From positions 214,406 through 278,405 of the forward strand of contig QPGO01000056.1 in NCBI GenBank assembly GCA_008632985.1: a stretch of DNA of 64,000 bases, read 5' to 3'. A model generated the notes under the pieces. The model made no database searches. It had not been told where the DNA came from and saw nothing but the letters and a program-made list of their open reading frames with translations. The DNA is from Psammoneis japonica (taxonomy: Eukaryota). How positions within the stretch are numbered: the stretch's first letter is position 1; every line of letters begins with the position of its first letter. This document shows positions 1 through 64,000 of this stretch, one piece after another. The position numbers were made by a program, and so were the translations under genes.

Positions 1-697
1 GAGTTGCTGCAATCGCAGCAAGCATGGCTGCATCTTCCAAGACGTGCGTGCCGGCTGGTGCCAGTTGCATTAAGTCCGCCGTGCACTCGGCAACTTGACA
101 CTGATCGTGGGTGAGGTCGCCCACAAGACCGAAGTGGCGGCCGTCCCAAGGCTGCGGGTCACCAACCACCGTGATCGGACAAGTGGAGATTCGATGGGAA
201 ACTTGAATCTTTCCCGGGTCATTTCCAAGGCCCTGTGCGCGACAGTGGGTCACGACGGGCACAGGTGCGTCGTGACCGGACGCCGCGGTCAATCTTGTAA
301 ACAGCGCAGTGGGGCTGTAACGGGACTGGCCGTTTGCGACTGCGGCTGCGTCTGCCACAGCATTCGCGTGCGCACCGCGGTGCGGATCCAACGCCTGCGT
401 GGCGTAGAAATCTGCGCACGTGTGTGTGGCGCGTGGAAGAGGTGGCATGGCCACCGGTTGTCCATGGCCATGAACACTCGGTTGTCCGCCGGCTTGTGCC
501 GGTGGAACAGCCTGTGGTGGTGCTTGCGCGGCTGGAGGGGGCGGCTGTTGCTGCCCCTGTGGTGGGATTGGTGGCCCCTGAGGCTGGCCTTGTCCCTGCG
601 GCACTGGATGTACAGGTGGCGCTACGTTGGGAGCCTGAGGCTCCTCTGGAGCTGGCGCTCCTGGATTCGCTTGGGGAAAACCTCCTGGATTCAACAC
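1..697 (-). mobile_element. 5' part of gag-like ORF of a tyrosine-recombinase (DIRS-type) retroelement, runs off window start
   Basis: My minus-strand translation gives a Pro/Gln-rich N-terminus, then GKIQVSHRISTCPITVVGDPQPWDGRHFGLVGDLTHDQCQVA. This matches GVVQVFHHATQHPITVAGPAQPWDGQFFALAGDLTMRQCQLA in the YR element at ~58.6 kb. The region is TpA-poor. Confidence 0.7.
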
Positions 698-1021
698 ACT
701 CAATGGCAACTTCTTCTACGAAAACGAAAGAGAACAGCGGCGGAGGCATCCTGCGTCGAACCGACAGCGTTTTAATCTATCTACGGGCCGGCTTGCTGTT
801 GTTGTTTCCAAAGGAATGAGAGGAAACAAAGCAGCCGGTGAGAGAGGCGGCCAGGAAGTTCGGGAACTTTCAAATGGAATGGGGAATCTCGCCTTGCGGA
901 TTGTTCGAGGACAGTGAGACTGAAAATGACCTTGGCAAGTTTGTGCCTGCTTTTCTGTTTCGTTCGTTGCAGAGCGATGACCGATGATGCCTGTGGCTGA
1001 CCGATGACGTCAGATTGTAAA

Positions 1022-1197
1022 TGAAGAATTTACCATGTGGTTTTATCGGAAACAGTGTTTAGAACTGTGTGTTTGGCGATTCGGAACGGGAAGACTCCAT
1101 CCGAGATCTACTCACAATCTCAGAAATAGTGGCACGATGTTACAACGATTTTCTATAACTTTGCTCTCTAGCAAGCGACCACCGGGTAATTTGTTCA
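1022..1197 (+). repeat. 5' LTR of copia element 1
   Basis: Direct repeat of 7784-7959 with 14 differing nt in 176 by manual alignment; followed by the PBS-like motif at 1198-1214. Confidence 0.95.
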
Positions 1198-1884
1198 CTT
1201 TGTCAGAGCCATTGCCGCATGTGACGACAGTGGCAATGATTGCTGCGCTTGCGAACGATTCGCAATACGACCATTTGTTCCAACTTGTCAGAGATGACAT
1301 GAAAACATCGACGAACGTGAGATGACGTTCGTGCTTGACGAGCATGTAACTCCCAGGGCTAGTTCGGCCGTAATGCTTGTGGATGACAAAAGTGTCGACT
1401 GTCCTGATGTGTTTTGTGAGCGCAAACACGCGGACACAGAGCGCAAATTTGGATCTGGGACGCCATTTCCATGCCGAAGTTATCTCGGAAGCAACTGCGT
1501 GGCGACTTGAAATCGCCAAGTGAGCATACAAACACATCCAAGTTGAACATGTAGACACGACATGATTGACAAATTGTGCGTGTTGAACCTCACTGTTGGT
1601 CAATGTTGACCAGGGAACGAGCACGTCGCCAATGATCGGCACATGCATTGTTCGATCACGTAGATTGTAACAGCAGCCGTTGTATCTGAATTCCAGTGCA
1701 GACATTAATCCACGTGGATTAAACACAAACAGCCATCTGCAGACACGTTGATCGCAGTTGTGACGATTGCTTTTATGCAACGGTGGAAAAGCGATACGAA
1801 GTTCGCACACCTCACTCACTTTTCGTACACAACCACACAAAAGTTTGCGAGAACATCAAATTGCACCGTTCGTAACCATCAACC

Positions 1885-3375
1885 ATGGCAGCAGTCGCTG
1901 CAGCGATGCGTGCTGCCTGTGCCCGACTGGGGTTCACCGCGCAAGCAGCCGCGGCTTTAACCGATGAGCAGGGAATCGACTCAGTCGATGAACTGCGTCA
2001 TCTCGACGACCACGAGGTCGAGACCTCATGCAAGGTCATTCGTCACCCAGGAGGGGCTGTGGCAGGGAATCCGCCGGCAGGAGGGAACGCCCAACCCAAC
2101 CTGGGGACGTCAGTCCCGTTGCGAGCCGAGACCAATCTCAAGCTCACCGCGCATGCAGCTCGTCACTGCGAGTGCATGTCGCAGACGTTGCGAGCTGTCA
2201 ACATCAACCTTGCACGAGTGCGAGGCTGCCGACACTTCCGCACCACAGAGGAGACCTGCGTGCCACCCGAAACGCTGCCAACGATCATCAAGAAGGACTG
2301 GCCGAAGACGATCGAGTCGATTCAGGAGCATCTGCGGGCATGCCGAGGCGAGACGAAAATGCCGCCAGCGCACGTCATCCATGATGGCCAGGAAGCAACT
2401 CCCAAGGCTGATGATCCGGCCACCAACTGCGACAATCCTGTCGAGGAGATGATCGCGAGGGCCCCGCATTTCGCTGCTGGGAATGACCCTCAACCCACCG
2501 AAACGTTCGCGGCCGACAACATCAAAGTGTGGGAAATTGTTGCAGGCATTGCGCGAGAACACACGAGTTGGGCCCATGTCAAGTCGGCCCAGAGGAGTCA
2601 GGATGGCAGGACGGCCTGCCTGAACCCATGCAACCATTTCTTGGGCCCCAACAATGTAGACAACATGGCGAATGCCGCTGAAAAGCGCCTTGCCAGTTTG
2701 TCCCACCACGGGGAAAAGCGCAATTGGAACTTTGAGCGCTGCGTGCGAGTTCATGTTGAACAACATGCGATTCTGGATGGCTTGGCCCAGTGTGGTTATG
2801 CCGGGATCGACGCACGATCCAAGGTCCGCCATCTCCTTGCAAGTGTCAAGGACTTGTCGCTTGACTCAGTCAAGACGCAGATTGTGTCTAGCGCAATGTT
2901 GCGCAACGACTTTGATGCTTGCGTCATTCTGTTCAAGGACTTCATCAAGCAGTCCAAGCCAGACAATGACGCGAAACGTCTTCGTGTTGCGGCTCTCAAG
3001 GCTGGGAAGTGCAGACGAGAGGCTGTCATTCATGCCGATGATGTGGAGGACAAGTGCTGCCCTCCCAAAGAGTGCAGCAAGCTGTCTCCCCAGGCTGGGA
3101 AGAAGCTCAAGTCGCCACGCGACACACGTGGTGACACGAAAAGCGGCAAGGCCACGGCGGCCGGTGACGCCAAACAGATCAAGGCTCTGACCAAGACGGT
3201 TGCTGCTGTTTCAGCTCAGACAGACGATTCATCCGATGAAGGCAGCAGTGAATCTGAAACTGACGAGCCAATGAAGCCTCCGGCTGCCAAGCAGGATTGA
3301 AACCGCGACAACAAGGCGTTGATTCGCAAGGCTGCTCGCAAGCATGTCCCCAAGGCTGGATGTCGCAAGGAGTGA
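1885..3375 (+). pseudogene. copia gag, element 1 (internal TGA at 3298-3300, probably from CGA)
   Basis: 471-aa ORF with KDWPKT...MPPAHVI...HHGEKRNWNFERCV. It continues in frame through NRDNKALIR to TGA at 3373-3375. Confidence 0.85.
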
Positions 3376-6300
3376 CCACCAATGGTGGCTGTCATGCGGC
3401 TCAGTCCATTGCAGACTTTGCGCTTAACCCAGACAAAGGTTGAGGGACCATCGAATGCAGAGTCTCGCATGGACATCGACAGTCATGCAGACATGAGCAC
3501 ACTGGGCAAGCACGCTTTAATTTCACTTGACCATGACAGGCCAGTGGACATGGAAGGGTGCAACCCGACATTGGGTGCCAGCAAGCATCTGCGCACCGTC
3601 AGTGGAGCTGTCACTTGTGCCGATCCTCAGACGGGCCACCCACACGTCTTGGTTGTCCACCAAGCAGTCCATGTGCCACACCTTGAGCACAACTTGCTGT
3701 GTCCAATGCAGTTGTGGCTGAATGACGTGGAACTTTCATTAAAACCGAAGTTTCTGCTGAAAAAGCCCAACGACAAGGAACATGCGATTGTTGCCAAGGA
3801 CGCAAATGGCACCTCATTGACTGCACCTTTGGACCTGGAGGGAGTCTCGAGCTGCTTCCCCTCCAGTGTCCTGACTTTATCTCAACACGAGGATGCGGCC
3901 CAAGACGGGAGTGTGCACGAACTCACGCATGAGTCCCCGGAATGGGACCCCGCCTCCTCTGATTTCCACGCCAGGGAAGATGCCATGACCGATGCTCTTG
4001 GCAGAGTGCATGAGACCGGGGACGATGCACGTCCTCATGTGCACATTGTGAGCACGAAGCTCTCATGCACTGCAGCTCAAGAGACCTCAGACTCTCTGGG
4101 GAATCAGCCATTGCGTGACATTTCCAATGCATGCGATGACCGTTTGCTGCTGGCATCCATGAAACTGTCTTCGCTCAAGACGATGAAGCGCGGCTTCAAG
4201 GTTGACGCTGAACGTTTGGCCGAGAATTGGTCCATCAGCCTCAAGGATGCTCAGAACACTCTCAAGGTTACGACACAGCGTGGAGCTGGGACGGTTCTAC
4301 ATCCTGCGCTGTCGCGACGTTTCCGTGCCAATGATCGACAACTGCGACACAGGTGCATCTCAAAGGAGATGTACTCCGACACCATGTTCTCCTCTGTCAA
4401 GTCCAGGTGAGGGAATGTGTGCGCGCAAGTGTTCGCAATGTCCAATGGATGGGCACGCGCTTGTCCATTGAAGTCAAAACATCCAGCGCACGAGGCGTTG
4501 TCGTTGCTCTTCGTGCAAGAAGGCGTGCCCCATGCTGTGCCAGTGGACGGGGCGAGAGAAGAGACAATGGGGCAGTTTAGCAAGAAAGCCAGGGAGGCTG
4601 ATTGCCACACAAGACAAACTGAACCATGTGCCCCTTGGCCCAACACCGCAGAGGGCACAATTCGTGAACTCAAGAGAGGTGTTGGGCGCAAGATGGTTGA
4701 GTCACAGGCCCCAAAATGCCTGTGGGATGATTGCCTGGAACTGGAAGGCCTCATTGGGTCTAACGCCGCTCGAAGCATCTGTGAGCTTGACGGTGAAGTC
4801 CCGGAAACTGTTGTGTCCGGTCAGACGGCTGACATCTCGCACATGTGCGAACCAGGCTGGTGCGACTGGGTCATGTTTCGAGACACGGCAGTCTCATTTC
4901 CCGAGGACAAGGAAGTCCTGGGGCGATGTCCAGGTCCGAGCAGGGATGTGGGCCCAGCTGTGACGGCCAAGATGCTCAAGGAGAACGGACAGGCAGTCCA
5001 TCGCTCATCTCACAGGGCACCAACTCCGAGGAGCAGGGACACAAGACGCACATGGCGTTGCGTGAAAAGTTTGATGGGTTGACAGAGGTCAAGCTGGGCC
5101 CTGGCATGACCGTCGGGGACTTTGACGACCCTGGCGCAATTGCTCCCACCTTCAAACCGCACAAGGATGACGAGGAACAGGATGTTCCGTCTAGTGCCTC
5201 CGATGAGGATGACATGCCAGACGAAGCCTACGATCAACATGTCAACGCAGAAGCACTGCTGCCTCACGGGGACATGGAACAGACTGGGATGGTGAAGCGA
5301 CGTAAGCTCAATCCGGACGGCACACCCGCCGGACGGGCCAACCCAAACCCAATGCTTGACACTCGTGTGTGTGAGGTCGAGTTCCCTGATGGACAGAAAG
5401 TGGAATTCGCGGCGAATGTCATCGCTGAGAATGTGTTCGCACAGTGTGACAATGAAGGCAACCAGCACTTGTTGCCAGATGCAATCGTTGATCACAAGAC
5501 TGACGGGCATGCTGTCAAGAAGGAGGACGCCTTCATCCAAGGCAGTCGAGGACGTCGATCCATGCACAAGACTGCCAAAGGCTGGCATCTTTGCGTGCAA
5601 TGGAAAGACGGATCCACATCTTGGGAACGACTGTCCGACTTGAAGGAATCTAACCCAGTAGAAATGGCAGAGCATGCCAGGGCTAGATCTGCTGAGGATG
5701 AACCCGCATTTGCATGGTGGGTTCCCTTTGCCTTCAAGAAACGTCAGCAAATCATAGCCGCTGTGAACAAGCGACATCACAAGTGCACTCATGAGTGCGG
5801 GATGCGCATTCCCAAGACCTGTGAAGAGGCAGTCGAGATCGATGAGGCCAACGGCGACCGCTTGTGGCAGGACGCCGTAGACAAGGAGATCGAAGTCGTT
5901 GTGAAAGCCTTTGAGATTGTTGACGATGACGAGGAGCTTGTGGGTTGCCAGCATGTCCGCTGCCACTTGGTCTTTGATGTCAAACTACAAGACTTCAAGC
6001 GGAAGGCTCGTCATGTCGCAGGGGGACATGCCACTGAACCTCCAGCGACCCTGACGTACGCAAGCGTCGTCTCCCGTGAAAGTGCAAGGATTGCCTTCGC
6101 TCTGGCAGCTCTAAATGACTTGGAGGTTAAGGCTGCGGACATTGAGAATGCCTGTGTCACCGCACCTGACAGTGAGAAGATCACTGCAACTCTGGGACCT
6201 GAGTTTGGACCCAATGCTGGGAAGTGTGCCACAGTCAAGCACGCATTGTACGGATTGAAGAGTGCAGGTGCATCCTTCAGGAACCACTTGGCATCGTGCA

Positions 6301-7515
6301 TGCGTCATCTTGGTTGGGAACCATGTCTGGCTGATCCCGATGTGTGGATGAAGGCACAAGTTCGACCAGATGATGGGTTCCGCCACCATGCCTGTGCACT
6401 GTTGCATGTCGACGACGTGCTCATGGCACACCACGGCGCTGCGTTGGCGCTCAAGGAATTGGACCGATGCTTCAAGATGAAACCCGGATCCATCGGTGAC
6501 CCTGAGATGTGCCTTGGGGCGAAGATCCGTGAAGTGCAAATGCCGAACGGTGTCTGCGCGTGGAGCATGAGCTCCAGCAAGTGCATCCAACAGGCTGTTG
6601 GAAATGTTGAGGGGGTGTCTAGATGAGTCCACTCCCAGATGGACGTCACCACGCAAGGCAACGGCTCTGTTTCCCCGCGACTGTCGACCGGAGCTCGACA
6701 TTGCGCCAGAGCTCAGCGCAGAGCGGGCTCGATTTCATCAGTTGCAGGTGGGAGTCCTGCGCTGGATGGTGGAACTCGGACGAGTCGACCTCATGGCAGA
6801 GGTGTCCGAGCTTGCCTCATTCCTTGCCATGCCTGGAGAAGGTCATCTCGACGCAGTCCTGCATGTGTGCGGACACCTTGAGAATGGACATGACGCCACG
6901 TTAGCGTTCGATCCAACGCACCCGGACATCGACATGTCTGACTTTAAGGAATGTGATTGGCAGGCGTTTTACGGGGACGTTAAGGAGGCAATTCCGCCGA
7001 ATGCACCAGAAGCTCTGGGCAAGGACATTGATCTACGCCTGTTTGTAGATTCAGATCATGTGAATGACAAAGTGACGAGACGCTCTCGCACTGGTCATTT
7101 TGTCTGTTTGAACATGGCATTGGTTGCCTGGTTCTCCAAGCGCCAGAGTGCCATCGAGACTTCAGTCTTTGGTGCTGAGTTTGTGGCCATGAAGCAGGGC
7201 ATGGAAGCTTTGCGAGGCCCAAGGTACAAACTCAGGATGATGGGAGTCCCACTCAGCGGACCATCATGCATTTGTGGGGACAACATGTCAGTTGTCCACA
7301 ACACCCAAAGCCCAGAGTCGACTTTGAAGAAGAAGTCTAACTCTGCATGCTGCCATGCCGTTGGGGAGTCGGTGGCCATGGGTGAGTCCCTTGCAGGACA
7401 CATTAGATCGGAATGCAATCCAGCTGATCTTGCGACCAAGATCATGTGCAGTGGCATCAAGCGAGATGGCCTCGTTGGCACGATGCCACACGACACATGT
7501 GATGATTGGGGATGA
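3376..7515 (+). pseudogene. copia pol (protease, integrase, chromo-like segment, RT, RNase H), element 1, disrupted
   Basis: ORFs 3382-4410, 4417-5082, 4845-6626 and 6598-7515 join through one in-frame TGA and two frameshifts. Protease DSHAD is present; the RT YVDD motif reads HVDD (6405-6416). Confidence 0.92.
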
Positions 7516-7783
7516 ATGAAAAATGAACAGTTGCTTCCTCGACTGATTCTTTTTCTGTTTCTCCTTGCATCTGGCAAGCATGTTAGCTTGCACTGGTGGG
7601 CATGTTGGCTCGCATTCCTTCCATGCGCTTCTTGGAAGGGCACAGTTTTAGACCGGCACCCTTTCCCAATTTGGGTTTCAGCAGGTTGTTGGGGTTTCCT
7701 TGTCACTTGGTTGTGGCTAAATGCTGTCGGAGTGTAAATTGGATCAAGCCGATTCAGTGTCTGCTTCAACGACTTGAGGGGAC

Positions 7784-7959
7784 TGAAGAATTTGCCATGT
7801 GGTTTTATCGGAAACAGTGTTCAGAACTGTGTGTTTGGCGATTCGGAACGGGAAGACTCCATCCAAGATCTGCTCACAATCTTAGAAACAGTGGCACGAT
7901 GTTACAATGATTTTCTATGACTTCACTCTCTAGCAAGCGACTGCGGGGTAATTTATTCA
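7784..7959 (+). repeat. 3' LTR of copia element 1
   Basis: Direct repeat of 1022-1197, preceded by polypurine tract GAGGGGAC (7776-7783). Confidence 0.95.
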
Positions 7960-7989
7960 CAAATCGATTCTTCCACTGGCCATCTGACC

Positions 7990-9215
7990 TCCCATGCTGA
8001 CCCTCTGTCTCCCTGATCATTCCCTTGCCATCGCCTTTCTTCCTGCTTTGCTTGGCGGCTTTGCCTTTGGGACCCGACGGCCACTTCCATCCCTTCCTTC
8101 CTGGTTGCTCTCCTTTGTCACTCCTTCCACTTTGCCTCCCACGGAGCTCAGCTGCCGCCCGGAGATGCCGCTGCTCTCCCTCGCCACTTGTGCTGTGCTT
8201 GTCCTCCTGGAGCAACCCTCACTTGAGCTTTCACCTCTGCATGATTTTCCACCATCACACCCCTGCTCTTGCCTGTGCCTCCACCAATTCTGCTTCTTCC
8301 TTGGCTGCTCTTGTGTCAAGTCTGTCAGTCTTGTTCCCAGCCCAGAGCCAGCCGCGTTTGTCACAACCACCACCAGCAAGTCATCGCTGCCACCCTTGCT
8401 GATGCTCCATCCAATGCACAAGTTTCTCCACCCTCTCTCCTGTCCCCACTCACTGGCCTCCCTCTTCACTCCTTCTCCCGCCACTTCCAGAGTTCTCCCC
8501 TTGCATCTGATGCCTGCATCATTGCTGCCCAGCGCAAACTCCGTGCCTTCCCATCCTTCCTCCTTCCCTTGTTGGCACTCCCTGTCCCTGCAGTCACGCC
8601 ATCCTCAACACTTGTGGTGATCATGCCTTCTCTTGCTGGCAAGGCCACAAACTCAATCCATCCAATGGTCTCTGGGACACTCTCTTCATTGTGGCCCAGC
8701 AGATCTCTTGGGACCCTTTGCCCAGCTCTGTCATTCCTCCAATGACATGCTTCTTGAGCATGCAAATCTCCTTCCCACCCGTCTGCTTCTCCATCCTGCC
8801 AATGTTGGCATTTCTGTGCCACCTCCAGCTTCTCTTTCTGCTCCCTCTCACCACCACTGTGTTGCTGCTGATGTTGCCGTCACCCAAGCTCCTTTTCGCC
8901 CTCCTCCAGGTCTGCCCACTCCCTCTTCCCCTGTTTTGGCTGGGGCACACCATTTGAGTGCAAGACTGCTGAAGTTTCTTGAGCCTTCTGCCTCTTCTTC
9001 TTGTGGATCCTTGGTTGCTGCTTCACCCAACAACAATGGCATCTTCCTTGTTCCCTTTGCCATTGATCACCTCGGTGCCAGTCTCCGCTTCTTTGGCCAT
9101 TGATTTCTCTTTGGCTCTTTGCTCTCCTCTGCCTGCTCCCAGCCCAAGCCTCCCTGGCCCTCCTCTTCTGACCTGTGCCACTCCAATGCTTCCTGTTCTG
9201 CCTTCCTCTGCACCT
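7990..9215 (+). mobile_element. 3' remnant of a restriction-like-endonuclease non-LTR retrotransposon (CRE/NeSL/R2-type)
   Basis: Fragmented frames give TCGDHAFSCWQGHK...LWDTLF (Zn-knuckle-like), then LHPANVG...CVAADVAVT...LVPFAIDHLG, resembling the RPAD...DVTV...PFxxDxxG RLE signature. Confidence 0.5.
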
Positions 9216-10617
9216 TGAGGACAGATCCATGGGGGTGAGGGTGCATGTTTAAGGAACCATGAATTTTTTGGAAAAACCCAGAGATGCACTGCACTGTGTG
9301 CATGCGCATTTGCCAAAAAAAACAGTGATGGGTCAAACTTTGTCCAAGTGCATTGACAATGGTTGTGACCATGCATGTGATGTTCAGCTTGTCAACTGCA
9401 GATGTGTCCACAGGTCTGGCCGATCAAACATCAACAGTCGGCATTTCCTGGAAAGTTGTGTCTTGTCCACCACAAGCAGTGCAATTTTGGCAAAAATCAG
9501 CATCAACTTCAACCTGGCAACAGGGAACAGGCCAATGAGCGGCATTGAAGCTTCAAACAAGCAGCTCTCACAGCAATCCAACAGCCCTGATGAGGGTTTG
9601 TTGAACACCTGAGTGTTTTGCATTGTTCCAAGACAGGTCCAAACAGCACGGCAAAGTGCAGGGAATTCCAGGCCCACAAATGTCCACCCTCACCCCCTTG
9701 GATCCATCCTCAACATCTCCATCTGCCCTTCTTTTTTCTGCCACGCCTGGAATCACCTTTCCACTGACTCATCTCCAGCTTTTTCTTCCAAATGCCTTGT
9801 TTCCTGTGTTCTGTGACTGTTCTGCTCTTCTGCTCTGCTGCAGCCACTTGTTCCATGCCTCCTTCTGCTGTTCCCTTCTGTTCTCAACAAGCTTTTCAAC
9901 TCTGTGCTTGGTTTGAAGATTCTGCCCAAGCAGAAAAAAGAAAAATCGAGGATGAACACTTGAGGATGAAATTGTGGCTCCAACAACCTCATGGAGCAGA
10001 AACCATTCCTGGACAAAGATGTCCAGTTTTTGAAATGTGCAATTTTTGCAGTTTGCATGCTTGGGCCACTTCAACTGGCCATTTCTGTGGCTCCCTCATC
10101 AAGTTGTTTGCAGCTGTGCATCAGCATCTTGACAGAAGATGAAGAGAAGCCAGTGGTGAGAAAACAACATGTTTCCTTTTGCTGTGGATGTGTCTCCATG
10201 CAGAGCCCCTTGCAGGAGCCAATGGACATGAGTCGTGATGATCGCTGTGCTGTTTTTTGTTTTTGTGAGGCAGCTCAGTGGCTTGAGAGAGCAAAACTGC
10301 ATCACAAATGACATGAGTGGAGCTGAGGGAACACAAGTGAATGCAGCACACAGCAAATCATGCACAACCAAAAACCTGTTCAATTCCTGTCACTCCCCAT
10401 TTTGCTGGAAGGAGCCACAGGAACCACATCATCACCAAAGGGCTTGGCAAAAGCACTGGAAACAAACTTCCAGGGTGCATGAGAGCAGAAATGACAGGAC
10501 AACAAAAGGGTGGAGCAATGCTTGCACAAGGCAGCACAATGCATGCACAACTTGAATTGCAGGACAGCAACAAGCTCCAAATCACAAGCAGCAGTCTTCT
10601 TGACAGCACCTTGCAAC

Positions 10618-10861
10618 ATGGAAAACCAGTCAAATGGGAACTTCTCTTGAGAAAGTGCAGTGTGGAGCACTTGTCCATTTTTCTTCTTGGGGTCATCTGT
10701 CAATGCCAGCACAAGATTTGTTGGGTGCACCCAGAGACAAATGGAAAACCAGTCAAATGGGAACTTCTTGAGAAAGTGCAGTGTGGAGCACTTGTCCATG
10801 TTTCTTGTTGGGGTCATCCATCAATGCCAGCACAAGATTTGTTGGGTGTGCTCAGAGACAA
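10618..10861 (+). repeat. Tandem duplication of ~122 bp
   Basis: ATGGAAAACCAGTCAAATGGGAACTTCT...CAGAGACA occurs at 10618-10740 and 10741-10861. Confidence 0.9.
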
Positions 10862-13800
10862 AAAAAAAAACTGCACTTGTGGCAAGGAGTGCAGCTTTGC
10901 TGCTGTGATCTCCCTGTTCTGCAATGCAAGCTTGACACTGCAGCTTGAATCTTTCCAGCTTGGGTTGCGAGGCTTCAATGATGGACCTTTGTGTAACTTG
11001 GCAAGACAAAGCTGCTTGGGCTGGGCATCTTGATCTCCCCATCAGGAGAATCAGGTGTGACTTGCACAGACTGGATTCTGTGATGAACAGGGGAGACTCC
11101 TCATCAGGAGGCACATGATGCAAGTTGTGGTCCTGTGAAGCAGGTGCATTGGTGGTGACAGCAACACAGACTGAAGAAGGTTGTGGAGCCAAAGCAATGT
11201 TGTGAGTTGTTGGGAGGTTGACATCACCATCACTCCCCAAACAAGACTTGTGGAGGGTGGTGACAGCTGCTGACTCATGAAAGCTGGCAGCATGGGGCTT
11301 GAGGGGCTCAAGGATGCATGATGGACTTGGAAGACTCAAGGAGGGTGATCCAAAGGTCAGACAAAAAGGTTTGAGAGTGCTGCCTGTGGGGTGGGGCACA
11401 TCTGCACCTTGGAAGGCCTGGACAAGGCTGAGACCAGCATTGAAAGTGCTGCCCAAAGGATGGGGCACATCAGCACTGTGGGAGGTGTGGCAAACATTCT
11501 CAAAGAGTGTGCTGCCATTTGCAGTGGAAGGTGCAAGGTCAGAGCTGCTGAGAGCACAGGATGGGCCTGTTGGTGCATGAGAAGGGGGTGTTTGGTCAAT
11601 GGCACAAGACAGGCCTGTTGAAACACTTTTGGAGTGGCCCATGGTGTTGAACAGGTCAGTTGGGGTGCAGACTGCACAACTGGTGGCACAATGCAGGACT
11701 TTTTGGATGAAGGCAGGGCAGCTGGTGTTCTTGGAAAGTGATGCCACATGATCTGGACTGAGGCAATGCTCACGAAACTCTTCAAGAAAGAGCAAAGTAA
11801 AGTTGCTGCTGACAAGTGCACCAGCTAGAGAGACCTTCAAAGTGCAGAAACTGCCTGATGAAAGCTGCCAGCAAAAAATTGCGACAATGAAACAGGGGTG
11901 TGCAAGGGTGTCATTGCCATTGCATTGGAGTGCATCAATGGCCTCAGGAGCAAGGGAGAACAGATCCTCATCAAAACCAACAATGGCAGGAAAAGCCAAA
12001 GCAGAGTGAAGAGGACTGTCAGCGGGTCCAAGTCCAGCCAAAACAGTGCCAAGCACATGCTTGAATCCATCAACAGACTGTTGACAGGCAAGAATGATGG
12101 TGACAAGTGGGATCAAGGTAGAACTTGGGCAGAAAACTGGAGGCCAGACTTGAGACTAGAAACAAACTTGACCAGCAATTGAGAAGTTGATTTGACATCT
12201 GGACTTGAAAGACTTGGTCTGTGTTGCAAATCAGAAGCTGCTGGGCCATGCTGCCCCTGAAGCACTTTTTGTGTGCTGAGGGTGCAGGCAAGCTTGTTGC
12301 CAGAGTCACAGGGTGGAAGTGCAGCAGCACTTCAAAAATGGGGTTTGGCGGGTTTTGGTTTGTCCCGTTTGCCTTCCTGCTGGCCCACAGAGTTGTGCTG
12401 GCATGTCCAGAGTGATGGCAAGTTAAAACCCCTGCAAGCAAGCTCACAAGAAGAGGTGAACAATCATGTTGAGCCTTTCTCATTTTGTGTCAGTTGGACA
12501 GCCTGGTCAGATGCCAGAGGACAAACAAACAACAAACACAGGAAATGTCATGCCTCTGAACTCTCCAGTGTGGGCCGCAAGCAATCATGGGCACTTCCTT
12601 TCACAATCATCCTCATGGACCTGTCAGAGCTGCAAAAGACCAGCAATCTCTGGAGCAGATTTGGAGCAGCAGACTTGGTGTGCTGTGCAGCAGAGCCAAA
12701 GTTGTGGGGTGTGCTCACTCTTGCACACAGTGTGTGCAGCACAGAAGCCTGTGTTGAGCAGGCTGGTCTGTCATGGATCTGGATCTGTGTCTGCCTGAAC
12801 AGGGGCAGTCAGAAGGAATCTGGAACTTCAACATTGGCAGATCCGAGAACATCCAGAATGTGGAAAATCGAGTCAACACATCTGCATGTCATGCAGCAAT
12901 GAGATCAACAAAATGATCTGGAAAAATTGATCATTGGGTCACTCAAGAAAAAGACATGTCAGAGAACAACAAGAAACAGTGGCCAATGAACTTTGTCATT
13001 GACTTCTTGCAGACAGCTGTTGTTTGGAAAAGTTTTCAACAAGGCAGCACTGCTTTGCCGCTGCTCAGAGAGAAACAGTGCACACAAAGAGACAGTCTGC
13101 TGCAAAGTCAAGATCAGACAGCAGCACAGCACCCAGGAGCCAGGGGACACAAACACATCCCTGACAAAGGGCTGCACTCTGCTGCCATCATCTGGCATTT
13201 GTGCATTTCTGTCCTTTGCACCACATCAATCCCGTGGGCATCGTGACCGCCATCTTGAGTGCACGTGTGCTGGAAGAAAAGCAAAAGTGCCCACACCATG
13301 GACTCAGTCGCAGGACAATTCATGACACAACCATCATGCAGAGCTGCAAAGGTGTGAGTGCTTTGTGCTCCTCACATGACAGAAGCCACATGTCAAATCC
13401 AAAGATGGCATGGTTCTTTGCCACTTGGCTTCTTCTGGATTTTCATTTCAAGTTTCTTCTTTTGGGACGGGCTGAAAACTCTTGCATCTGGGATGCCAAC
13501 AATCTGGGTCTGACCGTCTGCCACAGTCTGGGCATTTGTTGACTTCAATCCCAGATCATTGTCAACTTATGAGCCAAGTCTTTCCCCAAATGCAATGTGA
13601 GAACTGTGCAAGTTTATGAGCTTCTAAAGCCCAAATCACTTCCCACTTTTAAGCATGATCATTCTTTGCACACAATGGTGACCTGCACCCCAATTGACAT
13701 TTGCAGTTTCTTGTTCTTTGAACACATTTGTTTCTGCTTATGATCCACCCTCCTTGTCTGCCAATTTGTCCCACATTTTATCTCTTTGCCATGTTGTTTT

Positions 13801-14082
13801 CAAATCCAAATTTCCAACTGCCACACGTTTTTGCATCTAAATCGCTTTGCAGAAAGTTTTTTTTTTCGTTTTTCTGGATTTTGTTGTTTGCTGCAATTTG
13901 CGTTTACACACCAGTTTGGTTGGTTGCCATGGCGGCAACTGCTCCCACTCCGTTGCTGGCTGCCACCACCTGCAATGGCAGGTCCTCACCCATTGGCACT
14001 GCCCATCCTTCCTCTCTCTCCTTTCTCTTTTCCTCTCTTTTGCATTTCTTGTTTTCCTCCCTGGACAAGTTTGTCTTCTCTC

Positions 14083-15030
14083 TCACCTTCTCTCCTTGAA
14101 CCATGCACCGAATCCTTGGTTGTTCTCTCTGTCTTTCACCACCCACTGACATGGATCATTGTGCTTCCTGATCCCATCCTTGCTCCATCCTTGGTTCCTC
14201 TTCGCCAATTCCCCCGCTGCCTGTGCTGTGCACTTTGCAGGAGCAGCATCTTGCACCATCAGCTTCCTTCTCCTTGCAATGTTGTCTTCCTTTTCCAACT
14301 TCTCTGCCATGTCCATCACCTTGTTGTAGCAGTTCAAGTGCACCAGTGGAGCAAACGCCTCCAACAAAATGGAAAGCCACTCTTGGAGCATGTCGGTTGT
14401 GCTTCTGCCAAACTGCGCTTGTTCCACCACCATCGGCACCACAGTTTCCAAGAACCACATGTGTGTGTCCTTGTCAGCTCTTCTCTTTGTCAAATCTTTG
14501 CACTCCACCAGTGATCCCTCTAAAGCAGCAACTGCACAGATGAAATCAAAGGTGGTGACACTCATCCTGTCAGACAAATGCCTCCAACACAATCAAAGGC
14601 ATGCACACAGCTGCTTGCCTGTCATTCTCCTCCTGATGTTGTCCTGCACATTGTTCCTCTTGTGGTTGAGTTTGGTTCTGAACACCTCTTTGCATTCTTC
14701 CCAGAATGCCTCCAGCAAAGATGCCATGCTCCTCAACTCCTGCAGAACTGTTTTCATGTGATCTCTTCTTGCGGCCAGTTCTTGGTTGAAGATTGTGAAC
14801 TTGCAATGCGGCCAAACACTTTCATTGATTGCCTTTGTCAGCATTGATCCTGTCAATTTCTTGCCCACCACTGGTGCATGATCCAACACAAGACATCCCT
14901 CCGTGGGAGTCACCACAGAACTCGAATCCCCCCTTGTGCACTGGAATCTGTTTAATTCCCCATGTTTGTTTCTTTGTGCATTGAACAAGGCCACCACCGC
15001 AGGACTCATGGCAACTTTGCGTGACACCAC
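14083..15030 (-). pseudogene. Decayed transposon-associated protein of unknown function
   Basis: Contiguous frames ...KEVFRTKLNHKRNNVQDNIRRRM...WFLETVVPMVV...LEAFAPLVHLNCYNK resemble accessory ORFs of DNA transposons. No firm family call. Confidence 0.35.
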
Positions 15031-15863
15031 ACAGGTGAATCACAGGTTGTTGGTTCACCAGCAACTCTTTGTCATGCCCTTTCTCAACCTAACTTGCCGC
15101 TCGACATTTCACTTCCTCCCTCTGTTGCTCCTGTTGCAACTGTCTCCTCCATCTTTTTGTCCTTCCCAATGGCTGCCTCTCACCCCGAACTTCCATCCTT
15201 TCCTGTCGGTTTGTGAACAGGTGACATGTGAAATGAAGGCACTTTGCATGTGATTTTCTCTGTTTTGTCGTTGCTCGCATGTCCTCTCTTGATTCAAACA
15301 GGTGTTTGCATCATTTTTGAGTGCTCATTTCCAACCCCATGTTTGAATTTCTGTCAATCTTCCAATGTTTTGAATTGTGTGCCTTTGCGAGCCAATCCAA
15401 TCCCTCAATGAAGATTGCAACATTGTTCAAATCAATGTCAAACAACACACCTTGTGTTCTCATCTTTGTGCATGCATTGCACCTGTTTCCTGATGCAACA
15501 TCAGCTTCATTTGGTTTAAAAAATTGTGTCAAACCCCCCATTCTTTTGCACAAATCTGTGTCTCTCACTGCCCTCATTTATTTGGTCACATCTCAATCGA
15601 TCATTCCCTCAACTTCCCCGACACCATCTCTCTCCAACTTCTCTCTGTGTCACCCAAACTGATCCAACCCCCTTTTTGACATCGCATGTGTGTGTGCATG
15701 AGGGAACGCATCCGTCCACAATTCCACACATTCTCTTTTGCTCCTCCAATGGTGCCAAAGCATTACACTGTCACTAAGATGTGGTTGTTGTGAGTCGTTC
15801 CCATCACAGGAACACGCGTTCCCTGTGTCACAGCAACATGCCACCCATCGATGATCAAATGGG

Positions 15864-16556
15864 TTGTGTTGCTGGTGGCGGTGTGGAGTCACATGGTGGT
15901 GCGGCAAGCTTTGCCTTCTCTGCCAAGGTTGTTGTCACCCTGCTCTCTTTGCCGCTCACACCCGAAGCCCTTTTAATGTCATTGACATTGGTGGTGGTTG
16001 TGCTGGTTTTGCGATTGCCCGTCATTTGCTTGTTCCTTCCTGCAATGCCTGCAGCATCAAGTCACACCATCTTTGTCATGATTTGGGCTCTGAGTGGTGT
16101 CGTGCCATCTGGCCCAACTCGCCCAGTCGTTGTCCTGCCCTGATCAATCAGGATTTCCTCTCTGAAGATGACACAGTTTGCCGTTTGCACCATCAGAACA
16201 ACACAAAGATTTTCTTCAACAATTTCAATGGGATGCTTTTTGACAACATTGTGACACAGAACCAACTCAAGGAGACACTGTCCAACAAGTGTCCTGAAGG
16301 TGCCATCATCATTTCGCTGGACGTGATGTTGTGTGGGCACACCCACAAATGGAGGCATGCAGCATTTTTCATTCCTGCCTGTCCAGATGATCCATCATGG
16401 GGAGGCAGTGTTGACAGGCACCTGCTTCATGAGTGCACCAAGAAAAGAGATGGTGCCGTCAAGCCAAGGCATTCCACTGGGAATGACCTGGGGACTGACA
16501 TCAAACAAAAGTTCAAGCCTTCCAAAAGTGGGCAGCTTGGTGCCATCCTTTTTTAA
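15864..16556 (+). pseudogene. DOT1-like class I SAM-dependent methyltransferase remnant
   Basis: VIDIGGGCAG (motif I), NQDFL, IFFNNF, NQLKETLSNKCPEGAIIISLD and PSWGG parallel DOT1 motifs (VDLGSGVG, GDF, IFVNNF, HQLKERF..MKEGGRIVSS, VSW). Confidence 0.55.
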
Positions 16557-16634
16557 TTGACCATTTGCACCAACTTACTTCCTGCCTTTACCAACTTGCT
16601 GCTTGGCCAGTTTTGCAGTCCAACAACTTCTTGT

Positions 16635-17260
16635 TCACATGTTTGCCATGTCAAAATTGTGGACTGGACATGCCATGTTCCTTCGATCCAAATTGGTTTT
16701 GTCAGGCAAAGCACGGTGCAGCACTCTTGCATCAAAAACAAATGCAGTGCCTGGTTCTCCCACCAGCAATTGTTTTTCCAAACCCAACCTGGCCAAGTGT
16801 CTTTCACATTCTTTCTCATTCAATGTCACCTTGCAACCATCCGGCCACATCTTGACTGCACCATTGTCCTCCGTTGTGTTGTCAAGGAACAGAAACATGG
16901 TGAAAATTTTGTTTCCCGGAAACAATTCTGTTTCCACGTGATCGCAATGAATTTCCCCCTTTGATCAGAAGTTGGACCTTGAACTTGAAGCAGGAGCATT
17001 TGCCACTGTGTGCCTGCTTGTCTTTTTCTGTCTAAATCATCTGCCATGGGAAAGCCAGGAATTAAGTCCAACATTTTTTCTGCCAACTCAATGCCTTCCG
17101 TCTTGTCCTTTTTGTTAATGGCAAACTCTCCAACAAAATGGTGTCCTTCCTTTTCTTGTTTGCTGCTTGGTGCCTTGTTTGCAAGAGCAGCAATTTGTTT
17201 GAGCAAGGGTTGTGGGGTTTTGAATTCTTGCAAGCAGCCTTTTTTCCCTTCCTGATGCAA
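16635..17260 (-). pseudogene. 2OG-Fe(II) dioxygenase remnant (PhyH-like)
   Basis: In frame: GEIHCD (HxD)...IFTMFLFLDNTTEDNGAVKMWPDG...GEPGTAFVFDARVLHRALPDKTNLDR (distal His and Arg), typical of the phytanoyl-CoA dioxygenase-like family. Confidence 0.65.
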
Positions 17261-20200
17261 ACTTTCTTTGCACCGGCTGCCTTCCTCTTGACAACATGTG
17301 ACTCTGCTTCACCCAGGTGGGTTGGCAACTTGCCATGTTTCTGACATGAGGTTGTTGGCCAACATGCAAATTTCCTGCATCCTTTGACAGAACACTTTAG
17401 CACCATTCTCTGAACATGCCAAATTCAACCAAATCAAATGGGACTTGGTCTGTTTGTTGTGCAGAACGCACCCAATTCAGCGAATGACCGTGGACCGCAG
17501 CCATTGCTCTTCAATGAACAGATCTTTCCCATGCAATCTGTGTTGCACACGGCATCTGTCAGGTGCACGGCACAGACATTTCTTTTGCAAATGGTCCCAT
17601 GTGTTGTGATCTTTGACCATCTTGTTTCCTTCATGTTTTCATTCAATTGGCAATCTTGGCTGCCTCAAAGTGCAGATGCCCCTTTGCTTCCACACTGTCA
17701 TGTCATGGTTGTGGTGTGTCCTTTTGTTTTCAACACCACCCCTGACACAAAGGAACAGTCACCATCCCACGTTCATTCTGCACTCATTGAGATTAAGGTG
17801 CACAATGAACATGCGCAAATTGTGCATTTGTCTGTTGACCAATCATTTTGGTGTAAATTTTTCATGAATGCACAGAATGAGAGCATGTCACACATTTGTT
17901 TGGCAACAGATCAATTTGGCAGCCTTTTTTCATTGATGCAATGAATGAAAGCCTTTGCACCATTGTGGCACATTGTCAATCTCCCGCAGCAAACAGCATC
18001 CTCACAATTCTGGTCTAATTGCTGATCAACAAATGTTGATCAGTGAACGGACAATGTTGGGGTGTTGTCATCTCTCTTTTCCATGACGTGTCATTCCCTG
18101 TGTGAAACAACAATCTCAACATGATCCCACCCAGCAGAATGCTTGCCAACCCATTGCAAAATGGGCCACTCACCTCACCTGTTGTGCCACGTTGCCGCAA
18201 TGCAACCAATGAATCTCATTTTCCTCTGACACATTGCACTTCTTTCCCATCCTCCGAGACGAGGCACAAGTGGACATCTCTGCCTGTGGAAAGTTTTGCA
18301 CAAGGGCAGAGTGCACAAAGGATTGTGAGTTGAAACATGAAGAGGTGAAATGACTCACACAAACAGATGAAGCTACATTGGCCCATTTTCCAGATTTTGG
18401 AGGTCCGGTCAAACACATCAGATTAACTAGACGGAGAATTGATCCTTGCCATGTTCCAGTTTTCACCGGGGATGACTGTGTGCATTGTCCAAATTGCAGT
18501 CTCAAGAGGCATGAGCATTTTCTGCGATGTCCACATTGCAGGCAGGTTCCCATCCAAAAGGCTGTGCAGTTTGATCTTCACTGCAAGGACGTACCTGACT
18601 CTGCATGTGGAATAAAAAATGGCAAGAAAACAAAGGAAGAATCATTCCTCCAGGAAATCAAACAGCACAACGCCAACCTTGTCAGTTGTTGGAGGAACAA
18701 GGAACAACCTCATGGGGTGGGAGGCAGAAAAACTGGGGTTTGTCATTGTCACATTCCAAAAACATTGGTGACCATTCAAACAATGAAAGAGAAGTCAAGC
18801 ACAAATTCTGCCTGAAACAACCTTGCCAGAAGTCAAACAAGCTTTCTGACACGTTCGAAAATGAAATTCTTTTTGTGGAAAAACCTGCCAGGGAGGGATC
18901 AAGGTGTTCCCTTCTCATGCAATTCAAGCTGCATGCAACAGCACATGGTGCCATGGGACCAAAATGCTTTAGAGCAAATGTTTCGACACCTTCAATGCAA
19001 GGCAGAGATTTCATGTTCGGATGCCAACCACCCATGCCGGGACAACAATTTAACTCGTCCATTTGTTTTGCACCTGGGTGCAATGGAGGGAATTGCCAAC
19101 GATGTCATGTTCAGGTCGTGCAAGTTTGACAAAAGAATTCTGGGATTGGGTTTGTCAATGCAGCTCAGAAACATTGTTGAAGATGGGCTGAGCAGTGGGC
19201 CAGCAAGAGAGTTTTTACTTTGCGCAAAGTTTGACCATTCATCTCCAGGGACTGTTGCAAAAGATTTTGGCATGAATGGAGTGATTGCTCAAGGTTGGAG
19301 CTGCAATGGTGGATCAGGTGTTGCAAAGCCTGGAACAACAGAAAAGGAAAAGGATCTCTCTCTGCTGGGTGCAGACAGTGGATTTTGCAACTTACAGTGA
19401 TTTTGGTCCACGTCATGCACCAAAAAGCTTTGCAGGGAACACCAAGGTCTGCCCAAGGAGAAATGACAGATGAGAGGCAAAGGTTGTCTGAGAAATGCAA
19501 AGCCTGGTTGGGTTGCCCAGAAGATTTGCAACGGGTGTTGAAACTCAATGAGGCAGGGACTCACATGACCAGTTTCCCTTGCAACACTTTGACTTGGAAA
19601 ACGAGTGGGAATTCCTCTTGGATGACATCAGCAATGGTGTTGTGTTCATTGATGATTGGCATGATTACAACATTGGCGATGACTTGGTGGACAAGCTGAA
19701 AAGGCATTCGGCGCCAATCACGAACACAACGTTTAACCACATGTCGTGCAACAGAGACATTGTCGGGATTCAGTTGCGCAAGCTGCTGTTCAAGACAGAT
19801 TGTGAATGTGCCAATGCCCTTTTGGAACAACTGGAATCCCCAACAGATGCTTTCAACCTTTCTGCAATGGAGAACCAAGAGGACATTCAGCATGCCACCC
19901 AACACATCAGAGATCACCTGAAGCAATTTGACAATGGAGATCACATGGGCATTTTTGGATTGCTTGTGGATGAAGGGTCAGAGACCTTTTGCTTGGACCA
20001 ATTGCCCACAGCTGGTTCAATTTTACTTTTCACTGTGAGGACACATTGCTTTCCACCACGGTGACGAATTCGCGGCATTTGTGGGTCAGGAAATCAACGG
20101 TGCACCTCTTGTGGCTCTGACTGCATTGAGGGAATCTGTGAAACCAGAAAACCAAGAATCTGTGAAGAGTTTGTTGCAGAAAAATGAAATGGGCTTGTTG

Positions 20201-20996
20201 CATTGCTGGCCAGTGTCAATGATGAAGCGATTGAAGAACAACGGCAATGTGAGCGGAGTGATGTGCTCAATTTGCAGAGATTTCAACACATGGATCCTTT
20301 GTTGACAGACCTGAAGGAGATGCGAATCTGCTGTGTGTTCATTTCACAGTCAATTGTTTGATGTTCTGCGGGCAAAGGACACTGGTGGAAGTCACGATTC
20401 TGCAAGGGAACTTTTGTTTTGTTGCAAAACCAGGAAGATCAAATTGCCCAAGCAGTGGTTGCCGAGCACAAGGTTGGGCAACGTGCGTGCTGCTTTGATG
20501 ATCCAATCAGCTTCCATGATGGGACAAATCCCACCTCAAAATGCAGGAGAGGCACGCACATCCAAGGGTGATTCTGGATTTTGTCTGTTTGTTAACATGT
20601 GTGTTGTTGGGAAGGATGCACACACAAGAGGTGAACAGATCTCCTTGGTGAAGACCAGGGAAGTTGTTCAAAATGCAATTGAAGTTGCACAAAGAAATGG
20701 CAGAAGACCAACTTGGGCCAAATGTGACCAACCAGGCTGCAGGGAATGTCGATCAATGAACAACACGTTGCGGAGGATCCATGCTGCCTTGTGTCTAGCG
20801 ACCATGGTGTCTTGCCCATTTGCTCTTTGGAAAGTTTCAAAAAGTCGACAAGTGGTTTGTGGCCTGATGAATCAGAGCACAGGATTGAATGTTTCATTTG
20901 TGATCAATGGTGTGATTTGTCGACGCATGTCGATGTTTGCTCTTCTGGCAAGTCAAAGCATGACTTGACAAAGCAGAAGGGTTTGTTTCAGTTTCA

Positions 20997-21111
20997 AGAA
21001 TCAAAACTGAGTGGGACCAACCAATGCTTTTAGACAACTTAACATGCTTTTGCAGCTGACTCCAGCTCCATTTTCTAGAATCACAACTGAGTGGGACCAA
21101 CCAATGCTTTT
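20997..21111 (+). repeat. 35-bp direct repeat, 80-bp period
   Basis: AGAATCA(A/C)AACTGAGTGGGACCAACCAATGCTTTT at 20997 and 21077. Confidence 0.85.
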
Positions 21112-21320
21112 TGGCAAGTCAGCACATTTTCACAGCTGACTCATTTGAACAATGTCTGTTGTCTCATAAAACAATTGTGAACTTTTCCTCTTTCCCAAGG
21201 TGCATTTTCATTTCTCATTTTCCTGAGCCCGGCGTTCACCCAGGTGAAGCTGGAGCACTTTGTTGGACAGGAAACATCCTGGCCAGTCATTGTGTCTGTC
21301 AGCAACAAATGACAATGAGT

Positions 21321-24300
21321 TCAAGTGTCCCACCACTTCAATGGTTTCTCCATTGCAGTTGTTGGGCACACCAGGACAGAAAACCCACCGGCTGCAATTG
21401 CATCTCTGCTTGCACAGCAAAATTTTGGGATTGTCTGAGAATCTCTGCCATGACCAACATTTGTTGTTTCAAGTTCCCAGTGCTTGACCACACCATTTGA
21501 AGACATGTCACGGAACGTCTTTGTCTGTTTCTTGCATGACTGTCCTGCAGCTGGTGGCATTTTTCCATCATCAGCTGACACAAAACCATGGAGCACAAAA
21601 GGGCACCTTTTTTTCTGACCAGTTCCCTCTTTGTACAAGACCCTGGGTGTGTCATGCCACAACCCATTGTTGTTGTAATTGGGGTGTGCCTGCATTAAAA
21701 TCCCTTTGTCTTGTGTGGCAAACTCCAAGCAAACCACAACTTCATCATGCTTGGCTGACAATTCCTCCATTGCCGACAACAAAAACTGCAGCAGGGTAGA
21801 GTTCAACTCTGCAATTTCCGGGACAACCCTGTCATTGTTGCTTCCTGAACACTGGCAGCAAGTTTGGGCAATTCTGTTCACAACAAACAAAGGGTGCACA
21901 AATTTTTCTTCAGATGAAGATGCGCTCACCTGACCAACTGTGGGAGGGACAAGAAGGCTGTGTGCCTTCTCAAGAACTGCCATGTCATGCAAACGAACAA
22001 CCAGTTGGTCCAAGAAATTGTCTGCACCCAATGCAACCTGGCAAGTTTTTGCCGGCAGCTTGGCCCAGAACTTCAGGTGACTCTCTTCAATCATGGCAGA
22101 GAAATTCACAATCTGGCCACAAAGGAAAGAGCCAATGATGAGATGCAACAAAGAATGGAACTTGACAGTCCAGAACAAGCAAGTGTTCCTTGCGTGGTGA
22201 AGGCATGATTTTATCTTGAACATGAGCAGGACGACACAGCACTTGAAATCCACCTTTCCTGTTTTTCCATGGAGTCCCTTCCCACAGATGCAAAACGAAT
22301 GAAAAAGCAGCATGTGATGCAACAAGTCCAACAATTCATCAACTCCACAATCCACAGATTTTTCTGCTGTCGTTTCATCATCTGCGATCATCATGAAAGA
22401 GTCCGGAAGTTTGTTTTCTATTTCAGCATAAATGACAGTGCTGGGCAATTTTGTCTTTGGGAGAAGAAAGGGTCGTCTGTCCGCACACCTTGCAAAGTTG
22501 TCCCGATCATCCACTGATCTGCCTGCAACACCATGTGGTCCGGGTGTCAACAATTGATCAGCTGAAGTCTCAACAGCACATTGTTTCCATCTCAATCATT
22601 TTGTTTCATCCCATGCAATCTTCTGGCACAACAAAAAGCGATTGTCATCTAGCTGATTGGAAAATGGATCCCAAAATTCTGATGGGCCATGATGATGCAT
22701 CTGTTGCATCACATGGTTGCGGTGACGGAAGTCGGATGGATTGCAGGGGACATCCAACCATGTCTCTTTGGGCAATGCATCAGGCACATTCTCCTCAACA
22801 GGGGTGGTGTGTGTTTTGCCTGTTTGTTCATTGAATGGTGCAACGGAATCAGGGTCCTCTTCCTTGGGTTCACTCTCTGATGATTCGGTCAATTGTTCTT
22901 CTTGTTGCTTCTTTCCTTTAAAGCCGTCAGCAGTTTTTTTCTTTTTGCTGTCAAAGGATGGATCGCACCTCTTTTCTGGCAGATTTCTGCCAGCAGGTGT
23001 GTGACCAATGATGGTGAGTGCAAGGAGCTTGCCCATCTTCTTGTCACACACAAGTTGACCAAGTGTGGAAAGTCCCCCATTAACTTGAATTTGCGGACAG
23101 TCACATCGCTGACCTGGACAACACCGGGCTGTGTAGAATGATTCCGATGCAATCTGGTCACATTCCTCTGCCTTTCTGTGTGGCGGACATCTCTCTAACT
23201 GTCACCTCCATCATTTGAGGGACAACACCCACCTCAATTACATGCCTCATGTCAGCAATGGTCACGCCAAATGCACCACGTGGGTTGTCGCCCATGTTGA
23301 GTGGAAAGTGAGCATTGTCCACTGCGTGCTGTCCAAACACTTTCCTTGGTGTTTTGGAGCACACAGTCGTTTGGCAAATGAGGGATGAAGCAAGCTCATT
23401 CTCTGATTTTTTTTAGCGGTCATTGTGCGATGCTCCCAGGAAACGTTTTTAACACACTGGTGCCAACGGCTGTTGTCATCCTCAGGATCCGGACCCAATG
23501 CAGCAACAGTGAGCAACTCAATGAAAGCTTGGTTAAAGAGTTGGCAAGCATGGAGGGGATCATCAGAAAGGTGAGAGGGCACATGGCAGTTGTGAGACAA
23601 CCACTCAGTCTTGCTTTGGCTCATGACTCTGCCACAAATGCGTTCTTGATTGAGGACATCCCCCAACAGGGAGTTGCAATGCATTGTGGCTCTGACATGG
23701 CAGCATTGATTGCCTGTCATTGCATGAACAATGGGTGGATTTGCCTGGCAATGAAGCAGCCTGCAGAGCACCTCCTTGAGAATGTGGTGACAGTTGCCAA
23801 CAACAAGGTGCCCAAGCTTGTCTTTCTTGTCTTTCTTGTCCAAGTTGGGTGTGAAACCAAGTGGATGCCAACAACGACAGTCACGGCGTGCGTCCTCTCG
23901 AATCATGGTGAGTGAGCACATTGCAGGCTCCATCCCATGAGGATTGACTGCATTGGCTAACTCCGGTCTTGTCCAAGCAATTGACAAGGTGAACATGAAA
24001 ATCAGAGCCCATTTCCTTGGCATTGGAGCAACGTTGTTGCCACTCTCCATCACCTGTGTCTTGACTTTGAGTGGACAATCGCTGGTCACCAGGACAATCC
24101 AGAAACAACATCTCAACACCTGCAGCCTGGCCAGTGCTGGAACCCAAATTGCCATTGGTGGGGGGTGGCACATGAGGTGACCAAATGTCATTTGGATTAA
24201 CCTGCAGCTTGGAAAGATCACGGAACACTGGCTCAGTGAAAAGATTCTGAAGGGTCTTGGCAAAACTGCAAACTGGGAAAGGTGGGGAGCGATGACATTT

Positions 24301-25540
24301 TGGACCACCCTTCTGTTGCTGCACTGGATTGTTGTGTTCAAGCATCACCACAGCAGTGTGGGAGAGAGGGACATTGGGAAACAGCCCAAGAGTTGCTTCA
24401 TTGCCATGGCGGTCGTGATGGGGGGCTTTGACATGTCCAATCTTTTTTCTGCATGCTCTTCATGCAAAATTCTCATTGCTTTGTCAGTGAAGTCAATTGC
24501 AACACCTGACCGATGACACAGATGCAGCAAATGCACCATGGGCACAATGCTGGGTGAGCAGACTGGAGGCACATCAAAGTCCTCATCAGGGGTGATGTCA
24601 CGCACTGGTCCAAGAGGATTGTGTTGATCAAAGGAAGAAACCGAAATGGATTCAGCACCGGGGGAGGAGGAACAGGCTCTTCCATCGGACGTGAGATTGA
24701 GGGGGGCCCACAACTGCCATCAAGACCGTTGGCTCCAATGAACTTGGGGACATCCACAGGACTGTCCTCTCCAAGGGCAGACACACCATCATCTGCAAAC
24801 AAAACAAATTGGTGGGCATTTTGGGTGGCTGCACTGGTGGCAGCAACATTGGCGGTGGAACGCAATCAACCAGAGCATCTGACGGAGGGTGGGCACAGTC
24901 CATTTCCGGCAGAGGGAGGGCCAGCTGGAGAAGAATTGTTGAATTGTGTGGGAGGAGGTGGATCTGGATTCCAAAGGACTTCAGGAAGGGGAGGCAGGGG
25001 TTCGTCATTGAAAAAACCAAACACAGCAGGATCATCATGGTCGTCAAGTGATTTGCCATCTGGAGGGGGCAGCAAATTTGCGGCATTTGAAGATGCGGCA
25101 AACCGGCAAAGAGACATTTCCTCCTTTTCATGGCAGGGCAAGCACTTCTGTAGATGAAGGGCAATGTTGGAAAAGGGGACACGGCAATGGGGGCATTTGG
25201 GTTTGTCGGTGTTGGACCCAAGGGAGGCAACGGAGGCAGAATCCAGAGGATGAGAGGAAAGAGATGTCCCGCTGGACAGGGAAGATGATTGGGCATTGTG
25301 GTGCAACTGTGTTGATGGGGAAGGGAGAACAGATGCAGCAGTGCAGTGCCAAGATGGGTGACACTGAACATTGGTTTTGGAGTCAAAACCACGTTGTCCG
25401 CAACAAGGACACAACTGAAAGACTTGGTTGGAACGGCGGAACGGAGGCAGTCAGTTGCGATGTGTGCCTGCTGAGACCACATTCAGAAAAGAAACCAGTT
25501 GGTTTGCACCAAGGACAAACAAGACCATCAGACAACATGG
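21321..25540 (-). mobile_element. Degenerate Plavaka-like (CMC-related) DNA transposase
   Basis: N-terminal C2H2-like fingers (CPWC..SRH, CPCC..QCH, CPHC..LH), then LDKTG...MEPAMCSL...WHPLGFTPNLD...LLGDVLNQERICGR...GDNPRGAFGVTIADMRH...KFHSLLHL...NFSAMIEESHLKFWAKLP...AHPNYNNNGLWHD, across several frameshifts. Confidence 0.65.
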
Positions 25541-26842
25541 CCGATGTGCAGAGACAAAGGAGTGTTAAGAAGAGAATCGAATGGAACAGCATGTGCAGCA
25601 GCAACAATCACTTGGGGGATTTGGTGAGGGCAGAAACATGGGACAAGAAAAAGGTGCGATGGGGGAAGGCACATGGAGAGAAGGATGGAATGGGCAGGGA
25701 GAGAAAATTTAGAAGGCAAGTGGAGTCCACCTTGACCAACACATGAGGCGATTTTGATGCAGAAAATTGATTGACACACAATCCAGAAATCAACACGCAA
25801 TTGAACAAACACATGAGGCTTGTCGGAAGGGGGGGTGAACAGTCAAATTGGGGAATGGAGATGTTTGTTGTTGAATGTTTGACAATTACAAACTTGAAAA
25901 ATCAGCACAATCTTGGATCAAATGGAGAACATGTCGGGATTTGTTTCAAGAAATCTTGACGGCCAGTGCGACACCTGGACCATTGGTGTCCCAGATGTGT
26001 GTGTTGGTTTGTTCTTTGCCGCCAGTACTCATCAACCAGACATTGCCTAGATTGCACAAACTTGCTTCAATGCAGCAACAAAAAGTGACAAACTCAGGTG
26101 CAGCAGCAGAAATTTCATGTGCTCTTGTTCTGTGTCATTTCTGCGCAGCAACGGCGGAGACCACACACAGCAGCAGGATTTGCGCACACACTTGCTGCTG
26201 CCAAGACATCTCTCTGTTCTGACATCACACTCTCCTCTCCTGCACATCATCTTGCACATGGTTGGTTGCTGTGCATGCTGGCCAGCTGTGCTGTCTCAAA
26301 ACAAGAGCACACGGGGGTTGCTGAGTGGGCTGGAACACAGCCTCTCCCATCACAGGAGGTCACCACTGGTGTTTTTTGATTGGGTTGTGATCACATTTTT
26401 TTTCTCTTGGTCAAAAAATCCCGTGTTGCTAGAGCTCTGCTCTAGCTGTGCTAGAGAGAGGGCCCTGCAGCACCCCGGGAGAGTGAACGCCGCCTTGCAC
26501 AGCCCTCCCGTGACGAAATGAGTGAGGGAAAGAAAAAAAAAAACCAAACTCTAATTTTTAAGTGCTACGAGGGAAAGACGTACGTAGTGCCGGTAGGGTG
26601 ATGGACAGACTCGTTGACACTGAAAACCGCGCCGCGCCGCCCCGCCGCCGCAACAACTAACAACGGGCAACGGGCTTCAACGATGAGGCTACCAATACAT
26701 GGAAACGGAACAACGTAACGTCTTGTAAGCAATACTCGTAAGCGGCTAGGAAAACAAATCATACCATGATCTGATAGGATACGACACATGAAATGGAGAA
26801 TAGCAAGCTGAAAATTAGAACAAGCTGCCGGCCGTGGAGAAA

Positions 26843-28840
26843 ATGTCGTTGCCCTACAGACTCCGCCCTCCCGTGTACGGTGGGAAGCTGAAAGCGCAAA
26901 AGCGTCAGGAATCTGATGGTGATGTAGACGACGAATTGGTGGGCGGTGGGCCTACGCAGCGTGCTATTCAGCAAGACTTGATTGAATTACGTTCGAGATT
27001 CTTGGAGAATGTTGCTCCCGGTCCGTCTCAGAATCACAGTCCCTGCGGAAGCGTCTTTGCCTCCTTCAAGGAGGTCTTCTCGGACTGTAAGGTTGCCCTC
27101 CTCCACAGCCGCACTATACCCCCACGATGTGATCGAGATGCCTACTCGCAGCTGATTTATTCTGCATGTCTTTCAATGTTGAAAGACTCTGTTGATGAGA
27201 ATGGTTGCTTTCAACCGGGGCATGCTGCATTCGCACTTTTCTGCATGTACGCTCTGTACGAGACAAATCCCTTGAGGAAAGGCACTGATGACGACCGAAG
27301 TAAATTGGAAATGTTGCCATTGGGACTTCAGGCGGAAAACCCAAAGGCTCTTTTCCGTCGTTCCTTCAAGACACCGATACGCATAGACCGCCAACACTAT
27401 TTGTTGCTGCAGCGACTGCGAGACGAAGCCTTGGCACGACAGGCGGATTGTCGGGCGGATTCTTTTGAGAGAAGAGAGAATCATATTATTCATGACAGTC
27501 AGCACAGAGAATCAATTGGTGTTTCTTGTTGTTGTGGTATTTCTACAGACACCATACATGTCTTGGACAGGTTGTTTACTTCTGATTCTTTCGATTTTAC
27601 CGAATACACAGGCCCTTGCGGCTTGGAAGGATTGGCAGGCCACGAAGACTACCCTTTTCGGTGTACTCGTCCAAAGAGAAAAAAATCAAAGGAAAATCTG
27701 GCTTCTTTGAAGGATGACGTGATGACTGATGCTGAGTTGGATGTTGTAGGTCTTTCGGAGGTAGAATCTTCATCTAATGACCTTTCCAACTGCGGGCAGA
27801 CGTATTGGTCATACCTAGATTCCATTCGGTCACCTCCAATCCGAAAGAAAATGCCGAAAACTTCAAGTCAGATACAGAGTACCCTACAAACTCTATGGGA
27901 AAGCCAACGCTCCCGAACGTCCTGGAGTAAAATCTCGGGCAAATCATCCATTGCTGCAAGACATGATGCGCCTGGCGGCGTTGACAGCCAAGCACCTAGT
28001 AGAGCACCTGATGCGTTGTCAACACAAGGAGGCGATGAAACTGTTGGACAACTAAGCACGGTCGTCGGAGAAAGTGACGATGGTGCATTGACGTATCGGG
28101 TGGTCCTGCCGCATGATTTGCCCGTGGTCGAGCAGAATGGAATAAAAGACGTTCTAGGGAGGATGATGGAACGTGAAGGCGCATCTTTGTTGGCACAGGT
28201 TGATGAACATCATCGTAGTGTAACTGTGACGATTCCCCCAATAGTCCTTGGACAATCACCTCCATCTCCATCCATTGACATCAATGATGATGGGACCTCC
28301 GTCGGACAACAAGGCGCTCCCTCGGTGACAAGCAGCCTGGCCACCGGTATGGGACAGGTGGCGCTGCGGAAGCTTCTTCTGACTGCCAGTAATGCCTCAC
28401 GGACTACCGAGCAAGTTGCAGCTTCATCGCATCAGAGAAGGCGGGTCGATGAGACTCGTCGCTCTTTTTTAACAATGGAAAGCAAGCCCGAGGCAGAGAA
28501 GGAGGTTTCCGGCTCTTTGTCTGAGGTTTCAGAACTTTCTTCGGACGACGATGTATCTGTAGCCGCCGCCTCTGCTGTGGGCCAGACTGCACTTCGTCAA
28601 CTCTTAGCAACGGTTGACCCTGCTTCCGGCAAAGCAAAGAAGAGGAATCGCAGCCGAACGAATTCTCAATCTCAACGCGAAAAGGGAAACTCACATGCAA
28701 GGAAACGACGAAAAAAGCCTACACAAAACAAATCAACCCTTTGGGATGAAGACTCTTTTGCTAGCATTGCAAAAGGCACAGGGAAGGCTGCATTGGATGC
28801 TCTTCTATCCCGAGTAACAGGGCGGAGTTGCTCGCGATGA
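26843..28840 (+). CDS. Putative snRNA-activating protein complex subunit 1 (SNAP43)-like protein
   Basis: Intact ~665-aa ORF with normal composition. N-terminal FASFKEVF...FALFCMYALYETNP...PIRID resembles SNAP43 (ALYLLYGLYNTQ...KIRV); low-complexity C-terminus with a basic NLS. Confidence 0.55.
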   Translation: MSLPYRLRPPVYGGKLKAQKRQESDGDVDDELVGGGPTQRAIQQDLIELRSRFLENVAPGPSQNHSPCGSVFASFKEVFSDCKVALLHSRTIPPRCDRDAYSQLIYSACLSMLKDSVDENGCFQPGHAAFALFCMYALYETNPLRKGTDDDRSKLEMLPLGLQAENPKALFRRSFKTPIRIDRQHYLLLQRLRDEALARQADCRADSFERRENHIIHDSQHRESIGVSCCCGISTDTIHVLDRLFTSDSFDFTEYTGPCGLEGLAGHEDYPFRCTRPKRKKSKENLASLKDDVMTDAELDVVGLSEVESSSNDLSNCGQTYWSYLDSIRSPPIRKKMPKTSSQIQSTLQTLWESQRSRTSWSKISGKSSIAARHDAPGGVDSQAPSRAPDALSTQGGDETVGQLSTVVGESDDGALTYRVVLPHDLPVVEQNGIKDVLGRMMEREGASLLAQVDEHHRSVTVTIPPIVLGQSPPSPSIDINDDGTSVGQQGAPSVTSSLATGMGQVALRKLLLTASNASRTTEQVAASSHQRRRVDETRRSFLTMESKPEAEKEVSGSLSEVSELSSDDDVSVAAASAVGQTALRQLLATVDPASGKAKKRNRSRTNSQSQREKGNSHARKRRKKPTQNKSTLWDEDSFASIAKGTGKAALDALLSRVTGRSCSR

Positions 28841-29121
28841 TTCTTCCGAGGATGACGGCTCTTCAGTAGTATGAACCGGTGGTATAAAGTAGTACCGCAG
28901 TTATTTTTTTCAAGTTTGATTTGTTTCTAGCTTTCTTGCTGGTGCTTCTGTACTTTTGTGCTTCTTGGCAGGACAACTTCCAAACTTGAAATGATCCTTG
29001 GTCGGTCCGTCATCCGTCATGCGCACCTCACAACCGACAACCGGCAGAATAGAAGCGATGGCGGCCAGCTGATGCAACACATCACACATCGCTTTCACTA
29101 TTGTCACCGGCACCCGAGACC

Positions 29122-32100
29122 ATGGACGACGGAGACGAGGGTGTCGCTGTGGCACAAGAAGATGAAATGAGTGTGGAGGAAGAACTACAAATGGTCACAG
29201 CACCTCCTTTGTACGTTCGTCCCGCCTATTTCCGCCAAACACGCAAGCGAGGCAAGGTCTTCAAAACAGTGACGGAGCGATATATTCGCGATGATTTGTT
29301 CTTCGGGTGTTATTACGTTGACGACAGTGATCCCAAAAGGCGTGCAAAAGAAGCTGTTGTGGGACGTCCTCATGTGATTGAAAATGTTACTCAGCTCATC
29401 GCACTTATGAAGCCGTGCCCTACGTCATCTCTGGTTGTCTGTGATACCAACGTGCTACTCCACAACTTGGACGTGCTTGAACAAGGAGGTGATGGCATGC
29501 CGAATATAGTAATTCCCCAGACTTCCCTCATGGAATGCAGATCGAACCAGCTTACAGCCTATAATCGAACAGTGGAATTACTTCGATCCGTGGGAGGTCA
29601 GCGATTGGTGATTTTCTTTGCCGACCAACATCATGTGGACACTGCCCACGTTGAGAAACAAGCTGACCAGAAGGGCGCAGAAACCATCAATGACATCAAT
29701 GATGCCCGTATCAGAAATGTGGCATCTTTTTATGGCAACCGACTACGAGGAACAAATACAAAGGTGGTTCTTTTAACCGACGACGCGCAATCGCGAGACA
29801 GAGCCATGCGTGACCAAGAAGGAGACGCCGTTTACGAAGCTAGATCGGTTCGGAGTTGGGTACAGGAACTGGAACAAAAAGATCCTAAACTGTCCTTATC
29901 TGATTTAGTGGCGCAATTTGGGGGAACATCTCTGCATGCGGATGTGGGTGCTACGTCTCAGAAACAGTACTTTCCATCGCATTTAGACGCCAAGGACTTG
30001 TCTTTGGGTGTACAGTCTGGGTTGTATCACCGTGGTGTGTTGCGTTCTTCCAGCTTAACGGAAGCATGGGTGACGATTCGACGAGGAGACGAACGAGTTG
30101 CTGTTTCAATAGTTGGTTCAAATAATCGAAATCGTGCAGTGGACGGAGATGTTGTAGCGATTGCTCTAAACCCCTTGTCTGAATGGATGTCAGCCACAAC
30201 GCAAGACTCTGGTGGGATTACCAAGGACGATTCTGTAGGTATCGCGAACGACACGGCGGAGCCAACGCATGCTGAAATGAATAACGTTCCGTCTACGTTG
30301 TCATTGGATGAAGCTTCAGCAAAGTCATTGCGACCAACGGGCAATGTGGTTGGCATCTTGCGTCGCAACTTTCTGAATTATTGCGGCTCAATCTACCAAA
30401 AATCATCGTCGTCGACATCATTGTCTAAGGATCGAGACGCCCTTGCGTCCAAGTACGAAGTTGAGCATGCGGATGGGAGTACGACATGCGTGTTTTACGC
30501 AGTGGATAGCAAGATACCTCCTGTGCTTTTACGTACGACCCAGAGGCAACGACTTCTCGGACAGAGAATCCTTGTTTCTATCGATTCATGGCCAGCCAAT
30601 TCGCCATACCCTCTGGGACACTATGTAAGGTCATTTGGAAAAGCCGGAACAAAGGATGGAGAAACCCAAGTTTTGCTCCAGCAGCACAAGATTCCTCACG
30701 AGCCATTCCCTGCCAAAGTATGTCAGGTGTTTAAAATGATTAGGCGTTTTCTCGTCAAAATGAAAAAGCGCGAAAGCTCACATGTGTCTCCTTTTTTATT
30801 CCTTGTCAGGTTCTTGCATGTCTTCCTCCTGCTGACTACAAAATTGATGCTGACAGCAGTTCTGGTCGACAAGACTTGCGTCACTTGCAAATCCTATCGA
30901 TTGATCCACCAGGCTGCAAGGATATCGATGACGCTCTCCACTGCATCGTTCTCCCTAATGGGAATTATCAAGTTGGTGTGCACATTGCGGACGTGACGCA
31001 CTACGTAAAGGCTGGGACGGCGATTGACTTGGAGGCGGCCAATCGATCCACGTCAACTTACCTTGTCAACAGACGTCTCGATATGCTTCCAGGGTTATTG
31101 ACAACGGACCTATGCAGTCTAAAAGGAAATGTGGATAGGTAAGTTCGAAAGACATGGCTTGTGATCATTAGATTTGTCGGTGATTAATTTCAATGGCTTC
31201 TTGCTTCGCACGAAGGTACGCCTTTTCTGTTTTGTGGGAAACAACACCAGAAGCTGAGATTGTCAATGTTGACTTCAAAAAGACTATCATACATTCAATA
31301 GCTGCGCTTACATACCAGCAAGCGCAGAGTCTTATCGATCAACCGGACGACAAGGAGGACATCCAAGCAGGAGCTGTGAAACGCCTCGCATCTCTTGCAC
31401 GGAAGTTTCGCAGCAGAAGAATCGAAGCAGGCGCCCTAACGCTAGCGTCGCCCGAAGTGAAATTCGTTTTAGACAGCGAATCGCTCAATCCAACCGATGT
31501 TCAAGCATACACGTTGCTTGAAGCGAATGCACTGGTGGAGGAATTTATGCTTCTTGCAAATGTTACAGTATCAAAAAAGATTCTTCGGCATTATCCTACG
31601 CTCTCAATCCTTCGACGCCACCCCGCCCCGAATCGAGGCATGTTTGATGGCTTAATTAGCAAAGCAAAGAGTCGAGGATTCAAGATTGACATTGGAGATT
31701 CCAAGCGCCTTGCAGATTCGCTTGATGCTGCACAAATGGAGTCAGACCCCTTCTTCAATCGCCTACTTCGAATATTGTCAACTCGGTGCATGTCACCTGC
31801 TCAATATTTCTGCTCTGGCGAGTATAAACCCACGGACTGGCACCATTATGGACTTGCGGCTCCCGTTTATACGCATTTCACGTCCCCCATTCGACGCTAT
31901 GCAGATGTTTGCGTCCACAGATTGCTTGCAACTGCAATCGGGGTGGCTCCGTTACCTGTGCATCTTTCATCAAAAAGCTATCTTCATGATCTGGCGGCGA
32001 ACATGAACCGAAGACATCGTGCTGCTCAGTTGGCGGGGAGAGCAAGTGTGCAGCTACACACCCTCATTTTCTTTTCAGGAGAGGCGGGCAAGGAAGAGGA

Positions 32101-32458
32101 TGCATACGTACTGGATGTCGACACGTCAGGAGCTAGCGAGCCATCCTTCACTGTAATTGTTCCGCGCTATGGTATTGAAGGACGGGTGTCCCTTCCTGGC
32201 ATATCTGCAGATGACCCAAGACTTACTCGCGAGCCAGAGAAGCATCGTATTGTCTATGGTAGTAGCGACGCAAAGTCTTCACTACAGGTGTTCGACAAAG
32301 TCCGGGTGCGCATATGGGTGCGTGAGTTGCACGAATATCAAAAGGAGCTTGTGATTGATCTTTTGTCACCGTCCTTTCGACCAGGATCCACGTCAGGCAA
32401 AAGAATTAGTGACTCTGTCGAGGGACCACCAGTCAAGAAACACAGGCGATCAAACTAG
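29122..32458 (+). CDS. DIS3: Exosome catalytic subunit DIS3/RRP44 (PIN + RNB domains), 2 introns
   Basis: [45 protein letters not shown] and [18 protein letters not shown] introns at 30718-30809 and 31139-31215 restore the frame. Confidence 0.96.
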
Positions 32459-33126
32459 ACTGTTTTGAAACCGCTGCGATTCGATTTGTCAGAAGTAGAA
32501 CGGAAGTCTACGGAAGAAGACTAAGTGTTGAACACGGAAAAAGTGAAAGTGGCGTCTGCGTTGCACGCATGCTTTTACGCCACAATTCTGCCACATTGTA
32601 CCTTATCTGATCCTGCAGGATAGCCATAGACACCAGACAAATCTAAGGAGTGCCGGACAGTTTCCCACACCGTGAAGGTGCTCCTTCAATACTTCTATCT
32701 TTAGCTAATTGTAGACCAAGACTTAACGCTACTTACTGTCGAAGATTGCGCTATCCAACTCGGAGAGATTAGAAAAAAGATACACACATTCTCCCGGTAC
32801 GTAGAGATAGCTTCAAAACATAGCTTGAGCTTTTGCTAACGGTACGCATTCGTTCTCTTTCTCGACTGACTCCCTCTCCCTCGTACCATATTTTCATAGG
32901 TTAGCACCATGGTTGCGCGCGCCCTATGCCTCCGACTGAGCACGGGAATCAAGATCGCGGTATCTTCGGACACAGCAACACAGAGACACGGTTTAGGATT
33001 TTTGATTTTCACGTTTGGGTGTTGTTTTGTGCATTGTTGATCTATCCGGGATTGTGAGTTGGTGACCGAGGTCCGTGACAAAGAGTAGCAGCATCTTGTA
33101 GTACTGTGAAACCCTTCCTCATCACT

Positions 33127-33717
33127 ATGACTATTTTCAGTATCCGGAAATCCGTTTTCTTCCTATGCTTTGCTCTCTTGACCGCCGGCGCGTTAACGGA
33201 CGACGCTGAAGCTGCTGCGGCTGCTTCGGACGGTCTTTTTTCTTCGGTCAAGGAGCAGTACTACGATAATCTGTCTCCGCCCGGGAAATTCGCGACTGGT
33301 GCAGGGATTGGATTCATCGGTTCTCGACTCACAGTCAAAACAGCGTCGAAAGCTGTCAAGGTTGCCGGGGCAACATTTATCGCGTGAGTTTTTGCCCCAT
33401 GCATGCACGTCTCGTGTCTTCACCTTTTCATTCTAAATTACCTGATGATTTTCGAATTGGTTTCTTTTTCAAAATAATGGATCAGGACCGAGGTCGCTAA
33501 TTACGCTGGTATTTTTGACAAAGTATCAGAAGAAAACTCTGCACGCATTCAGATGGTTAAGAACAAAGTTGGCAACACTTTCAACCGGTACCGCCTTGAA
33601 GTTCGTCGCCAGCTCAACCCCGCCAAGATTAGGGAATGCGTAGATTCAGCCTTTACCAAAGAAAGGATGGCTACCCTCGGTGCAGCCACTGGGTGTTTTG
33701 TGGGCTTTGTTCTTTGA
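33127..33717 (+). CDS. FUN14-like membrane protein, 1 intron
   Basis: GAGIGFIGSRLTVKTASKAVKVAGATFIA|TEVANYAGI...GAATGCFVGFVL. Intron 33384-33485 (GTGAG...CAG); hydrophobic N-terminus. Confidence 0.6.
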
Positions 33718-34156
33718 CTTGTGTTCTAGGCTGATATCTATTGCCTAGCGGGAAACTTTAGTACAGTATAGCCAACACTGGAAACTTAAACAGTAATTCG
33801 AATCCTAGATAGATCATGCCCGCAGCTACAGAGAGCATAATTAAAAGATTAAAGGGTTCAAATCATCGAGCTGTTGGTTTTGCTTGCGTTCTTCCCAGCG
33901 CAAGATTGTTGCTAATTCTCGTTTAGTGGTCACAAAATCTGTTGTTGTTTTGGTCATTGGTGCCATCAGATACCACCCACAGCTACAGCACTACCTTGCA
34001 GAAATACCAGTTGTAATAGGTGCAAACATTTCGGTTTCATTAGTCTATAAAATGAACTACTGTACGTGACGAATGAGCCTTTTAGCCACACACGGATGTG
34101 TGAAATCGGCAACGATCAACGACGTTCAGACAAGCGCGCACCACACACTGTACAGT

Positions 34157-34338
34157 CGAGTAAATCTGGGTGGAGCGGTCAGTCCCTGGTCCGGGGCTGA
34201 CGCGCACGATCTGGTGGTTTGTTCTTTCCCACAATCTTATACGATCTAATCGACATAGGGTTCTCTTTGGTTTGTCACTACTACTCTTAGGCTTAAGGTA
34301 CTATCATTACCCCACGCGGCTACATCGGTATTTATTCG
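34157..34338 (+). repeat. 5' LTR of copia element 2
   Basis: CGAGTAAAT...ATTTATTCG; matches 40807-40988 except at 34210 and 34254. Confidence 0.97.
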
Positions 34339-34786
34339 CTTTATCAGAGCCATTGATGAAAAGCTGAACGAAACGGACAAGGAAACAACTCGTTGTAAAC
34401 GGTTGATTGTTGTGATTGTGTGCATGGAACGAGCAGCTGTAGAAAATGTACTGATTCGTACGCGTGGCGTCGAAAGGGGGTTGTCGCGTGCAGCGTGTGC
34501 TCTGTGTCACGTATGACGACCAAAGGAAACAGCTTGCAATGGAAAATGCTCGCAAAGTGGTCACCATCTCCATGTCATTAACGGGTGTGGAACGACTGCG
34601 GCATTGGGCAGCATGCCCGAGCGTGTGCTCACGATGGAAGCGACACGGGATTGATCACCCCGAAGTCGGTTGGCTGCGTGAACCCATCATCATGGCACCG
34701 GTCGGTGTGGCCTCCTGTGCCATGCGCACTCACACCAAATTGCGACCCATTGTGTGGGTCATTGCCTCTGTTTCTCTTGTTGCAGG

Positions 34787-36310
34787 ATGGCAGCGGCACC
34801 AGCAGTGGCACTTGCGGCTTTGGCCGTGGCGGCTGACGTGGACGCGGTGTTGCAAGTTTGTGGTGTTGTTGACCAACACGCTGGGGCGAGGCTTGTTTTC
34901 TATGAAGGGTTTGCCACTCTTGAGAACATTGCTGTTGTGGAAACGGACCATGATGCTGAGGATCTAGCCCAAAGGGCGGCTCGTCGTACAGCAGCTGATG
35001 GACGCGTGACGCTGGGGACGACACAGATTAAGAACTTGCGGGCGTTGGTTTGGTGGTTGAGAGATTTAACGAAACGGAACCAGCCACTGGTCGCGGCGAA
35101 TTTTAACATTGCAGCCATGGCGGCGGCCAGGGACGGCAGGCGCATTGAAAAGGAGTTTACGGAATCCACTGCGACGGTTGACAGCCTCACCAAATTCAAA
35201 GCAGAAGATTTTGACGTGTGTGAAGACGCTTTCTTGAACTTGTTGGCGCAGAAGCTTGGTGCACTTGAGGAGCCGTTGAAGTGTGTCGCGAGGAGGATGC
35301 CTGCACCGGCGGAGTTCGCGGACAATCAGGAGGAGCGCATGTGTCAGCTGCCGCTCGCCGGAGACGCATTTGATGTGGACAATCGTCACGTGCATCGCAT
35401 GTTAAAAGAGCATTTGATTGATGCGGCTGGCTGGGCTTGGATTGAACCATGCGACGCAACAGAAAATGGACGCGAAGCATTCTGGGCCTGGGTTGACCAT
35501 TGCAGTGGCGAAGGCGAATTGAGCAAGCGAGTTCATTTGGCCAAGGCCAATGTCGAAACGTCATTCTACAAAAAGGAAGGTGCACTTACGTTTGAGAAAT
35601 TCACGGAGAAACTCACCAGTGCCTTTGCCACTTTGGACAAGGTTCCGGATGAAAGCATGTCTGCTCGGCAGAAGGTTGAAACATTGCAGAAGGGCATCAA
35701 ATCGGAGGATGCCCGTCTTGTGGCAGCTACGGCCGTTGTTGGCAACCAGCACCCTCGTGACTTCGCGGGGGCGTGTGCTTGTTTCTCATCCGAAGTCTCT
35801 CGTTTACATGCAGGTGCTCAGTTGGAAGCCCGGCGTTGTACGAAGCGCAAGATTTCTCAGATCAGCCGAGGTGGCGGTGGTGGCCGAGGTTTCCATCGCG
35901 GCGGTCGTGGGCGTGGCGGCAGATTTGGCCGCGGTGGAGGACGCGGAGGACATCAAGGAAGGGGCGGTGATCGCACAACTGTGATTGACGGAGTCGATGT
36001 GTCGGATCCTACGAGGACATTTGCCGACCAGGAGTGGGACAGATTGCGCTTTAACGGAGGTCTCAATTGTGTTTTTCAAGCTCGTGAAAGGATGCACGGA
36101 CGCGGTGGTCGAGGAAACCCCACAGGAAGAGGCGGACGCGACGGAGGCAATGGGCAAGCAGCCGAAGCTCAGGTTCAAGACCGTCAAGGTCAAGGGCAGC
36201 AAGGTCAAGCGCAAGGTGAAAACGGTGGCCGCGGTCGCGGAGCTGACCGTGATCGTGGTGGCAGGAATGGGCGCGCTTTCGGTCGAGGGGCCTGTCAATG
36301 TCATGTTTGA
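34787..36310 (+). pseudogene. copia gag, element 2 (open but Tyr-depleted)
   Basis: EPLKCVARR, NGREAFWAWVDHCSGEG and a long RGG-rich C-terminus; ends in TGA in frame with pol. Confidence 0.85.
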
Positions 36311-39300
36311 CTGATCGGGGTGGTTTCAACTACGGGAGCGTTGGCGCATTTGGCACACATGTCATTTGCATTCATGTTGCTCATCATGTTGTCAACTGAA
36401 CCCCACCCAATGTTTCATTTGCAAGAGAAGGCAACGAAAAGGCGCGTTGCTGTGACTTCGAAACGTGTGATGAGGTCAACGACTGCCACCGCGATGACGA
36501 ACTTAACGACACCCGGCTTCATGGCGAGGAACGAATGTGACACTCATGCGGGTGCTTGTTGTGCTGGCGCTAACTGGAAACTTGTGGAATTGACGAACGA
36601 AGTCTGTGAAGTGCACCCGTTTCTAGATTCGCATGAGCCGGTTAAACAGATTCCTGTGGCGCGTTGTTGCACAGTGTGGACGGATCCGGAAACGACTCGC
36701 GAGCACTTGCTGGTTGGAGACCAAATGCTGTGGTTTGGAGCTGACATGCAGCATTCATTGTTGAACCCCAATCAGTTGCGAGCGTGTGATGTGCCCGTAC
36801 ACGACAACCCTTACGACACTCGAAATGGGTTTGGAATCGAAGCTGATGAAGCTTTCATGCCTTTCAATTCCACGGGGACAATTGCATCTTTCAAGTCTCG
36901 TGTTTCGACGGATTGGGAGGAGAAGAACTTGCCAGTGACACTGCTGACAGGAGACGCATGGAGTCCAATGGAAGTCGACATGGGTTCACCACAGCGTACA
37001 AGGGAGCAATCTGAGATGCGCACTGTCCGTTCGATGACATCTGGCATGAGACAGGAACAGATTTCAGAAATGAAGAGCGACAGGGCCAAGTCTCAAGCAG
37101 TCCAATGGGGCGAGGTTGAAGCTGAACTCACTCGATTGTCTCCAGTCTATCATCTTCAATCCTTTTGTGACAGGCTCATCAGTTCAGTCAACGTGGCTTG
37201 TGCGTGTGGGTCAGACGCAGACGAAAGAGCAAGAGCGGTTGAGGAATTGCGCAGTGAGGACCGTCACTCCAAGATCGACGCTGAAGAGCTAGCACGAAAG
37301 TGGAGTGTCGGCTTGGAAACGGCTAAGGACACTCTCAATGTAACTGCACAGCGTGGTGTGCGGACGGCGACCCAACCAATGTCAAGGAGAGTCAGGGTGG
37401 ATCACTTGGACCTGCATCGGAAAAGATTAAAAGGGACATGGTTTGTGGACACGTTAATGTCCAAGGTGAAGTCTTTGCTCGGCAACACTTGTGCCAATGT
37501 TTACACTCAGGGCAAGTTCGTAAAGGTTGTGCCAATGACCGCAAGGTCGGAGGCAGGTTTGTCTCTCGTTGACTTTACAGACGATGTGGGAGTGCCGGAG
37601 CATCTCATGTCGGATGGTGCTGGAGAGTTCACAGGACGAAGTGCCGAGTTTGTGAAACACGCACGTCGAATGAGGATCCAACTCAGGACAACGGAACAAG
37701 GTCGCAAGAATCAGAATCACGCAGCAGAAAGAGAGATCGGGTTCTTGGCTAAGCGTTGGCGCCTGCGGATGACGAGGAAGAAGGTGCCGAAACGATTGTG
37801 GGATTTTGGTCTAGTTTGTGAATCGGAACTTGCATCTTGTATGGCAAGAGGCCGCGACAAACGGACTGGGCATGAAGAGGTAACTGGTCAGACACCCGAA
37901 ACAGGCGAGTGTTTGGACTTCGGTTTCTGTGATCTGGTCTGGTGGTGGGATAGACACGACAAGCCGAATGTAACAGATGACCCGAGGAGGCTTGGACGAT
38001 GGCTTGGTGTATCTCACAAGGTCGGATCGGACATGTGTTGTTGGATTATCACGGAATCCGGGAAGACAGTTTCGAAGACTTCGGTCGAGCATGTAACGCA
38101 GGCCGACATGGTGCAGCCGGACATTCGTGTGAAAGTCGACAAGTTTAACGAACAACTGGAGGCACGGTTAGATGACACCAATTTCGTTTTACAAGGCGAC
38201 GAAGCGGCACCAGCATTTGCATTGGATGATTTGGCGATCGACGGCAACCCCGGCATGGAATGTGAAGGCGGTGTGACACCAACCGATGAGGAATGCGGGG
38301 ACATGTCATTGCCAGGAGAACGACCCGAGGACGACGACGAACAGGCAATTGATCAACATCTCGGAATGGAACTTGTGTTTGATGTTGGGACTAACACTGA
38401 ACGGCGAGGAGTCGCAGTCAAGCGGGCACGAGGTCAGGATGGGCGACCGATTGGAACCCGGCATCAGAATCCATTGTTTGACACCCGCGAACATGAGATT
38501 GAATACACAGACGGTGCCAGAGATAAGTGTGCTGCCAATGTGATCGCGGAGAATGTGTTTGCTCAAGTTGACAGCGAAGGCAACCAGCATTCCATTTTAC
38601 AGGAGACACAGGATCACGAAAAGACCGGCGAAGCCATGCCGATCCAGGAAGGAACAGTTCAGACAGCTGACGGGAACGAACATAAGAAGACAACTGCGAA
38701 AGGATGGAACCCATTGGTCGCATGGAAGGACGGCAGCTCGTCGTGGGTGAAACTCAAGGATCTGAAGGAGTCCAACCCGATTGAACTTGCTGAGCATGCT
38801 GTGGTGAACAGGTTGACCGAAGAACCGGCGTTTGCTTGGTGGGTCACGCATGTTTTACGCAAGCGGAATCGCATCATCTCGAAGGTTAAGAAGAAATGTT
38901 GGCGCACTGCCCACAAGTTCGGCACGCGTTTACCCAAGTCTACGGAAGATGCTTTGAAGATTGACCAGGAAACGGGGACGGACTGTTGGGCTCGCACAAT
39001 CAACAAGGAGATGAACAAGGTCAAGATAGCGTGGCGCGAACATGAAGCTGAAACCCCTCAAGTCGTCCGGGAAGGCAAGAGTGCAACTTTGCGTGGTTGT
39101 CAGGAGATCAGGTGCCATTTGGCATTCGACGTAAAGATGGATTTCACTGGGAAGGCCAGATTTGTTGCAGGAGGTCATGCTGCAGAAACACCATCATTGA
39201 TCACATGCTCAAGTGTTGTTTCGAGGGACAGCGTGCGGTTAGGATTCCTGCTGGCAGCATTGAATGGAGTGGACATTGCGGCTGTCGACCTGGAGAACGC

Positions 39301-40723
39301 GCATTTGAATGCCCCGTGTGCAGAGAAGATCTGGTTCGAAGGTGGCAGGGAATGTGGAGAGTGCCAAGGCAAGGTTCTAGTTGTGACTCGAGCGCTGCAC
39401 GGTTTGAAGAGCTCTGGACACTCTTGGAGGTCCGCATTGGCATCGGTTTTACGGAACATGGGTTTTGAATCAACGAAGGCGGATCCCGACGTTTGTGTTC
39501 GTGCGGCAACTTGCGACGATGGGCGCGAGCATCACGAAATGCTTTTGGTTCATGTTGACAACATTCTAATCATTTCTCATCAAGGAAAATCCATTGTCGA
39601 GAGCACAGGTGAACCATTCGCTGTCAAACCTGGGAGTGAAGGAGAGCCATCGTCATGCCTTGGAGCCGACGTCGAGAAGGTTCAGACCGAAGATGGGCGC
39701 ACCATTTGGGCAAGCTCACCGAAGTCGTGTGTCAAGTCGGCGATCAAGACGGTGGAAGGGCTGTTAGAAGAGGACGGTGACGGAGCAGTCTTGAAGAACA
39801 ATGTGAGGGACCCACTGCCTTCTAAGTGCAAGCCGGAATTAGACGCAACGGACGAGTTGGGACCCGATTTGGCAGACAGGCATTTGCAGTTGATTGGCAT
39901 TTGTCGTTGGGCGATCGAGTTGGGCCGTGTCGACATCTTGCATGAAGTTTCCATTCTCTCTCAGCATCAAGCCAACCCAAGGAAAGGGCACCTCGAAGCA
40001 TTGCACCACGTGTTCGCGTGTGTGAAGAAGCATTTGAATGTCGGTCGCATTGGTTTTGACCCGAAGATGCCTGTGATTGACGAATCTGTTTTCAACCCCA
40101 CTGTGGACTGGACGGAGTTTTGCGGGGACGTTGAGGAGGAGTTGCCGCCACGGATGCCCAAGCCCCGTGGCAACCCGGCAAACACACCTGCATTTGTTGA
40201 CGCCAACCATGCGGGAAACGTTGTCACTCGCAGATCGCATGGCGGGATTTTGACATTCGTGAACAATGCTCCGATCATTTGGTTTGGCAAGCGGCAGAAC
40301 ACAGTGGAGTCGGCGACGTTTGGTGGCGAATTGGTTGCGATGCGCATTTGCAAGGAGTTGATTGTTGCTTTGCGTTGCAAACTTCGTATGTTTGGAGCAC
40401 CGATTGAAGGCCCTGCCAATGCATTTTGCGACAACCGCGGCGTGGTGAAGAACGTCAGTGTTCCGGAATCTGTGTTGCACAAGAAGCATGATGCCATCAA
40501 CTGTCATTTGGTTCGTGAAGCGGTTGCGGCTGGCATTGTTCGCGTCGGGAAGGAGGACACGGACACGAATTTGGCAGATTTGTTTACGAAGGTGACGACG
40601 GGAGAGCGGCGTTGGAAACTTTGCTCTTGTGTCTTTTGGCAGAGCCCCGACACCAAGGCCAGACACCTGCGGCTCGGGCCCACGTGTTTTCGGCCTCCCA
40701 AGCCAGCATTGCTGGTGGTCTGA
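36311..40723 (+). pseudogene. copia pol, element 2 (open frame, RT active site HVDN, likely inactive)
   Basis: Protease DTHA, integrase SDGAGEF/NHAAEREI, RT KARFVAGGH/LHGLKSSG/HVDN (39551-62), RNase H FVDANHAG/NLADLFTK. Only 4 Tyr counted in 1467 aa. Confidence 0.92.
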
Positions 40724-40806
40724 ATTTGGGTTTTGTGTTTACCTCTCTATGAGAGGATGTTCTAGGTTTAGACGAATCGGCGTTGTCACTGCCGTTTCGC
40801 GGGGAC

Positions 40807-40988
40807 CGAGTAAATCTGGGTGGAGCGGTCAGTCCCTGGTCCGGGGCTGACGCGCACGAGCTGGTGGTTTGTTCTTTCCCACAATCTTATACGATCTAAT
40901 CGATATAGGGTTCTCTTTGGTTTGTCACTACTACTCTTAGGCTTAAGGTACTATCATTACCCCACGCGGCTACATCGGTATTTATTCG
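40807..40988 (+). repeat. 3' LTR of copia element 2
   Basis: Direct repeat of 34157-34338, preceded by the PPT and followed by TSD CAGT. Confidence 0.97.
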
Positions 40989-41341
40989 CAGTACGCTTCG
41001 ACACATAGATAGAGCAGCAGACAGCAGCCTCGTTTTTTTGTGACAGCTGACAGCCTAAAATCCTGGGAATACCTTGGTTTGCAATCATCACAACGTTGTG
41101 AGAGGTTCGTTGTTTCAGCACACAACAGCCCACCAGTTTTTTTTTCTTCGACAAATCGCTTGTGCATATAATATGAAGAGCCTACACGGTACCGGATAGG
41201 AGTTTTCTGAAGCTGGATGATACAACCGACTGCCCTGTTGTCGCCGTTGATAAGATACCAGCTTCACGGTCGTCGACGACTGAGTCTCACTTGGGAGCTT
41301 GTATTTCAAGTTTGTAGAAAGTCTAGAGTACCATAGCAACA

Positions 41342-42443
41342 ATGGAGGGGCGTACGTATCCTCGATTGTGGCACGAACCGGAGGATGAGCGGGTATCCGA
41401 GCAAACAACTACAAAACGAATCATCCTAGACGAATGCCTTTCCGACATGACGAACCGATTTACGTTGAATCAACCTCGACCTAAATCTTTGTTCTTCATC
41501 TTGAGAAATTCACTGGTTGTTGGGCAAGAGTTTATCTTAGCGTGTCTCTTATTAGAATGGCATCGGATTGAACTCAAGCTCGAAGACGAAACTCACATGT
41601 CAAAGACGGACATTTCAAAGGAAGAACGGAAACAGATGGTGTCACTGGTAATGGTATTGCTTGCATTACTGACTACCATATGTTTTGGCAATCTCGGACG
41701 CGGTTCCAAAAGGATTCAGAAGCAACGAAAAAGAGACAAACTGAGGATCCGAATGACGGATGCACTCTTACTAGCAGGTATCTTGAGGCTTCTATCGGCC
41801 GTTCTTCGCACGTTGACAGCATCTTATTCCTCAGATACAGTCCACGCCTTGGCTGTTGGTGGGATGGCTGTTCACTTATTCACGTGTGATTACTCATACG
41901 CTAATGGTCGAGTCAGCTATCCAGCGAAAAGGCCGTCGAGTCGCAGACCCGTCTTTCAGGGTGGAACTCTCTCGCTGAACGCAGCGCTGTTTTCCACCAT
42001 ATTACTTGCATCACGACTGTCTTCCAACTCAATGGTCTATATTTTTATTTCCTCTTCAATCACATTGTTTGCTTTCTACCCAGAAACACGGCATACAATT
42101 GCTGCCCAGCCGCATTCGTTCCTTGGTAAGTAGCTACTAATCCCGCAATGCGTGGGTGTGTATAACGGTGCATCTCACAGGTTGATGCCAATTCTCTCCA
42201 GCAGCCTCCTTTCTCATCACGGCATTTCTCTCACTTGCATCACTAGCGCTGCTTGCTAGTGTCGCAGAACAGGTGGCATTCGTTGCAACAATCGTTTTCA
42301 TCTGCATTGTTGCTCCAGTTTGGAAGTATTGGTTGCAGTCATCCAAAAGGATTATCGCCGGGCCTTGGGACATTGCCCACGTGTCAATCCAGAACCAAGA
42401 GTTGCAGGCCGAGATGCATGACTCTGACAAAAAGAAGCAATAG
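41342..42443 (+). CDS. PIGC: Phosphatidylinositol N-acetylglucosaminyltransferase subunit C (GPI2/PIG-C), 1 intron
   Basis: LSAVLRTLTASYSSDT, HLFTCDY, LSLNAALFSTILLASRL and C-terminal KRIIAGPWDIA. Intron at ~42126-42201. Confidence 0.88.
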
Positions 42444-42491
42444 CAAAAATTCCTCCGATTGTAATTCCTATCGTGTAGCAAAATCGAATCT

Positions 42492-43091
42492 TCAGCACAG
42501 ATCAAATCTAGCCAGTTCTTTCCACGATGGAACTCCTTCCAAAGAAGCGGGGTAAGTCGACCAGAGAGCAACTTGTGCAGCTTCAAAATCGGGGGGTGCC
42601 GCTACCTGTTTCAAAGGTGGTGCGTTTGCCTTTCCATAGAAAAACGAATAGTGCGGTTCGTATAACGGTGGCCTGAAACTGAATTCCTCTTTCAATTCAA
42701 GAGTTTCTCGTACTTTCTGTATCAATCGCATGAACGGATCGGATTTCTCCATGACGCAAATGCATGCTTGATTCCATACGAGAGAGTCGTCGTCCTCGTA
42801 CAAACTTAATACCTCCTTTCGAAAGCGACATGGTACAGGTCCAGTATCAGAGAGTGCTGACTTTAATTTACAGCGCCATTCATCGAGTTGTTCGGGAGAT
42901 TCACAGGGAACACCTCCAACCACAGTGACGTGCGGCTCAAACGGATGACTTTTTTCGTTGGACTTTGCGTACTTGACAATCTGCTGAGACAACGAGTGGC
43001 GGAGATGAGGTGGAGGTAACAGCCAGAGTGAAACCTTCATGTAGAGTTCAGTTTCTTCGTTAGAATCTGTAGCCGCCTTTGGGATCGTCAT
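42492..43091 (-). CDS. 2H phosphoesterase / cyclic phosphodiesterase (CPDase-like)
   Basis: SLWLLPP, FEPHVTVVGG and YEPHYSFFYG give two HxT/S motifs. Confidence 0.85.
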   Translation of the reverse strand: MTIPKAATDSNEETELYMKVSLWLLPPPHLRHSLSQQIVKYAKSNEKSHPFEPHVTVVGGVPCESPEQLDEWRCKLKSALSDTGPVPCRFRKEVLSLYEDDDSLVWNQACICVMEKSDPFMRLIQKVRETLELKEEFSFRPPLYEPHYSFFYGKANAPPLKQVAAPPDFEAAQVALWSTYPASLEGVPSWKELARFDLC

Positions 43092-43488
43092 GGAGGATTG
43101 TTTCGATTGTTTACAATGTGCGGCTTTGTTTCATGGTCTCTTGCTCGTCGCACTGATTCGTGGCTCGTGTTGGTGGTCGTGCCTGCCGCGTGGGTCGTGG
43201 TTCGCGCGATATTGCGCGAAACTCGAGGGCAAATTTTACTTCATATCTCTTTGTATGATGCATAAATTTTAAAATATATATATGTTTTTAATGAAACTGA
43301 ATGTCATAGACTACGGAAAACTTAATAGTGATATAAAACAACGTACTGATGATTTGCGTTGTTTTCTACATCCGAATCTGTCAGTAGGGCCCTACGCACG
43401 TCGGATGTTGGTATTGTGCCAGCAGGATTCGAGTTTAGCGGAAAAGTAGTGAGGCAACACACGCACATGAACATCACAAGCAACGCAA

Positions 43489-46124
43489 ATGGCGCTCCGA
43501 GCTTTTCGTTCCAACCCGTCCCTCGGCGGCTTTGGTGGGGAGAGTCAACATCACATCTCTATTGACAATCCTGATAATAATGACGCATCGGTGATTGAGA
43601 AAGACTGCGACGCCTTTGCGCAGATTGTGAAAGAGCTCGTCGACAATGCTGTTGACGCCACCGCCGCCGCTTGTCAAGACAATGGCGAACCCAAAAGAGT
43701 ACGCGTCGTTATTCGAGAGCTTCAAGATGACATTCGAGAAGATTCACACTCTGGATCCACCGAGCAAGTTCTGCGGGTTACCGTGATCGATAATGGGTGC
43801 GGAATCAAAAACATCGAGGAGTGTGTCGATGCGTTTCACTCGAGCAAAGTACAACACCCACCCGACGACTCTCATCCTGCGAAGAATGACAGCCAAAGAC
43901 AGACTGCTGGTCGATATGGTATCGGTCTCACTCTATGCCTTCTCCATGCGCAGCGGCTTGTTCCGAACTCGTATTCTTCAATCACCTCAGCGACATCTAC
44001 CGCGTCCCAGTACACGAGAGCAAGCTATGTTGTCGACGTAGAAAAAGACACCATTCAGTGCGACAAGATAGAACTCATACCAAAAAAGTCTCCGGAGGAG
44101 AGCGGTACTGCTGTCAGTGTCCTCGTGCCGGTAGGTCGAGCAAGCAACAAAAAATACAGTTTCTCCATGAAAATGATATCTTACAATCGCTTCTTTTTTC
44201 TTTCGTGAAACAATACACTACCAGGGAGGAAAGACGGCTCTGCACGCTTGGCCGCGACTGGCGGAATATTTTGCTCGGTTTCAACTCAGTCTGGGTCTCA
44301 ATTGCAGCTTGGAAGTGCTCGCACCTTCTTTGTCGGCTGTCCCTCTCTACATTCGCCCATCGACGGAGAGGACCGAGGATACGGTGCTACATGAACGACT
44401 CAGCGATGCTGACAAATCAGTCGATGAAACCCGTGATTGCTCTTCTCACAAGAGTCAAGAAGAACATGATTTCTGGACAGACCTTACAACATTGCACGAA
44501 GACGAAGGAACGAGCCAGAAGTATCGTCACGAATCATCCGCCAAGCAAGGCGGTGACGAAGATGGCGGCGGTATGGCATCGACACTGGAGGATTCGGAAG
44601 AAAGCAATCATCGTAGCAAGTCAGCTAAAAGTAAGGATGACGCCATTCTCGCACGTCGTCGAGAGCTTCGTTCAGCGGCCTCATCATACCTGTCGTCGGA
44701 GGTTTTGCTCAAAAATGTTGCCCATGCGATGCAACCTATTCGATCGAGCAGCGGATGCAAAGATACAACTGAAAGACCAATGCTTGAGATAGACATGATT
44801 GTCTTTCAGTCTGATGACAGGGGAGACATTGATTCTGTAAATGACGAAGATTCGGTGGCTTTGGATCCCGACAAGAACTCAGACATTGCGACTAGAAGCG
44901 CTAATCTCATGCTTGTTCGGATGGTGAATCGAGTGCCACTACTTGATGGCGCCGAAGCTTCGGCTTGCGGGCTTGTCCGAGGTTTGTGCTGGAAACAATC
45001 CATTTGGAATTCGTTTGGCTTGCATATTGCTCCTACGGATGAGAATAACGAGACCAGCAGACAAAGCGCTCCGACATCAAGGATGTCAGAGAACAACAAA
45101 GTGCCTTCGGCACCTCCTTTGTTGAAGCAACTATTCGTACCAACGTACGCTGTGAGAGATAGCGATCAGGTAGCTCCATTCTTTGAACGAAGTACGCATG
45201 CGCAACTTGAAGAAAGTGATATCGACGATGCCTGTAGTCTAGATGACGACGAGCAAAACACCGACGTGGAGGACGAAGGCCCTGGCCAGAAACGAAAACG
45301 AGGCAGAGCTCAAGTGCTACTACCCGTGAATGTACGCATAGGGAACATTCTGGTGATTGCGCAGATACATGCAAAACCCTCGTCACTGCCACTGCCAACA
45401 CTTTCAAAGGTAAGGAAAAAAGGGAGTCTTGGTCGTGTTTTGCAACGTCGTCACCATACAATGTCGCCTCAACAATTTTGATTGCGATTTGACTTGCGCC
45501 ACCAAGGGGCGACTTCCAATGAATGACAAATCCATTAGCGACGCCCTTGAACTCGGACTTCTTTCCTGCCTGAGAAGCCTGCAGACGACGAACCCGACAT
45601 TACTCCTTACGACACTGCAGCTAAAGGAGACGGAACGCGACGCCCGATACATACCAGCGGTCGCAGTAGCAATCGCATCGATCGCATGCAAATCGAAAAA
45701 CGACTCTCTTCGGAGCTCAATAGCGGAATCAGTTCAAAACTGGGGAAATCTCGACGCAAGGGAGGAAGACAACGAAACGACTTCCATCTCAGAGTATGAA
45801 TCATCCCGTGCACCAGCGATGCCAATTTCCAAGCTATTCCGCGTAGCCACGATGGGGCGGATTGTCGAAGAACAGCTTCGTCACATATGCCGAGTCGGCA
45901 AACGTAAGAAGAAGCAAGGTGGTGAAAACAAGAGGAAGAGTAGCGAGACTGAAGGAAATAGCAACAGCAAAGAGTATGCTGAACTCGATGACTTTATTGG
46001 TGCTGATGGGTCTTCTATCAGCGATTCGATCAGTGAAAGTAGCTGTGATGAGAGTAACTCGCAACCCCGTGGGAGAGTCTTGGAAGAGTGGGAAGACCCG
46101 TTTGACGACAACGACTCGTGGTAG
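43489..46124 (+). CDS. DNA topoisomerase VI subunit B-like GHKL ATPase, 2 introns
   Basis: GHKL motifs VKELVDNAVDA, VIDNGCGI, GRYGIGL, GTAV; transducer-like RMVNRVPLL...ACGL, PTLSK and RYIPAVAVAIASI. Introns at 44131-44224 and 45410-45506. Confidence 0.8.
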
Positions 46125-46279
46125 TCACAAGAGAAGCCTAAATCACGGCAGAGTAGCTTCGGTATCTTCGCAGTAGGGAAAGGACGCCAATCGTAGTTTA
46201 CAGACGTAAACAAGAGTCGGAAGAATGGCAGGGCATAACTTGAGAAGTAAATGCTAGTAGAACTGAGTCAACGAGTCAT

Positions 46280-46460
46280 TCATGACAAAATACCGCGCTC
46301 AATGCCCCAAGCGTTGCCCTTGGGGCACTTTTGCTTCACAACAGCCGCATCAATGGCCTCACGTTCCGCTGCTGTGAGTTCGATGGAGTGTGTCTGACAT
46401 TTCTCAACGATATGGTCCTTGTTGCGAACACCAATAGTGATGGAGGAACACATTTTTGGC
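46280..46460 (-). pseudogene. Possible C-terminal fragment of an aldo-keto reductase-like gene
   Basis: ITIGVRNKDHIVE...ELTAAEREAIDAAV...PKGNAWGIERG resembles AKR C-termini; no upstream part found. Confidence 0.35.
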
Positions 46461-46836
46461 CAGTCACAAGATGTCATTGCACAAGACGATACTCGAGCAC
46501 ACATTAGAAACAAGTGATGATAACAAGCGCTGCTTGCTTGTTATGTAGTGAGATGAAGACTCTGATTGTGGCAACTCAGGGCCCTAACTTCTTTTATAGT
46601 AACTACGTCAACGCACAAGTATGTATTCGCAAACATTGTCGCGGCACACCAAGTTGACACCACATTCATTGTCGCTGCAGCAAACATGCAATCTTCTAAT
46701 TTTAATCACTATCGTTCTAAACTTCAAGCTTCGATCTAGTTTCCCCCGTTTCGTTGGTCGTTTTGTAGGGAATTCAGGAGGAGTTGGCGAAGCAAAGTAT
46801 CAATGTATTATATGTAGATGCGCAAGAGCGAATAAC

Positions 46837-49646
46837 TTACGCAGCCGATGCAGTTACACTGGAGGCTGTTTCCGAAGCCATCGCCCGCTTGATCTCACTC
46901 TCAAGAGCTTTAAAGTCCTTGTTTAGATGTAGCTTCTTCTCAGCCTCTGCAACAATATGAATCGCGGTGAAAACTGAATCCGGCGTAAGCGAGATGGAGT
47001 CGATTCCTTGTTCCACAAGAAACGCGGCAAACTCAGGCTTGTCACTAGGAGCTTGTCCGCAAAGACCAACAGGTATGCCATTACGGTGCGAACCAGCAAT
47101 CGCTTCTTGAATGGCTGACTTTACCGCCGGGTTTTCCTCATCAAAGAGGCTCGCTAGTTCACCACTGTCGCGGTCTACGCCGAGAACGAGCTGGGTCAAG
47201 TCGTTGGATCCAATGGAAAAGCCATCAAAGAGAGCAGCAAAGTCATCAATGGCTAGGACGTTGGCAGGAATCTCACACATGCACCAAACTTTAAGACCGT
47301 TTTGTCCTTGTTTCAATCCCTTCTTGGCGAGAATGTCAATCACGTTCTTCGCTTCTGCCGTTGTACGACAAAAGGGAACCATAAGTTCCACATTATCCAG
47401 GCCCATTTCATTGCGAACATAAGATAGAGCCTCGCATTCAAGCTCAAAGGCATCTTTAAACTTGGGGTGGAGATATCGCGCAGCTCCACGAAGTCCCAGC
47501 ATTGGATTTTCCTCATCCGGTTCAAAGTATTCACCACCCACGAGACGACAGTACTCGTTTGATTTGAAGTCGCCGAGACGGACAATGACCGGGCGAGGAT
47601 AAAAGGCGGCAGCAATGCTTCCAATACCTTCAGAAAGCTTTCGAACGAAGAAGTGCCTGGGGCTGGGGTCGTTCTTGGCTTTTTCCTGAATTACCACAAG
47701 AGCCTCCTCGTTCACTCGATCGGGAAAGAGTACCGCATTCGGATGAATGCCAATGTGGTTCGCAACCACAAATTCTTGGCGCACTAGTCCAACTCCAGCG
47801 ACCGGTAGATGAGCATGTGCAAGAGCGGAATCGGGGTCTCCCAGGATGAGCTTTACCTTGGTCTTGGGCTTTGGAAGATCCTCAATGCTAAACTCGGTGT
47901 GCTGAATATCAGCAACTCCTTGATGGATGCGTCCCTTGCTGCCGTTGGAACAGTCTACCGTGTATAATTTGCCAGTTTCGAGTTTCTCTGTGGCATCTTT
48001 TGTGCCAACAATGCACGGCACGCCCAATTCTCGACTTACAATTGCAGCATGACAAGTGCGGCCGCCGCGATTTGTAACGACGGCTGATGCCATGCGAATG
48101 GCAGGTACCCAGTCTGGGTCGGTAATGTCAGCCACGAGTATTTCTCCCTTTCTCATTTGAGAAATATCGGCAAGATCATGAATCACTCGTACTTTTCCGC
48201 TGGCTGCACTAGAACCAATGGCTGTGCCATCGAGAACTGCTTGGCCTTGATGTCGAACCACTGTCTGGGTGAGCGCTTCCTGATGCTGACGAGACTTTAC
48301 AGTTTCTGGTCTGGCTTGCACAATATAAAGCTTCCCCGTGATTCCATCCTTTGCCCACTCAATGTCCATTGGTGTGGGGTGTCCATGAAGCTTACTGTAG
48401 TGATTTTCAATGTCCACGCACCACTTTGCAAGGGTCTTGGCATCTTCATCGGTAAAACAGGCTTTACCTTGGTCGGCTAGAGAGGTCTCTATGGTTTTCG
48501 TCCGTTCATGAGGAGAGTCGTAGGAATAAATAATGGACGTCTGCTTACGTCCAATACGGCGATTGATAATGGGGTCCTTTGCTTTTCCAATCATTGGCTT
48601 GAACAATTGGATTTCATCGGGATCCACCTTTCCGCCAACGACGGACTCTCCTAGGCCATACGAGCCGGTAATGACAACAACGTTGCGAAATCCCGTATCA
48701 GGATCGAGTGTAAAGGCAACACCCGAACTTGCGACATCACTCCGCACCATTAACTGAACGGCTACCGCACCCTTGATCTTCATGTGGTCAAATTGGTTGT
48801 GTACACGGTAGGTAATGGCGCGATCGGTGAATACCGAGGCCAGGCACTCCAGGACGGCATCCGCCACGGCTTTTCCTCCAACCACGTTCAAAAACGAGGC
48901 TTGCTGCCCAGCAAAGGATGCTGTCGGCAAGTCTTCGGCGGTTGCCGAGCTTCTTACGGCAACGGAAACTTCCGTGTCGTCGGAGCACATGCTTTTGTAT
49001 GCCGCTTCAATGTCTTGGATAATGTCTTTCTGCATGGGTGCCACAATTGCATCATACTGTCAGTGTAAGCTAAAAAGAGTCATGCAGTTGCAAGAAGAGT
49101 AGGATTTTGTTTTCTTACCGGTAGACCTTCCTCCATAATCATGCGACGCGCTTTGCTGCCACGAGCAGCAAGGTCGTCAATGTCAGAGACTAATGCAAAT
49201 AGGAATAAAAAGACTGAGTGAGGCCACTCTAATTTCTCTCGATAGAACATTCAAAAAGCACCAGAGAGCCCACATGTTCATCACATACCATCAAGATCAT
49301 TCAAGAGAAGATTTAGTCGTTCTCGCAGTTTGTTTTGATCGAGAACCGCATCGTAAGCGCTGGATGTCACGGCAAATCCCCCAGGAACTTGCACCCCAAG
49401 TGGCATCAATTCTTGAAGGAGCTCACCAAGAGAAGACGTCTTTCCACCGACCCTCGGCAAATCACAGAGACGGAGTTGATCAAGTGGAATACAAAACTCG
49501 TCGTTTAAGGCATTCTCGTTTTTATTGTTCACGAGAAAAGCGCTTGTCCGCGCGAGTGTCGACATGGTCCGTGTGCGTCTCACGGCAATGGGACTAAAGG
49601 CGGACGCACAAGAGGCAAGAGTTACGAGTAGAATTGCAGTCTTCAT
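46837..49646 (-). CDS. ppsA: Phosphoenolpyruvate synthase (pyruvate, water dikinase), plastid-targeted, 2 introns
   Basis: VGGKTSSLGE, VAVRSSATAEDLPTASFAGQQ, DIEWAKDG, QARPETV, GGRTCHAAIVSRELG, FSIGSNDLTQL, CGQAPSD. N-terminal signal peptide followed by ASA-FSP. Confidence 0.95.
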
Positions 49647-49855
49647 GGTTTCCGTTCATCTGTCATTTTCATTGCATATCTTTTTGAGAACCTCGTTCAA
49701 AGCCGCTTCTCATAACAATCAAAAAGATTCATTTCGAAACGAACAGACATGCAAGACATCATCATCCCATCATCAGTCGTGACAGCAGGTGGCGTGTCGA
49801 TTTTGTGAGGCGCGATTGGTCCGATTTTGCCATTTCGGAACCCCCTAATAACACA

Positions 49856-49895
49856 TGACGTCATATTCTAACGGCGCGACTTCGCAGTGACGTCA
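49856..49895. promoter_or_regulatory. Two palindromic TGACGTCA (bZIP/CRE-type) sites upstream of ppsA
   Basis: TGACGTCA at 49856-63 and 49888-95, ~210-250 bp upstream of the ppsA ATG. Confidence 0.3.
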
Positions 49896-49929
49896 GAAAT
49901 GTCGGATTTGTGTTTCGCTCGGACCAAGG

Positions 49930-51868
49930 CTTGCGCAACGGTGAGACTGAGCTGGGGTGGTGGCGTGATGGGTGAGGCCAAAATGGGTGGATGTGGCACT
50001 GTTCCAGGTGGCTCTGGCAGCAGGGAAGAGACCCATGGGAAAGTGGGGCATGGACACACTCGCACAGGCAGGTGCTGGAAAGAGGACTCTGACTGCTGAT
50101 GTCCAGCCAGGGCAGAAATGGGGTGGGGTGCTCTTGGTTGGATCCAAAGCAGAGGCAGTGAGAGCAAAGCAGCCAGGTGTGCCAAATTGGTCAATGGCAG
50201 TTGACAAAGGGCACACAAGGCAGATGCCAATGTGTGCTGTGTTTTCATGTGATGCTGACAATTGGTTCAAGAAAATGGCCAGCCGCGGCCAAGCTTCAGA
50301 AGCTTTGCTTCACCATGAAAAGACGCTTTTGTGGACCCATCAACATGACATGCAATGGTTGGTGTTGGAATTCTGACAATGCATTGACCCTGTTGAAAAC
50401 GTTTTCAGTGACATTGTGATGTCAACATGTGGCATGGAAGACTGAGCAAGGTCAGCAGCATTGTGGCGTGACGGTTGACGTGGCTGGAGCCCAAGAAGGG
50501 CTTGCCCTGAATGTGTTTCTTTGGATGCACGAAATGCAAATGACATGTTGGCCCTGTTGGAAGTTGCTTTGACAGTGTTGTGACAAACACAACCAGTGTG
50601 GATGACTCAGCAGAGCTCAAATTGGTGGCATGACAGTGAAGTCAGCCTCAGCCCAAGGAGAGCTTGTTGTGAAAATGTTGCTCTGTGGATGCAGGAACTG
50701 TGGCTGGTTGCTTTGTCATTCTTTTCTCCATGCTGCAGCAGTTTGGAGAGCTCTTTTTGGCAGCAACCAATTTGGGCAAGGATCCAGAGATCTTGGCCCT
50801 GTGCATTTGAAAGACTCTGCCGCTGCTCCCAGAAGAAGAAGCGCAGAAGGCATTCCGAGAATCCTGCAGAGCTGGTCTGGACTCTCACCCTGCAAACAAA
50901 TCAAAGCAGCTGCACATTTTCATCACCAGCTTTCCCAATTGTGGCATGACTTCTCTGCTTTGTGCCTTTGAGGACTGCAAGGAAACTGAGATCAGGGGTG
51001 GGGAAAGCTGTGTGATTTTGCCAACCCCAATCTAGCTGACATGGATGCAAGGGCCAAACTGGACGATGCACTCACTGCATCACCCAACACTGAAGACTCA
51101 TCCCTTGAGAGCATCATCAAATGTCCAAGTGGTGCAAGATGACACCATGCGATTGACCGTCTGAGTTTCCACTCCCCAGACGTGTGCATTGTGATTGGCA
51201 TTTGGCATCCTGTCAAGCACCTCCAGTGCTTCCACAACTGTCGTGTTACGGAAGCTTGCCCCAAATGTGAGAAAGATGAGCGTGTCCCTTTGGTGGAAGA
51301 CCTTGTTGGATCCATGGATTGGAAGGGTGCATCAACCAACAGTGCCAGGCTTGAGCCATTTTTTATGCAGCTGGGAAAGGCAGACATGTCTCCACATGAG
51401 ATGCAGTCAGGAGCTGTCGAGCCAGAAAAACGTAGCTGTAACAAAATCAACAGCCAAGATGTTCTTGCACTCCCTTGAACAGCTTGAAGACAGTGACGAG
51501 AAGTGCAGTGCCGTAGAGACTTCCGACAGGACATGCACAACTTCCTTCAGTTGGAGGAGCAACTTGAGCCCTTTCAAAATTAACACAAAAACCACTTTGT
51601 GGGCGTCAAAGCATTTTCAGAAACCATCGATATCTGCAATGAAGACTTTGACCACATTCGAGGGCCAATAGTTTATCAGGGAAAGAGGACACAAGAACGG
51701 ACAACAAGTCGGTTTCTCTTCAATCCTGACGTGTTGCAGGAAACAGAGAGCATTTTCTGCGTTTGCTCGACCCTTGCATTCGTGGAGAATCTGAACTTTC
51801 CTTCAACGCCGCAGCGCCCGAACCTTCGTTGGATTAACAGAGCCGTGCATTACGCATTTTGCGGATGA
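49930..51868 (+). pseudogene. TpA-depleted island with an unidentified decayed reading frame
   Basis: TA is nearly absent and CG reduced over ~49930-51400, returning to normal toward 51870. Broken + strand frames; no recognisable TE motif. Confidence 0.4.
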
Positions 51869-52048
51869 AGATATCATAGTCCATACAATAGGAGTAGACG
51901 CACCGCACATGACCTATTATAAGGTAACATTTAAAGCAAATGCAGTTTGGCCGAATGAAGGACACAGTACTGTCGCAAAGTATTCAAGCGCTTGAATGGT
52001 ATACAATAGAAAAACGTTCTCCAGGACAACGTCCATGGAACTACCTTT

Positions 52049-54177
52049 CTAATCCTCTTCACTGGACGTAAAGCTCCGGAAGCTTGAAAAAGAGCTTGAA
52101 CGGTTGGTTGAGGAGGGGGTTGAGTGATAACTCGTTTCTTTTGGAAAGTACTTTTTCACCAAGGTTTCAAATTCATGCAATGATATGGTGCCACTCCCGT
52201 CTTCATCAAGCTCACGTAACAACTCCCCAATGTCTTCCAGCGTAAAGCCCAAGGAAAAGGCTTCGAGCGTCTCCTTAAACTCTGATGTGGTGATCTCTCC
52301 ACTGCCATCGGCATCAAATATCTCAAACAACACCTCTGCCTTCTCTTTTGGGGTTGGCATGGTTTTATCCTGGACGACACATTGCTCATAAAAGATAATG
52401 AATTCATCTTTGCTCACAAATCCGTCCCCGTCTATGTCAAGCTCTTGGACAATCTTTTTGGACATTTCCACGGTGATGGGAATGCCAAGTTTGTTGAGCA
52501 AACCTGCGAACTCTTTGGGCTCCAAAACCCCGTCACTGTTTTTATCGAGAGCATTAAACGTCCGTTCCACCTCCCTGGATGTCAGGGTCGACAAACTTCT
52601 CGTGGAATCACCAATGGGTTTATCCTTGTAAGTGCTTGTAGCATCTTGGCGTTCCTTAATAGCGGATTCCACAGAGCAAAGAACCTTGCGCAAGACCAGA
52701 AACGCCCGAATCATAGCCTCCACCTTTTGATCGCGAATGACGTTGGCCACGGCGTCGTGTTTCCGAAGGTAGCCAATCGATGAGACTTGTGTTATACTAG
52801 ACACCAAGCTCTTTGCAATACGTGTCCAGAGTAGAAACGGAGCAGCAGCCAAGACTGCATACAAGACTGATAGCACAACCGGCTCGTGTGAAAACATGTA
52901 TGGGAAATATACAAGCACCAGCATGGCCCAATAGATTCCAGTAAAGACGAGATTGATCTGAAGAATAATCAAGTAGGCTTCGGGTCCATGCTCTTGAAAC
53001 CAAAAGAGCATTTGTTGTCTGTTTCGTTTCTTGGAGTGCTCCTTGTCCATTGGTATTCTACACCATGCCGGTAGCTGCGCTTCGGATACCAGTAGGTGCG
53101 TATCTTCAAGGGCGTTGGAGTGCGCATCGGAGATTTTCCATCCCATTGCTTGCTTGATCGTACAAAGGTGATGATGAAAGAAGCAACAAAACAGAAAAGC
53201 AAACCACTCAACTGCTACCCACGCCCAAGACAGGGCCGCTTTATTGTGCTGAACAAGGGTGCCAAATCCATAAAACAAAACCGAAAAGGCTACAAAGGAC
53301 AGCCACGTGGGCAAGTGAACTTCGACAATGTGGCCCAAGGTCTTTTCGAGACATCTCGAGAGATACATGGAAAAGTTAAATGAAGACTCGAGGCGCTGGT
53401 CTTTGTCTTTGGGAAGAAAAGGGGGTCGAGCTGACGTTCCAACACAAATTCTTTGCGAAGCCCATAATACAACAAGAGCTGATCTTTTCCGCCTACCTCT
53501 GGGAAGAAAAACTTGTATACACAAGACCTAAATGTCGTTGGCTTTGCAGATTCTTCCTTTGCAATCTTTTCTGCTAGACTTGGCTCATGACAAAGCTGGC
53601 AAATCGCTTGCCACTCTTTTTCAATGAGCTTTGCTTGCTTGATCAATACCGCCACAGAAAACATATAAATCACCATGATCAAGAACAAACTAAAGTGAAT
53701 AATCTCGAAACTTTCCTGCAACTCTTGTTGGTCCCCAAAAATAAAGTCGGATAGTTGTGAAAAGACTCCCGTTTGGACCACACAAAAGGTGCACAAGCTG
53801 AGAAAGCCTAAAACTGTCATTTCTCCGAAAAGCGCATCCACCACCTTTTCAAAGCGTTTGCTTGCCGCATGTTCGAGTTGGTGTCTAATGAGCTCGAATC
53901 CAATAGAACAGCCAATCAAGACAAGGACAATCACGATACCCACAGTTGCATCTAAATTGTCATTTTCTTCTTCTCCTTCTTCTGTTTCATTGTATTGAAG
54001 GCCTTCGTCGTGTGTTGATTCTGTGCCATTAAGATGCGGAAGACTCGACAAAGCTTGGTCGGAATCACTCCACGTTGAGTCGATTGTTTTTGGAGCAAAA
54101 AGAAAATGAGGAACAAAATGTCCCGCCACCACACCAAACAGGAAAATCACCCATGTGGGAACGGAAAGCACTGTCAT
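52049..54177 (-). CDS. MLO-family membrane protein fused to four EF-hands (1-nt frameshift near 53421-25)
   Basis: VDALFGEMTVLGFLSL, FEIIHFSLFLI and FNFSMYLSRCL..IVEV are MLO-like. EF-hands DKNSDGVLEPKEF, DIDGDGFVSKDEF, DADGSGEITTSEF, DEDGSGTISLHEF. Confidence 0.75.
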
Positions 54178-54748
54178 TGCCTTTGATACTCATCAAACGC
54201 GGCAAATGCGATTCGCTAGAGAGGCCACTGGAGATATACTGTAGGTAGCAACGAGACGGGGAGAAGGTTCAACGGTCTCAACGAATAATCAGAGCATTGC
54301 AAAAGAGCGGAACGATGAGCGGAAGTTGTGGCGGTGGCGGCGGGGGATGGCAAGAATCTGAACACGTCATCACTGCCATTGCTTCCATGACGTGGGTTTC
54401 TTCAAGGGGCACTTATTAGTTACTGTATTCAGCATTTGTCTTCTTTTTTTATCGAGCTCTTGGAGCGAGCTCGAGATCCAGGATCTTTCTTTCGCACAAA
54501 CGAAGAGACGGCTGAGCATATCCGCAAAAATTGCATCCTTGCTGATTGTGATGTCGTTCCAAGCAGCGTGATACTCATTTCTGTAGCTGCAATCTGCTCG
54601 TTTGGAAACAGTGTCATGCCTCTCGGGATCTCCTTGAGTGAGTTTCTCTTCGTTTTGCTGCATTGGCAGCGATGGTGTTTAGGAAATGTTCCAGTACCGT
54701 TTTCTCACGTTACTTTCATGTTTTCGTCTCTCTCTTTCACTCCATAGA

Positions 54749-56361
54749 CTCGAACATTTTTCAAGCAGGCTCCATACTGGAGGGAAGTGTCTACTTTGAC
54801 ATTAACAAGGAAGTGTCGGCGAAAGAATGCGTTGCTCTGCTGGAAGGATACGAAATCGCAAAGGTGGAATACGAAGACGTACACCAATCATCTGGCGACA
54901 CGCAACAGCAAGATCGTCACACGCGTATGGCAGAAGCGACACGACGATTGATTCAAATGAATATACCGCTTGACAATGACATGATTGTAAACAATAGGAT
55001 CCAGGCAGGAAGGTACCAGATGAAGTTTCAAGTGAATTTGCCAGAGGGGTTACCATCGTCCATGGAGGCTACTGGGCGTTCGTTTTCTGACCAATGTAGT
55101 ATTGCCTATGAAATACGTGCGCAGCTAAAAGGGTCTGGATGGATAAGCGACTACAAAGCCAAGCAACCAGTGACAATTGTGGCGAAGCCCCTGCAAAAGG
55201 AAGCGCTGCCTTTTCGCGGAGAGCCCGTTGAGAAACAAGTCCGCTCGTGTTGTTGCTGGAATCGAGGCCAGATTCTCTTTGGAGCACGCGTCCAAGATAC
55301 CATGTTGGACAAGGGAGAGAGTGTGAAAGTTTGTGTGTCTTGCAAGAATCACACCAACACTGCAGTGACTGCCATCCAAGCAACCCTCCAAGAAACACTC
55401 GAATGGTCTGCGCAGAGCCACCGCGAATTTAAAGTTCGTACACTAGCGACGGTCGACTTTCCCCAGTTTTCTTGGGAAACCGCATCCACTACAAGCAGCA
55501 TGGAGGAACTTCAAGAAATTCAAAAGGAGCTGGAGAATGGCACGCACTCTGGTACGGTCGTAATGCCGACGGTAAGACCAATGTCTTCTCTGCGGGTCCT
55601 TGCTCACCTGGAGCTCGCCCTTATCGTTTCGCATTTCAAACCATGTTTGACAGGACGCTTATGACACATTTGCAGGAAAACTCATTTCGTGTCAACACAC
55701 AATCAAGATTGTGGTCAAGACAGGTTGTTGCATTGACAATCCCGAGATTGAAATCCCCGTGAAAGCCGGACCCGTTCAAAACGGGCGCATCTCCCAACCC
55801 TCACAGCAGCAGCCTCCTGCTGACTTTGTGGATGGCGCTAACATTTCTGAGCCCGTTGCATGTTCATCACCTTTTGCTGTATTGGGAGGATCGCCGTACG
55901 AGCACAGTGGTGTTGGGCAGAAAGAAGAAGAAGATGTCGTCATTCCGCCCTCCTTGGAGCCACCACCGCCTTCCATGGCGCTTCTGTTCAAGGAATTGGA
56001 CGAATCTATCAACGACTACGACCTTGTCAAGAAAAGAGTAAACGATCGTGATTGGGAGACGGTATTTGATAGCATGACGCCAGCTGACTATGGAAAAGTA
56101 ATTAAGATGGTCGACTCGGACTTTGATCAACCGAAAGTGGCCGAATGCATTGCAGAAGCAATGGCCTCCAAATTTTCATGTGACTACTGCGTTGCCGCAG
56201 TTCGCGTTTCATCTGACTACAATCGCTCTACTGTGGTAGAGAAGGTGCTGCCGTACTGTGTGGATCTGTCGACAAACAAGAACAAGATTCTATCGGAACT
56301 CAGTGATTGGGAAAAGACGGTGACGGAACGCGCCTTCGCCAATGCGTTGAAAGGAAAGTAG
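54749..56361 (+). CDS. Arrestin-domain protein (5' exon(s) not resolved; intron 55572-55652)
   Basis: FQAGSILEGSVYF...LEGYE...GRYQMKFQVNLPEGLPSSM...CSIAYEIRAQL is an arrestin N-domain pattern, followed by a C-domain and helical tail. Confidence 0.75.
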
Positions 56362-56573
56362 GCTGTTTAAAGGATGCATGGATGAGATTGCAGAACCAAT
56401 CCGATGCGGCGTTGACCGCATCGATTTCTACATGCGAATAGGACGAGGGAAGGTCTGGCTCTGGGTTCTCGGAAAGACAGATGTCTCCAATAGTGTTTTT
56501 GTACTACAAACGTGATTGATTGTAGGCAACGTTACGCAGCAAATAAATATGTAGTTGAGTTGGGCGTGGTTGT

Positions 56574-57366
56574 CTACATGTTCCGCTGCTTATTGATTAT
56601 ATCGCCGATATTCATGTGCAACAGTTCGCGGTCGGCTCCTGCTGGGCTGAGCGAATACGCCGCTTGATGGATTCGGTCATGAGCAAAACGATACGCCGCC
56701 GGAGAGGAGACAAGACTGTCCCTTTCGAGAATGCCCTCCTTGACTGCAAGGCAAAGACTGCTGTCAAGATTTTGTGCTTCCACCTTGTATTCAGCCCTCT
56801 GACCGGATTTGTCTTGTACCGAAATTCCTTTCTTTGTTTCGTTGGCCTCGATAAACTCCTGGAGCAAATGAGCATCAAATCAAGAACCAATTCACGCCGC
56901 AAGAGTCAGGACAGACCGCTCCTCTTCAGATTGAAGACAACTACTTATTGATTTCATTGGCCCTGGGTCCACGACATTGTCAGATGTGGAAGCATTGGTT
57001 CGTTAGCGGTCGACATCCCATGTCCATCGAACTGCTCCCAATGAAAATGTTAGAAGGTCATCGTCAACAAGAGATTCAAGTAATCGGATAAAGAAAAACA
57101 CATTCTCTTCTGTCCTTTCGTGAATCACGCTCGTCAGCAACAGTGTATCTATGGCCTCCATTCCCAGAACGTCGGCTACGAGCTCATTGGCTGTCGCTGT
57201 TGAGATGTTGCCAAGCTGAATCTTTGACATTTTGACACTGTGGCAGTAAGTCCCTCAATTTGACGCAATCGTATAGCCAAGGGATGGCTGTGGTCCACTT
57301 CATTGTCATGATAGGAGCCAACATATCAAACGCAAAACGCCCCTTGAACCATGTGCGCAGCGGCAA
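56574..57366 (-). pseudogene. Fragmented AAA/STAND ATPase gene (multi-sensor kinase type)
   Basis: IQLGNIS...LVADVL...IHERTEENVFFFIRLLESL...WTWDVDR and YRFAHDRIHQAAYSL, split over several frames by stops and shifts. Confidence 0.65.
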
Positions 57367-57404
57367 AATGGATTTCTACAGCAATTTGATCATGCTACCC
57401 GATA

Positions 57405-57622
57405 CAAAAAGTCTGGAATATCATTCCTGCGTAGAATTTGTACCAGAAAAGCCAATAAAGTCTGGAATAGCGGGATTTTTCGTGTTTTTCTGGATATTCC
57501 TGGTACTGACTCTACACCAGATTCTACGTGTTTTTTGTCAAAATCGGATATTCCAGACTTTTTTGACCACCCTGGTGCTGATTCTACGACGGTTTCTACG
57601 CAGTTCAATGTTCCAGACTTCT
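57405..57622. repeat. Cluster of short inverted/direct repeats (AAGTCTGGAATA core)
   Basis: CAAAAAGTCTGGAATATC (57405-22) versus GATATTCCAGACTTTTTTG (57547-65); further copies near 57457 and 57607; CTGCGTAGAA versus TTCTACGCAG. Confidence 0.7.
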
Positions 57623-58834
57623 TGTGCAGGGTCGAAGGACATTCCGCCTGTGCCGACAAGAACTTCACAAAGTGCACCAAGAAAATCAAGAACAACTGTG
57701 ATGATGGAGAGGATGTCACCTCTGAACAACTCATGATTTGTGTTGAAAAGAAGTGCCAAGCCCTTGTTCTCAAGAAAAAGTGGAGCGTCCTGGCCAAGGA
57801 ACAAGAACAGATCGTCGCTCTTCGTGCAAAAATCAATGATCTCAAGTCTCAAGAACACTGGCCTCGTAAAGACCAACAAGGGGAGATGACCTCATCACCC
57901 GTTGATGATGCACCGGGAAATCACCCCCCGCATCTGCCACATTGAGCGCATTCAAGTTGGCGTTTGGAAGCGAGCTGCTGCTGCTCATTCTTCCGAAGAG
58001 CTTTGGCAGCAAGCCGAGTGGATGGTCTAAAAGCGCCATTGTGTTCGGCGGAGGACACCATCCGCCGCTGCACCTGTGAAGCTCGCAGGACAGTCACACG
58101 TCATGCACCAAGACGGCAATGTCGGAAACAATCCGCCGCCGGATGCCGCTGTGGCGGCACAACAACCCCAACAACCGATTCCGGCAGCCAACAACGCCCA
58201 GAACGTGCCGCCAGCACTGGTGCATCCCATGGTGCCGGCAGCACCAGGAGCAGCGGCACAACCTGCCGCAGCGCAGGGAGGGCAAGCCCCGGGAGGGGCT
58301 CCCCAACAGCCGGCACCGCAAGTGCCACTCGTGCCACCAGCAGGTCCCGTGCGGCAGGGAGTTCCAGTGCCACCGGCAAGGTCAGGATTGCTGCTCGCAC
58401 GCCACAAAGGATCTGTGCACTGGCAACTGTGCGGAAATCATGCAGGACTTCATGGCCCCACTGCAAGGGCAATCCCGCTGCAATCCCAACGTGCTGAGAA
58501 CCCGTGTTGGAGCAGCTTCTTCGCACGATTTGCCTGTGGCACTGGCGCAGCACTGCCGGGTGCAAGGAGGCAACAATGCGGGAGTTGTGCAGGTGTTTCA
58601 TCACGCAACCCAGCACCCGATCACGGTGGCAGGACCAGCACAACCGTGGGATGGACAATTCTTTGCGCTCGCAGGCGACCTGACGATGAGACAATGCCAA
58701 CTTGCACCCGTGACGACGCCTTTCAGCTGGCCCAACACGGCACGTGGGTGCCGACCAATGCAGCGCTGCAAGCTCACATGGTCACGACCCCGGAAGGATT
58801 GCACCCACAAGTGCAGCTGAACGACCCAGACGCG

Positions 58835-59230
58835 GACGTGTTCCAGCTCCAGGTGGGACCTCGTGCCACTGAACTGTGACATGATTGTTTTTCATCATCC
58901 GTCGCATGTTTCGCGCGCACATTTCTACGTGTTCTGTCATAAAAAATTGTTCCACACTGCCTGTTTTGCGAAGCCAAAGGCTTTCTGTCATCTGCACTTG
59001 TGTCAATAAAAATGCGCTGGGTGTGTTCTTTGATGTCTAAAGAGTGCACCCGGGCATGCTGTAAAGAATGCACTTCAAGTGTGGAGGAGGAGACACGTTT
59101 GCAAAATTGCCTCTTTTTCTGTTGGCGATCATTCATGTGTCCATTGCTTGACAATTTTACTGCGGAGCTCGCACGCAGAATTCCATGGGCCCAATGTCAC
59201 AAAAAGTCCCACCTGGGACTGGAACCCGTC
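58835..59230. mobile_element. 396-bp MITE / non-autonomous DNA transposon nested in YR-element gag
   Basis: 25-bp TIRs GACGTGTTCCAGCTCCAGGTGGGAC and GTCCCACCTGGGACTGGAACCCGTC (3 mismatches), CGCG duplicated on both sides. Excision restores gag LNDPDA|VEVRTRN. Confidence 0.85.
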
Positions 59231-61069
59231 CGCGGTTGAGGTCAGGACGCGGAACACCATGATGGTGCCATTCGCGTGTGTTGATCTCTTGCTTTCAACG
59301 CCGTTGATGCCAAAGCAAGCATTCACCCGGGTCCTGGGGGCTGTCACAGCTGCCAATGCGGTCAACGAATGCAGGCCACTTCTGGACTTTTTGAAAGTGG
59401 CGTGTTGTGCAACAGCATGGGACCAACATGTGTCCAAAGCAGCGCAAGCATGGCCAACGATGGTGCAGCCACCCAACGAAGTGCTCACTTGTTTCTTTGA
59501 TGCGATGGTGCAGCGTGACCTTCTGCACCACGTGGGCCAACCGCCGCAACCACGCCAGTTCGAACCAGTGGTCACGGCCATCAAGAGCTTAACAGCAGAA
59601 CAGTGCCAACAACGTTTAGATGCGGAAGCGCGCCAACAGGCGGCACAGCGCGGCAAGACACCGACGGAGTTCTGCGGAGAGTTTGGCGTTGCCAAACTCA
59701 TGCGTTTGTGCCAGGTGCATCACGAAGCCAACCTTCCACCACTCTGGGCGCAACTGGCGGCCTCTCCCAAGACTGGCCGAATTGCTGCCATCCAAAATGC
59801 AATCGACGAGCAACGGCAAGCACACCACGTGTGCTTCAGCGTGCCAGTGACCGTGAACCTGGTCACAAAACTCACCCAAGTCGACTTTGCTGGGCATGAC
59901 AAGGACGAGTTAACTCAGGGGATCACCCCCTTCTTGTTGGCATCACTGCACTGGAGCAAGCCGAGCAGACCACTTGTCGCAGCTCCATGTGTCAACAGAT
60001 TCATGGAGGTGATGGCACACCGTCCTTGGCGGATGCGCGTGTGTTGGAGGCCCCGGACGACGCCATGGTGGCCACTGCGATCCAGGCAGTTCAGCAGTCT
60101 TTCGACGGTTTGCGCATCGTTCTCTCAGCAGCCTTTGGCACAGCACATCCACTGGTGCAGTGGTTGACTCACGTGCGCCAGTCAATGGATGTCTGCGCGA
60201 ACGATTTGGCGGCGCAAGTGGTGTCGCACCCGACGTTGCCAGCGGACCTGCAACGTTGCGCGCAGGTAAAAATGTGCCATTGGTTCCAGGCACAAACGCA
60301 CTCACAAAACCCTGTCCCATTTCAACCGCTCCCAGTGGTGGCTGAGGCCGCACAAGGTGCCCACCATTGGCGTCTCGACCTGCCGACGTCTGTCCTTCAA
60401 CCGCCCACCACACCGCGTTCGCAGACTTCTGGGCAGCCACAGCCAGGACAAAACCGCGTCAATGTGCCTGGCGACAATTCCATCATCCACAACGAACAGT
60501 GCGACAAATGCTTCACGGTCTTGCGGGAGCGTCCCAACATACGTTCGTGCACCGTCAAGCAGCACTGCGCCCGTGACAATGTTGCCTTGCCCACGGATTC
60601 CCAAGGGGCGCCATGTTGTCTCCCATGCCATTTCATCAGACAGTGCAACAACAACTGCGGATCATGCGCCAATCATCATCACAGCCACATGGAGCAGGAG
60701 CAGGTCGACCTTCTCACTTGGGGTGCGCAACATTGGAAGACCGAATGGATCATCGGCAATGGTTCCTGCTCGGGGACATGGAACCAAGAGCCACTTCCCG
60801 CACGGGCACACAAGCCCATGCATCCACAACCCCCGCAAGTGGAGTCTAGAAAACGGCACGTCTGCCCCACAACACGTGGACAGGATGTGGCCGCATCAGC
60901 ACTGACTGATGAATTGGGCAAGCAAATTACACGCGATGCAAAATTGTTGCGCCTTAGAGGCCTCAGTTGCTTGTTGCGTCTGCGCAGTGGCAGAGGTGAC
61001 TGGGGACCATTGGTGACAACGCGACAGCATGCAGCACACCGAGTGCTCACCAGTTGCAAATGTTGAGGG

Positions 61070-62900
61070 GTGCCGGTCACTGTTGCAGACGAGCCATGGT
61101 CCAACGCTGAGCTCCAAGGTAGCATCGCTCGAGGACCACACAAGTCCGCCTGCAAACACATTGAGTTTTTGCGTGAAGACATGTCTGACCATGTCGACAA
61201 GGGTTTCTGGGTGGTTGTTCCATGCAACGACGTCAAGAAGGAACCCAATCTACAGCTGAGTCCCATCGGCGTTGTCCCACAACACGCACGTAGACCACGA
61301 CCGATTGTGGGTTGCACACTCTGTGGTGTTGATCCCTCTGCTCAGCCAAATGTGCCAATGGAATCCACGCAGTTCGGGCGCACGCTGGACCACATCCTTC
61401 GGTGCGTTCTCCTTGCCAATCCAAACAAGGGCCATGTCCATCTGACGAAGATTGACTCAGCGGATGGTTTCCACCGCATGCAGCTGGTGCCCGAGCAAGC
61501 ACCCACACCAGGTGTGGTTTTTCCCCGCCTTCCCGGGGAACCTCCCCTGGCAGCCATGCCAACTCGGTCACCCATGGGATGGTCCAACTCACCTCCGGCA
61601 TTTAGTGTGGTGACCGAGACGGTCGCCGACGTTGCCAATCGCCAGCTCGTGTGCAACCATCGGGCACCGGAACACCCACTCGAACCTTGCCTCGATGGCC
61701 GACCACCAAAGCACCACGCTGTTGCTGCTGACGTGAATCCGCCCATCGCTGTCCCAGTGCCAGACACGCCGGATCCACACCTCGCGCACCACCGCCGGCG
61801 GCATCTCCAACATGTCGACATCTACGTTGATGACTTCATCGGCACCGCCCAAGGCTCCAAACAATCGCTGCGCAACGTGCATCGCACGATCATGCACGCC
61901 ATTGACGATGCATTTCGTCCACTCGACGACCAAGATCACGCGAGTCGCAAGGAGCCAATCTCAGTCAAAAAGCTCCGCAAAGGCGACGCCACTTGGTCAA
62001 CGCAGAAGGAGGTCCTGGGGTGGATCATTGACACTTTGTCCATGACCATCCGCCTTGCGCCGCGATGCCGCGAGCGCCTCCGCACCACGCTGTACGAAGA
62101 GTTTCCCCGCCACTGCAAGCGGGCAGCGCTTGCCGACCTGCACAAGCTTCTTGGCGAACTGCGATCCCTCACGCCCGGCATTCCCGGGTCTCGCAATCTG
62201 TTCTCCGAACTCCAAGAAGCCTTGCTCCACACCAAACCCGACGGGCGAGTTCGTCTTGCCCGCAACTTTCACGACATGTTGGACGATTTTCGGTTGTTGT
62301 GCCACGGGCTCGATCTCCGCCCCACCCGCATCCAAGAACTTGTCCCCCTGTCGCCCACTGTCACGGGCTGCCATGATGCAGCCAGTCATGGCGCAGGTGG
62401 CATCCTTCTCCCTGCGCCGTCAGCGGTCGCACGCAGCACCACGCTGCATCACTCCACTGCTTGCCGTCGGAGACCACAACATGACGCCAGACCCATCGTC
62501 TGGCGCATGCATTTCCCTCAAGCAGTCACCGACCGCCTGTCCACTTTTAAGAATCCCCGCGGCCCTGTCACCAACACCGACTTGGAGTTGGTCAGCGGCA
62601 TTGTGCAATCCTGTGCCGCGGCGGACTGTTTCGATGTTTGAGAGCGCACAGTGCTTAACCGCACAGACAACACCGGCACTCTCTTTCGTCAACGCAAGGG
62701 CTCCACCACGACTGCGAAGGTCGCAGCACCCCTCCTTCGACACCAAGGTCACCACCAACGTTTCCACCGCTGCCTGTCTCTCCACGACTGCTTGCCGGGA
62801 CCGTTAAACACCGCTGCAGATGACGCCTCTCGCTTGCAACAATTGTCCAACCGTGCCTTCTTGCAACATTTTAACACTCACTGCCCACAGACTCCCTCTT
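61070..62900 (+). pseudogene. RT-RNase H of YR retroelement
   Basis: RT and RNase H motifs as above, interrupted by an in-frame TGA at 62639-41. Confidence 0.85.
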
Positions 62901-62929
62901 GGCGCCTTTGGACCCCTCCACCCGCGCTG

Positions 62930-64000
62930 CGTTACACGTGATCTCAGCGCTGTGCAACACGCCATTGCCCACGGTGTTGCCGCTTCTTCTGCCAGCTCCA
63001 GCAATGCCCACTGGGACCTCTGGCGAAGTTTCTGTGACGACTTGGCCCTCGACCCTCTCTTGCAAGACGTCAACGACCCAGTCATCTTTTTCCAAGTTTT
63101 CATGCACCGATTCCGTACAGGCGCCATCGCCCCACGTGGCAATCCCGTCCACGCACACACCGCTGAGGGTGCCTCACGGTCAATTGGCCAAACGTTCGCT
63201 GCAATGGGGTCCCTGGACCCGCGGCACACACTCCAAGGCAACATGGATTTCCGCATTAGCCGCCAAATCCGTTTCCACAAGAAAGAGGATCCTCGCCAGA
63301 CCGGGTCAAACCGGTCCCCGTCACTGTCCTCTTGTGGATTGCCCGTGCCGCTTCCCCAACCAACCATCCGGGCACCCAAGCCATCGCAGACATGACTGCT
63401 TTGGCCTTTTTCTTCCTCCTGCGGCCAGGTGAACACACCGCCACCCCTTCCGACACCACTCCATTTCGGTTGGGGGACGTTCGCCTCTCCGCGGGAGGCA
63501 CTCACCTCGATTTGTTCACCTGCGCCAATGAACACCTCGACACCGCCACCTTTGGCACGCTCACTTTTGCCACACAGAAGAACGGCGTGCGTGGCGAGGT
63601 GACAGGTCTTGGCCTGTCCGGACACCCTGACCTCTGTCCGACACGCGCCCTCATCCGTCGCGTGAAACATCTCCGCACCTTTGGCGCCGCACCAGACATG
63701 CCCCTGGTGTGTGCTTGCACAACAACACCTGGTGCCGTGTCTCTCCCGCCGATGTTGCCAGCATCCTGCGCACCGCAATTCTGGCAATCAGCCCCGCTGC
63801 GCTGGGTTTCACACCCGCCGATGTCTCCGCTCGCTGTTTGCGTGCGGCTGGTGCCATGGCCCTCCTGTGTGCCCATGTTGACACCGACGTGATCCGCCTC
63901 TTAGGCCGATGGCACTCCGACGAGATGCTCCGTTACCTCCACTTACAAGCAGAACCTGTCATGCGCAATTTCGCAACCCGCATGTTTGTGGGCGGCCAAT
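62930..64000 (+). pseudogene. Tyrosine recombinase of YR retroelement (frameshifted)
   Basis: LRPGEH (expected RPGEY), TLTFATQKNG, LCPTRAL, GRWHSDEMLRYLH with the catalytic Tyr. Confidence 0.85.

Follow-up and report, generated by a model that had tools for sequence, protein, structure and literature searches.

A TpA-to-TpG/CpA mutation signature in mobile-element DNA of the diatom Psammoneis japonica

Why do mobile elements at one locus of Psammoneis japonica contain almost no TpA, when the host genes beside them keep this dinucleotide? The original prediction, drawn from this DNA alone, was that a repeat-targeted process converts TpA to TpG or CpA. We analyzed a stretch of 64,000 nucleotides (assembly GCA_008632985.1, contig QPGO01000056.1, positions 214,406-278,405 of the forward strand), referred to below as the window. 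The ratio of observed to expected TpA (TA O/E) reached 0.47-0.60 in host genes, against 0.03-0.20 in five tracts of mobile-element DNA. The features were as follows.

1..1021, minus strand: fragment with similarity to TE3's first ORF, with TE1 inserted alongside; TA O/E 0.24, CpG normal
1022..1198, plus strand: 5' LTR of TE1 (copia), 177 bp; TA O/E 0.68
1199..1884, plus strand: leader of TE1, partly depleted; TA O/E 0.34
1885..7515, plus strand: gag-pol body of TE1 (RVT_2) with broken frames; TA O/E 0.07 in gag, 0.15 in pol
7784..7960, plus strand: 3' LTR of TE1; TA O/E 0.49
7961..26400, unstranded: 18.4-kb block, largely unannotatable; TA O/E 0.06, CpG O/E 0.25, TG/CA O/E 1.7
21268..24554, minus strand: Plavaka/CACTA-type DNA transposase relic within the 18-kb block, recognized by homologues and collinear tblastn
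26800..34100, unstranded: host control with SNAPC1-like and DIS3/Rrp44 genes; TA O/E 0.60
34157..34339, plus strand: 5' LTR of TE2 (copia), 183 bp, not depleted; 15 TA, O/E 1.35
34460..40740, plus strand: hypermutated body of TE2 (part of the leader, gag 34754-36310, pol 36311-40723, RVT_2)
40807..40989, plus strand: 3' LTR of TE2, not depleted; 16 TA, O/E 1.44
41000..49869, unstranded: host control with GPI2, CPDase-like, GHKL ATPase, and PEP synthase genes; TA O/E 0.57
49870..51032, unstranded: island of 1.16 kb without any TA, between two host genes
51500..57597, unstranded: host control with EF-hand membrane protein and arrestin-like genes; TA O/E 0.47
57600..64000, plus strand: retroelement TE3, extending past the window; one ORF is RT-like and retains YVDD, another is recombinase-like (RPGEH); TA O/E 0.12

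Over whole tracts, TA O/E was 0.13 in TE1, 0.20 in TE2, and 0.03 in the island (49950-51250). Using 300 mononucleotide shuffles of each tract as the null, the observed TA counts of TE1, the 18-kb block, TE2, the island, and TE3 were 35, 76, 64, 2, and 31, against shuffle means of 270, 1244, 331, 77, and 259, respectively; the minimum shuffle count was well above the observed one in all five. TG and CA were in excess: their O/E was 1.3-1.8 in the depleted tracts versus 1.1-1.25 in the host tracts, and the counts of TA versus TG + CA were 208/7452 in elements and 831/3295 in the host (Fisher odds ratio 0.11, p = 9e-214). No depletion of AT or AA/TT was found in the element tracts, low TA extended to all frames and non-coding sequence alike, and boundaries between depleted and normal DNA were sharp at 250-bp resolution. 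The GC content was 0.53-0.59 in the depleted copia and TE3 tracts versus 0.47-0.48 in the host tracts. Recounting reproduced the TA numbers behind the original prediction: 0 in 1981-2650, 0 in 7961-9249, 36 in 1876-7515, and 12 in 29161-29460 (DIS3). The claimed restriction to mobile-element DNA also stood, since both tract and 250-bp counts were low in elements and not in the adjacent host tracts.

On the other hand, the equation of depleted tracts with transposable elements needed narrowing. The bodies of both copia elements were depleted, but their LTRs, leader, and 3' tail retained TAs, and only part of the 18-kb block was identified as mobile DNA. A Pfam scan of 71 ORFs (E<=0.05) gave no family reaching its curated cut-off and four weak, chance-level matches. 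The transposase relic had 135 homologues (best E 3e-74); PF18759 (Plavaka) was detected in three of 14 scanned relatives, and the tblastn alignments were collinear, with the Plavaka part of the relatives falling at about 23457-23942. Since most of the block has no recognizable protein domain, its status as mobile DNA is established for only ~3.3 kb. Tyrosine made up 0.71% of a 424-aa ORF of the relic versus 1.55-4.68% in 10 relatives; of four conserved tyrosines, one was kept, two were Cys, and one was His. In TE3, RVT_1 matched only at E 0.013, under the curated cut-off, and "DIRS-like" is our own reading rather than a database call; the fragment at 1..1021 matched 57600-64000 with a summed tblastx E of 5.5e-29.

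The direction of change was apparent from conserved tyrosines. Tyrosine accounted for 0.27% of TE2 pol, whereas 120 homologues averaged 3.46% (range 1.71-4.82). At the 24 columns with Tyr in at least 80% of 45 intact homologues, TE2 retained none (14 Cys, 9 His, 1 Phe) and TE1 retained four (7 Cys, 7 His, 6 other). TE2 kept 544 of 636 conserved columns overall; 45 of the 92 changes were single steps, 27 TA>TG and 18 TA>CA, while A>G without a preceding T occurred only three times and T>C without a following A only once. These values confirmed both the proposed direction and the occurrence of both products in one ORF. The other 47 changes (19 multi-step, 14 transversions, 6 CpG, and 8 other transitions) were not of the TA type, indicating a further contribution from ordinary decay or from ordinary divergence relative to the reference set; the D>N change of the RT box arose via CpG>CpA. 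Along TE2, TG and CA outcomes formed 19 runs where 22.6 were expected, and TG and CA O/E were alike within every tract. The altered motifs listed in the original prediction were recovered in translations: HVDD and NAC in TE1; HVDN, LHGLK, NAH, TCSSVV, and LRCKLR in TE2; RPGEH in TE3. LYGLK and RYKLR were still intact in TE1.

Flanking bases strongly affected the loss. The interior/host frequency ratio was 0.00 for ATAT, 0.02 for ATAC, 0.03 for GTAT, and 0.77 for TTAA, and tetranucleotide ratios were symmetric under reverse complementation: RTAY was nearly erased from element interiors and TTAA was spared.

Two features of the window point to chromosomal DNA as the substrate. The TE1 LTRs were 92% identical, and their 14 mismatched positions comprised 11 TA losses (7 single, 2 TG-versus-CA doubles), 2 CpG changes, and 1 transversion; the TA losses fell in both LTRs, at 11 per 28 TA site-copies. 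Since this pair differs mainly at TA sites, the process acts on DNA after insertion. The depleted relic leads to the same conclusion, since a DNA transposon of the Plavaka type passes through neither RNA nor reverse transcription. In TE1, TE2, and TE3, TA O/E had already fallen to 0.12-0.20 while CpG O/E was near normal (0.78-1.00), which sets the TA process apart from CpG decay and makes it the faster of the two. CpG decay was also seen, in the 18-kb block and in the island (O/E 0.23).

TE2 showed a different distribution. AGT at 34154-34156 and 40990-40992 borders the insertion, and one contig from a sequencing run joins 34156 to 40993; an allele without TE2 in the same run indicates that the insertion is recent. 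The body had a TA O/E of 0.20 and a CpG O/E of 1.0, its RT box read HVDN, RVT_2 scored only E 5e-12, and a profile scan gave no Pfam match for integrase. TA per 250 bp was even along the element, with no gradient. The LTRs, the leader with the primer-binding site, and a stretch of 67-83 bp ahead of the 3' LTR were spared: ~240 bp just 3' of the primer-binding site still contained TAs, and four were left in the 70 bp directly before the 3' LTR. (The primer-binding-site-like sequence is TTTGTCAGAGCC at 1199-1210 in TE1 and TTTATCAGAGCC in TE2.) The LTRs were identical at 181 of 183 positions, and one of the two mismatches was TA->CA in an ATAT context (one loss per 32 TA site-copies). Many LTR TAs lie in the most mutable contexts; summed interior/host ratios predicted 2.7, versus the 15-16 present. 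The untouched LTRs are a point against our best explanation, because a simple model in which all element DNA is hit fails to predict them; an extra assumption is needed, namely that the body was hit first or that the mutations were inherited from a mutated template.

The latter assumption concerns the timing in TE2 only and leaves the in-situ process in place. The body may already have been TA-depleted in the RNA template of a dead element mobilized in trans by intact relatives, and its ends would be intact since copying requires functional cis-acting ends. Near-identical, TA-rich LTRs around a depleted body, the recent insertion, and spared parts that are exactly the cis-acting ones fit this history, as do two metagenome copies, 91% identical, with the same His/Cys state at 4/4 comparable Tyr columns, which implies that mutated copies were duplicated or persist. 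However, an LTR TA O/E of 1.4 means that the LTRs have lost practically none of their original TAs, non-essential ones included, and selection over many rounds would retain only the essential ones. Among the best 20 supported variant places in TE2, three had TA in all overlapping contigs and TG/CA in the window, which may suggest losses private to TE2, in so far as contigs that are diverged paralogues can indicate this. At the rates given in the text of the Bigelowiella natans preprint (bioRxiv 10.64898/2026.01.13.699255), ~70% TA loss needs ~1e5 generations, with <<1 background change expected in 366 bp of LTR; by our estimate, in-situ loss after insertion is thus also feasible. We regard inheritance from a mutated template as a real but minority possibility. 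Editing during retrotransposition, by an ADAR-, ADAT-, or APOBEC-like enzyme on RNA and/or single-stranded cDNA before integration, would explain a hypermutated body with intact LTRs in a recent insertion, the LTRs escaping through early double-strandedness as with APOBEC3 on retroviruses. The surviving TAs 3' of the primer-binding site also agree with it; in retroviruses, minus-strand DNA just 3' of this site is single-stranded for the shortest time. Editing of RNA or the minus strand alone yields one product, and the roughly equal use of both strands in TE2 (27 TG versus 18 CA; 14 Cys versus 9 His) speaks against it. There was no 5'-to-3' gradient, TAs survived directly before the 3' LTR where exposure should be longest, a DNA transposon relic lies in the most depleted block of the window, and the TE1 LTRs parted at TA sites after insertion. 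The events in B. natans, as described in the preprint's text, also arise in integrated chromosomal DNA (bioRxiv 10.64898/2026.01.13.699255). We consider this route unlikely and rejected APOBEC or ADAR editing as the source.

Among explanations without a dedicated mutator, a by-product of biased repair or recombination in heterochromatin (GC-biased conversion or error-prone polymerase patches) would produce the net AT>GC change and the raised GC content, and summed contig depth over TE2, which is not a copy number, indicated many similar sequences available for conversion. The three A>G changes outside a T context versus 27 within it, the erasure of ATAT beside retained TTAA, and the undepleted AT and AA/TT make this improbable; known biased conversion is not context-specific. 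A technical artefact, in which a long-read basecaller or polisher reads A as G on either strand at densely modified TpA in silenced elements, could give the observed pattern, which is confined to silent DNA, dinucleotide-specific, and random between TG and CA; no sequencing platform is recorded for the assembly or for runs X1-X3. However, run X1 contained 55% of the 31-mers sampled from 33000-42000, of which host flank is only about a quarter; 258 of 1383 X1 contigs were at least 99% alike to the stretch, and contigs reaching 315 kb are not expected from raw error-prone reads. In the X1 contigs, G>A and C>T differences (287 and 264) were not in excess of A>G and T>C ones (252 and 263), and TE2 also carried the non-TA damage described above. 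The signature recurred in three independent metagenome contigs and one database protein (P0027, 9 of 24 conserved tyrosines lost), and we give an artefact very little credence. Even less probable is an intrinsic composition, in which elements avoid UpA in RNA (e.g., because of UpA-cleaving RNases) and low TA is adaptive, in spite of the moderately low TA O/E of the host genes and of UpA suppression being reported as frequent in cytoplasmic RNAs and RNA viruses (PMC3829696). TE2 lost all 24 conserved tyrosines, including that of the RT box (YVDD to HVDN), its Pfam scores collapsed, and non-coding sequence and all frames were affected alike. Related copia loci in metagenomes had TA O/E of 0.53-0.92 in 77 of 80 cases, and hence the family is not TA-poor by nature; the other three had 0.25-0.30 with His/Cys at conserved Tyr columns, and copies of these TA-poor loci differed by 7-16 TG-versus-CA double differences.

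The closest known system is found in B. natans. In its mutation-accumulation lines, the preprint reports that 230 of 231 hypermutable-region mutations were A>G or T>C, that the GC-biased mutations were all at TpA, in silent, integrated, single-copy viral DNA, and that an ADAT2-like adenine deaminase is proposed, unproven (Mettrop et al., bioRxiv 10.64898/2026.01.13.699255). Both systems share changes almost only of A>G/T>C at TpA, giving TpG or CpA by strand, a limitation to foreign or mobile DNA beside a normally mutating genome, and a lasting signature of scarce TpA alongside abundant CpA + TpG; according to the same text, reverse transcriptase and DDE transposase domains are over-represented in TpA-poor coding sequences of B. 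natans, which we count as a likeness. In contrast to that rhizarian chlorarachniophyte, the present host is a stramenopile diatom, the targets are LTR retrotransposons, a DIRS-like element, and a DNA transposon relic rather than giant-virus/virophage inserts, depletion is far deeper (O/E 0.03-0.20 versus a reported Rho of 0.45 in the viral region), and the signature is fossil, versus mutations arising live. The preference for RTAY far above YTAR and the spared LTRs and ends do not appear in the preprint's Results and Discussion text. Fungal RIP likewise makes dinucleotide-specific transitions on both strands, is quick to inactivate elements, and can be diagnosed from the dinucleotide skew that it produces, and it too could hit an insertion within very few generations. 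However, chemistry and direction are reversed: RIP mutates C>T at CpA, generating TpA, while the diatom process removes TpA and raises GC. Dependence on duplication and a premeiotic stage is known for RIP. RIP is not known to spare contiguous LTRs in the manner of TE2. APOBEC3 and ADARs are host deaminases that hypermutate retroelements, and TE2 recalls APOBEC3-edited proviruses with intact LTRs and an edited body. Their signatures are one-stranded (G>A, or sense-strand A>G), with gradients for APOBEC3, unlike the equal strands, absent gradient, affected DNA transposon, and post-insertion LTR divergence in the diatom. ADARs favour a 5' U (bioRxiv 10.64898/2026.01.13.699255, Discussion). Deamination of 5-methylcytosine also turns a palindromic dinucleotide into TG and CA in silenced DNA, but its substrate is CpG rather than TpA. 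The predicted distinctness from RIP, CpG decay, and GC-biased conversion thus held, by opposite direction, other substrate, and strong context specificity, respectively.

Taken together, these results suggest that a mutational process acting on chromosomal DNA probably turns TpA into TpG or CpA in mobile-element DNA, sparing host genes. A:T would be changed to G:C in either strand of this palindrome, with a preference for RTAY (5' purine, 3' pyrimidine) and near-immunity of TTAA, at a rate roughly two orders of magnitude above background substitution and also exceeding that of CpG decay. In a young, isolated insertion, the body is mutated and the final 250-420 bp at each end, LTRs included, are untouched. 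We infer that the chemistry may be enzymatic, adenine being deaminated to hypoxanthine within T-A(-Y); a scan of host ORFs in the 64-kb window detected no deaminase domain. Targeting would follow the silent-chromatin or foreign-DNA state of an element; recognition of repeats as such, as originally proposed, was not upheld, since the main target in the sole experimental precedent is single copy and the repeated short LTRs of TE2 escape.

Literature searches returned no report of such a process in diatoms, in line with the original prediction. A matching one is otherwise reported only once, in the text of the 2026 preprint on an unrelated alga (bioRxiv 10.64898/2026.01.13.699255), so that a process of this sort already has a precedent; the diatom process would be of the same kind as the TpA-only hypermutation of B. 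natans. The context rule and the empty-site and intact-end details of TE2 are new here. With TAY tyrosine codons becoming Cys or His, elements would be killed quickly, and the signature matches what may be expected of a genome-defence-like mutation process.

Host genes of the diatom are interspersed with mobile DNA in the 64-kb window, in which two copia elements (TE1 and TE2), a third retroelement read here as DIRS-like (TE3), and two further tracts (referred to as the block and the island) were located as follows:

1-1021: fragment related to TE3
1022-1198 and 7784-7960: 177-bp LTRs of TE1, a copia element carrying RVT_2
7961-26400: the block, 18.4 kb
34157-34339 and 40807-40989: 183-bp LTRs of TE2, a copia element carrying RVT_2
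near 50000: the island, 1.2 kb
~57600 to the end of the window: TE3, a retroelement whose ORFs resemble RT and recombinase
46837-49059 (-): host gene for PEP synthase
Other host genes: SNAPC1-like, DIS3/Rrp44, GPI2, CPDase-like, GHKL ATPase, EF-hand membrane protein, and arrestin-like protein

The top database matches of the PEP synthase showed 76-78% identity (best named: Nitzschia inconspicua, 74%). Its diatom matches (67-78%) were followed by bacterial proteins at ~60%, the named ones from Nannocystaceae and Myxococcales, which hints, at the level of sequence similarity, at a bacterial origin of this diatom gene. Contigs of a sequencing run, X2, the kind of which is only a guess of the tool, jumped over 33384-33485 and 42125-42203 (both GT..AG-ended), and had a depth of 0-0.8 over the TE2 body; the two jumped segments resemble introns spliced from host genes, the latter within GPI2. 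Two tandem duplications were found in the block: 10618-10862 (~121-bp units, 90-93% identity) and 20989-21142 (~80-bp units, 82% identity). A putative primer-binding-site dodecamer lay 3' of the 5' LTR in both copia elements, TTTATCAGAGCC in TE2 (34340-34351) and TTTGTCAGAGCC in TE1 (1199-1210), and the difference between them was TA versus TG.

The observed/expected ratio (O/E) of TA was 0.13 in TE1, 0.06 in the block, 0.20 in TE2, 0.03 in the island (49950-51250), and 0.12 in TE3, against 0.60, 0.57, and 0.47 in three host tracts. In every depleted tract, the TA count was far under the lowest of 300 shuffles, and the O/E values of TG and CA rose up to 1.3-1.8; when TA was compared with TG+CA between elements and host, the odds ratio was 0.11 (p = 9e-214). 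The edges of depletion were sharp at a resolution of 250 bp. All numbers and motifs quoted in the original prediction, which had proposed a TA to TG/CA hypermutation aimed at repeats, were reproduced on re-counting and translation. The copia and TE3 tracts had a GC content of 0.53-0.59, versus 0.47-0.48 for the host tracts. The O/E of CpG was 0.78-1.00 in TE1-TE3 and 0.25 and 0.23 in the block and island, respectively; since TE1-TE3 combined near-normal CpG with an already low TA, the loss of TA precedes and outpaces the decay of CpG. The CpG-poor block and island also had the TG/CA O/E of 1.7-1.8, suggesting that they belong to an age class that is older and methylated, with TA and CpG palindromes both decayed to TG/CA. 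Because TA-depleted DNA lacks the stops TAA and TAG, long open frames appeared in several frames and on both strands (e.g., 5010-5984 (-), 39839-40738 (-), 58101-58781 (-), and many in 7961-26400). None of the 71 stop-to-stop ORFs of at least 110 amino acids in the 18-kb block reached a curated Pfam cut-off. Long ORFs of this sort are compositional artefacts, which could lead to inflated numbers of predicted genes and proteins in such genomes.

The direction of change was read from the pol gene of TE2, for which 1911 database homologues were found (the best: 69% identical); among the 120 listed, the named ones were diatom copia proteins from Fragilaria crotonensis. Tyrosine made up 0.27% of TE2 pol; across the 120 listed homologues, its mean was 3.46% (range 1.71-4.82). 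Histidine and cysteine were both raised in TE2 pol. When the first 45 of these 120 with at least 1280 residues were aligned, TE2 pol retained 544 of the 636 columns with at least 80% conservation, and none of the 24 conserved tyrosine columns: 14 had changed to Cys, nine to His, and one to Phe. Mapping of the 92 changes onto codons gave 19 multi-step and 14 transversional changes, together with single-step transitions consisting of 30 A>G, 19 T>C, seven G>A (three plain, four CpG), and three C>T (one plain, two CpG), i.e., six CpG-type and four other G>A or C>T changes. T preceded 27 of the 30 A>G changes (three otherwise) and A followed 18 of the 19 T>C changes (one otherwise), corresponding to 27 single TA>TG and 18 single TA>CA changes. 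As a fossil record in which ordinary divergence is also present, this spectrum is less clean than that of mutation-accumulation lines. In TE1, four of the 24 tyrosine columns of the TE2 homologue set were kept (seven Cys, seven His, and six other), while only 319 of 574 conserved columns were retained, this element being too distant from the set for a clean spectrum. The TA O/E was 0.53-0.92 in 77 of 80 related metagenome copia loci; therefore, the family is normally TA-replete, and the copies in the window have lost their TAs. The observation of TA loss is thus real, strong, and correctly polarised, and the core inference of the original prediction, a conversion of A:T to G:C at TpA in mobile DNA, was supported. 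The RT box of TE2 reads HVDN, which means that the element is not autonomous.

An artefact of this particular assembly was countered by further material. Sequencing run X1 contained 55% of sampled words from 33000-42000, and 1383 of its contigs were at least 80% alike on 32001-52000, 258 of them at least 99%; numerous contigs at least 80% alike overlay TE2, a depth that does not represent copy number. The contigs showed 1418 variant places on 32001-52000, the totals of which by kind were symmetric and uninformative. Among the 40 listed, 22 were in TE2 and the island: three with TA in the window and TG/CA in the others, three in reverse (TA in the others), seven of the CpG type, and nine other. 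Three independent metagenome contigs with copia loci (L017, L064, and L068) had a TA O/E of 0.25-0.30 and His or Cys at conserved Tyr columns, and differed among themselves by 7-16 TG-versus-CA double differences. L064 and L068 (91% identical) had common His/Cys states at all four comparable Tyr columns; therefore, already-mutated copies persist or are duplicated in nature. Furthermore, nine of the 24 conserved tyrosines of P0027, a partly affected database homologue of TE2 pol, had been replaced by Cys, His, or Phe, chiefly toward the N-terminus, which suggests that another assembly contains patchy or intermediate stages of the process.

Judging from composition, the two strands were affected about equally in every tract. 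One-strand runs of the RIP (repeat-induced) kind along TE2 numbered 19, versus 22.6 expected, with no clustering, and the survival of TA was level along the TE2 body, with no slope. Survival in element interiors relative to the host depended on flanking bases: 0.00 for ATAT, 0.02 for ATAC, 0.03 for ATAG and GTAT, and 0.04 for CTAT; ~0.3 for CTAA, CTAG, TTAC, and TTAG; and 0.77 for TTAA. This table was unchanged under reverse complementation, as expected from a strand-symmetric process. A purine was located 5' of the codon in 10 of 12 Tyr to His sites, and in eight of 14 Tyr to Cys sites (no preference). These sites hint that what matters is a pyrimidine on the 3' side of the edited adenine (T-A-Y), on numbers too small to rely on. 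TadA naturally acts on U-A-C in the anticodon loop of a tRNA, and YAC was preferred by the early base editors derived from TadA.

Two lines of observation indirectly support the loss of TA acting on chromosomal DNA after insertion. The LTRs of TE1, identical when inserted, are now mismatched at 14 positions: seven are TA versus TG/CA, with losses on both LTRs; four represent two sites with TG in one LTR and CA in the other, at each of which one ancestral TA must have been lost independently in each LTR; and the rest are two CpG-type changes and one transversion. Since 11 of 28 TA site-copies were lost against ~1 background change, TA there is approximately two orders of magnitude more mutable than other sites. 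The other line came from a block ORF at 21324-22595 (-), for which an exhaustive phmmer search found 135 homologues (best E 3e-74). The Plavaka transposase domain was present in three of 14 scanned relatives of this ORF, and the window was collinear with Plavaka-type relatives over 21268-24554, their Plavaka part included. The ORF contained 0.71% Tyr, and three of four conserved tyrosines are now Cys or His. Relatives of the block were found by exhaustive phmmer only; a word-indexed search with one block ORF found no relative among longer proteins. Cut-and-paste DNA transposons pass through neither RNA nor cDNA, and the depletion of such a relic therefore indicates that editing coupled to reverse transcription is not the general cause.

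The diatom signature fails the defining features of four known systems. Fungal RIP changes C to T (G to A), mainly at CpA, and raises TpA and AT, whereas here the direction was opposite: TpA was destroyed, CpA and TpG increased, and GC rose in the copia and TE3 tracts. APOBEC3 converts C to U on minus-strand cDNA, yielding plus-strand G>A changes with a 5'-3' gradient; in contrast, the changes here were A>G and T>C, strand-symmetric, and flat in profile, which excludes this type of editing as the sole cause. ADAR hyperediting fixed by retrotransposition produces A>G on the transcribed strand only and in retroelements only, but the sense strand of TE2 pol carried TA>CA beside TA>TG changes, and a DNA transposon relic was also depleted, so that ADAR-type editing as the sole cause was rejected as well. 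Decay of CpG by deamination of 5mC does not account for TE1-TE3, in which TA (0.12-0.20) was depleted at almost intact CpG; it is an additional, slower process, visible only in the block and island. GC-biased conversion and UpA selection were also rejected on the evidence.

On the other hand, a closely similar process was recently described in the chlorarachniophyte Bigelowiella natans (Mettrop et al., bioRxiv 10.64898/2026.01.13.699255). In this preprint, two integrated viral regions accounted for 231 of the 302 nuclear mutations seen in 15 mutation-accumulation lines; all but one of these 231 were A>G or T>C (230), the GC-biased ones being all at TpA, and the hypermutation (~6e-7 per site per generation) occurred in some lines only. 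The larger region was single copy and transcriptionally silent, RT and DDE domains were enriched among TpA-poor coding sequences, and an ADAT2-like DNA adenine deaminase was proposed by the authors, without proof (10.64898/2026.01.13.699255). The diatom signature agrees with this process on every testable defining feature: the restriction to TpA with TpG or CpA as the product according to strand (TE2 pol and tract composition), the near-exclusive A:T>G:C transitions (the TE2 pol spectrum, and 11 TA losses among the 14 mismatches of the TE1 LTR pair), and the confinement to mobile DNA with normal host sequence, within one 64-kb window (host O/E 0.47-0.60). They differ in that de novo events were seen in clonal lines of B. 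natans, whereas our evidence derives from one diatom assembly.

The insertion of TE2 is recent. Its LTR pair is mismatched at two of 183 positions, one of which is TA>CA in the ATAT context. TE2 is flanked by AGT at 34154-34156 and 40990-40992, and an X1 contig joined 34156 to 40993 with the exact loss of the element and one AGT, leaving a single AGT in the empty allele; a TE2-free form was therefore present in the same run, which fits a second haplotype or a subpopulation without TE2. The same contig also lacked six bases nearby (41005-41010). In spite of this young age, the TE2 body (~34460-40740) was depleted at the O/E of 0.20 and had no conserved Tyr. Three parts kept their TAs: the two LTRs (O/E 1.35 and 1.44), 120-240 bp at the start of the leader, and 67-83 bp directly upstream of the 3' LTR. 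Flanking bases do not account for the TAs kept in the LTRs, many of which sit in contexts of the most mutable kind. TE1, located amid other depleted DNA, showed the same pattern more weakly, its margins (~1 kb at each end) being partly depleted. In whichever copy the damage arose, the body was affected while ends of the same lineage escaped.

Two readings are available for TE2. The process may have acted in situ, beginning in the body once an element is newly silenced and reaching the ends later. At the B. natans rates, a TA loss of ~70% would take generations on the order of 1e5, and in this time, by our estimate, the TE2 LTRs would gain far fewer than one background change, which makes loss in situ feasible. 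Alternatively, TE2 may be a copy made in trans of a template that had been damaged beforehand, the cis-acting ends having been preserved by selection. A threshold of duplication length, in the style of RIP, could account for the escape of the 183-bp LTRs.

The diatom case is best filed as a further instance, in a new lineage and with new targets, of a type of process described once and very recently. Relative to the available part of that description, four features are new: the rule of flanking bases, a far deeper depletion, the escape of the LTR ends when the insertion is young, and the loss of tyrosine codons (complete at the 24 conserved columns of TE2). No report on TpA loss in diatom transposons was found in the literature outside subscription journals; one candidate, PMC4504042, was discarded because the matched word was 'Tpase'. 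The original prediction had also raised a genome-defence system as a candidate. Read jointly, the two cases may reflect an undescribed DNA-level defence common to diatoms and chlorarachniophytes, in which a nuclear adenine deaminase or equivalent base-modification pathway, a natural A-to-G editor of double-stranded DNA, would read T-A-Y on either strand and be targeted at mobile or viral DNA that has just been silenced. This system would start in the element body and reach the LTR ends only later, would work quickly enough to eliminate all tyrosine codons of a retrotransposon at a time when the insertion and its empty site still coexist, and would have an ancient origin in the SAR clade (stramenopiles, alveolates, and rhizarians). 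We regard this reading, with all of its steps, as possible rather than probable.

If real and enzymatic, this process would constitute a second great class of hypermutation defence, A-to-G at TpA beside C-to-T (RIP and APOBEC), and its occurrence in two distant algal lineages would point to a widespread, overlooked mechanism. The preference for RTAY, the immunity of TTAA, and the sparing of LTR ends in young insertions provide testable constraints on the enzyme and targeting signal, and a natural adenine editor for chromosomal DNA would be of interest to base-editing technology. For the diatoms themselves, the finding bears on transposon annotations full of long stop-free, functionless ORFs, on local mutation rates that differ by orders of magnitude inside one genome, and on the control of transposon load in a major group of primary producers.

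Follow-up and report, generated by a model that had tools for sequence, protein, structure and literature searches.

A copia LTR pair in Psammoneis japonica probably records regional TpA to TpG/CpA hypermutation of the chromosome

The two LTRs of a retrotransposon in Psammoneis japonica differ by transitions at pyrimidine-purine (YpR) dinucleotides with a single exception, which raises the question of what process altered them, in which direction and when. We analyzed the 64,000-nucleotide stretch of DNA that carries the element (the window). A repeat search and MAFFT alignment identified a direct repeat pair at 1022-1198 and 7784-7960, 92% identical without gaps, in which LTRs of 176 nt with TG...CA ends were delimited (5' LTR, 1022..1197, 10 TA and 9 CG; 3' LTR, 7784..7959, 7 TA and 7 CG; the element and all its parts are on the forward strand). 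The LTRs are 6762 nt apart, which together with their ends fits a Ty1/copia two-LTR layout. The internal region (1198..7783), delimited by composition and tblastn of relatives, is a degenerate gag-pol in at least three frames. It contains a primer-binding site (PBS; TTTGTCAGAGCC, 1199..1210), presumably complementary to an initiator tRNA, and a polypurine-tract-like TTGAGGGGAC (7774..7783) immediately 5' of the 3' LTR; GAGGGGAC precedes this LTR, and the equivalent in a second element is GCGGGGAC. Relatives covered 4369-7506 by tblastn, the reading frame changing near 5013-5043 and again near 6611-6652, and a reverse-transcriptase domain at 5955..6506 matched Pfam RVT_2 (PF07727, E 2.6e-9, 37.5 bits against a cut-off of 31.6). 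There were 1632 homologues with PF07727, and those named were from the diatoms Fragilaria and Nitzschia. An integrase, which copia gene order places 5' of the reverse transcriptase, gave no rve/integrase Pfam match either among the ORFs at 1885-4410 or within element 2, and relatives align only from 4369 on. Judged by these sequence features, element 1 is a diatom-type (CoDi-like) Ty1/copia LTR retrotransposon. By analogy with element 2, whose target-site duplication is perfect (CAGT/CAGT), the 4-bp duplication of element 1 would be TAAA at 1018..1021 and CAAA at 7960..7963, a match at 3/4 positions in which the mismatch is itself TA/CA (chance probability about 0.05). A blastn search found no further copy or solo LTR of element 1 in the window, and LTR-derived patterns had 0 matches in metagenome contigs and 0 in viral contigs.

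The spectrum of differences was read directly from the alignment. A script listing gave 14 differing nucleotides per 176 and reproduced exactly the tally of the initial annotation (7 + 4 + 2 + 1 = 14). Seven sites have TA in one LTR and either TG (1032, 1110, 1157, 1193) or CA (1060, 1121, 1127) in the other, two double sites have TG against CA (1162-1163 and 1180-1181), two sites have CG against CA (1103) or TG (1146), and the sole transversion is C/G at 1183. Both strands were affected, with 4 TG to 3 CA. Five TAs are present in the 5' LTR only, two in the 3' LTR only and five in both; if TA and CG were ancestral, the 3' LTR carries 7/9 single-site YpR changes. The claim of the initial annotation that the spectrum is restricted by context held up on two counts. 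All 13 transitions lie inside YpR dinucleotides, which make up 48% of LTR positions (p = 0.48^13 = 7e-5, or p = 3e-4 when the 11 events are counted instead of nucleotides), and TA-type plus double sites account for 9/12 events as compared to 30/178 in controls (Fisher p = 3.9e-5). The controls were 11 terminal-repeat pairs from related copia metagenome contigs (3083 nt, 178 events), which are candidate LTRs and mostly putative, PBS-like sequence adjoining the repeat in 2/14 control contigs.

The element 1 LTRs probably record a chromosomal hypermutation of TpA to TpG/CpA that is regional and has a signature like that of Bigelowiella natans. The two LTRs would have been identical at insertion and altered later in the chromosome by A to G change on either strand, giving TpG or CpA, with a slower decay of CpG to TpG/CpA alongside. 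The 7 TA versus TG/CA sites would then be TA losses and the two TG versus CA sites ancestral TAs lost on opposite strands, one in each LTR. The same process would have removed nearly all TA from transposable element (TE) interiors and from an 18-kb block but spared host genes and gene-side intergenic DNA. Taking TA as the source, with 5 sites shared and 7 single, each copy would have lost about 0.41 of its TAs, and 1.2 visible double sites are expected, compared to 0.08 with CG as the only source (P of at least two = 0.003). Within the TA-free block, each of two small tandem pairs has 2 TG/CA doubles, against 2/178 control events.

Comparison with outgroups showed the polarity both within the coding sequence and at three sites outside it. 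An alignment of 120 relatives defined 23 Tyr-conserved columns, at which element 1 has 10 His (CAY), 9 Cys (TGY) and 4 Tyr and element 2 has His or Cys at 20/23 (His:Cys 9:11). Other conserved residues of element 1 were retained (His 13/13, Cys 7/7, Phe 14/15, Trp 14/15), and none of the conserved His (13) or Cys (7) columns had gained a Tyr. Compared to the 37 Tyr of relative P0003, His or Cys occurs at 25 in element 1 and 21 in element 2, versus at most 3 in all 79 metagenome relatives, and Tyr content is 0.3-0.5% in the two elements versus 2.3-5.8% in the 120 relatives. The change reaches the catalytic core, where the YxDD box of element 1 reads HVDD (His codon CAT at 6405) and the relatives' block YYAY..LLYVDD reads HHAC..LLHVDD. 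Tyr codons altered on opposite strands (TGT versus CAT at three columns between elements 1 and 2; CAC versus TGC at 6384-6385 between element 1 and other genomic copies) serve as worked examples of the LTR double sites. Tyr was lost to His or Cys in both elements at 10 columns, 7 concordant and 3 discordant by hand count; as a check on descent of shared His/Cys choices, 7:3 is not different from independent hits.

Outside the coding sequence, the PBS of element 1 has TG where element 2 and metagenome relatives L057 and L045 have TA (TTTAT...). Over the 3' part of the LTR that can be aligned, element 2 carries TA at both site 1193 and double site 1180-1181, a comparison that spans about 40 nt between families sharing 43% amino acid identity. 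The TA-ancestral state that had been claimed thus agrees with the outgroups wherever polarisation is possible (19/23 Tyr to His/Cys, PBS, 1193, 1180-1181), and a check for ancestral TG/CA at these sites gave the opposite outcome. Direct polarisation covers only 2/9 TA-type LTR sites (1193, 1180-1181), the rest being inferred, and some LTR sites could be TA gains, composition being close to equilibrium. At 1180-1181 a loose-end consensus of 5 contigs from the element 1 family has TG, the same as the 3' LTR, and by this comparison TG may have been the state at insertion. When other genomic copies were polarised by majority, the 40 of 1147 variant rows listed, all of them outside the LTRs, contained 4-5 TA losses per about 60 TA targets, 2 gains (5303 and 7225) per about 1220 CA/TG targets and 10 interior changes of CpG decay.

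We then compared the LTRs with the interior in copia element 2 (34157..40988, forward strand). Its LTRs are 99% identical (2/183 nt differ, one being a TA/CA site) and hold 15 TA each (TpA obs/exp 1.36). Its interior has a TpA obs/exp of 0.21, 0/23 conserved Tyr and a YxDD box reading HVDN. Both of its ORFs (542 and 1470 aa) are open with a Tyr content of 0.3%, no TAA or TAG stops being present within the 1470-aa ORF. TA falls off no more than about 200 bp from the LTR edges, and the flanks have a TpA obs/exp of 0.64-0.72. TA-rich LTRs around a TA-stripped interior do not fit simple in-situ decay. Such a pattern would instead be expected if an APOBEC3-like editing of the RNA or cDNA intermediate, sparing the LTRs, had made most of the interior TA loss before integration, the LTR-pair differences being a smaller, later chromosomal part. 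APOBEC3G-type gradients spare LTRs, which would fit element 2, and the open ORFs, the position of the TA drop between TA-normal flanks and, in element 1, the loss of 19/23 interior Tyr against about 41% of TA per LTR copy all favor this explanation. However, editing of minus-strand cDNA alone predicts only TA to CA (Tyr to His), whereas His:Cys is 10:9 and 9:11. His and Cys are also interspersed, and a hand count of strand-coordinated TA to CA versus TA to TG runs along element 1 (about 14 seen, about 16 expected) detected no clustering. Pre-integration editing also leaves the 18-kb block unexplained, and the sole experimental data, from B. natans, show chromosomal mutation of integrated DNA during vegetative growth. 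On balance we consider it rather unlikely that editing before integration made most of the loss, and chromosomal hypermutation remains our preferred reading.

The regional restriction of TA loss was likewise observed directly. The element 1 interior has a TpA obs/exp of 0.17 (56 TA; CA 1.44, TG 1.58, CG 0.81), and across elements 1 and 2 CG obs/exp is still 0.8-1.0 with TA at 0.17-0.21. The adjoining block (7960..26430), recognized by composition and without a Pfam match, is nearly devoid of TA and poor in CG: 8000-26000 has 74 TA, a TpA obs/exp of 0.06, CG 0.25 and CA+TG 1.72, with no TA between 7954 and 9250 and a sharp right edge near 26430. Apart from two sub-threshold matches, its 14 ORFs had no Pfam match at E <= 1, and no homologue was found for a 444-aa ORF on the reverse strand (10821-12155). 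A further TA-poor stretch (58000..64000; TpA obs/exp 0.12, CG 0.86) has a faint RVT_1 match and is probably another retroelement. In contrast, a host gene resembling PEP synthase/pyruvate,water dikinase (46837..49059, reverse strand), used as an in-window control, kept 7/7 conserved Tyr; its best matches were 76-78% identical and the named ones were diatoms. TpA obs/exp is 0.4-0.7 in the genes of the window and 0.72 in an intergenic stretch of 1.7 kb (32459-34156). By the cut-offs of the B. natans preprint (Rho TpA <= 0.43, Rho CpA+TpG >= 1.52; 10.64898/2026.01.13.699255), 26/64 1-kb windows pass, and 44/64 have a TpA obs/exp <= 0.43. TA loss is regional, covering TE bodies and the 18-kb block, and is not a whole-genome property; in this one window it is restricted to foreign or selfish DNA, putatively so for the block, and host sequence is spared.

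The lowish genic values, the 44/64 windows and an 18-kb TA-free block without a recognizable TE protein could also be read as an untargeted bias, in which TpA is hypermutable throughout the genome, selection keeps TA in genes and TEs drift to equilibrium with no defence involved. This would not predict that the highest values in the window (0.64-0.72) lie in the intergenic stretch and the flanks of element 2. Nor would it predict the sharp transitions, such as those near 26430 and at the element 2 LTR edges, or the 15 TAs kept in each element 2 LTR beside a stripped interior, and the B. natans process is limited to particular regions and lines. An untargeted bias is therefore improbable.

Miscalling offers another explanation, in which a TpA base modification (6mA or a modified thymine) in silenced DNA was read as G or C by a long-read basecaller. 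Miscalls linked to modification are motif-specific, and the records name no sequencing platform for either the window or run X1. The states are nevertheless fixed, differ among copies, give coherent codons (CAY/TGY) and differ between the two LTRs. In run X1, which has 57% of the stretch's 31-mers and is possibly from the same sample, 347/1424 contigs match at >=99%; almost none of the stretch was present in runs X2 and X3. In B. natans the mutation calls came from Illumina data. An artefact is hardly credible. The weakest rival, an origin in the direction of fungal RIP, with ancestral TG/CA and TAs created by C to T at CpA/TpG, gains from the inability of a bare two-sequence comparison to separate loss from gain and from the majority-polarised gains at 5303 and 7225, but is barely tenable, since RIP raises TpA and lowers GC (here TpA obs/exp 0.17-0.21 and GC 53-57% in the affected parts), would need CG alone for the double sites, and is at odds with the one-way change of conserved Tyr, the stop-free 1470-aa ORF and the outgroup TAs. 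Two further candidates were rejected: biased gene conversion lacks dinucleotide specificity, and selection against UpA in RNA could neither make the two LTRs of one copy diverge nor remove conserved Tyr.

For chromosomal TpA hypermutation, timing follows from LTR biology. If the LTRs derive from one insertion, for which the 3/4 target-site duplication gives modest support, their divergence places the change in the chromosome after integration, as the initial annotation had proposed. Its further suggestion, that LTR-based dating would overestimate ages in this genome, is supported by inference from the absence of differences at non-YpR positions (0/92, versus 14/176 overall). It is an even call whether an ADAT2/TadA-like deaminase acts on adenine in the DNA, converting A to inosine that is then read as G; a modified thymine pairing wrongly with G, or a biased repair or polymerase step, would be the alternatives. 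Chromatin or small RNA would direct the process to foreign DNA that is silenced.

The closest comparison is with B. natans, where TpA-specific hypermutation was measured in mutation-accumulation lines. Of 231 mutations that arose de novo there in two regions of integrated viral DNA, 230 were A to G or T to C, all on TpA; such mutations appeared in some lines only, at roughly 1000 times the background rate, and reverse-transcriptase and DDE domains were over-represented among low-TpA CDS (10.64898/2026.01.13.699255). An ADAT2-like DNA adenine deaminase is a hypothesis there too, and ADAR is described as favoring a U on the 5' side of the A that it edits (10.64898/2026.01.13.699255). Both systems convert TpA to TpG and CpA on both strands and leave foreign-derived regions depleted of TpA and enriched in CpA+TpG. 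They differ in host (diatom-like, Stramenopiles, here; Bigelowiella is a chlorarachniophyte), in target (LTR retrotransposons and an anonymous 18-kb block, versus giant-virus and virophage inserts) and in extent (obs/exp 0.06-0.21, near saturation, versus Rho 0.45 in the NCLDV region and a virophage region still rich in TA). The evidence here is historical, from the LTR pair and outgroups, whereas theirs is real-time; the nearest proxy for their rate is the 13 YpR transitions beside 0 differences at the 92 non-YpR LTR positions.

RIP is likewise a context-dependent transition hypermutation in the chromosome that disables repeated or foreign DNA, affects both duplicate copies and makes divergence useless as a clock, but it acts by C to T mainly at CpA and produces TpA, stop codons and AT-rich DNA, whereas here TpA is destroyed, GC is slightly raised and ORFs stay open. 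APOBEC3 and ADAR share deaminase-type hypermutation of retroelements, but act before integration on RNA or one cDNA strand, while here integrated LTRs diverged with both strands affected equally. Deamination of 5-methylcytosine at CpG also yields TpG/CpA and has a minor part here (2/12 LTR events; CG 0.25 in the block), but cannot account for the TA versus TG/CA sites or the change of Tyr to His/Cys.

To our knowledge, no eukaryote had been reported before the 2026 preprint to inactivate invading DNA through A to G change at TpA. In the literature searched, TpA-directed hypermutation was found only in that preprint and not for diatoms or LTR retrotransposons. The process itself is already known from B. 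natans; this window adds a diatom-like host, LTR retrotransposon targets and near saturation. It is probably widespread in SAR algae and acts on transposons, and a second lineage would help to identify the enzyme by comparative genomics. As TA loss cannot create TAA or TAG, long ORFs in the TEs of such genomes are not proof of activity. Homology searches miss such TEs (RT Pfam scores were only 37-46 bits), and TpA/Tyr depletion could be used to detect TEs and foreign DNA.

More speculatively, and with doubt outweighing confidence, diatoms or this lineage may have a TpA-directed, RIP-like defence far stronger than that of Bigelowiella and common to the SAR supergroup. Every accessible TA of a TE body would be converted to TG/CA, removing Tyr without stops, and the defence would be aimed at the interior or the replication intermediate, with LTRs left pristine and a preference for A at -2 and T at +1. 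If so, the deaminase should be findable by comparing genomes with and without the signature, and new insertions would arrive, or quickly become, dead inside with TA-rich LTRs. How the process is targeted becomes a concrete question in element 2, where LTRs and interior differ so sharply. Beyond what the preprint describes for B. natans, the window has two features: the LTRs of a young copy are spared, and the surviving TAs avoid a 5' A and a 3' T.

Element 1, a copia LTR retrotransposon, consists of LTRs at 1022-1197 and 7784-7959 around an interior (1198-7783) with an RVT_2 domain, a PBS-like TTTGTCAGAGCC one base 3' of the 5' LTR and a purine tract 5' of the 3' LTR. Only one direct-repeat family was present in 0-10 kb (1022-1198/7784-7960, 92% identity), and the MAFFT alignment of the two LTRs was ungapped within the repeat. 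A scripted listing exactly reproduced the tally of the initial annotation, 14 differing nucleotides in 176: TA versus TG at 1032, 1110, 1157 and 1193; TA versus CA at 1060, 1121 and 1127; double sites with TG in one LTR and CA in the other at 1162-1163 and 1180-1181; CG versus CA at 1103; CG versus TG at 1146; and a single C/G transversion at 1183. All 13 transitions lay within YpR dinucleotides (TA, TG, CA or CG), which cover 48% of LTR positions (p = 7e-5). The raw divergence of 8% was accompanied by no differences at the 92 non-YpR positions, which supports the earlier claim that LTR dating would be inflated here: an age taken from total divergence would be too old, by a factor that one pair cannot bound.

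The spectrum of these changes was compared with that of related elements. Metagenome contigs searched with a profile of the RT region gave 79 related copia loci (46-62% amino acid identity), 11 of which had differing terminal direct repeats and formed a control set of 3083 aligned nucleotides; most of these repeats are not proven LTRs, since a PBS-like sequence lay beside the repeat in just 2 of 14 inspected. The 178 control events comprised 54 transversions, 57 non-YpR transitions, 28 TA-type and 37 CG-type changes and two TG/CA doubles, compared with one transversion, no non-YpR transitions, seven TA-type and two CG-type changes and two doubles among the 12 events of element 1. TA-type changes and doubles together accounted for 9/12 events in element 1 versus 30/178 in the controls (Fisher p = 3.9e-5). 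Three of the metagenome copia relatives, L044, L046 and L056, showed strong CpG decay without the TpA signature (CpG obs/exp 0.01-0.10, CA/TG 1.5-1.6, TpA 0.45-0.51).

Changes between TA and TG/CA could in principle run in either direction, TG/CA to TA being that of fungal RIP (repeat-induced point mutation). The window's composition argues against the RIP direction, with TpA obs/exp at 0.29 over the whole window, 0.17 for the element 1 interior and 0.21 for that of element 2 (a second copia element, 34157-40988, 43% identical to element 1 in amino acids), and CA and TG at 1.3-1.6. Tyrosine content was 2.3-5.8% in the 120 top-ranking RT ORF homologues (those with names being from Fragilaria crotonensis and Nitzschia inconspicua, both diatoms) versus 0.5% in element 1 and 0.3% in element 2. 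At 23 conserved Tyr columns (conserved meaning that the residue is shared by 70% or more of the homologues in the column, of which there are at least 40), element 1 had ten His (CAY), nine Cys (TGY) and four Tyr, and element 2 nine His, 11 Cys, two Met, one Phe and no Tyr. Element 1 retained the residue in 13/13 conserved His, 7/7 Cys, 14/15 Phe and 14/15 Trp columns. Relatives have YVDD as their catalytic YxDD box; element 1 has HVDD there, and element 2 HVDN. Of the 37 Tyr of the homologue P0003, 25 are His or Cys in element 1 and 21 in element 2, against at most three in each of the 79 metagenome relatives. A host PEP-synthase-like gene, used as a control within the window, retained 7/7 conserved Tyr. 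For the coding sequence, comparison with these outgroups settles the direction of change as TA loss. The sole low-Tyr case among the 120 relatives, the metagenome homologue P0023 (Tyr 2.3%, with both Cys, 2.3%, and His, 4.3%, raised), may represent partial hypermutation of a copy in another organism.

Non-coding sites were polarised where an outgroup could be aligned. The PBS reads TA in element 2 and two metagenome relatives but TG in element 1. The LTRs of the two elements are alignable over their last ~40 nt, where element 2 has TA at site 1193; a TA was therefore lost from the 5' LTR of element 1. At the double site 1180-1181, which is CA and TG in the element 1 LTRs, element 2 likewise has TA. 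This agrees with the proposal that each double site goes back to one ancestral TA or CG hit on opposite strands. One observation points the other way: a loose-end consensus of five contigs with a variant LTR has TG at 1180-1181. From five shared TAs and seven single differences we estimated a per-copy TA loss of ~0.41, with 1.2 visible TG/CA doubles expected. The observed count agrees with a TA source; CpG alone would give 0.08 doubles (P(>=2) = 0.003). Similar doubles were seen elsewhere: TGT versus CAT between elements 1 and 2 at the Tyr codons of three columns; CAC versus TGC between the element 1 copy and other genomic copies at a conserved Tyr (6384-6385, one example); and two CA/TG doubles in each of two short tandem duplications in a nearly TA-free block, 10645-10869 (2/8 events) and 20989-21142 (2/11), versus 2/178 in the controls. 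The LTR observation is confirmed, and its interpretation as loss of ancestral TA is supported, directly at 2/9 TA-type LTR sites by polarisation and at the others by strong indirect evidence.

Other genomic copies were sought in the public run X1, which contains 57% of the words of the window. The family of element 1 is high-copy, as 1424 X1 contigs matched 900-8100 at 80% likeness or more. We polarised the best-supported 40 of 1147 variant rows, a biased sample with none within the LTRs, and used the state of the other copies as the ancestral one. These 40 included four TA to CA/TG and one TA to TT losses, two CA/TG to TA gains, ten CG to TG/CA and three TG/CA to CG changes, five CA/TG doubles, seven other transitions and three other transversions. 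Set against the targets in the element 1 interior (56 TA, 1223 CA+TG, 397 CG), this sample gives a TA loss of ~40 times TA gain and ~3 times CpG loss per target.

The TAs that survive are themselves unevenly distributed by context. ATAN/NTAT contexts made up 17.6% of them in the two element interiors (1198-7783 and 34340-40806) and 13.5% in 8000-26000, against 51% of 18069 TAs in the 79 related elements; ATAT was found in 0/205, and TTAA was 2.8- to 5-fold enriched (p = 1.7e-5 and 8e-11). A preference extending beyond TpA is suggested by this pattern, with the caveat that some surviving TAs may be newly created.

The only relevant match in full-text literature searches on such TpA hypermutation was a preprint on Bigelowiella natans (bioRxiv 10.64898/2026.01.13.699255). 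In its mutation-accumulation lines, 231 of 302 nuclear point mutations fell in two integrated viral regions, and 230 of these 231 were A to G or T to C changes, each of them at a TpA and confined to some lines, with a rate of ~6e-7 per site per generation; RT and DDE domains were overrepresented among low-TpA CDS, and an ADAT2-like deaminase was put forward there as a hypothetical agent (10.64898/2026.01.13.699255). The mechanism in the present window belongs to this kind, already described in 2026, and is not a new category. Both cases show TpA loss, but here it affects LTR retrotransposons rather than viral regions and is much closer to saturation. The window is not from B. natans: the host dikinase has a best identity of at most 78%, with diatoms as its named matches, and the same kind of process is therefore present in a second lineage. 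The known range of TpA hypermutation thereby grows by another supergroup lineage and by retrotransposons as targets.

TA loss is regional within the window. In 2-kb bins, TpA obs/exp was 0.01-0.09 at 8-26 kb (CpG 0.04-0.36), 0.08-0.23 in the element interiors and 58-64 kb (CpG 0.8-1.0) and 0.41-0.70 in genic parts; it was 0.72 in the intergenic 1.7 kb 3' of a Dis3-like gene and 0.64-0.9 in the flanks of element 2. Of the 64 1-kb windows, 26 passed the thresholds used for B. natans, 19 of them consecutive across 8-26 kb. This 18-kb block (7960-26430) is complex sequence with 74 TA, CG obs/exp 0.25 and CA+TG 1.72; it has no Pfam match, and its longest ORF (444 aa) has no homologue. Its edges are sharp, with zero TA in 7954-9250 and the usual TA density back near 26430. 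Element 1 adjoins the block, and its 3' LTR carries 7/9 single-site changes; the flanking 4-mer on the block side, the 3' copy of a putative TSD, is CAAA, versus TAAA on the 5' side. This excess on the 3' side fits a domain-like intensity, although the numbers are small (one-sided p ~0.09 by hand). The DNA between the repeats contains host genes: a Dis3/Rrp44-like exoribonuclease that spans two long ORFs (29053-32458, + strand), the PEP synthase/pyruvate,water dikinase-like gene (46837-49059, - strand), an EF-hand protein (52049-53527, - strand) and an arrestin-domain protein (54642-55664, + strand). Their long unbroken ORFs suggest an intron-poor genome. A further 1.16 kb (49870-51032) has zero TA, in a bin of CG obs/exp 0.38, and the last 6 kb (58000-64000) are TA-poor (TpA 0.12, GC 57-60%) and match RVT_1 faintly at 61067-62641.

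Element 2 does not fit a simple form of this picture. Its LTRs differ at 2/183 nt and hold 15 TAs each (TA obs/exp 1.36), and it lies within a perfect TSD (CAGT/CAGT, at the positions equivalent to TAAA/CAAA of element 1) and TA-normal flanks; its interior has a TA obs/exp of 0.21 and 0/23 conserved Tyr left, the TA density falling within ~200 bp of the LTR edges. Simple in-situ decay with a uniform rate is unable to leave TA-rich, near-identical LTRs around a stripped interior. It is possible that the internal region alone was targeted, by small RNA or chromatin, or that copies were mobilised in trans while selection retained their cis-acting ends. Editing of a replication intermediate that spared the LTRs is also possible, although the equal His:Cys ratio speaks against single-strand editing of such an intermediate. 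The open ORFs of element 2 (542 and 1470 aa) are no sign of activity, because TA to TG/CA changes cannot yield TAA or TAG. Retrotransposon LTRs usually begin with TG and end with CA, as in element 1; those of element 2 start with CG and end with CG (34157-34158 and 34337-34338, and likewise in the 3' LTR).

What the first reader, a model, noticed from the sequence alone, without database searches (positions are those of the whole stretch)
21321..25540. A class II (DNA) transposon is hypermutated too, so RNA editing or RT error cannot explain the pattern
The Plavaka-like transposase shows the same TA loss and apparent Tyr->Cys/His changes (RRDCRCWHPLG, GNCHHIL, GLWHD). DNA transposons have no reverse-transcribed stage, so ADAR-type hyper-editing, which would also be single-stranded in polarity, is excluded. 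The lesion must arise in chromosomal DNA.
Basis: partly seen in the sequence, partly recalled or inferred. Interest (0 to 1): 0.7.

Follow-up and report, generated by a model that had tools for sequence, protein, structure and literature searches.

The report
TpA-hypermutated dead DNA transposon in diatom
A dead copy of a cut-and-paste (Plavaka/EnSpm-like) transposon in what looks like a diatom genome has lost nearly all its TA and most of its CG dinucleotides to TG/CA on both strands, which points to a DNA-level mutator acting on selfish DNA like the one recently measured in the alga Bigelowiella natans.

Summary
Window 21321-25540 has 19 TpA against 276 expected (o/e 0.07) and 80 CpG against 251 (0.32). 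TpG and CpA are raised about equally. Host genes in the window have TpA o/e 0.49-0.59.

The minus strand carries a decayed gene of about 1130 codons with 7 in-frame stops and frame changes near its 5' end. Pfam does not hit it directly. An exhaustive phmmer search gives 323 relatives, and 12 of the 30 tested carry PF18759 (Plavaka transposase). A profile-profile comparison with those relatives gives 100% probability.

At 8 columns where relatives have Tyr, this copy has Cys 4, His 1, Trp 1, Tyr 2. Arg survives at only 8 of 23 consensus columns, mostly replaced by His/Gln/Cys/Trp. So CpG decay adds to the Cys/His excess.

Three results point that way:
- a class II element shows the pattern on both strands;
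- the LTRs of an older Copia differ almost only at TA/CG-derived sites;
- TG<->CA double differences between duplicated segments are far above chance.

The same signature was measured directly in Bigelowiella natans (2026 preprint), so this is a new member of a known kind.

Open points: no TIR/TSD was found, no per-copy spectrum was obtained, and a young Copia has TA-rich identical LTRs around a TA-poor interior.

The parts
21324..24719 (-). Main reading frame of the decayed Plavaka/EnSpm-like transposase gene (P0001). It has 1132 codons and 7 in-frame stops (6 TGA, 1 TAA).
   Evidence: Translation. phmmer against 1.84 billion representatives: 323 hits at E<=1e-3 and 17 at E<=1e-30. 12 of 30 relatives carry PF18759. 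hhalign A2 vs A3: probability 100%, E 1e-162 over 1005 columns.
24866..25450 (-). Cys/His-rich N-terminal piece, open in a different frame from the main ORF. This implies at least one frame change between the two.
   Evidence: Many relatives have CxxC...H motifs at their N-termini, and one relative hits zf-C2H2_jaz. Assigning this piece to the same gene is inference.
25383..25540 (-). First ~50 codons from the ATG at 25540, including a CxxC...H motif. They are in the same frame as the main ORF but cut off from it by stops.
   Evidence: frame 1.
20989..21142 (.). Two 74-nt tandem units about 180 bp beyond the ORF stop. They may be subterminal repeats of the element.
   Evidence: 82% identity. 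The differences include 2 TG<->CA doubles and 1 TA<->CA. The doubles have p = 0.005 by simulation. Run depth is similar to that of the ORF region.
7961..26420 (.). Block depleted in both TpA and CpG that contains the element. It is a mosaic of repeat families and one stretch that is nearly single-copy.
   Evidence: TA 76/1244.8 (o/e 0.06) and CG 266/1063.8 (0.25). The right edge is seen in the sequence at about 26420-26440, where TA becomes common again. Copy depth is uneven, from 82 to 6535.
1022..7960 (+). Copia-1, an older LTR retrotransposon (LTRs 1022-1198 and 7784-7960, 92% identical) used as the post-insertion test.
   Evidence: RVT_2 E 2.6e-9. Interior TA o/e 0.17 and CG 0.81. RT box reads HVDD.
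34157..40989 (+). Copia-2, a young LTR retrotransposon. Its LTRs (34157-34339 and 40807-40989) are identical at 181 of 183 positions and are TA-rich. Its interior is TA-poor.
   Evidence: LTR TA o/e 1.35 and 1.44. Interior TA 0.21 and CG 1.01. Tyr is 0.3% of 2014 codons. RT box reads HVDN. RVT_2 E 5e-12.
58000..64000 (+). TA-poor, GC-rich element cut off by the window end. It is probably a retroelement of another kind.
   Evidence: TA o/e 0.12 and CG 0.86. Atlas score 0.96 to a cluster in which 22% of members carry RVT_1. Pfam RVT_1 E 0.013, below the cut-off. YVDD box at 61820-61843.
50001..51300 (.). Isolated island depleted in TpA and CpG, lying between host genes.
   Evidence: TA 2/79.2 (o/e 0.03) and CG 19/82.2 (0.23).

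Best explanation
Window 21321-25540 (minus strand) is a dead copy of a multi-copy cut-and-paste transposon. Its transposase belongs to the Plavaka/EnSpm-like (CMCT) DDE group, and the host looks like a diatom. The copy has been driven towards TpG/CpA by two transition processes acting on both DNA strands.

(1) A:T>G:C at TpA (TpA>TpG or CpA) has removed about 93% of the expected TpA and turned conserved Tyr codons into Cys/His.

(2) C:G>T:A at CpG has removed about 68% of the expected CpG and turned conserved Arg into His/Gln/Cys/Trp. This is as expected from deamination of 5-methylcytosine in silenced repeats.

Shown here: the composition, the strand symmetry, the protein-level polarity, the restriction to selfish DNA within this window, and an excess of TA/CG-derived differences between sequences that were once identical.

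Inferred: process (1) is a host-directed hypermutation of silenced or foreign chromosomal DNA of the kind measured in Bigelowiella natans. The chemistry could be adenine deamination to hypoxanthine by an ADAT2/TadA-like enzyme, as that preprint proposes.

A side effect follows from the genetic code. TpA>TpG/CpA never turns a sense codon into a stop. It only turns TAA into TGA or CAA, and TAG into TGG or CAG. Hypermutated elements therefore keep long open frames in all six frames, and such frames are no sign of function.
For: Composition: (target TA o/e 0.07, CG 0.32; host stretches TA 0.49-0.59, CG 0.90-1.05).

Family: 323 relatives; for example 3.2e-26 to P0022; 12 of 30 relatives hit PF18759, 9 of them above the 26.3-bit cut-off; hhalign 100%.

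Polarity: (consensus Tyr columns: Cys 4, His 1, Trp 1, Tyr 2 of 8; this copy has the lowest Tyr retention of 110 proteins; Arg kept at 8 of 23 columns against 2285 of 2987, p = 2.7e-5).

Loss at every codon position: (TA 5/74.5, 7/72.4, 6/79.3).

Strand symmetry.

Multi-copy status: (3439 contig pieces laid on 7961-27000; summed depth 860-2580 over the ORF, against 57-72 for unique contigs).

Change after duplication: Copia-1 LTR differences and TG<->CA doubles, 9 observed against 0.78 simulated.

Direct precedent for chromosomal TpA hypermutation: preprint 10.64898/2026.01.13.699255.

Diatom host: named relatives of two host genes are all diatoms.
Against: - There is no direct Pfam hit. The word-index search found nothing and the PDB profile search found nothing.
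- No TIR or TSD was found, so the element's ends are unknown.
- Key motifs are destroyed in this copy. The YxDKTG box reads AWTRPE, and the first Cys of the CxxC motif is Ser. Catalytic residues could therefore not be mapped in it.
- The per-copy spectrum was not obtained. Read laying showed only 40 of 2015 variable places. Of those 40, only 7 fit TA/CG>TG/CA in the window copy and 2 go the other way. The other 31 fit none of the single-site classes, though four of them form two adjacent TG<->CA pairs. That list holds only sites where every other copy differs, which biases it against sites that resolved either way.
- Copia-2's identical, TA-rich LTRs around a TA-poor interior show that not all of the loss happened in place after the last insertion.
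- The enzyme and the targeting signal are unknown.
- Run X1 may be the sample the window was assembled from, so it is not independent proof of the base calls.
Confidence: 0.75

Rival explanations
1. The TA-poor state is a slowly evolved property of the transposon lineages, not hypermutation of individual chromosomal copies. It could arise from long-term mutation pressure filtered by selection over many transposition cycles, or from selection against UpA in transcripts. The lesion would still be in DNA for a class II element.
For: Copia-2 has 181 of 183 identical, TA-rich LTRs (o/e 1.35 and 1.44) around an interior with TA o/e 0.21. The 58-64 kb element keeps a YVDD box although each frame has only 3-5 Tyr in about 2030 codons. 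The four transition types among copies are about equal (353-393 places each), so no sign of less-mutated copies was seen.
Against: Conserved residues are destroyed rather than conservatively replaced. A Tyr held by 74 of 98 relatives is now Cys. The RT boxes read HVDD and HVDN where YxDD is canonical (the canonical form is recalled). Copia-1's LTRs diverged after insertion almost only at TA/CG-derived sites. TG<->CA doubles are in excess. A nearly single-copy stretch (10501-13040) is the most depleted of all.
Confidence: 0.15
2. The changes come from ADAR-like A-to-I editing of transposon RNA, or from reverse-transcriptase error, fixed in the genome by reverse transcription.
For: ADARs prefer a U before the edited A (stated in the preprint's Discussion). 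A change made before integration would leave the two LTRs identical, as in Copia-2.
Against: The same loss is present in a class II element with no RT stage. It is symmetric on both strands. Copia-1's LTRs diverged after integration. Copia-2's LTRs are not TA-poor, although they pass through the same RNA and cDNA.
Confidence: 0.03
3. The TG/CA excess is a base-calling artefact at modified bases in heavily modified repeat DNA, not real sequence.
For: Nothing here supports it directly. It is raised because both depleted dinucleotides are palindromic candidate modification sites. That modified bases can cause systematic long-read miscalls is recalled, not tested.
Against: 31-mer contigs of run X1 match the most depleted parts almost exactly: 10770-13512 with 0 other letters and 9181-10674 with 1, at depth 67-72. 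X1 holds 0.67 of the sampled words of the target. The platform of X1 is not on record, and X1 may be the source sample.
Confidence: 0.03
4. The process is DNA-level as in the best explanation, but the chemistry differs. Thymine in TpA is modified (for example oxidised to 5-hydroxymethyluracil by a TET/JBP-type enzyme) and then miscopied as C, instead of adenine being deaminated.
For: TpA is palindromic, so T>C on either strand gives the same two products. A preference for TpA in dinoflagellate 5hmU is recalled, not tested. TET/JBP genes travel with Plavaka and other transposons in fungi (PMC12730594, passages).
Against: No TET/JBP gene or any other enzyme was found in this window. Six-frame Pfam of 7961-21300 and forward-frame Pfam of 57901-64000 gave nothing. 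The sequence signature cannot tell A>G from T>C on the other strand.
Confidence: 0.1

Closest known systems
TpA-specific hypermutation of integrated viral DNA in Bigelowiella natans (Mettrop et al., bioRxiv 10.64898/2026.01.13.699255; abstract, Results and Discussion read; supplements not seen)
   Same: The products are TpA>TpG and TpA>CpA, on both strands. The process is confined to foreign or selfish DNA while host genes are spared. The long-term footprint is TpA depletion with CpA+TpG enrichment. In that genome the TpA-depleted CDS are enriched for DDE-endonuclease and reverse-transcriptase domains. A single-copy target can be affected.
   Different: The host here is a diatom (stramenopile), not a chlorarachniophyte (rhizarian). 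The targets seen here are transposons of at least two classes rather than giant-virus and virophage inserts. Depletion is close to saturation (o/e 0.03-0.21, against Rho 0.45 for their NCLDV region). Old elements here also carry strong CpG decay. No real-time mutation rate is available here.
Repeat-induced point mutation (RIP) of fungi
   Same: It is a DNA-level hypermutation of transposons, made of transitions at one dinucleotide, that kills coding capacity.
   Different: RIP makes C>T mainly at CpA and so creates TpA and stop codons (direction as in the RIPCAL abstract, search listing). Here TpA is destroyed, GC content does not fall, and no new stops arise. Dependence on repeats is not shown here, since a nearly single-copy stretch is the most depleted.
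CpG decay of methylated transposons (5mC deamination). Diatom transposons are CG-methylated (PMC9998398, passages read).
   Same: It explains the CpG>TpG/CpA part of the pattern in the old block (CG o/e 0.04-0.36) and the changes of Arg to His/Gln/Cys/Trp.
   Different: It cannot remove TpA. Copia-2 and the 58-64 kb element have lost TpA while CpG is near normal (1.01 and 0.86), so the two processes are separable.
APOBEC3 and ADAR editing of retroelements in animals
   Same: Hypermutation by deamination serves as a defence against selfish elements. ADAR prefers a U before the edited A.
   Different: Both act on an RNA or cDNA intermediate and leave a single-strand polarity. Here a class II element is affected and the pattern is strand-symmetric.
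Plavaka / EnSpm (CACTA) / CMCT DNA transposons (Pfam PF18759; Kojima 2025, PMC12730594, passages read)
   Same: The ORF is homologous over about 1000 columns to proteins carrying the Plavaka transposase domain. Family-wide motifs are visible in relatives (YxDKTG, GD..SND, CxxC-H, MH..EEG).
   Different: There is no direct HMM hit. The 12 closest relatives among the 30 tested (P0002-P0013) also lack a Pfam hit, so this may be a separate, mostly non-fungal branch. The only named one is from Geosiphon pyriformis. Plavaka termini and TSDs were not found. No TET/JBP passenger gene was seen.

Membership tests
Plavaka / CMCT DDE DNA transposon | Direct match of the ORF to the Plavaka transposase model (PF18759) | tested here: not met
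   0 families for the 5 ORF pieces at E<=0.01, and 0 for the read-through frame P0001 at E<=10.
Plavaka / CMCT DDE DNA transposon | Sequence homology to proteins that carry the Plavaka transposase domain | tested here: met
   phmmer E-values of 2.4e-34 to 7e-18 to nine relatives that pass the PF18759 cut-off. 12 of 30 tested relatives hit PF18759 at E<=1e-3. hhalign of the close group against the Plavaka-positive group gives 100% probability, E 1e-162, over 1005 columns.
Plavaka / CMCT DDE DNA transposon | [quoted passage not shown] | tested here: inconclusive
   Relatives show conserved YxDKTG, GD, CxxCH and MH..EEG boxes. In this copy the GD aspartate (D354) and H483 survive. The DKTG box reads AWTRPE, the first Cys of CxxC is Ser, and the stretch after H483 is broken by 5 stops. 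I did not map the catalytic triad formally. The PDB profile search gave 0 hits.
Plavaka / CMCT DDE DNA transposon | Terminal inverted repeats (TGT..ACA or CATCA..TGATG) with 2-3 bp target-site duplications | tested here: inconclusive
   No inverted repeat frames the ORF. Alignment of the reverse complement of the right edge against 7900-21300 scored no better than shuffles, including in purine/pyrimidine coding. The element's ends are unknown, and the termini would themselves be mutated.
Plavaka / CMCT DDE DNA transposon | Present in multiple copies in the genome | tested here: met
   Summed contig depth over 21296-25740 is 860-2580, against 57-72 for unique contigs. Of the 3439 pieces laid on 7961-27000, 1207 are under 90% identical.
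TpA-directed hypermutation (Bigelowiella type) | TpA depletion coupled to TpG+CpA enrichment | tested here: met
   Target TA o/e 0.07, TG 1.60, CA 1.82. The same holds in four other elements in the window.
TpA-directed hypermutation (Bigelowiella type) | Both products are present (TpG and CpA), meaning both strands are hit | tested here: met
   TG 434 and CA 463. Tyr became both Cys (4) and His (1).
TpA-directed hypermutation (Bigelowiella type) | Confined to foreign or selfish DNA, with host genes spared | tested here: met
   Within this one window, host stretches have TA o/e 0.49-0.59 and transposon stretches 0.03-0.21, with edges resolved in 100-500 nt bins. This was not tested genome-wide because no genome is held.
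TpA-directed hypermutation (Bigelowiella type) | Mutations are almost exclusively A:T>G:C | tested here: inconclusive
   The target also lost CpG (o/e 0.32), which is C:G>T:A. Copia-2 and the 58-64 kb element lost TpA with CpG near normal. This suggests a separate, slower CpG process, but the two cannot be separated in the target itself.
TpA-directed hypermutation (Bigelowiella type) | Elevated de novo mutation rate measured in real time | not testable with these tools
   This needs mutation-accumulation lines or pedigrees of this organism.
RIP (fungal repeat-induced point mutation) | C>T at CpA, giving a gain of TpA and a fall in GC | tested here: not met
   TpA is lost, not gained. CpA and TpG are in excess, and GC in the block is 0.46-0.53.
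ADAR / reverse-transcription-borne editing | Needs an RNA or cDNA stage and leaves a single-strand polarity | tested here: not met
   The element is class II and the pattern is strand-symmetric.

The most novel reading that the evidence does not exclude
A TpA-directed DNA-editing defence is shared by distant SAR lineages (diatoms and chlorarachniophytes) and acts on every class of selfish DNA: LTR, RT-bearing and cut-and-paste elements as well as integrated viruses. It runs much faster than CpG decay and spares or is excluded from LTRs. Because it cannot create stop codons, it leaves genomes full of long 'ghost' ORFs poor in Tyr and rich in Cys/His. If so, comparing the gene sets of the two lineages could name the enzyme, which would be a natural DNA adenine (or thymine) editor.
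Probability: 0.45. Interest if true: 0.8.

Novelty: new member of a known kind. Interest (0 to 1): 0.6.

Why it matters
Until a 2026 preprint on Bigelowiella natans I know of no report of a eukaryotic process that mutates TpA to TpG/CpA in selfish DNA (recalled; no dedicated search was run). This window shows the same signature close to saturation in what looks like a diatom. It appears in a cut-and-paste transposon, in two Copia elements and in one further RT-like element.

This matters for four reasons.
- It suggests the process is not a peculiarity of one alga.
- It gives a second lineage for comparative hunting of the enzyme, which would be a possible natural A:T>G:C DNA editor.
- It warns annotators that such regions produce long stop-free ORFs and Cys/His-rich pseudo-proteins that escape HMMs. 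Here no Pfam hit was obtained, and only exhaustive phmmer found relatives.
- It shows TpA loss and CpG decay to be separable clocks for dating transposon insertions.

In the held library I found no paper describing this in diatoms. The searches were: diatom + transposable elements + hypermutation, diatom + repeat-induced point mutation, TpA/TpG/CpA + hypermutation + transposable elements, and diatom + TpA (swamped by unrelated meanings of TPA).

Tried and rejected
- Direct Pfam scans of the ORF pieces and of the read-through frame gave no family.
- The word-index homologue search with P0001 gave no hit at E<=0.01. The exhaustive search was needed.
- A profile of alignment A1 against PDB sequences gave 0 hits at E<=1.
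- The TIR search found nothing above chance.
- Six-frame Pfam of 7961-21300 gave only a sub-threshold PhyH match (E 0.0082, 16.9 bits against a cut-off of 22), which I take as chance. The three forward frames of 57901-64000 gave nothing.
- The self-comparison of the window found no second copy of the element, only the two LTR pairs, two tandem pairs and one 59-nt Copia-Copia match. No within-window spectrum was therefore possible.
- Read laying listed only 40 of 2015 variable places, so the class II spectrum could not be derived from the run.
- No RNA holder was listed for the stretch.
- No whole genome is held.
- The Atlas search with the Dis3 ORF gave no useful taxonomy.
- Two look-ups of earlier findings returned nothing.
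- I considered that the window might be Bigelowiella natans itself and rejected it. Named relatives of two host genes are all diatoms, and host genes here are long and nearly intron-free. That B. natans is intron-rich is recalled, not tested.
- I considered UV TA photoproducts and 6mA as causes. I dropped them for lack of any transposon specificity or evidence.
- One search used a wrong frame and was redone.


Full report
WHAT IS THERE. The window is eukaryotic. It holds host genes for Dis3/Rrp44 (29053-32458), a PEP-utilising dikinase (46837-49059, minus strand), an EF-hand protein and an arrestin-domain protein, plus two Copia-type elements with RVT_2 matches. Named relatives of the dikinase are diatoms: Nitzschia inconspicua at 74% and a Thalassiosira at 67%. 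All named relatives of the Dis3 ORF are also diatoms: Nitzschia 55-57%, Cylindrotheca 54-56%, Pseudo-nitzschia 54%, Seminavis 49% and Amphora 47%. I therefore treat the host as a diatom with no close named relative. No whole genome is held.

THE OBSERVATION. In 2-kb and 500-bp bins the window falls into two states. Host stretches have TpA o/e 0.49-0.59 and CpG 0.90-1.05. Transposon stretches are far lower:
- The block 7961-26420 has TpA 76/1244.8 (0.06) and CpG 266/1063.8 (0.25), with TpG 1.69 and CpA 1.75.
- The target 21321-25540 has TpA 19/275.8 (0.07), CpG 80/251.2 (0.32), TpG 1.60 and CpA 1.82.
The loss is equal at all three codon positions: 5/74.5, 7/72.4 and 6/79.3. The block's right edge is visible at about 26420-26440, where TA becomes common again.

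WHAT THE ORF IS. On the minus strand one frame runs from 24719 to 21324, giving 1132 codons with 6 TGA and 1 TAA in frame (P0001). Upstream, a Cys/His-rich piece is open in another frame (24866-25450). The ATG at 25540 opens about 50 codons in the main frame. The gene is therefore broken by stops and by frame changes.

Pfam gives nothing, even at E<=10. The word-index search also gives nothing. Exhaustive phmmer against 1.84 billion representatives gives 323 relatives at E<=1e-3, 105 at <=1e-10 and 17 at <=1e-30. They are typically 1000-1400 residues long.

Of 30 relatives scanned, 12 match PF18759 (Plavaka transposase) at E<=1e-3, and 9 of these are above the 26.3-bit cut-off. The 12 closest among them have no Pfam family. 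A profile of the close group (A2, with P0001 first) aligns to a profile of the nine Plavaka-positive proteins (A3) with probability 100% and E 1e-162 over 1005 columns.

Kojima 2025 (PMC12730594, passages read) places Plavaka in the CACTA/EnSpm-Mirage-Chapaev-Transib clade of DDE cut-and-paste transposons. That paper gives it C(2)C and H(3-4)H motifs, termini TGT..ACA or CATCA..TGATG, and 2-3 bp TSDs.

The relatives show conserved YxDKTG, GD..SND, CxxC-H and MH..EEG boxes. In this copy several are destroyed: AWTRPE stands for YxDKTG, Ser replaces the first Cys, and five stops follow the MH box. No TIR or TSD was found. Only one close relative carries a name, a hypothetical protein of Geosiphon pyriformis.

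Contigs of run X1 laid at >=80% identity show the element is multi-copy. Summed depth is 860-2580 over the ORF, against 57-72 for unique contigs. Verdict: a dead copy of a class II, Plavaka/EnSpm-like family. Membership rests on homology. The structural hallmarks are untested or lost.

POLARITY OF THE CHANGES. P0001 is 0.4% Tyr, 5.0% Cys, 4.9% His and 4.6% Arg. In the first 59 relatives listed these are mostly 2-3.5% Tyr, about 2-3% Cys, about 2-4.5% His and about 5-8% Arg.

I defined consensus columns from pairwise alignments, requiring at least 6 relatives and a plurality of at least 40%. At the 8 Tyr columns P0001 has Cys 4 (TGT/TGC), His 1 (CAT), Trp 1 and Tyr 2. The same procedure on 109 relatives gives Tyr kept at 955 of 1381 columns and Cys/His at 63 of 1381 (Fisher p = 1.2e-5). 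P0001 has the lowest Tyr retention of the 110 proteins. A stricter threshold gave Cys 4, His 1 and Tyr 1 of 6.

Arg is kept at 8 of 23 consensus columns, against 2285 of 2987 in relatives (p = 2.7e-5). Seven of the 15 losses are His (3), Gln (2), Cys (1) or Trp (1), which is what CGN>CAN/TGN gives.

In RRDCRCWHPLG the His replaces a consensus Arg. Both strands are hit, because changes occur on the coding strand (Tyr>Cys, Arg>Cys/Trp) and on its complement (Tyr>His, Arg>His/Gln).

IS IT A DNA-LEVEL, POST-INSERTION PROCESS? There are three lines of evidence beyond the class II argument.

(a) Copia-1's LTRs (1022-1198 and 7784-7960) were identical at insertion and now differ at 12 events in 177 bp. 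These are TA<->TG 4, TA<->CA 3, CG<->CA 1, CG<->TG 1, TG<->CA doubles 2 and transversion 1. There is no transition outside a pyrimidine-purine step, although only about 47% of sites lie in such steps.

(b) A TG in one copy facing CA in the other is the mark of one ancestral TA (or CG) resolved differently after duplication. In five duplicated pairs (the Copia-1 LTRs and four tandem pairs inside the block) there are 9 such doubles. The mean in 20000 simulations that keep each pair's numbers of transitions and transversions is 0.78, and no simulation reached 9. The pair 20989-21142, just below the transposase ORF, has 2 (p = 0.005).

(c) A 2026 preprint (10.64898/2026.01.13.699255; abstract, Results and Discussion read; supplements not seen) measured this spectrum directly. 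In 15 mutation-accumulation lines of Bigelowiella natans, 231 of 302 nuclear mutations fell in two integrated viral regions. 230 of those were A>G or T>C and all of these were at TpA. The rates were about 1000-fold above the rest of the genome. TpA-depleted CDS were enriched for DDE-endonuclease and RT domains. The authors propose an ADAT2-like adenine deaminase.

WHAT DOES NOT FIT NEATLY.

(1) Copia-2 (34157-40989) has LTRs identical at 181 of 183 positions, and they are TA-rich (o/e 1.35 and 1.44). Its interior has TA o/e 0.21 with CpG 1.01 and only 6 Tyr in 2014 codons. Its RT box reads HVDN and a conserved LYGLK motif reads LHGLK. Copia-1 reads HVDD (the canonical YxDD box is recalled). 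The interior is therefore hypermutated and dead, yet the LTRs are untouched. Either the loss predates this insertion (propagation in trans with selection on the LTRs), or the LTRs are excluded from the process, or the LTRs are homogenised. I cannot tell which.

(2) The stretch 10501-13040 is close to single-copy in X1 (depth 82-105) but is the most depleted (TA o/e 0.02, CG 0.04 in 10001-12000). The process is therefore not obviously repeat-induced. This matches the single-copy target in B. natans.

(3) Read laying showed 40 of 2015 variable places, namely those where every other copy differs from the window. Only 7 fit TA/CG>TG/CA in the window copy and 2 go the other way. The other 31 fit none of the single-site classes, though four of them form two adjacent TG<->CA pairs. 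That subset is biased against sites that resolved either way, so it neither supports nor refutes per-copy hypermutation. Across all places, transitions outnumber transversions 1498 to 514, and the four transition types are about equal at 353-393 each. This is what similarly saturated copies would give.

A CONSEQUENCE WORTH NOTING. TpA>TpG/CpA cannot turn any sense codon into a stop. TAA becomes TGA or CAA, and TAG becomes TGG or CAG. This follows from the genetic code. It explains the 55 ORFs of at least 60 codons in 6 kb around the target and the 2014-codon frame of the dead Copia-2 (one internal stop). It means open frames here are no evidence of function.

COMPARISON AND NOVELTY. The chemistry is the reverse of fungal RIP, because TpA is destroyed rather than created. 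It is not ADAR/APOBEC-like in polarity or in its need for an RNA or cDNA stage. The CpG component is ordinary methyl-cytosine decay. Diatom transposons are CG-methylated, and some diatoms carry RID-related DNMT4 genes of unknown function (PMC9998398, passages). The TpA component matches the B. natans process.

My searches of the held library found no description of this in diatoms. I rate it a new member of a known kind. It shows the same signature in another SAR lineage, on transposons of several classes, near saturation, and separable from CpG decay.

VERDICT. Confidence in the combined explanation is 0.75. Interest is 0.6.

Noticed in passing
34157-40989 (LTRs 34157-34339 and 40807-40989): The young Copia has LTRs identical at 181 of 183 positions with TA o/e 1.35/1.44. 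Its interior has TA o/e 0.21, 0.3% Tyr and an HVDN RT box. TA density drops within about 100-200 bp of each LTR edge. Hypermutation either spares LTRs or predates the insertion.
   Followed up: partly
10501-13040: This stretch is nearly single-copy in run X1 (depth 82-105, with contigs matching at 0-1 differences). It nevertheless has the most extreme loss in the window (TA o/e 0.02 and CG 0.04 in 10001-12000) and no recognisable protein domain.
   Followed up: partly
58000-64000: A GC-rich (0.57-0.61) element with TA o/e 0.12 but near-normal CpG. There is an RT-like lead (Atlas 0.96; Pfam RVT_1 E 0.013, below the cut-off). A YVDD box is kept at 61820-61843 although each frame has only 3-5 Tyr. 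The C-terminal stretch at 63404-63942 reminds me of a tyrosine recombinase (recalled motifs, not tested), so this may be a DIRS-like element.
   Followed up: partly
whole window, e.g. 20500-26500: TA-depleted DNA has almost only TGA stops and therefore long ORFs in all six frames: 55 ORFs of at least 60 codons in 6 kb. TpA>TpG/CpA cannot create stops, so gene callers will produce Cys/His-rich ghost proteins here.
   Followed up: yes
50001-51300: An isolated 1.3-kb island between host genes has TA 2/79.2 and CG 19/82.2. It is probably a transposon fragment and was not identified.
   Followed up: no
just 3' of the 5' LTRs (after 1198 and after 34339): Just after the 5' LTR both Copias carry a similar primer-binding-site-like motif. 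It begins TATCAGAGCC in Copia-2 and TGTCAGAGCC in Copia-1, which is a TA>TG difference inside a probably functional site (the PBS identity is recalled).
   Followed up: no
9866-10500: This bin has by far the highest summed contig depth in run X1 (6535, against 57-72 for unique contigs). It is a very high-copy short repeat inside the depleted block.
   Followed up: no
46837-49059 (minus strand): After diatoms, the next relatives of the host dikinase (annotated PEP synthase / pyruvate, water dikinase in relatives) are bacteria at about 60% identity, and several of the named ones are Myxococcota. This may reflect an old bacterial origin of the diatom gene.
   Followed up: no

Follow-up and report, generated by a model that had tools for sequence, protein, structure and literature searches.

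How can a single retrotransposon insertion combine two nearly identical, TA-rich long terminal repeats (LTRs) with an interior that has lost most of its TA dinucleotides? This question is raised by an element in a 64-kb stretch of contig QPGO01000056.1 of the diatom Psammoneis japonica (hereafter the window, comprising all 64,000 nucleotides analysed). The original prediction offered two alternatives, namely very fast mutation after insertion or the mobilisation in trans of an already mutated copy. These proved to be the right pair, each keeps a substantial probability, and trans-mobilisation gains some direct support from our data.

The focal element is a Ty1/copia retrotransposon of the diatom type (Table 1) and displays the structural features of this group: two LTRs, a target duplication, a primer-site-like stretch and a purine tract. 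Its reverse transcriptase (RT) is of the copia type (Pfam PF07727, E = 5e-12, residues 944-1095), with ~940 residues of pol before the domain and ~375 after it. For an integrase, the only hint was a weak rve_3 match (E = 0.056) that precedes the RT in the relative P0023. Identity to the best relatives is 64%; the named ones among them belong to Fragilaria crotonensis and Nitzschia inconspicua, both diatoms. The direct repeat spans 183 nt at 99% identity (34157-34339 and 40807-40989), and the LTRs end in CG...CG rather than TG...CA, as do those of three environmental relatives (L045, L052, L005). While the usual copia target duplication measures 5 bp, that of the focal element has 4 bp; the predicted perfect duplication is there, with CAGT on both sides, and the empty site described below is consistent with it. 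We take the stretch TTTATCAGAGCC to resemble the initiator-tRNA-Met primer site of copia elements; the equivalent position of a second Ty1/copia element in the window, E1, reads TTTGTCAGAGCC. A GGGGAC tract 5' of the LTR is found also in E1, L045, L052 and L005. No tRNA gene was detected within the 64-kb window, and positions 32000-43000 gave no Rfam family; nothing thus suggests that Pol III genes were the target. The full gag frame (34682-36310) encodes 542 aa with 2 Tyr. Judged from alignments, the TGA that follows gag probably arose from CGA at a CpG, and the altered RT motif reads as one TA>CA change (Tyr>His) plus one CpG>CpA change (Asp>Asn).

Table 1. Features of the focal element and of the comparator E1, with positions counted from the first nucleotide of the window
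Feature	Position	Strand	Evidence and remarks
E1, Ty1/copia element of another family	1022-7960	+	LTRs 1022-1198 and 7784-7960, 177 nt, 92% identity
Focal element, Ty1/copia retrotransposon, diatom type	34157-40988	+	LTRs, RVT_2, relatives
Target-site duplication, 5' copy, CAGT	34153-34156	+	read off the sequence; single CAGT in the empty-site contig, run X1
5' LTR	34157-34338	+	182 nt, termini CGAG...TTCG, 15 TAs, observed/expected 1.34
Leader, first part	34339-34580	+	7 TAs, TA observed/expected 0.42, TG 1.69: partial depletion
Primer-binding-site-like stretch TTTATCAGAGCC	34340-34351	+	one base 3' of the LTR
Leader, second part, 5' of the gag ATG	34581-34786	+	0 TA; CA 1.78, TG 1.74
gag	34787-36307	+	C-terminal end Gly/Arg-rich; TA observed/expected 0.21
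In-frame TGA separating gag and pol	36308-36310	+	aligned to Arg in 3 of 4 fused gag-pol relatives
pol	36311-40723	+	open, 1470 aa; 4 Tyr; TA observed/expected 0.20
pol layout			putative protease and integrase region, RVT_2 reverse transcriptase at residues 944-1095, RNase H region
RT catalytic motif HVDN (CAT GTT GAC AAC)	39551-39562	+	alignment to relatives
3' untranslated stretch	40724-40806	+	4 TAs, observed/expected 0.85; without CA/TG excess
Purine tract GCGGGGAC	40799-40806	+	closes the 3' untranslated stretch
3' LTR	40807-40988	+	182 nt, 16 TAs, observed/expected 1.43
Target-site duplication, 3' copy, CAGT	40989-40992	+	read off the sequence and the empty site

The heavily mutated interior and the TA-rich LTRs were both as predicted. 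In the depleted core, 64 TAs remain in 6143 nt (10.4 per kb) against 31 in the 364 nt of the LTRs (85 per kb; P ~1e-14, corrected for composition), which corresponds to observed/expected ratios of 0.2 in the body and 1.3-1.4 in the LTRs. Tyrosine, which makes up 2.7-3.7% of pol in 44 of 45 relatives and 1.7% in the remaining one (P0020), has dropped to 4 of 1470 residues (0.3%). At the 31 conserved Tyr columns of pol, the focal element carries Cys (16), His (13), Phe (1) or Ala (1), and Tyr at none. Likewise, the RT motif expected to be HVDN is indeed so, while among 19 relatives it is YVDD in 17, FVDD in one and YTDD in one. When conserved columns are defined as those kept in at least 15 of these 19 relatives (787 columns), the pol of the focal element departs at 124: 31 of the changes are A>G at TA, 24 are T>C at TA, 8 lie at CpG, and the remainder comprises 13 other transitions, 20 transversions and 28 multi-step changes. 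TA-type changes thus account for 55 of the 76 single-step transitions (31 on one strand, 24 on the other). The directions of 65 inferred hits are nearly balanced (37 TG vs 28 CA) and interleave at random (29 runs vs 32.8 +/- 3.9 in shuffles, P = 0.20). The changes, then, are TA>TG/CA transitions that fall on both strands alike and are distributed along the element independently of one another.

Several further properties describe this footprint. Pol holds 46.0 TAs per kb in 12 unmutated relatives, 11.1 in the focal element and 7.7 in E1, and old repeats in the window hold 4.1. In the body, CpG has so far stayed at its expected level (0.99-1.06). The richest TA stretch of the body (37400-38200) reaches only ~2x the mean body density, and no 5'-to-3' gradient of residual TA was seen along the body. 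The pattern of fungal RIP, in which C>T changes create TpA and stop codons, was not found: TpA has been lost and the frames are open. An attempt at dating the body by its non-TA changes (69 of the 787 conserved columns) was abandoned, as unmutated relatives themselves deviate at 25-159 of ~800 columns. The TAs that remain depend on sequence context: ATAT, ATAC/GTAT and ATAA/TTAT are the most sensitive, and TTAA, CTAG, CTAA/TTAG and GTAA/TTAC are partly refractory, with survival in the focal element of 0-0.17 in six sensitive contexts and 0.45-0.69 in four refractory ones. Corresponding values in E1 and the focal element are 0.44 vs 0.58 for TTAA, 0.51 vs 0.64 for CTAA/TTAG and 0.58 vs 0.69 for CTAG.

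Context does not account for the LTRs, most of whose TAs occupy sensitive positions. At the body hit probability of 0.76, the chance of at most one hit in 31 LTR sites is 6e-18. In line with the original prediction, the two LTRs differ at just 2 of 182 sites, one a T/G transversion and the other CA/TA, and they bear no signature of past hits (CA 1.04 and 0.95; TG 0.64 and 0.63); the mutator must therefore have been excluded from them in some way, unless LTRs and body are of separate origin. The anticipated sparing of the edges holds for the LTRs, which are pristine, but at the 5' side it fades over ~240 nt: the next 242 nt are partly depleted and the 206 nt thereafter are TA-free. The 3' border is abrupt (~40735 to 40748) and lies directly after the pol stop. 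Two simple accounts of these borders were considered and set aside. The depleted domain is not the open reading frame, since the TA-free zone begins ~200 nt 5' of the gag ATG, and cis-acting selection alone would demand that all 15-16 TAs of an LTR be essential.

Comparison with other elements speaks to what is being spared. The body of E1 is TA-depleted and split over several frames and, as had been claimed, its LTRs are mutated as well: of their 14 differences, 11 fall at 9 TA-derived dinucleotides, 2 at CpG and 1 is a transversion. Two of the nine TA-derived dinucleotides were hit in opposite directions between the LTRs. As the E1 LTRs were identical when the element inserted and are now separated mostly by TA-derived differences, the mutator must act on integrated DNA; the focal element itself contributes only one TA-type LTR difference. 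In E1, the LTRs keep 10 and 7 of ~16 TAs, and TA stands at ~0.35 in the leader and at 0-0.1 in the coding part. The same contrast is seen in L005, L045 and L052, which are TA-depleted environmental relatives at three insertion sites (pol 0.10-0.20, LTR 0.58-0.91), while the medians of 55 unmutated relatives are 0.65 for pol and 0.84 for the 400 nt downstream.

The original prediction had favoured an edge effect emanating from adjoining genes. As stated, this is not supported, and E1, the environmental relatives and the borders of repeats speak against it. E1 sits inside TA-free repeats and yet retains about half of its LTR TAs, TA-poor DNA flanks L052 downstream, and old TA-free repeats abut host genes with sharp borders. 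Since the contrast between LTRs and body recurs, and TA-free DNA surrounds or adjoins two of the four other elements showing it, neighbouring genes are not its cause; sparing tracks the LTRs and non-coding ends themselves, not the adjoining DNA. Across the window, TA observed/expected amounts to 0.4-0.8 in host genes and 0.0-0.25 in repeats, with sharp borders at about 26.4, 49.9, 51.3-51.8 and 57.6 kb. Hypermutation is hence confined to selfish DNA and host genes are spared. Among the long frames of the window, no deaminase gene was noticed.

Short contigs from three public sequencing runs of one sample were compared with the window. One contig of run X1 joins position 34156 straight to the sequence 3' of the second CAGT, at a depth of 58 that is similar to the flanks, and thereby represents the empty site. 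Summed contig depth is 570-2300 in bins of the body against 54-110 in flanking bins. The focal element is therefore recently inserted, still polymorphic and a member of a multi-copy family, although blastn retrieved no sister copy within the window, only a 59-nt match to E1. Of the 1002 variant places 40 were listed, 38 of them within the element and the other two (33769, 41395) in its flanks. Those within comprise 6 at which the focal copy has CA/TG and all contigs TA, 4 with the reverse arrangement (focal TA, all contigs CA/TG), 10 with focal CA/TG and CG in the contigs, 2 with focal CG and CA/TG in the contigs, 14 other transitions and 2 transversions. At 34693/34694 the focal copy reads TG where two contigs (summed depth 258) read CA, and at 37503 G makes up 1681 of 1806 of the depth. 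Derived states are shared in multi-copy contigs of the family at these places and at 34303; templates already mutated have thus been copied within the family. Run X2 reaches appreciable depth only at 33600-33809 and 40911-41500, with the multi-copy body nearly absent. We considered and dismissed the idea that it captures RNA, as a read-out transcript from the 3' LTR, because the run is not registered as RNA and the start of a transcript cannot be read from contigs.

We propose that a mutator acts on the integrated, double-stranded element, where it would turn the A of 5'-TA-3' into G on one strand or the other (TA>TG or TA>CA) and would hit sites singly and independently. That a TA-specific mutator works on both strands of integrated DNA is, in our judgement, highly probable, and its chemistry is most likely the deamination of adenine by some enzyme, as likewise proposed for Bigelowiella natans. 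Because TA>TG/CA changes cannot create stop codons, the frames remain open; long frames survive, with every conserved Tyr and the RT active site lost. The mutator would be targeted to the body of the integrated copy and, for as long as protection lasts, would for the most part not reach the LTRs and the non-coding ends next to them. The protected state might be active promoter chromatin, and it would be lost later, as in E1. Having a ruined body and intact LTRs, such a copy could still be transcribed and copied with the proteins of another element, and hits would then also be inherited. A fixed ratio of body to LTR rates fits E1 and the focal element only marginally (ratio 15, tails 0.045 and 0.053), and protection would therefore have to change over time. 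We prefer this explanation as a whole, including the acquisition of the body hits at the present locus, but only tentatively, as it comes close to, without reaching, an even chance.

It is a serious possibility, albeit on balance a doubtful one, that the body was instead inherited: the template would have been TA-saturated already, trans-mobilised with the proteins of an intact element and little changed since insertion. The derived states common to multi-copy contigs of the family argue for such a history, and the RT motif HVDN, which leaves the enzyme dead, means that copying requires a helper. Moreover, in the sister copies L045 and L052, which have different flanks, hits go in the same direction at 8 of 13 informative sites and in opposite ones at 5, where independent hits should agree in direction at a third of the sites (P = 0.035). 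Exposure of the LTRs differs ~20-fold between E1 (11 hits in ~32 sites) and the focal element (1 in 31), while exposure of the bodies, estimated from refractory contexts, differs only ~1.5-fold. At least two inactivating changes of the CpG type lie in the body (the TGA at 36308 and the Asp>Asn of the RT) against no CpG difference between the LTRs, which faintly suggests that the LTR pair is younger than the body. However, inheritance shifts the puzzle to the template, since the LTRs are without CA/TG excess: the template, too, needed unhit LTRs, so that LTR protection would still be required at its locus. Nor is it plausible that selection preserved every one of the 15-16 TAs of an LTR while ~90% of the sensitive sites in the body were being hit. 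Furthermore, no template copy was seen, the window holds no intact helper of the focal family, and the 5' border, graded over ~240 nt, fits a positional effect equally well.

LTR protection could be dispensed with if the element were a recombinant of two co-packaged RNAs, to which an unmutated parent contributed both LTRs, the beginning of the leader and the 3' untranslated stretch, and a mutated parent the body. Template switching is frequent in retroviruses, and the second strand transfer needs a matching primer-binding site. The abrupt 3' border and the juxtaposition of LTRs free of past hits with a nearly saturated body would suit such an origin. Yet we consider it improbable, for it calls for one switch at each end, precisely two in all, without any across the 6.1 kb of the body, in which no unmutated patch is left, and for a junction at the 5' border in place of the gradient observed. 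The contrast in E1 and the three environmental copies would in addition demand that similar events were repeated or inherited.

Editing within one retrotransposition cycle, by deamination of RNA or single-stranded cDNA in the particle in the manner of APOBEC3, would yield identical LTRs and a mutated body in a single step, as the LTR and primer site, being double-stranded early, would escape. APOBEC3G acting on HIV leaves little editing near the plus-strand origin. This route is nevertheless very unlikely: one-strand editing should give one direction or long runs, not the near-equal and randomly interleaved hits seen here, residual TA shows no 5'-to-3' gradient, the region just upstream of the purine tract is spared where it would be expected to be most edited, and the LTR differences of E1 reveal hits after integration. 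Least probable of all is an assembly or polishing artefact joining LTRs and body from different copies. The multi-copy nature of the family might suggest it, as might run X1, in which just half of the words sampled from the stretch were present. However, an independent contig of run X2 spans the 3' LTR from 40911 into the flank up to 41500 with zero differences, target duplication and empty site match exactly, both frames are continuous across 5.9 kb, and separately assembled environmental contigs show the same contrast.

Non-autonomous LTR elements moved in trans are known, such as BARE2 mobilised by BARE1 in barley or helper-dependent mini-Ty1. Like these, the focal element has intact LTRs, a primer site and a purine tract, and its family is still copied although its own proteins would not work. 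The known cases are defective by deletions or few point changes, not as full-length frames recoded at every TA. Fungal RIP, too, is a heritable mutator that causes transitions at specific dinucleotides, disables transposable elements where they sit and alters base composition, with mutated copies staying in the genome. However, it is strand-coordinated within a round, whereas the hits in the focal element are interleaved; it changes C to T mostly at CpA, makes TpA and stop codons and lowers GC, whereas the diatom process destroys TpA, makes no stops and raises GC. Editing by animal APOBEC3 or ADAR also leaves deaminase-type hypermutation of retroelements fixed in the genome, but acts on one strand, of single-stranded cDNA or RNA, whereas here both strands are hit at random after integration.

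The closest parallel is TpA hypermutation of integrated viral DNA in B. natans, described in a preprint (Mettrop et al., bioRxiv 2026, doi 10.64898/2026.01.13.699255). In mutation-accumulation lines, two integrated viral regions acquired 231 substitutions, of which 230 changed A to G or T to C within TpA; TpA-poor coding sequences of that genome were enriched in reverse transcriptase and transposase domains. An ADAT2-like deaminase was put forward as the enzyme, as a proposal only, and the Discussion notes that ADARs favour a 5' U before the edited A (10.64898/2026.01.13.699255). Judged by its footprint, the process at our locus matches this mutator: changes are nearly all A>G/T>C, always at TpA, and lead to TpG or CpA depending on the strand; the targets are foreign or selfish DNA integrated in the nucleus, in sharp domains; and over the long term TpA is lost and CpA plus TpG gained. 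The two differ in host, a rhizarian there and a stramenopile diatom of another supergroup here, and in target, giant-virus and virophage inserts there and LTR retrotransposons and old repeats here. Depletion is far deeper in the diatom (TA observed/expected 0.0-0.2, against 0.45 in the NCLDV region of B. natans). The rate was measured experimentally in B. natans, whereas the diatom case is known from footprints alone. The preprint describes neither a preference for certain tetranucleotides nor a contrast between LTR and body, nor that elements were copied once mutated. RIP differs from this process, too, as it needs sequence duplication and a sexual cycle, while the B. natans target, as described there, is single-copy. 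A literature search did not find TA-directed hypermutation reported in diatoms, and the relevant passages of PMC2806351, 10.1101/2025.10.24.684338 and PMC6604790 do not mention it.

The 2026 preprint demonstrated a TA-specific mutator of integrated DNA in a chlorarachniophyte, so far the only case shown, and the same footprint is now seen in a diatom. For practical purposes, LTR divergence and the 'age' of transposable elements will be misread in such genomes unless TA sites are masked, and the contigs of L005, L045 and L052 demonstrate that the footprint is detectable in metagenomes as well. The locus also constitutes a natural experiment, in which one molecule carries fully hit and unhit domains with borders within about 15-250 nt; profiles of chromatin, methylation and small RNAs across the LTR/body borders could reveal how the mutator is guided. 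On a speculative view that we deem rather unlikely to hold in full, diatoms might possess a guided, TpA-specific adenine deaminase defence, directed by chromatin or small RNAs at the bodies of new retrotransposons. Coding capacity would then be lost within the lifetime of an insertion polymorphism while LTR promoters stay untouched, leaving 'zombie' copies whose transcription and copying would go on, and together with Bigelowiella this might represent an old and widespread defence of the stramenopile-alveolate-rhizarian (SAR) lineages, a mirror of fungal RIP. The far more complete footprint in the diatom, on retrotransposons that are still moving, suggests that the process is widespread in marine algae and shapes their landscape of repeats, their GC content and the turnover of transposons.

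The element at 34157-40988 is a complete Ty1/copia LTR retrotransposon, with a copia-type RT in pol (Pfam RVT_2, E = 5e-12) and two LTRs of 182 nt that are unlike, just as the original prediction had it, at only two positions, one T/G and one CA/TA. The closest relatives of pol are metagenome proteins (64% identical), the named ones coming from diatoms. The LTR termini read CG...CG here and in L005, L045 and L052, three metagenome contigs with copies of a related copia family. The usual form, TG...CA, is seen in E1, the window's second copia element, which belongs to a different family.

The surrounding window is nuclear DNA of the diatom. It carries long host frames, poor in introns, for a Dis3/Rrp44 exonuclease, a GPI2 subunit, a PEP synthase, an EF-hand protein and an arrestin-like protein. 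Among named relatives of this PEP synthase, the best come from Nitzschia inconspicua (74%) and a Thalassiosira species (67%). Outside diatoms, its nearest relatives come from myxobacteria-like bacteria (58-60% identity); this likeness suggests that the diatom gene is of old bacterial origin. Host genes in the window have TA values (all dinucleotide values are observed/expected) of 0.4-0.8, and their borders to the repeats are sharp. All repeats of the window carry the same footprint (TA 0.00-0.25, CA/TG up to 1.9), with CpG depleted too in the oldest ones.

Features of the element and its surroundings, with TA observed/expected
Feature	Position	Strand	TA	Remark
Target-site duplication	either side of element			CAGT, 4 bp
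5' LTR			1.34
Primer-binding-site-like sequence	3' of 5' LTR			TTTATCAGAGCC, read from sequence
Leader (5' LTR to gag), first 242 nt			0.42
Leader, next 206 nt			0.00
gag	start about 34787		0.21	same frame as pol
TGA in gag-pol frame	36308-36310
pol	ends 40723		0.20	same frame as gag
3' untranslated stretch, 83 nt			0.85
Purine tract	directly 5' of 3' LTR			GCGGGGAC, read from sequence
3' LTR			1.43
E1	1022-7960
Old repeats	8001-26000 and 49900-51300		0.00-0.13	CpG 0.03-0.45; CA and TG 1.6-1.9
Short tandem duplication in old repeats	10645-10869			104 nt x2, 90% identity
Short tandem duplication in old repeats	20989-21142			74 nt x2, 82% identity
PEP synthase (pyruvate, water dikinase)	46837-49059	-		host gene
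TA-poor block	57600-64000		nearly TA-free	GC 0.55-0.72; long open frames on + strand

The element inserted recently, and the site is still polymorphic. Parts of this stretch occur in three public sequencing runs of one sample, and a 2023-nt contig of one run (X1), at a depth of 58 like that of the flanks, joins 34156 straight to the sequence after the 3' CAGT. This empty site confirms the ends of the element and the 4-bp duplication, which had been predicted to be perfect. A contig of another run (X2) begins within the 3' LTR, at 40911, and continues into the flank with zero differences, so the filled allele exists in the same sample. Between the two alleles, the flanks show a TA/TG difference, a T/G difference and a short indel within an ATAG repeat (41395, 33769 and 41005-41010), which amounts to about 0.3% and is no more than ordinary divergence of alleles. 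Summed contig depth per bin is 570-2300 in the body versus 54-110 in the flanks; the element family is therefore many-copied, at a likeness of at least 80%. Appreciable depth in X2 is limited to 40911-41500 and 33600-33809, the multi-copy body being almost uncovered, and one X2 contig starts inside the 3' LTR, about 20 nt past TTATAC, and extends towards the GPI2 gene. If X2, a run not recorded as RNA, were RNA, this contig would reflect transcription reading out of the LTR.

The LTRs are as rich in TA as predicted, with 31 TAs in 364 nt versus 64 in the 6143 nt of the depleted core (composition-corrected P about 1e-14), and CA and TG stand at 1.2-1.8 in the depleted part versus 0.6-1.0 in the LTRs. 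Both protein-level oddities singled out in the original prediction held up, namely the HVDN motif of the RT and the scarcity of Tyr in pol (4 of 1470 residues, versus 2.7-3.7% in 44 of 45 tabulated relatives). The underlying changes are TA-specific, fall on both strands and occur site by site. When pol was aligned with its 19 best relatives, the element deviated at 124 of 787 columns in which at least 15 of the 19 agree: 31 are A>G at TA, 24 T>C at TA, 8 lie at CpG, 13 are other transitions, 20 are transversions and 28 need more than one step. Not one of 31 conserved Tyr columns retains Tyr (16 Cys, 13 His, 1 Phe, 1 Ala). Unmutated relatives depart from the consensus of the rest at 25-159 of roughly 800 such columns, with 0 or 1 Tyr>Cys/His each. 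The 69 non-TA differences are therefore what normal divergence between lineages produces, and it is the TA class that is anomalous. At a looser threshold, a direction could be assigned to 65 hits (inferred TA>TG or TA>CA changes), 37 TA>TG and 28 TA>CA, which follow one another in random order along the element (29 runs versus 32.8 +/- 3.9 in shuffles, P = 0.20). Adenine deamination would be the chemistry behind them. Because neither change can create a new stop codon, a 5.9 kb frame has stayed open in a dead element. Its one interruption, a TGA aligned to Arg in three of four fused relatives, and the Asp>Asn in the RT motif (GAC>AAC, preceded by C) are inactivating changes of another class, CpG decay.

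The mutator has a sequence context preference. With 12 unmutated relatives (58 kb of pol) as the reference, TA survival in the element is 0.00 for ATAT, 0.10 for both ATAC/GTAT and ATAA/TTAT, 0.12 for CTAC/GTAG, 0.13 for GTAC, 0.17 for ATAG/CTAT, 0.45 for GTAA/TTAC, 0.58 for TTAA, 0.64 for CTAA/TTAG and 0.69 for CTAG, which places the element body near saturation at sensitive sites. TTAA survival is 0.52 in the oldest repeats. TAs per kb number 46.0 in the unmutated relatives, 11.1 in the element, 7.7 in E1 and 4.1 in the old repeats at 8-26 kb. Context as the cause of TA survival in the LTRs is ruled out, since the TAs of the LTRs, and of the spared ends, lie mostly in sensitive contexts; given the hit probability of the body, at most one hit in 31 LTR sites has P = 6e-18. 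Selection for working LTRs was likewise rejected as the sole cause, as LTRs without a trace of hits stand next to a body that is saturated. The LTRs must either be shielded from the mutator or have a history that differs from the body's.

E1 demonstrates that hits arise after integration. Its LTRs, identical at insertion, are now unlike at 14 positions, of which 11 lie at nine TA-derived dinucleotides, two at CpG and one is a transversion, bearing out the predicted mutation of this LTR pair; at two of the nine dinucleotides, TG in one LTR faces CA in the other. The contrast between LTR and body recurs here: the E1 LTRs retain 10 and 7 of the roughly 16 TAs they once had, while TA is near 0.35 in the 700-nt leader and 0-0.1 in the coding part from about 1900 onward. 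It recurs as well in the only 3 of 80 metagenome loci encoding relatives that are TA-depleted (L005, L045 and L052; whole-contig TA 0.25-0.30, versus 0.53-0.92 in the other 77). Each comprises a pol end, a 3' untranslated stretch, the GGGGAC tract and an LTR, beyond which the flanking sequences are unrelated, and the three are thus separate insertions; TA is 0.10-0.20 in pol, 0.28-0.63 in the untranslated stretch and 0.58-0.91 in the LTR. The 55 unmutated relatives examined have a median of 0.65 in pol and 0.84 across the 400 nt downstream, so the native difference is small. The contrast is tied to the LTR and not to gene-rich surroundings: an edge effect from nearby genes, as originally proposed, was not borne out, given that the same pattern occurs in E1, embedded in TA-free repeats, and in L052, whose flank is TA-poor too. 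One pol relative from another source (P0020, 1405 aa) is intermediate in Tyr (1.7%), with 3.9% His and 2.2% Cys; together with the three depleted contigs, it indicates that the footprint is present in nature at several stages.

In the old repeats, TA and CpG are both lost and CA/TG raised, so that two different kinds of decay end in the same dinucleotides. In E1, the element and the 58-64 kb block, TA is lost while CpG is still kept, which makes TA loss the faster process. This block, which lacks Pfam matches and does not resemble the copia relatives, probably represents a further hypermutated element extending past the window end.

As to the origin of the hits in this copy, we give a little less than an even chance to mutation of the body at its present locus, for which we infer both LTR protection and its cause. 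It requires no helper and no special event, and at the 5' border the change is gradual, spread over about 240 nt. Besides, the rates in the Bigelowiella natans preprint (see below) show that TA can be erased long before background mutation reaches two 182-nt LTRs. It is somewhat less likely, though quite possible, that the hits were inherited from a mutated template, which would have been copied in trans. Multi-copy contigs of the family carry derived states (at 34693/34694, TG in the element versus CA in contigs, depth 258), and L045 and L052, 90.65% identical, share the hit direction at 8 informative sites and are unlike at 5, where independent hitting would leave one third shared (P = 0.035). 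Moreover, LTR exposure of E1 and the element is about 20-fold apart and body exposure (refractory contexts) only about 1.5-fold, and the two elements are only marginally compatible with one fixed ratio of body to LTR rate. Protection lapsing over time would reconcile these points, as would copying from a template whose body was ruined beforehand and whose LTRs were protected. Both alternatives of the original prediction stand, without the gene-edge component. A recombinant cDNA is an unlikely source of the hits. Editing during reverse transcription is more improbable still, as one cycle would have to account for two randomly interleaved hit directions, no gradient along the element and a spared region adjoining the purine tract. 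An assembly artefact is scarcely credible, and the remainder falls to something not considered.

The observation is real and striking. In B. natans mutation-accumulation lines, two integrated viral regions mutate about 1000 times faster than the remaining genome, nearly all changes being A>G and T>C and always at TpA; TpA-poor coding sequences are enriched for reverse transcriptase and transposase domains, and an ADAT2-like adenine deaminase was proposed, without demonstration (Mettrop et al., bioRxiv 2026, doi 10.64898/2026.01.13.699255). The diatom process has the same signature, likewise acts on integrated DNA and is likewise restricted to selfish DNA, whereas the LTR/body contrast is unreported for B. 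natans. Fungal repeat-induced point mutation creates TpA and stop codons, and the diatom process is its mirror image. A literature search including passages of three diatom papers did not find TA-directed hypermutation in diatoms. The mutator seen in the diatom elements belongs to a kind with one earlier description, here found in a new lineage and with new targets.
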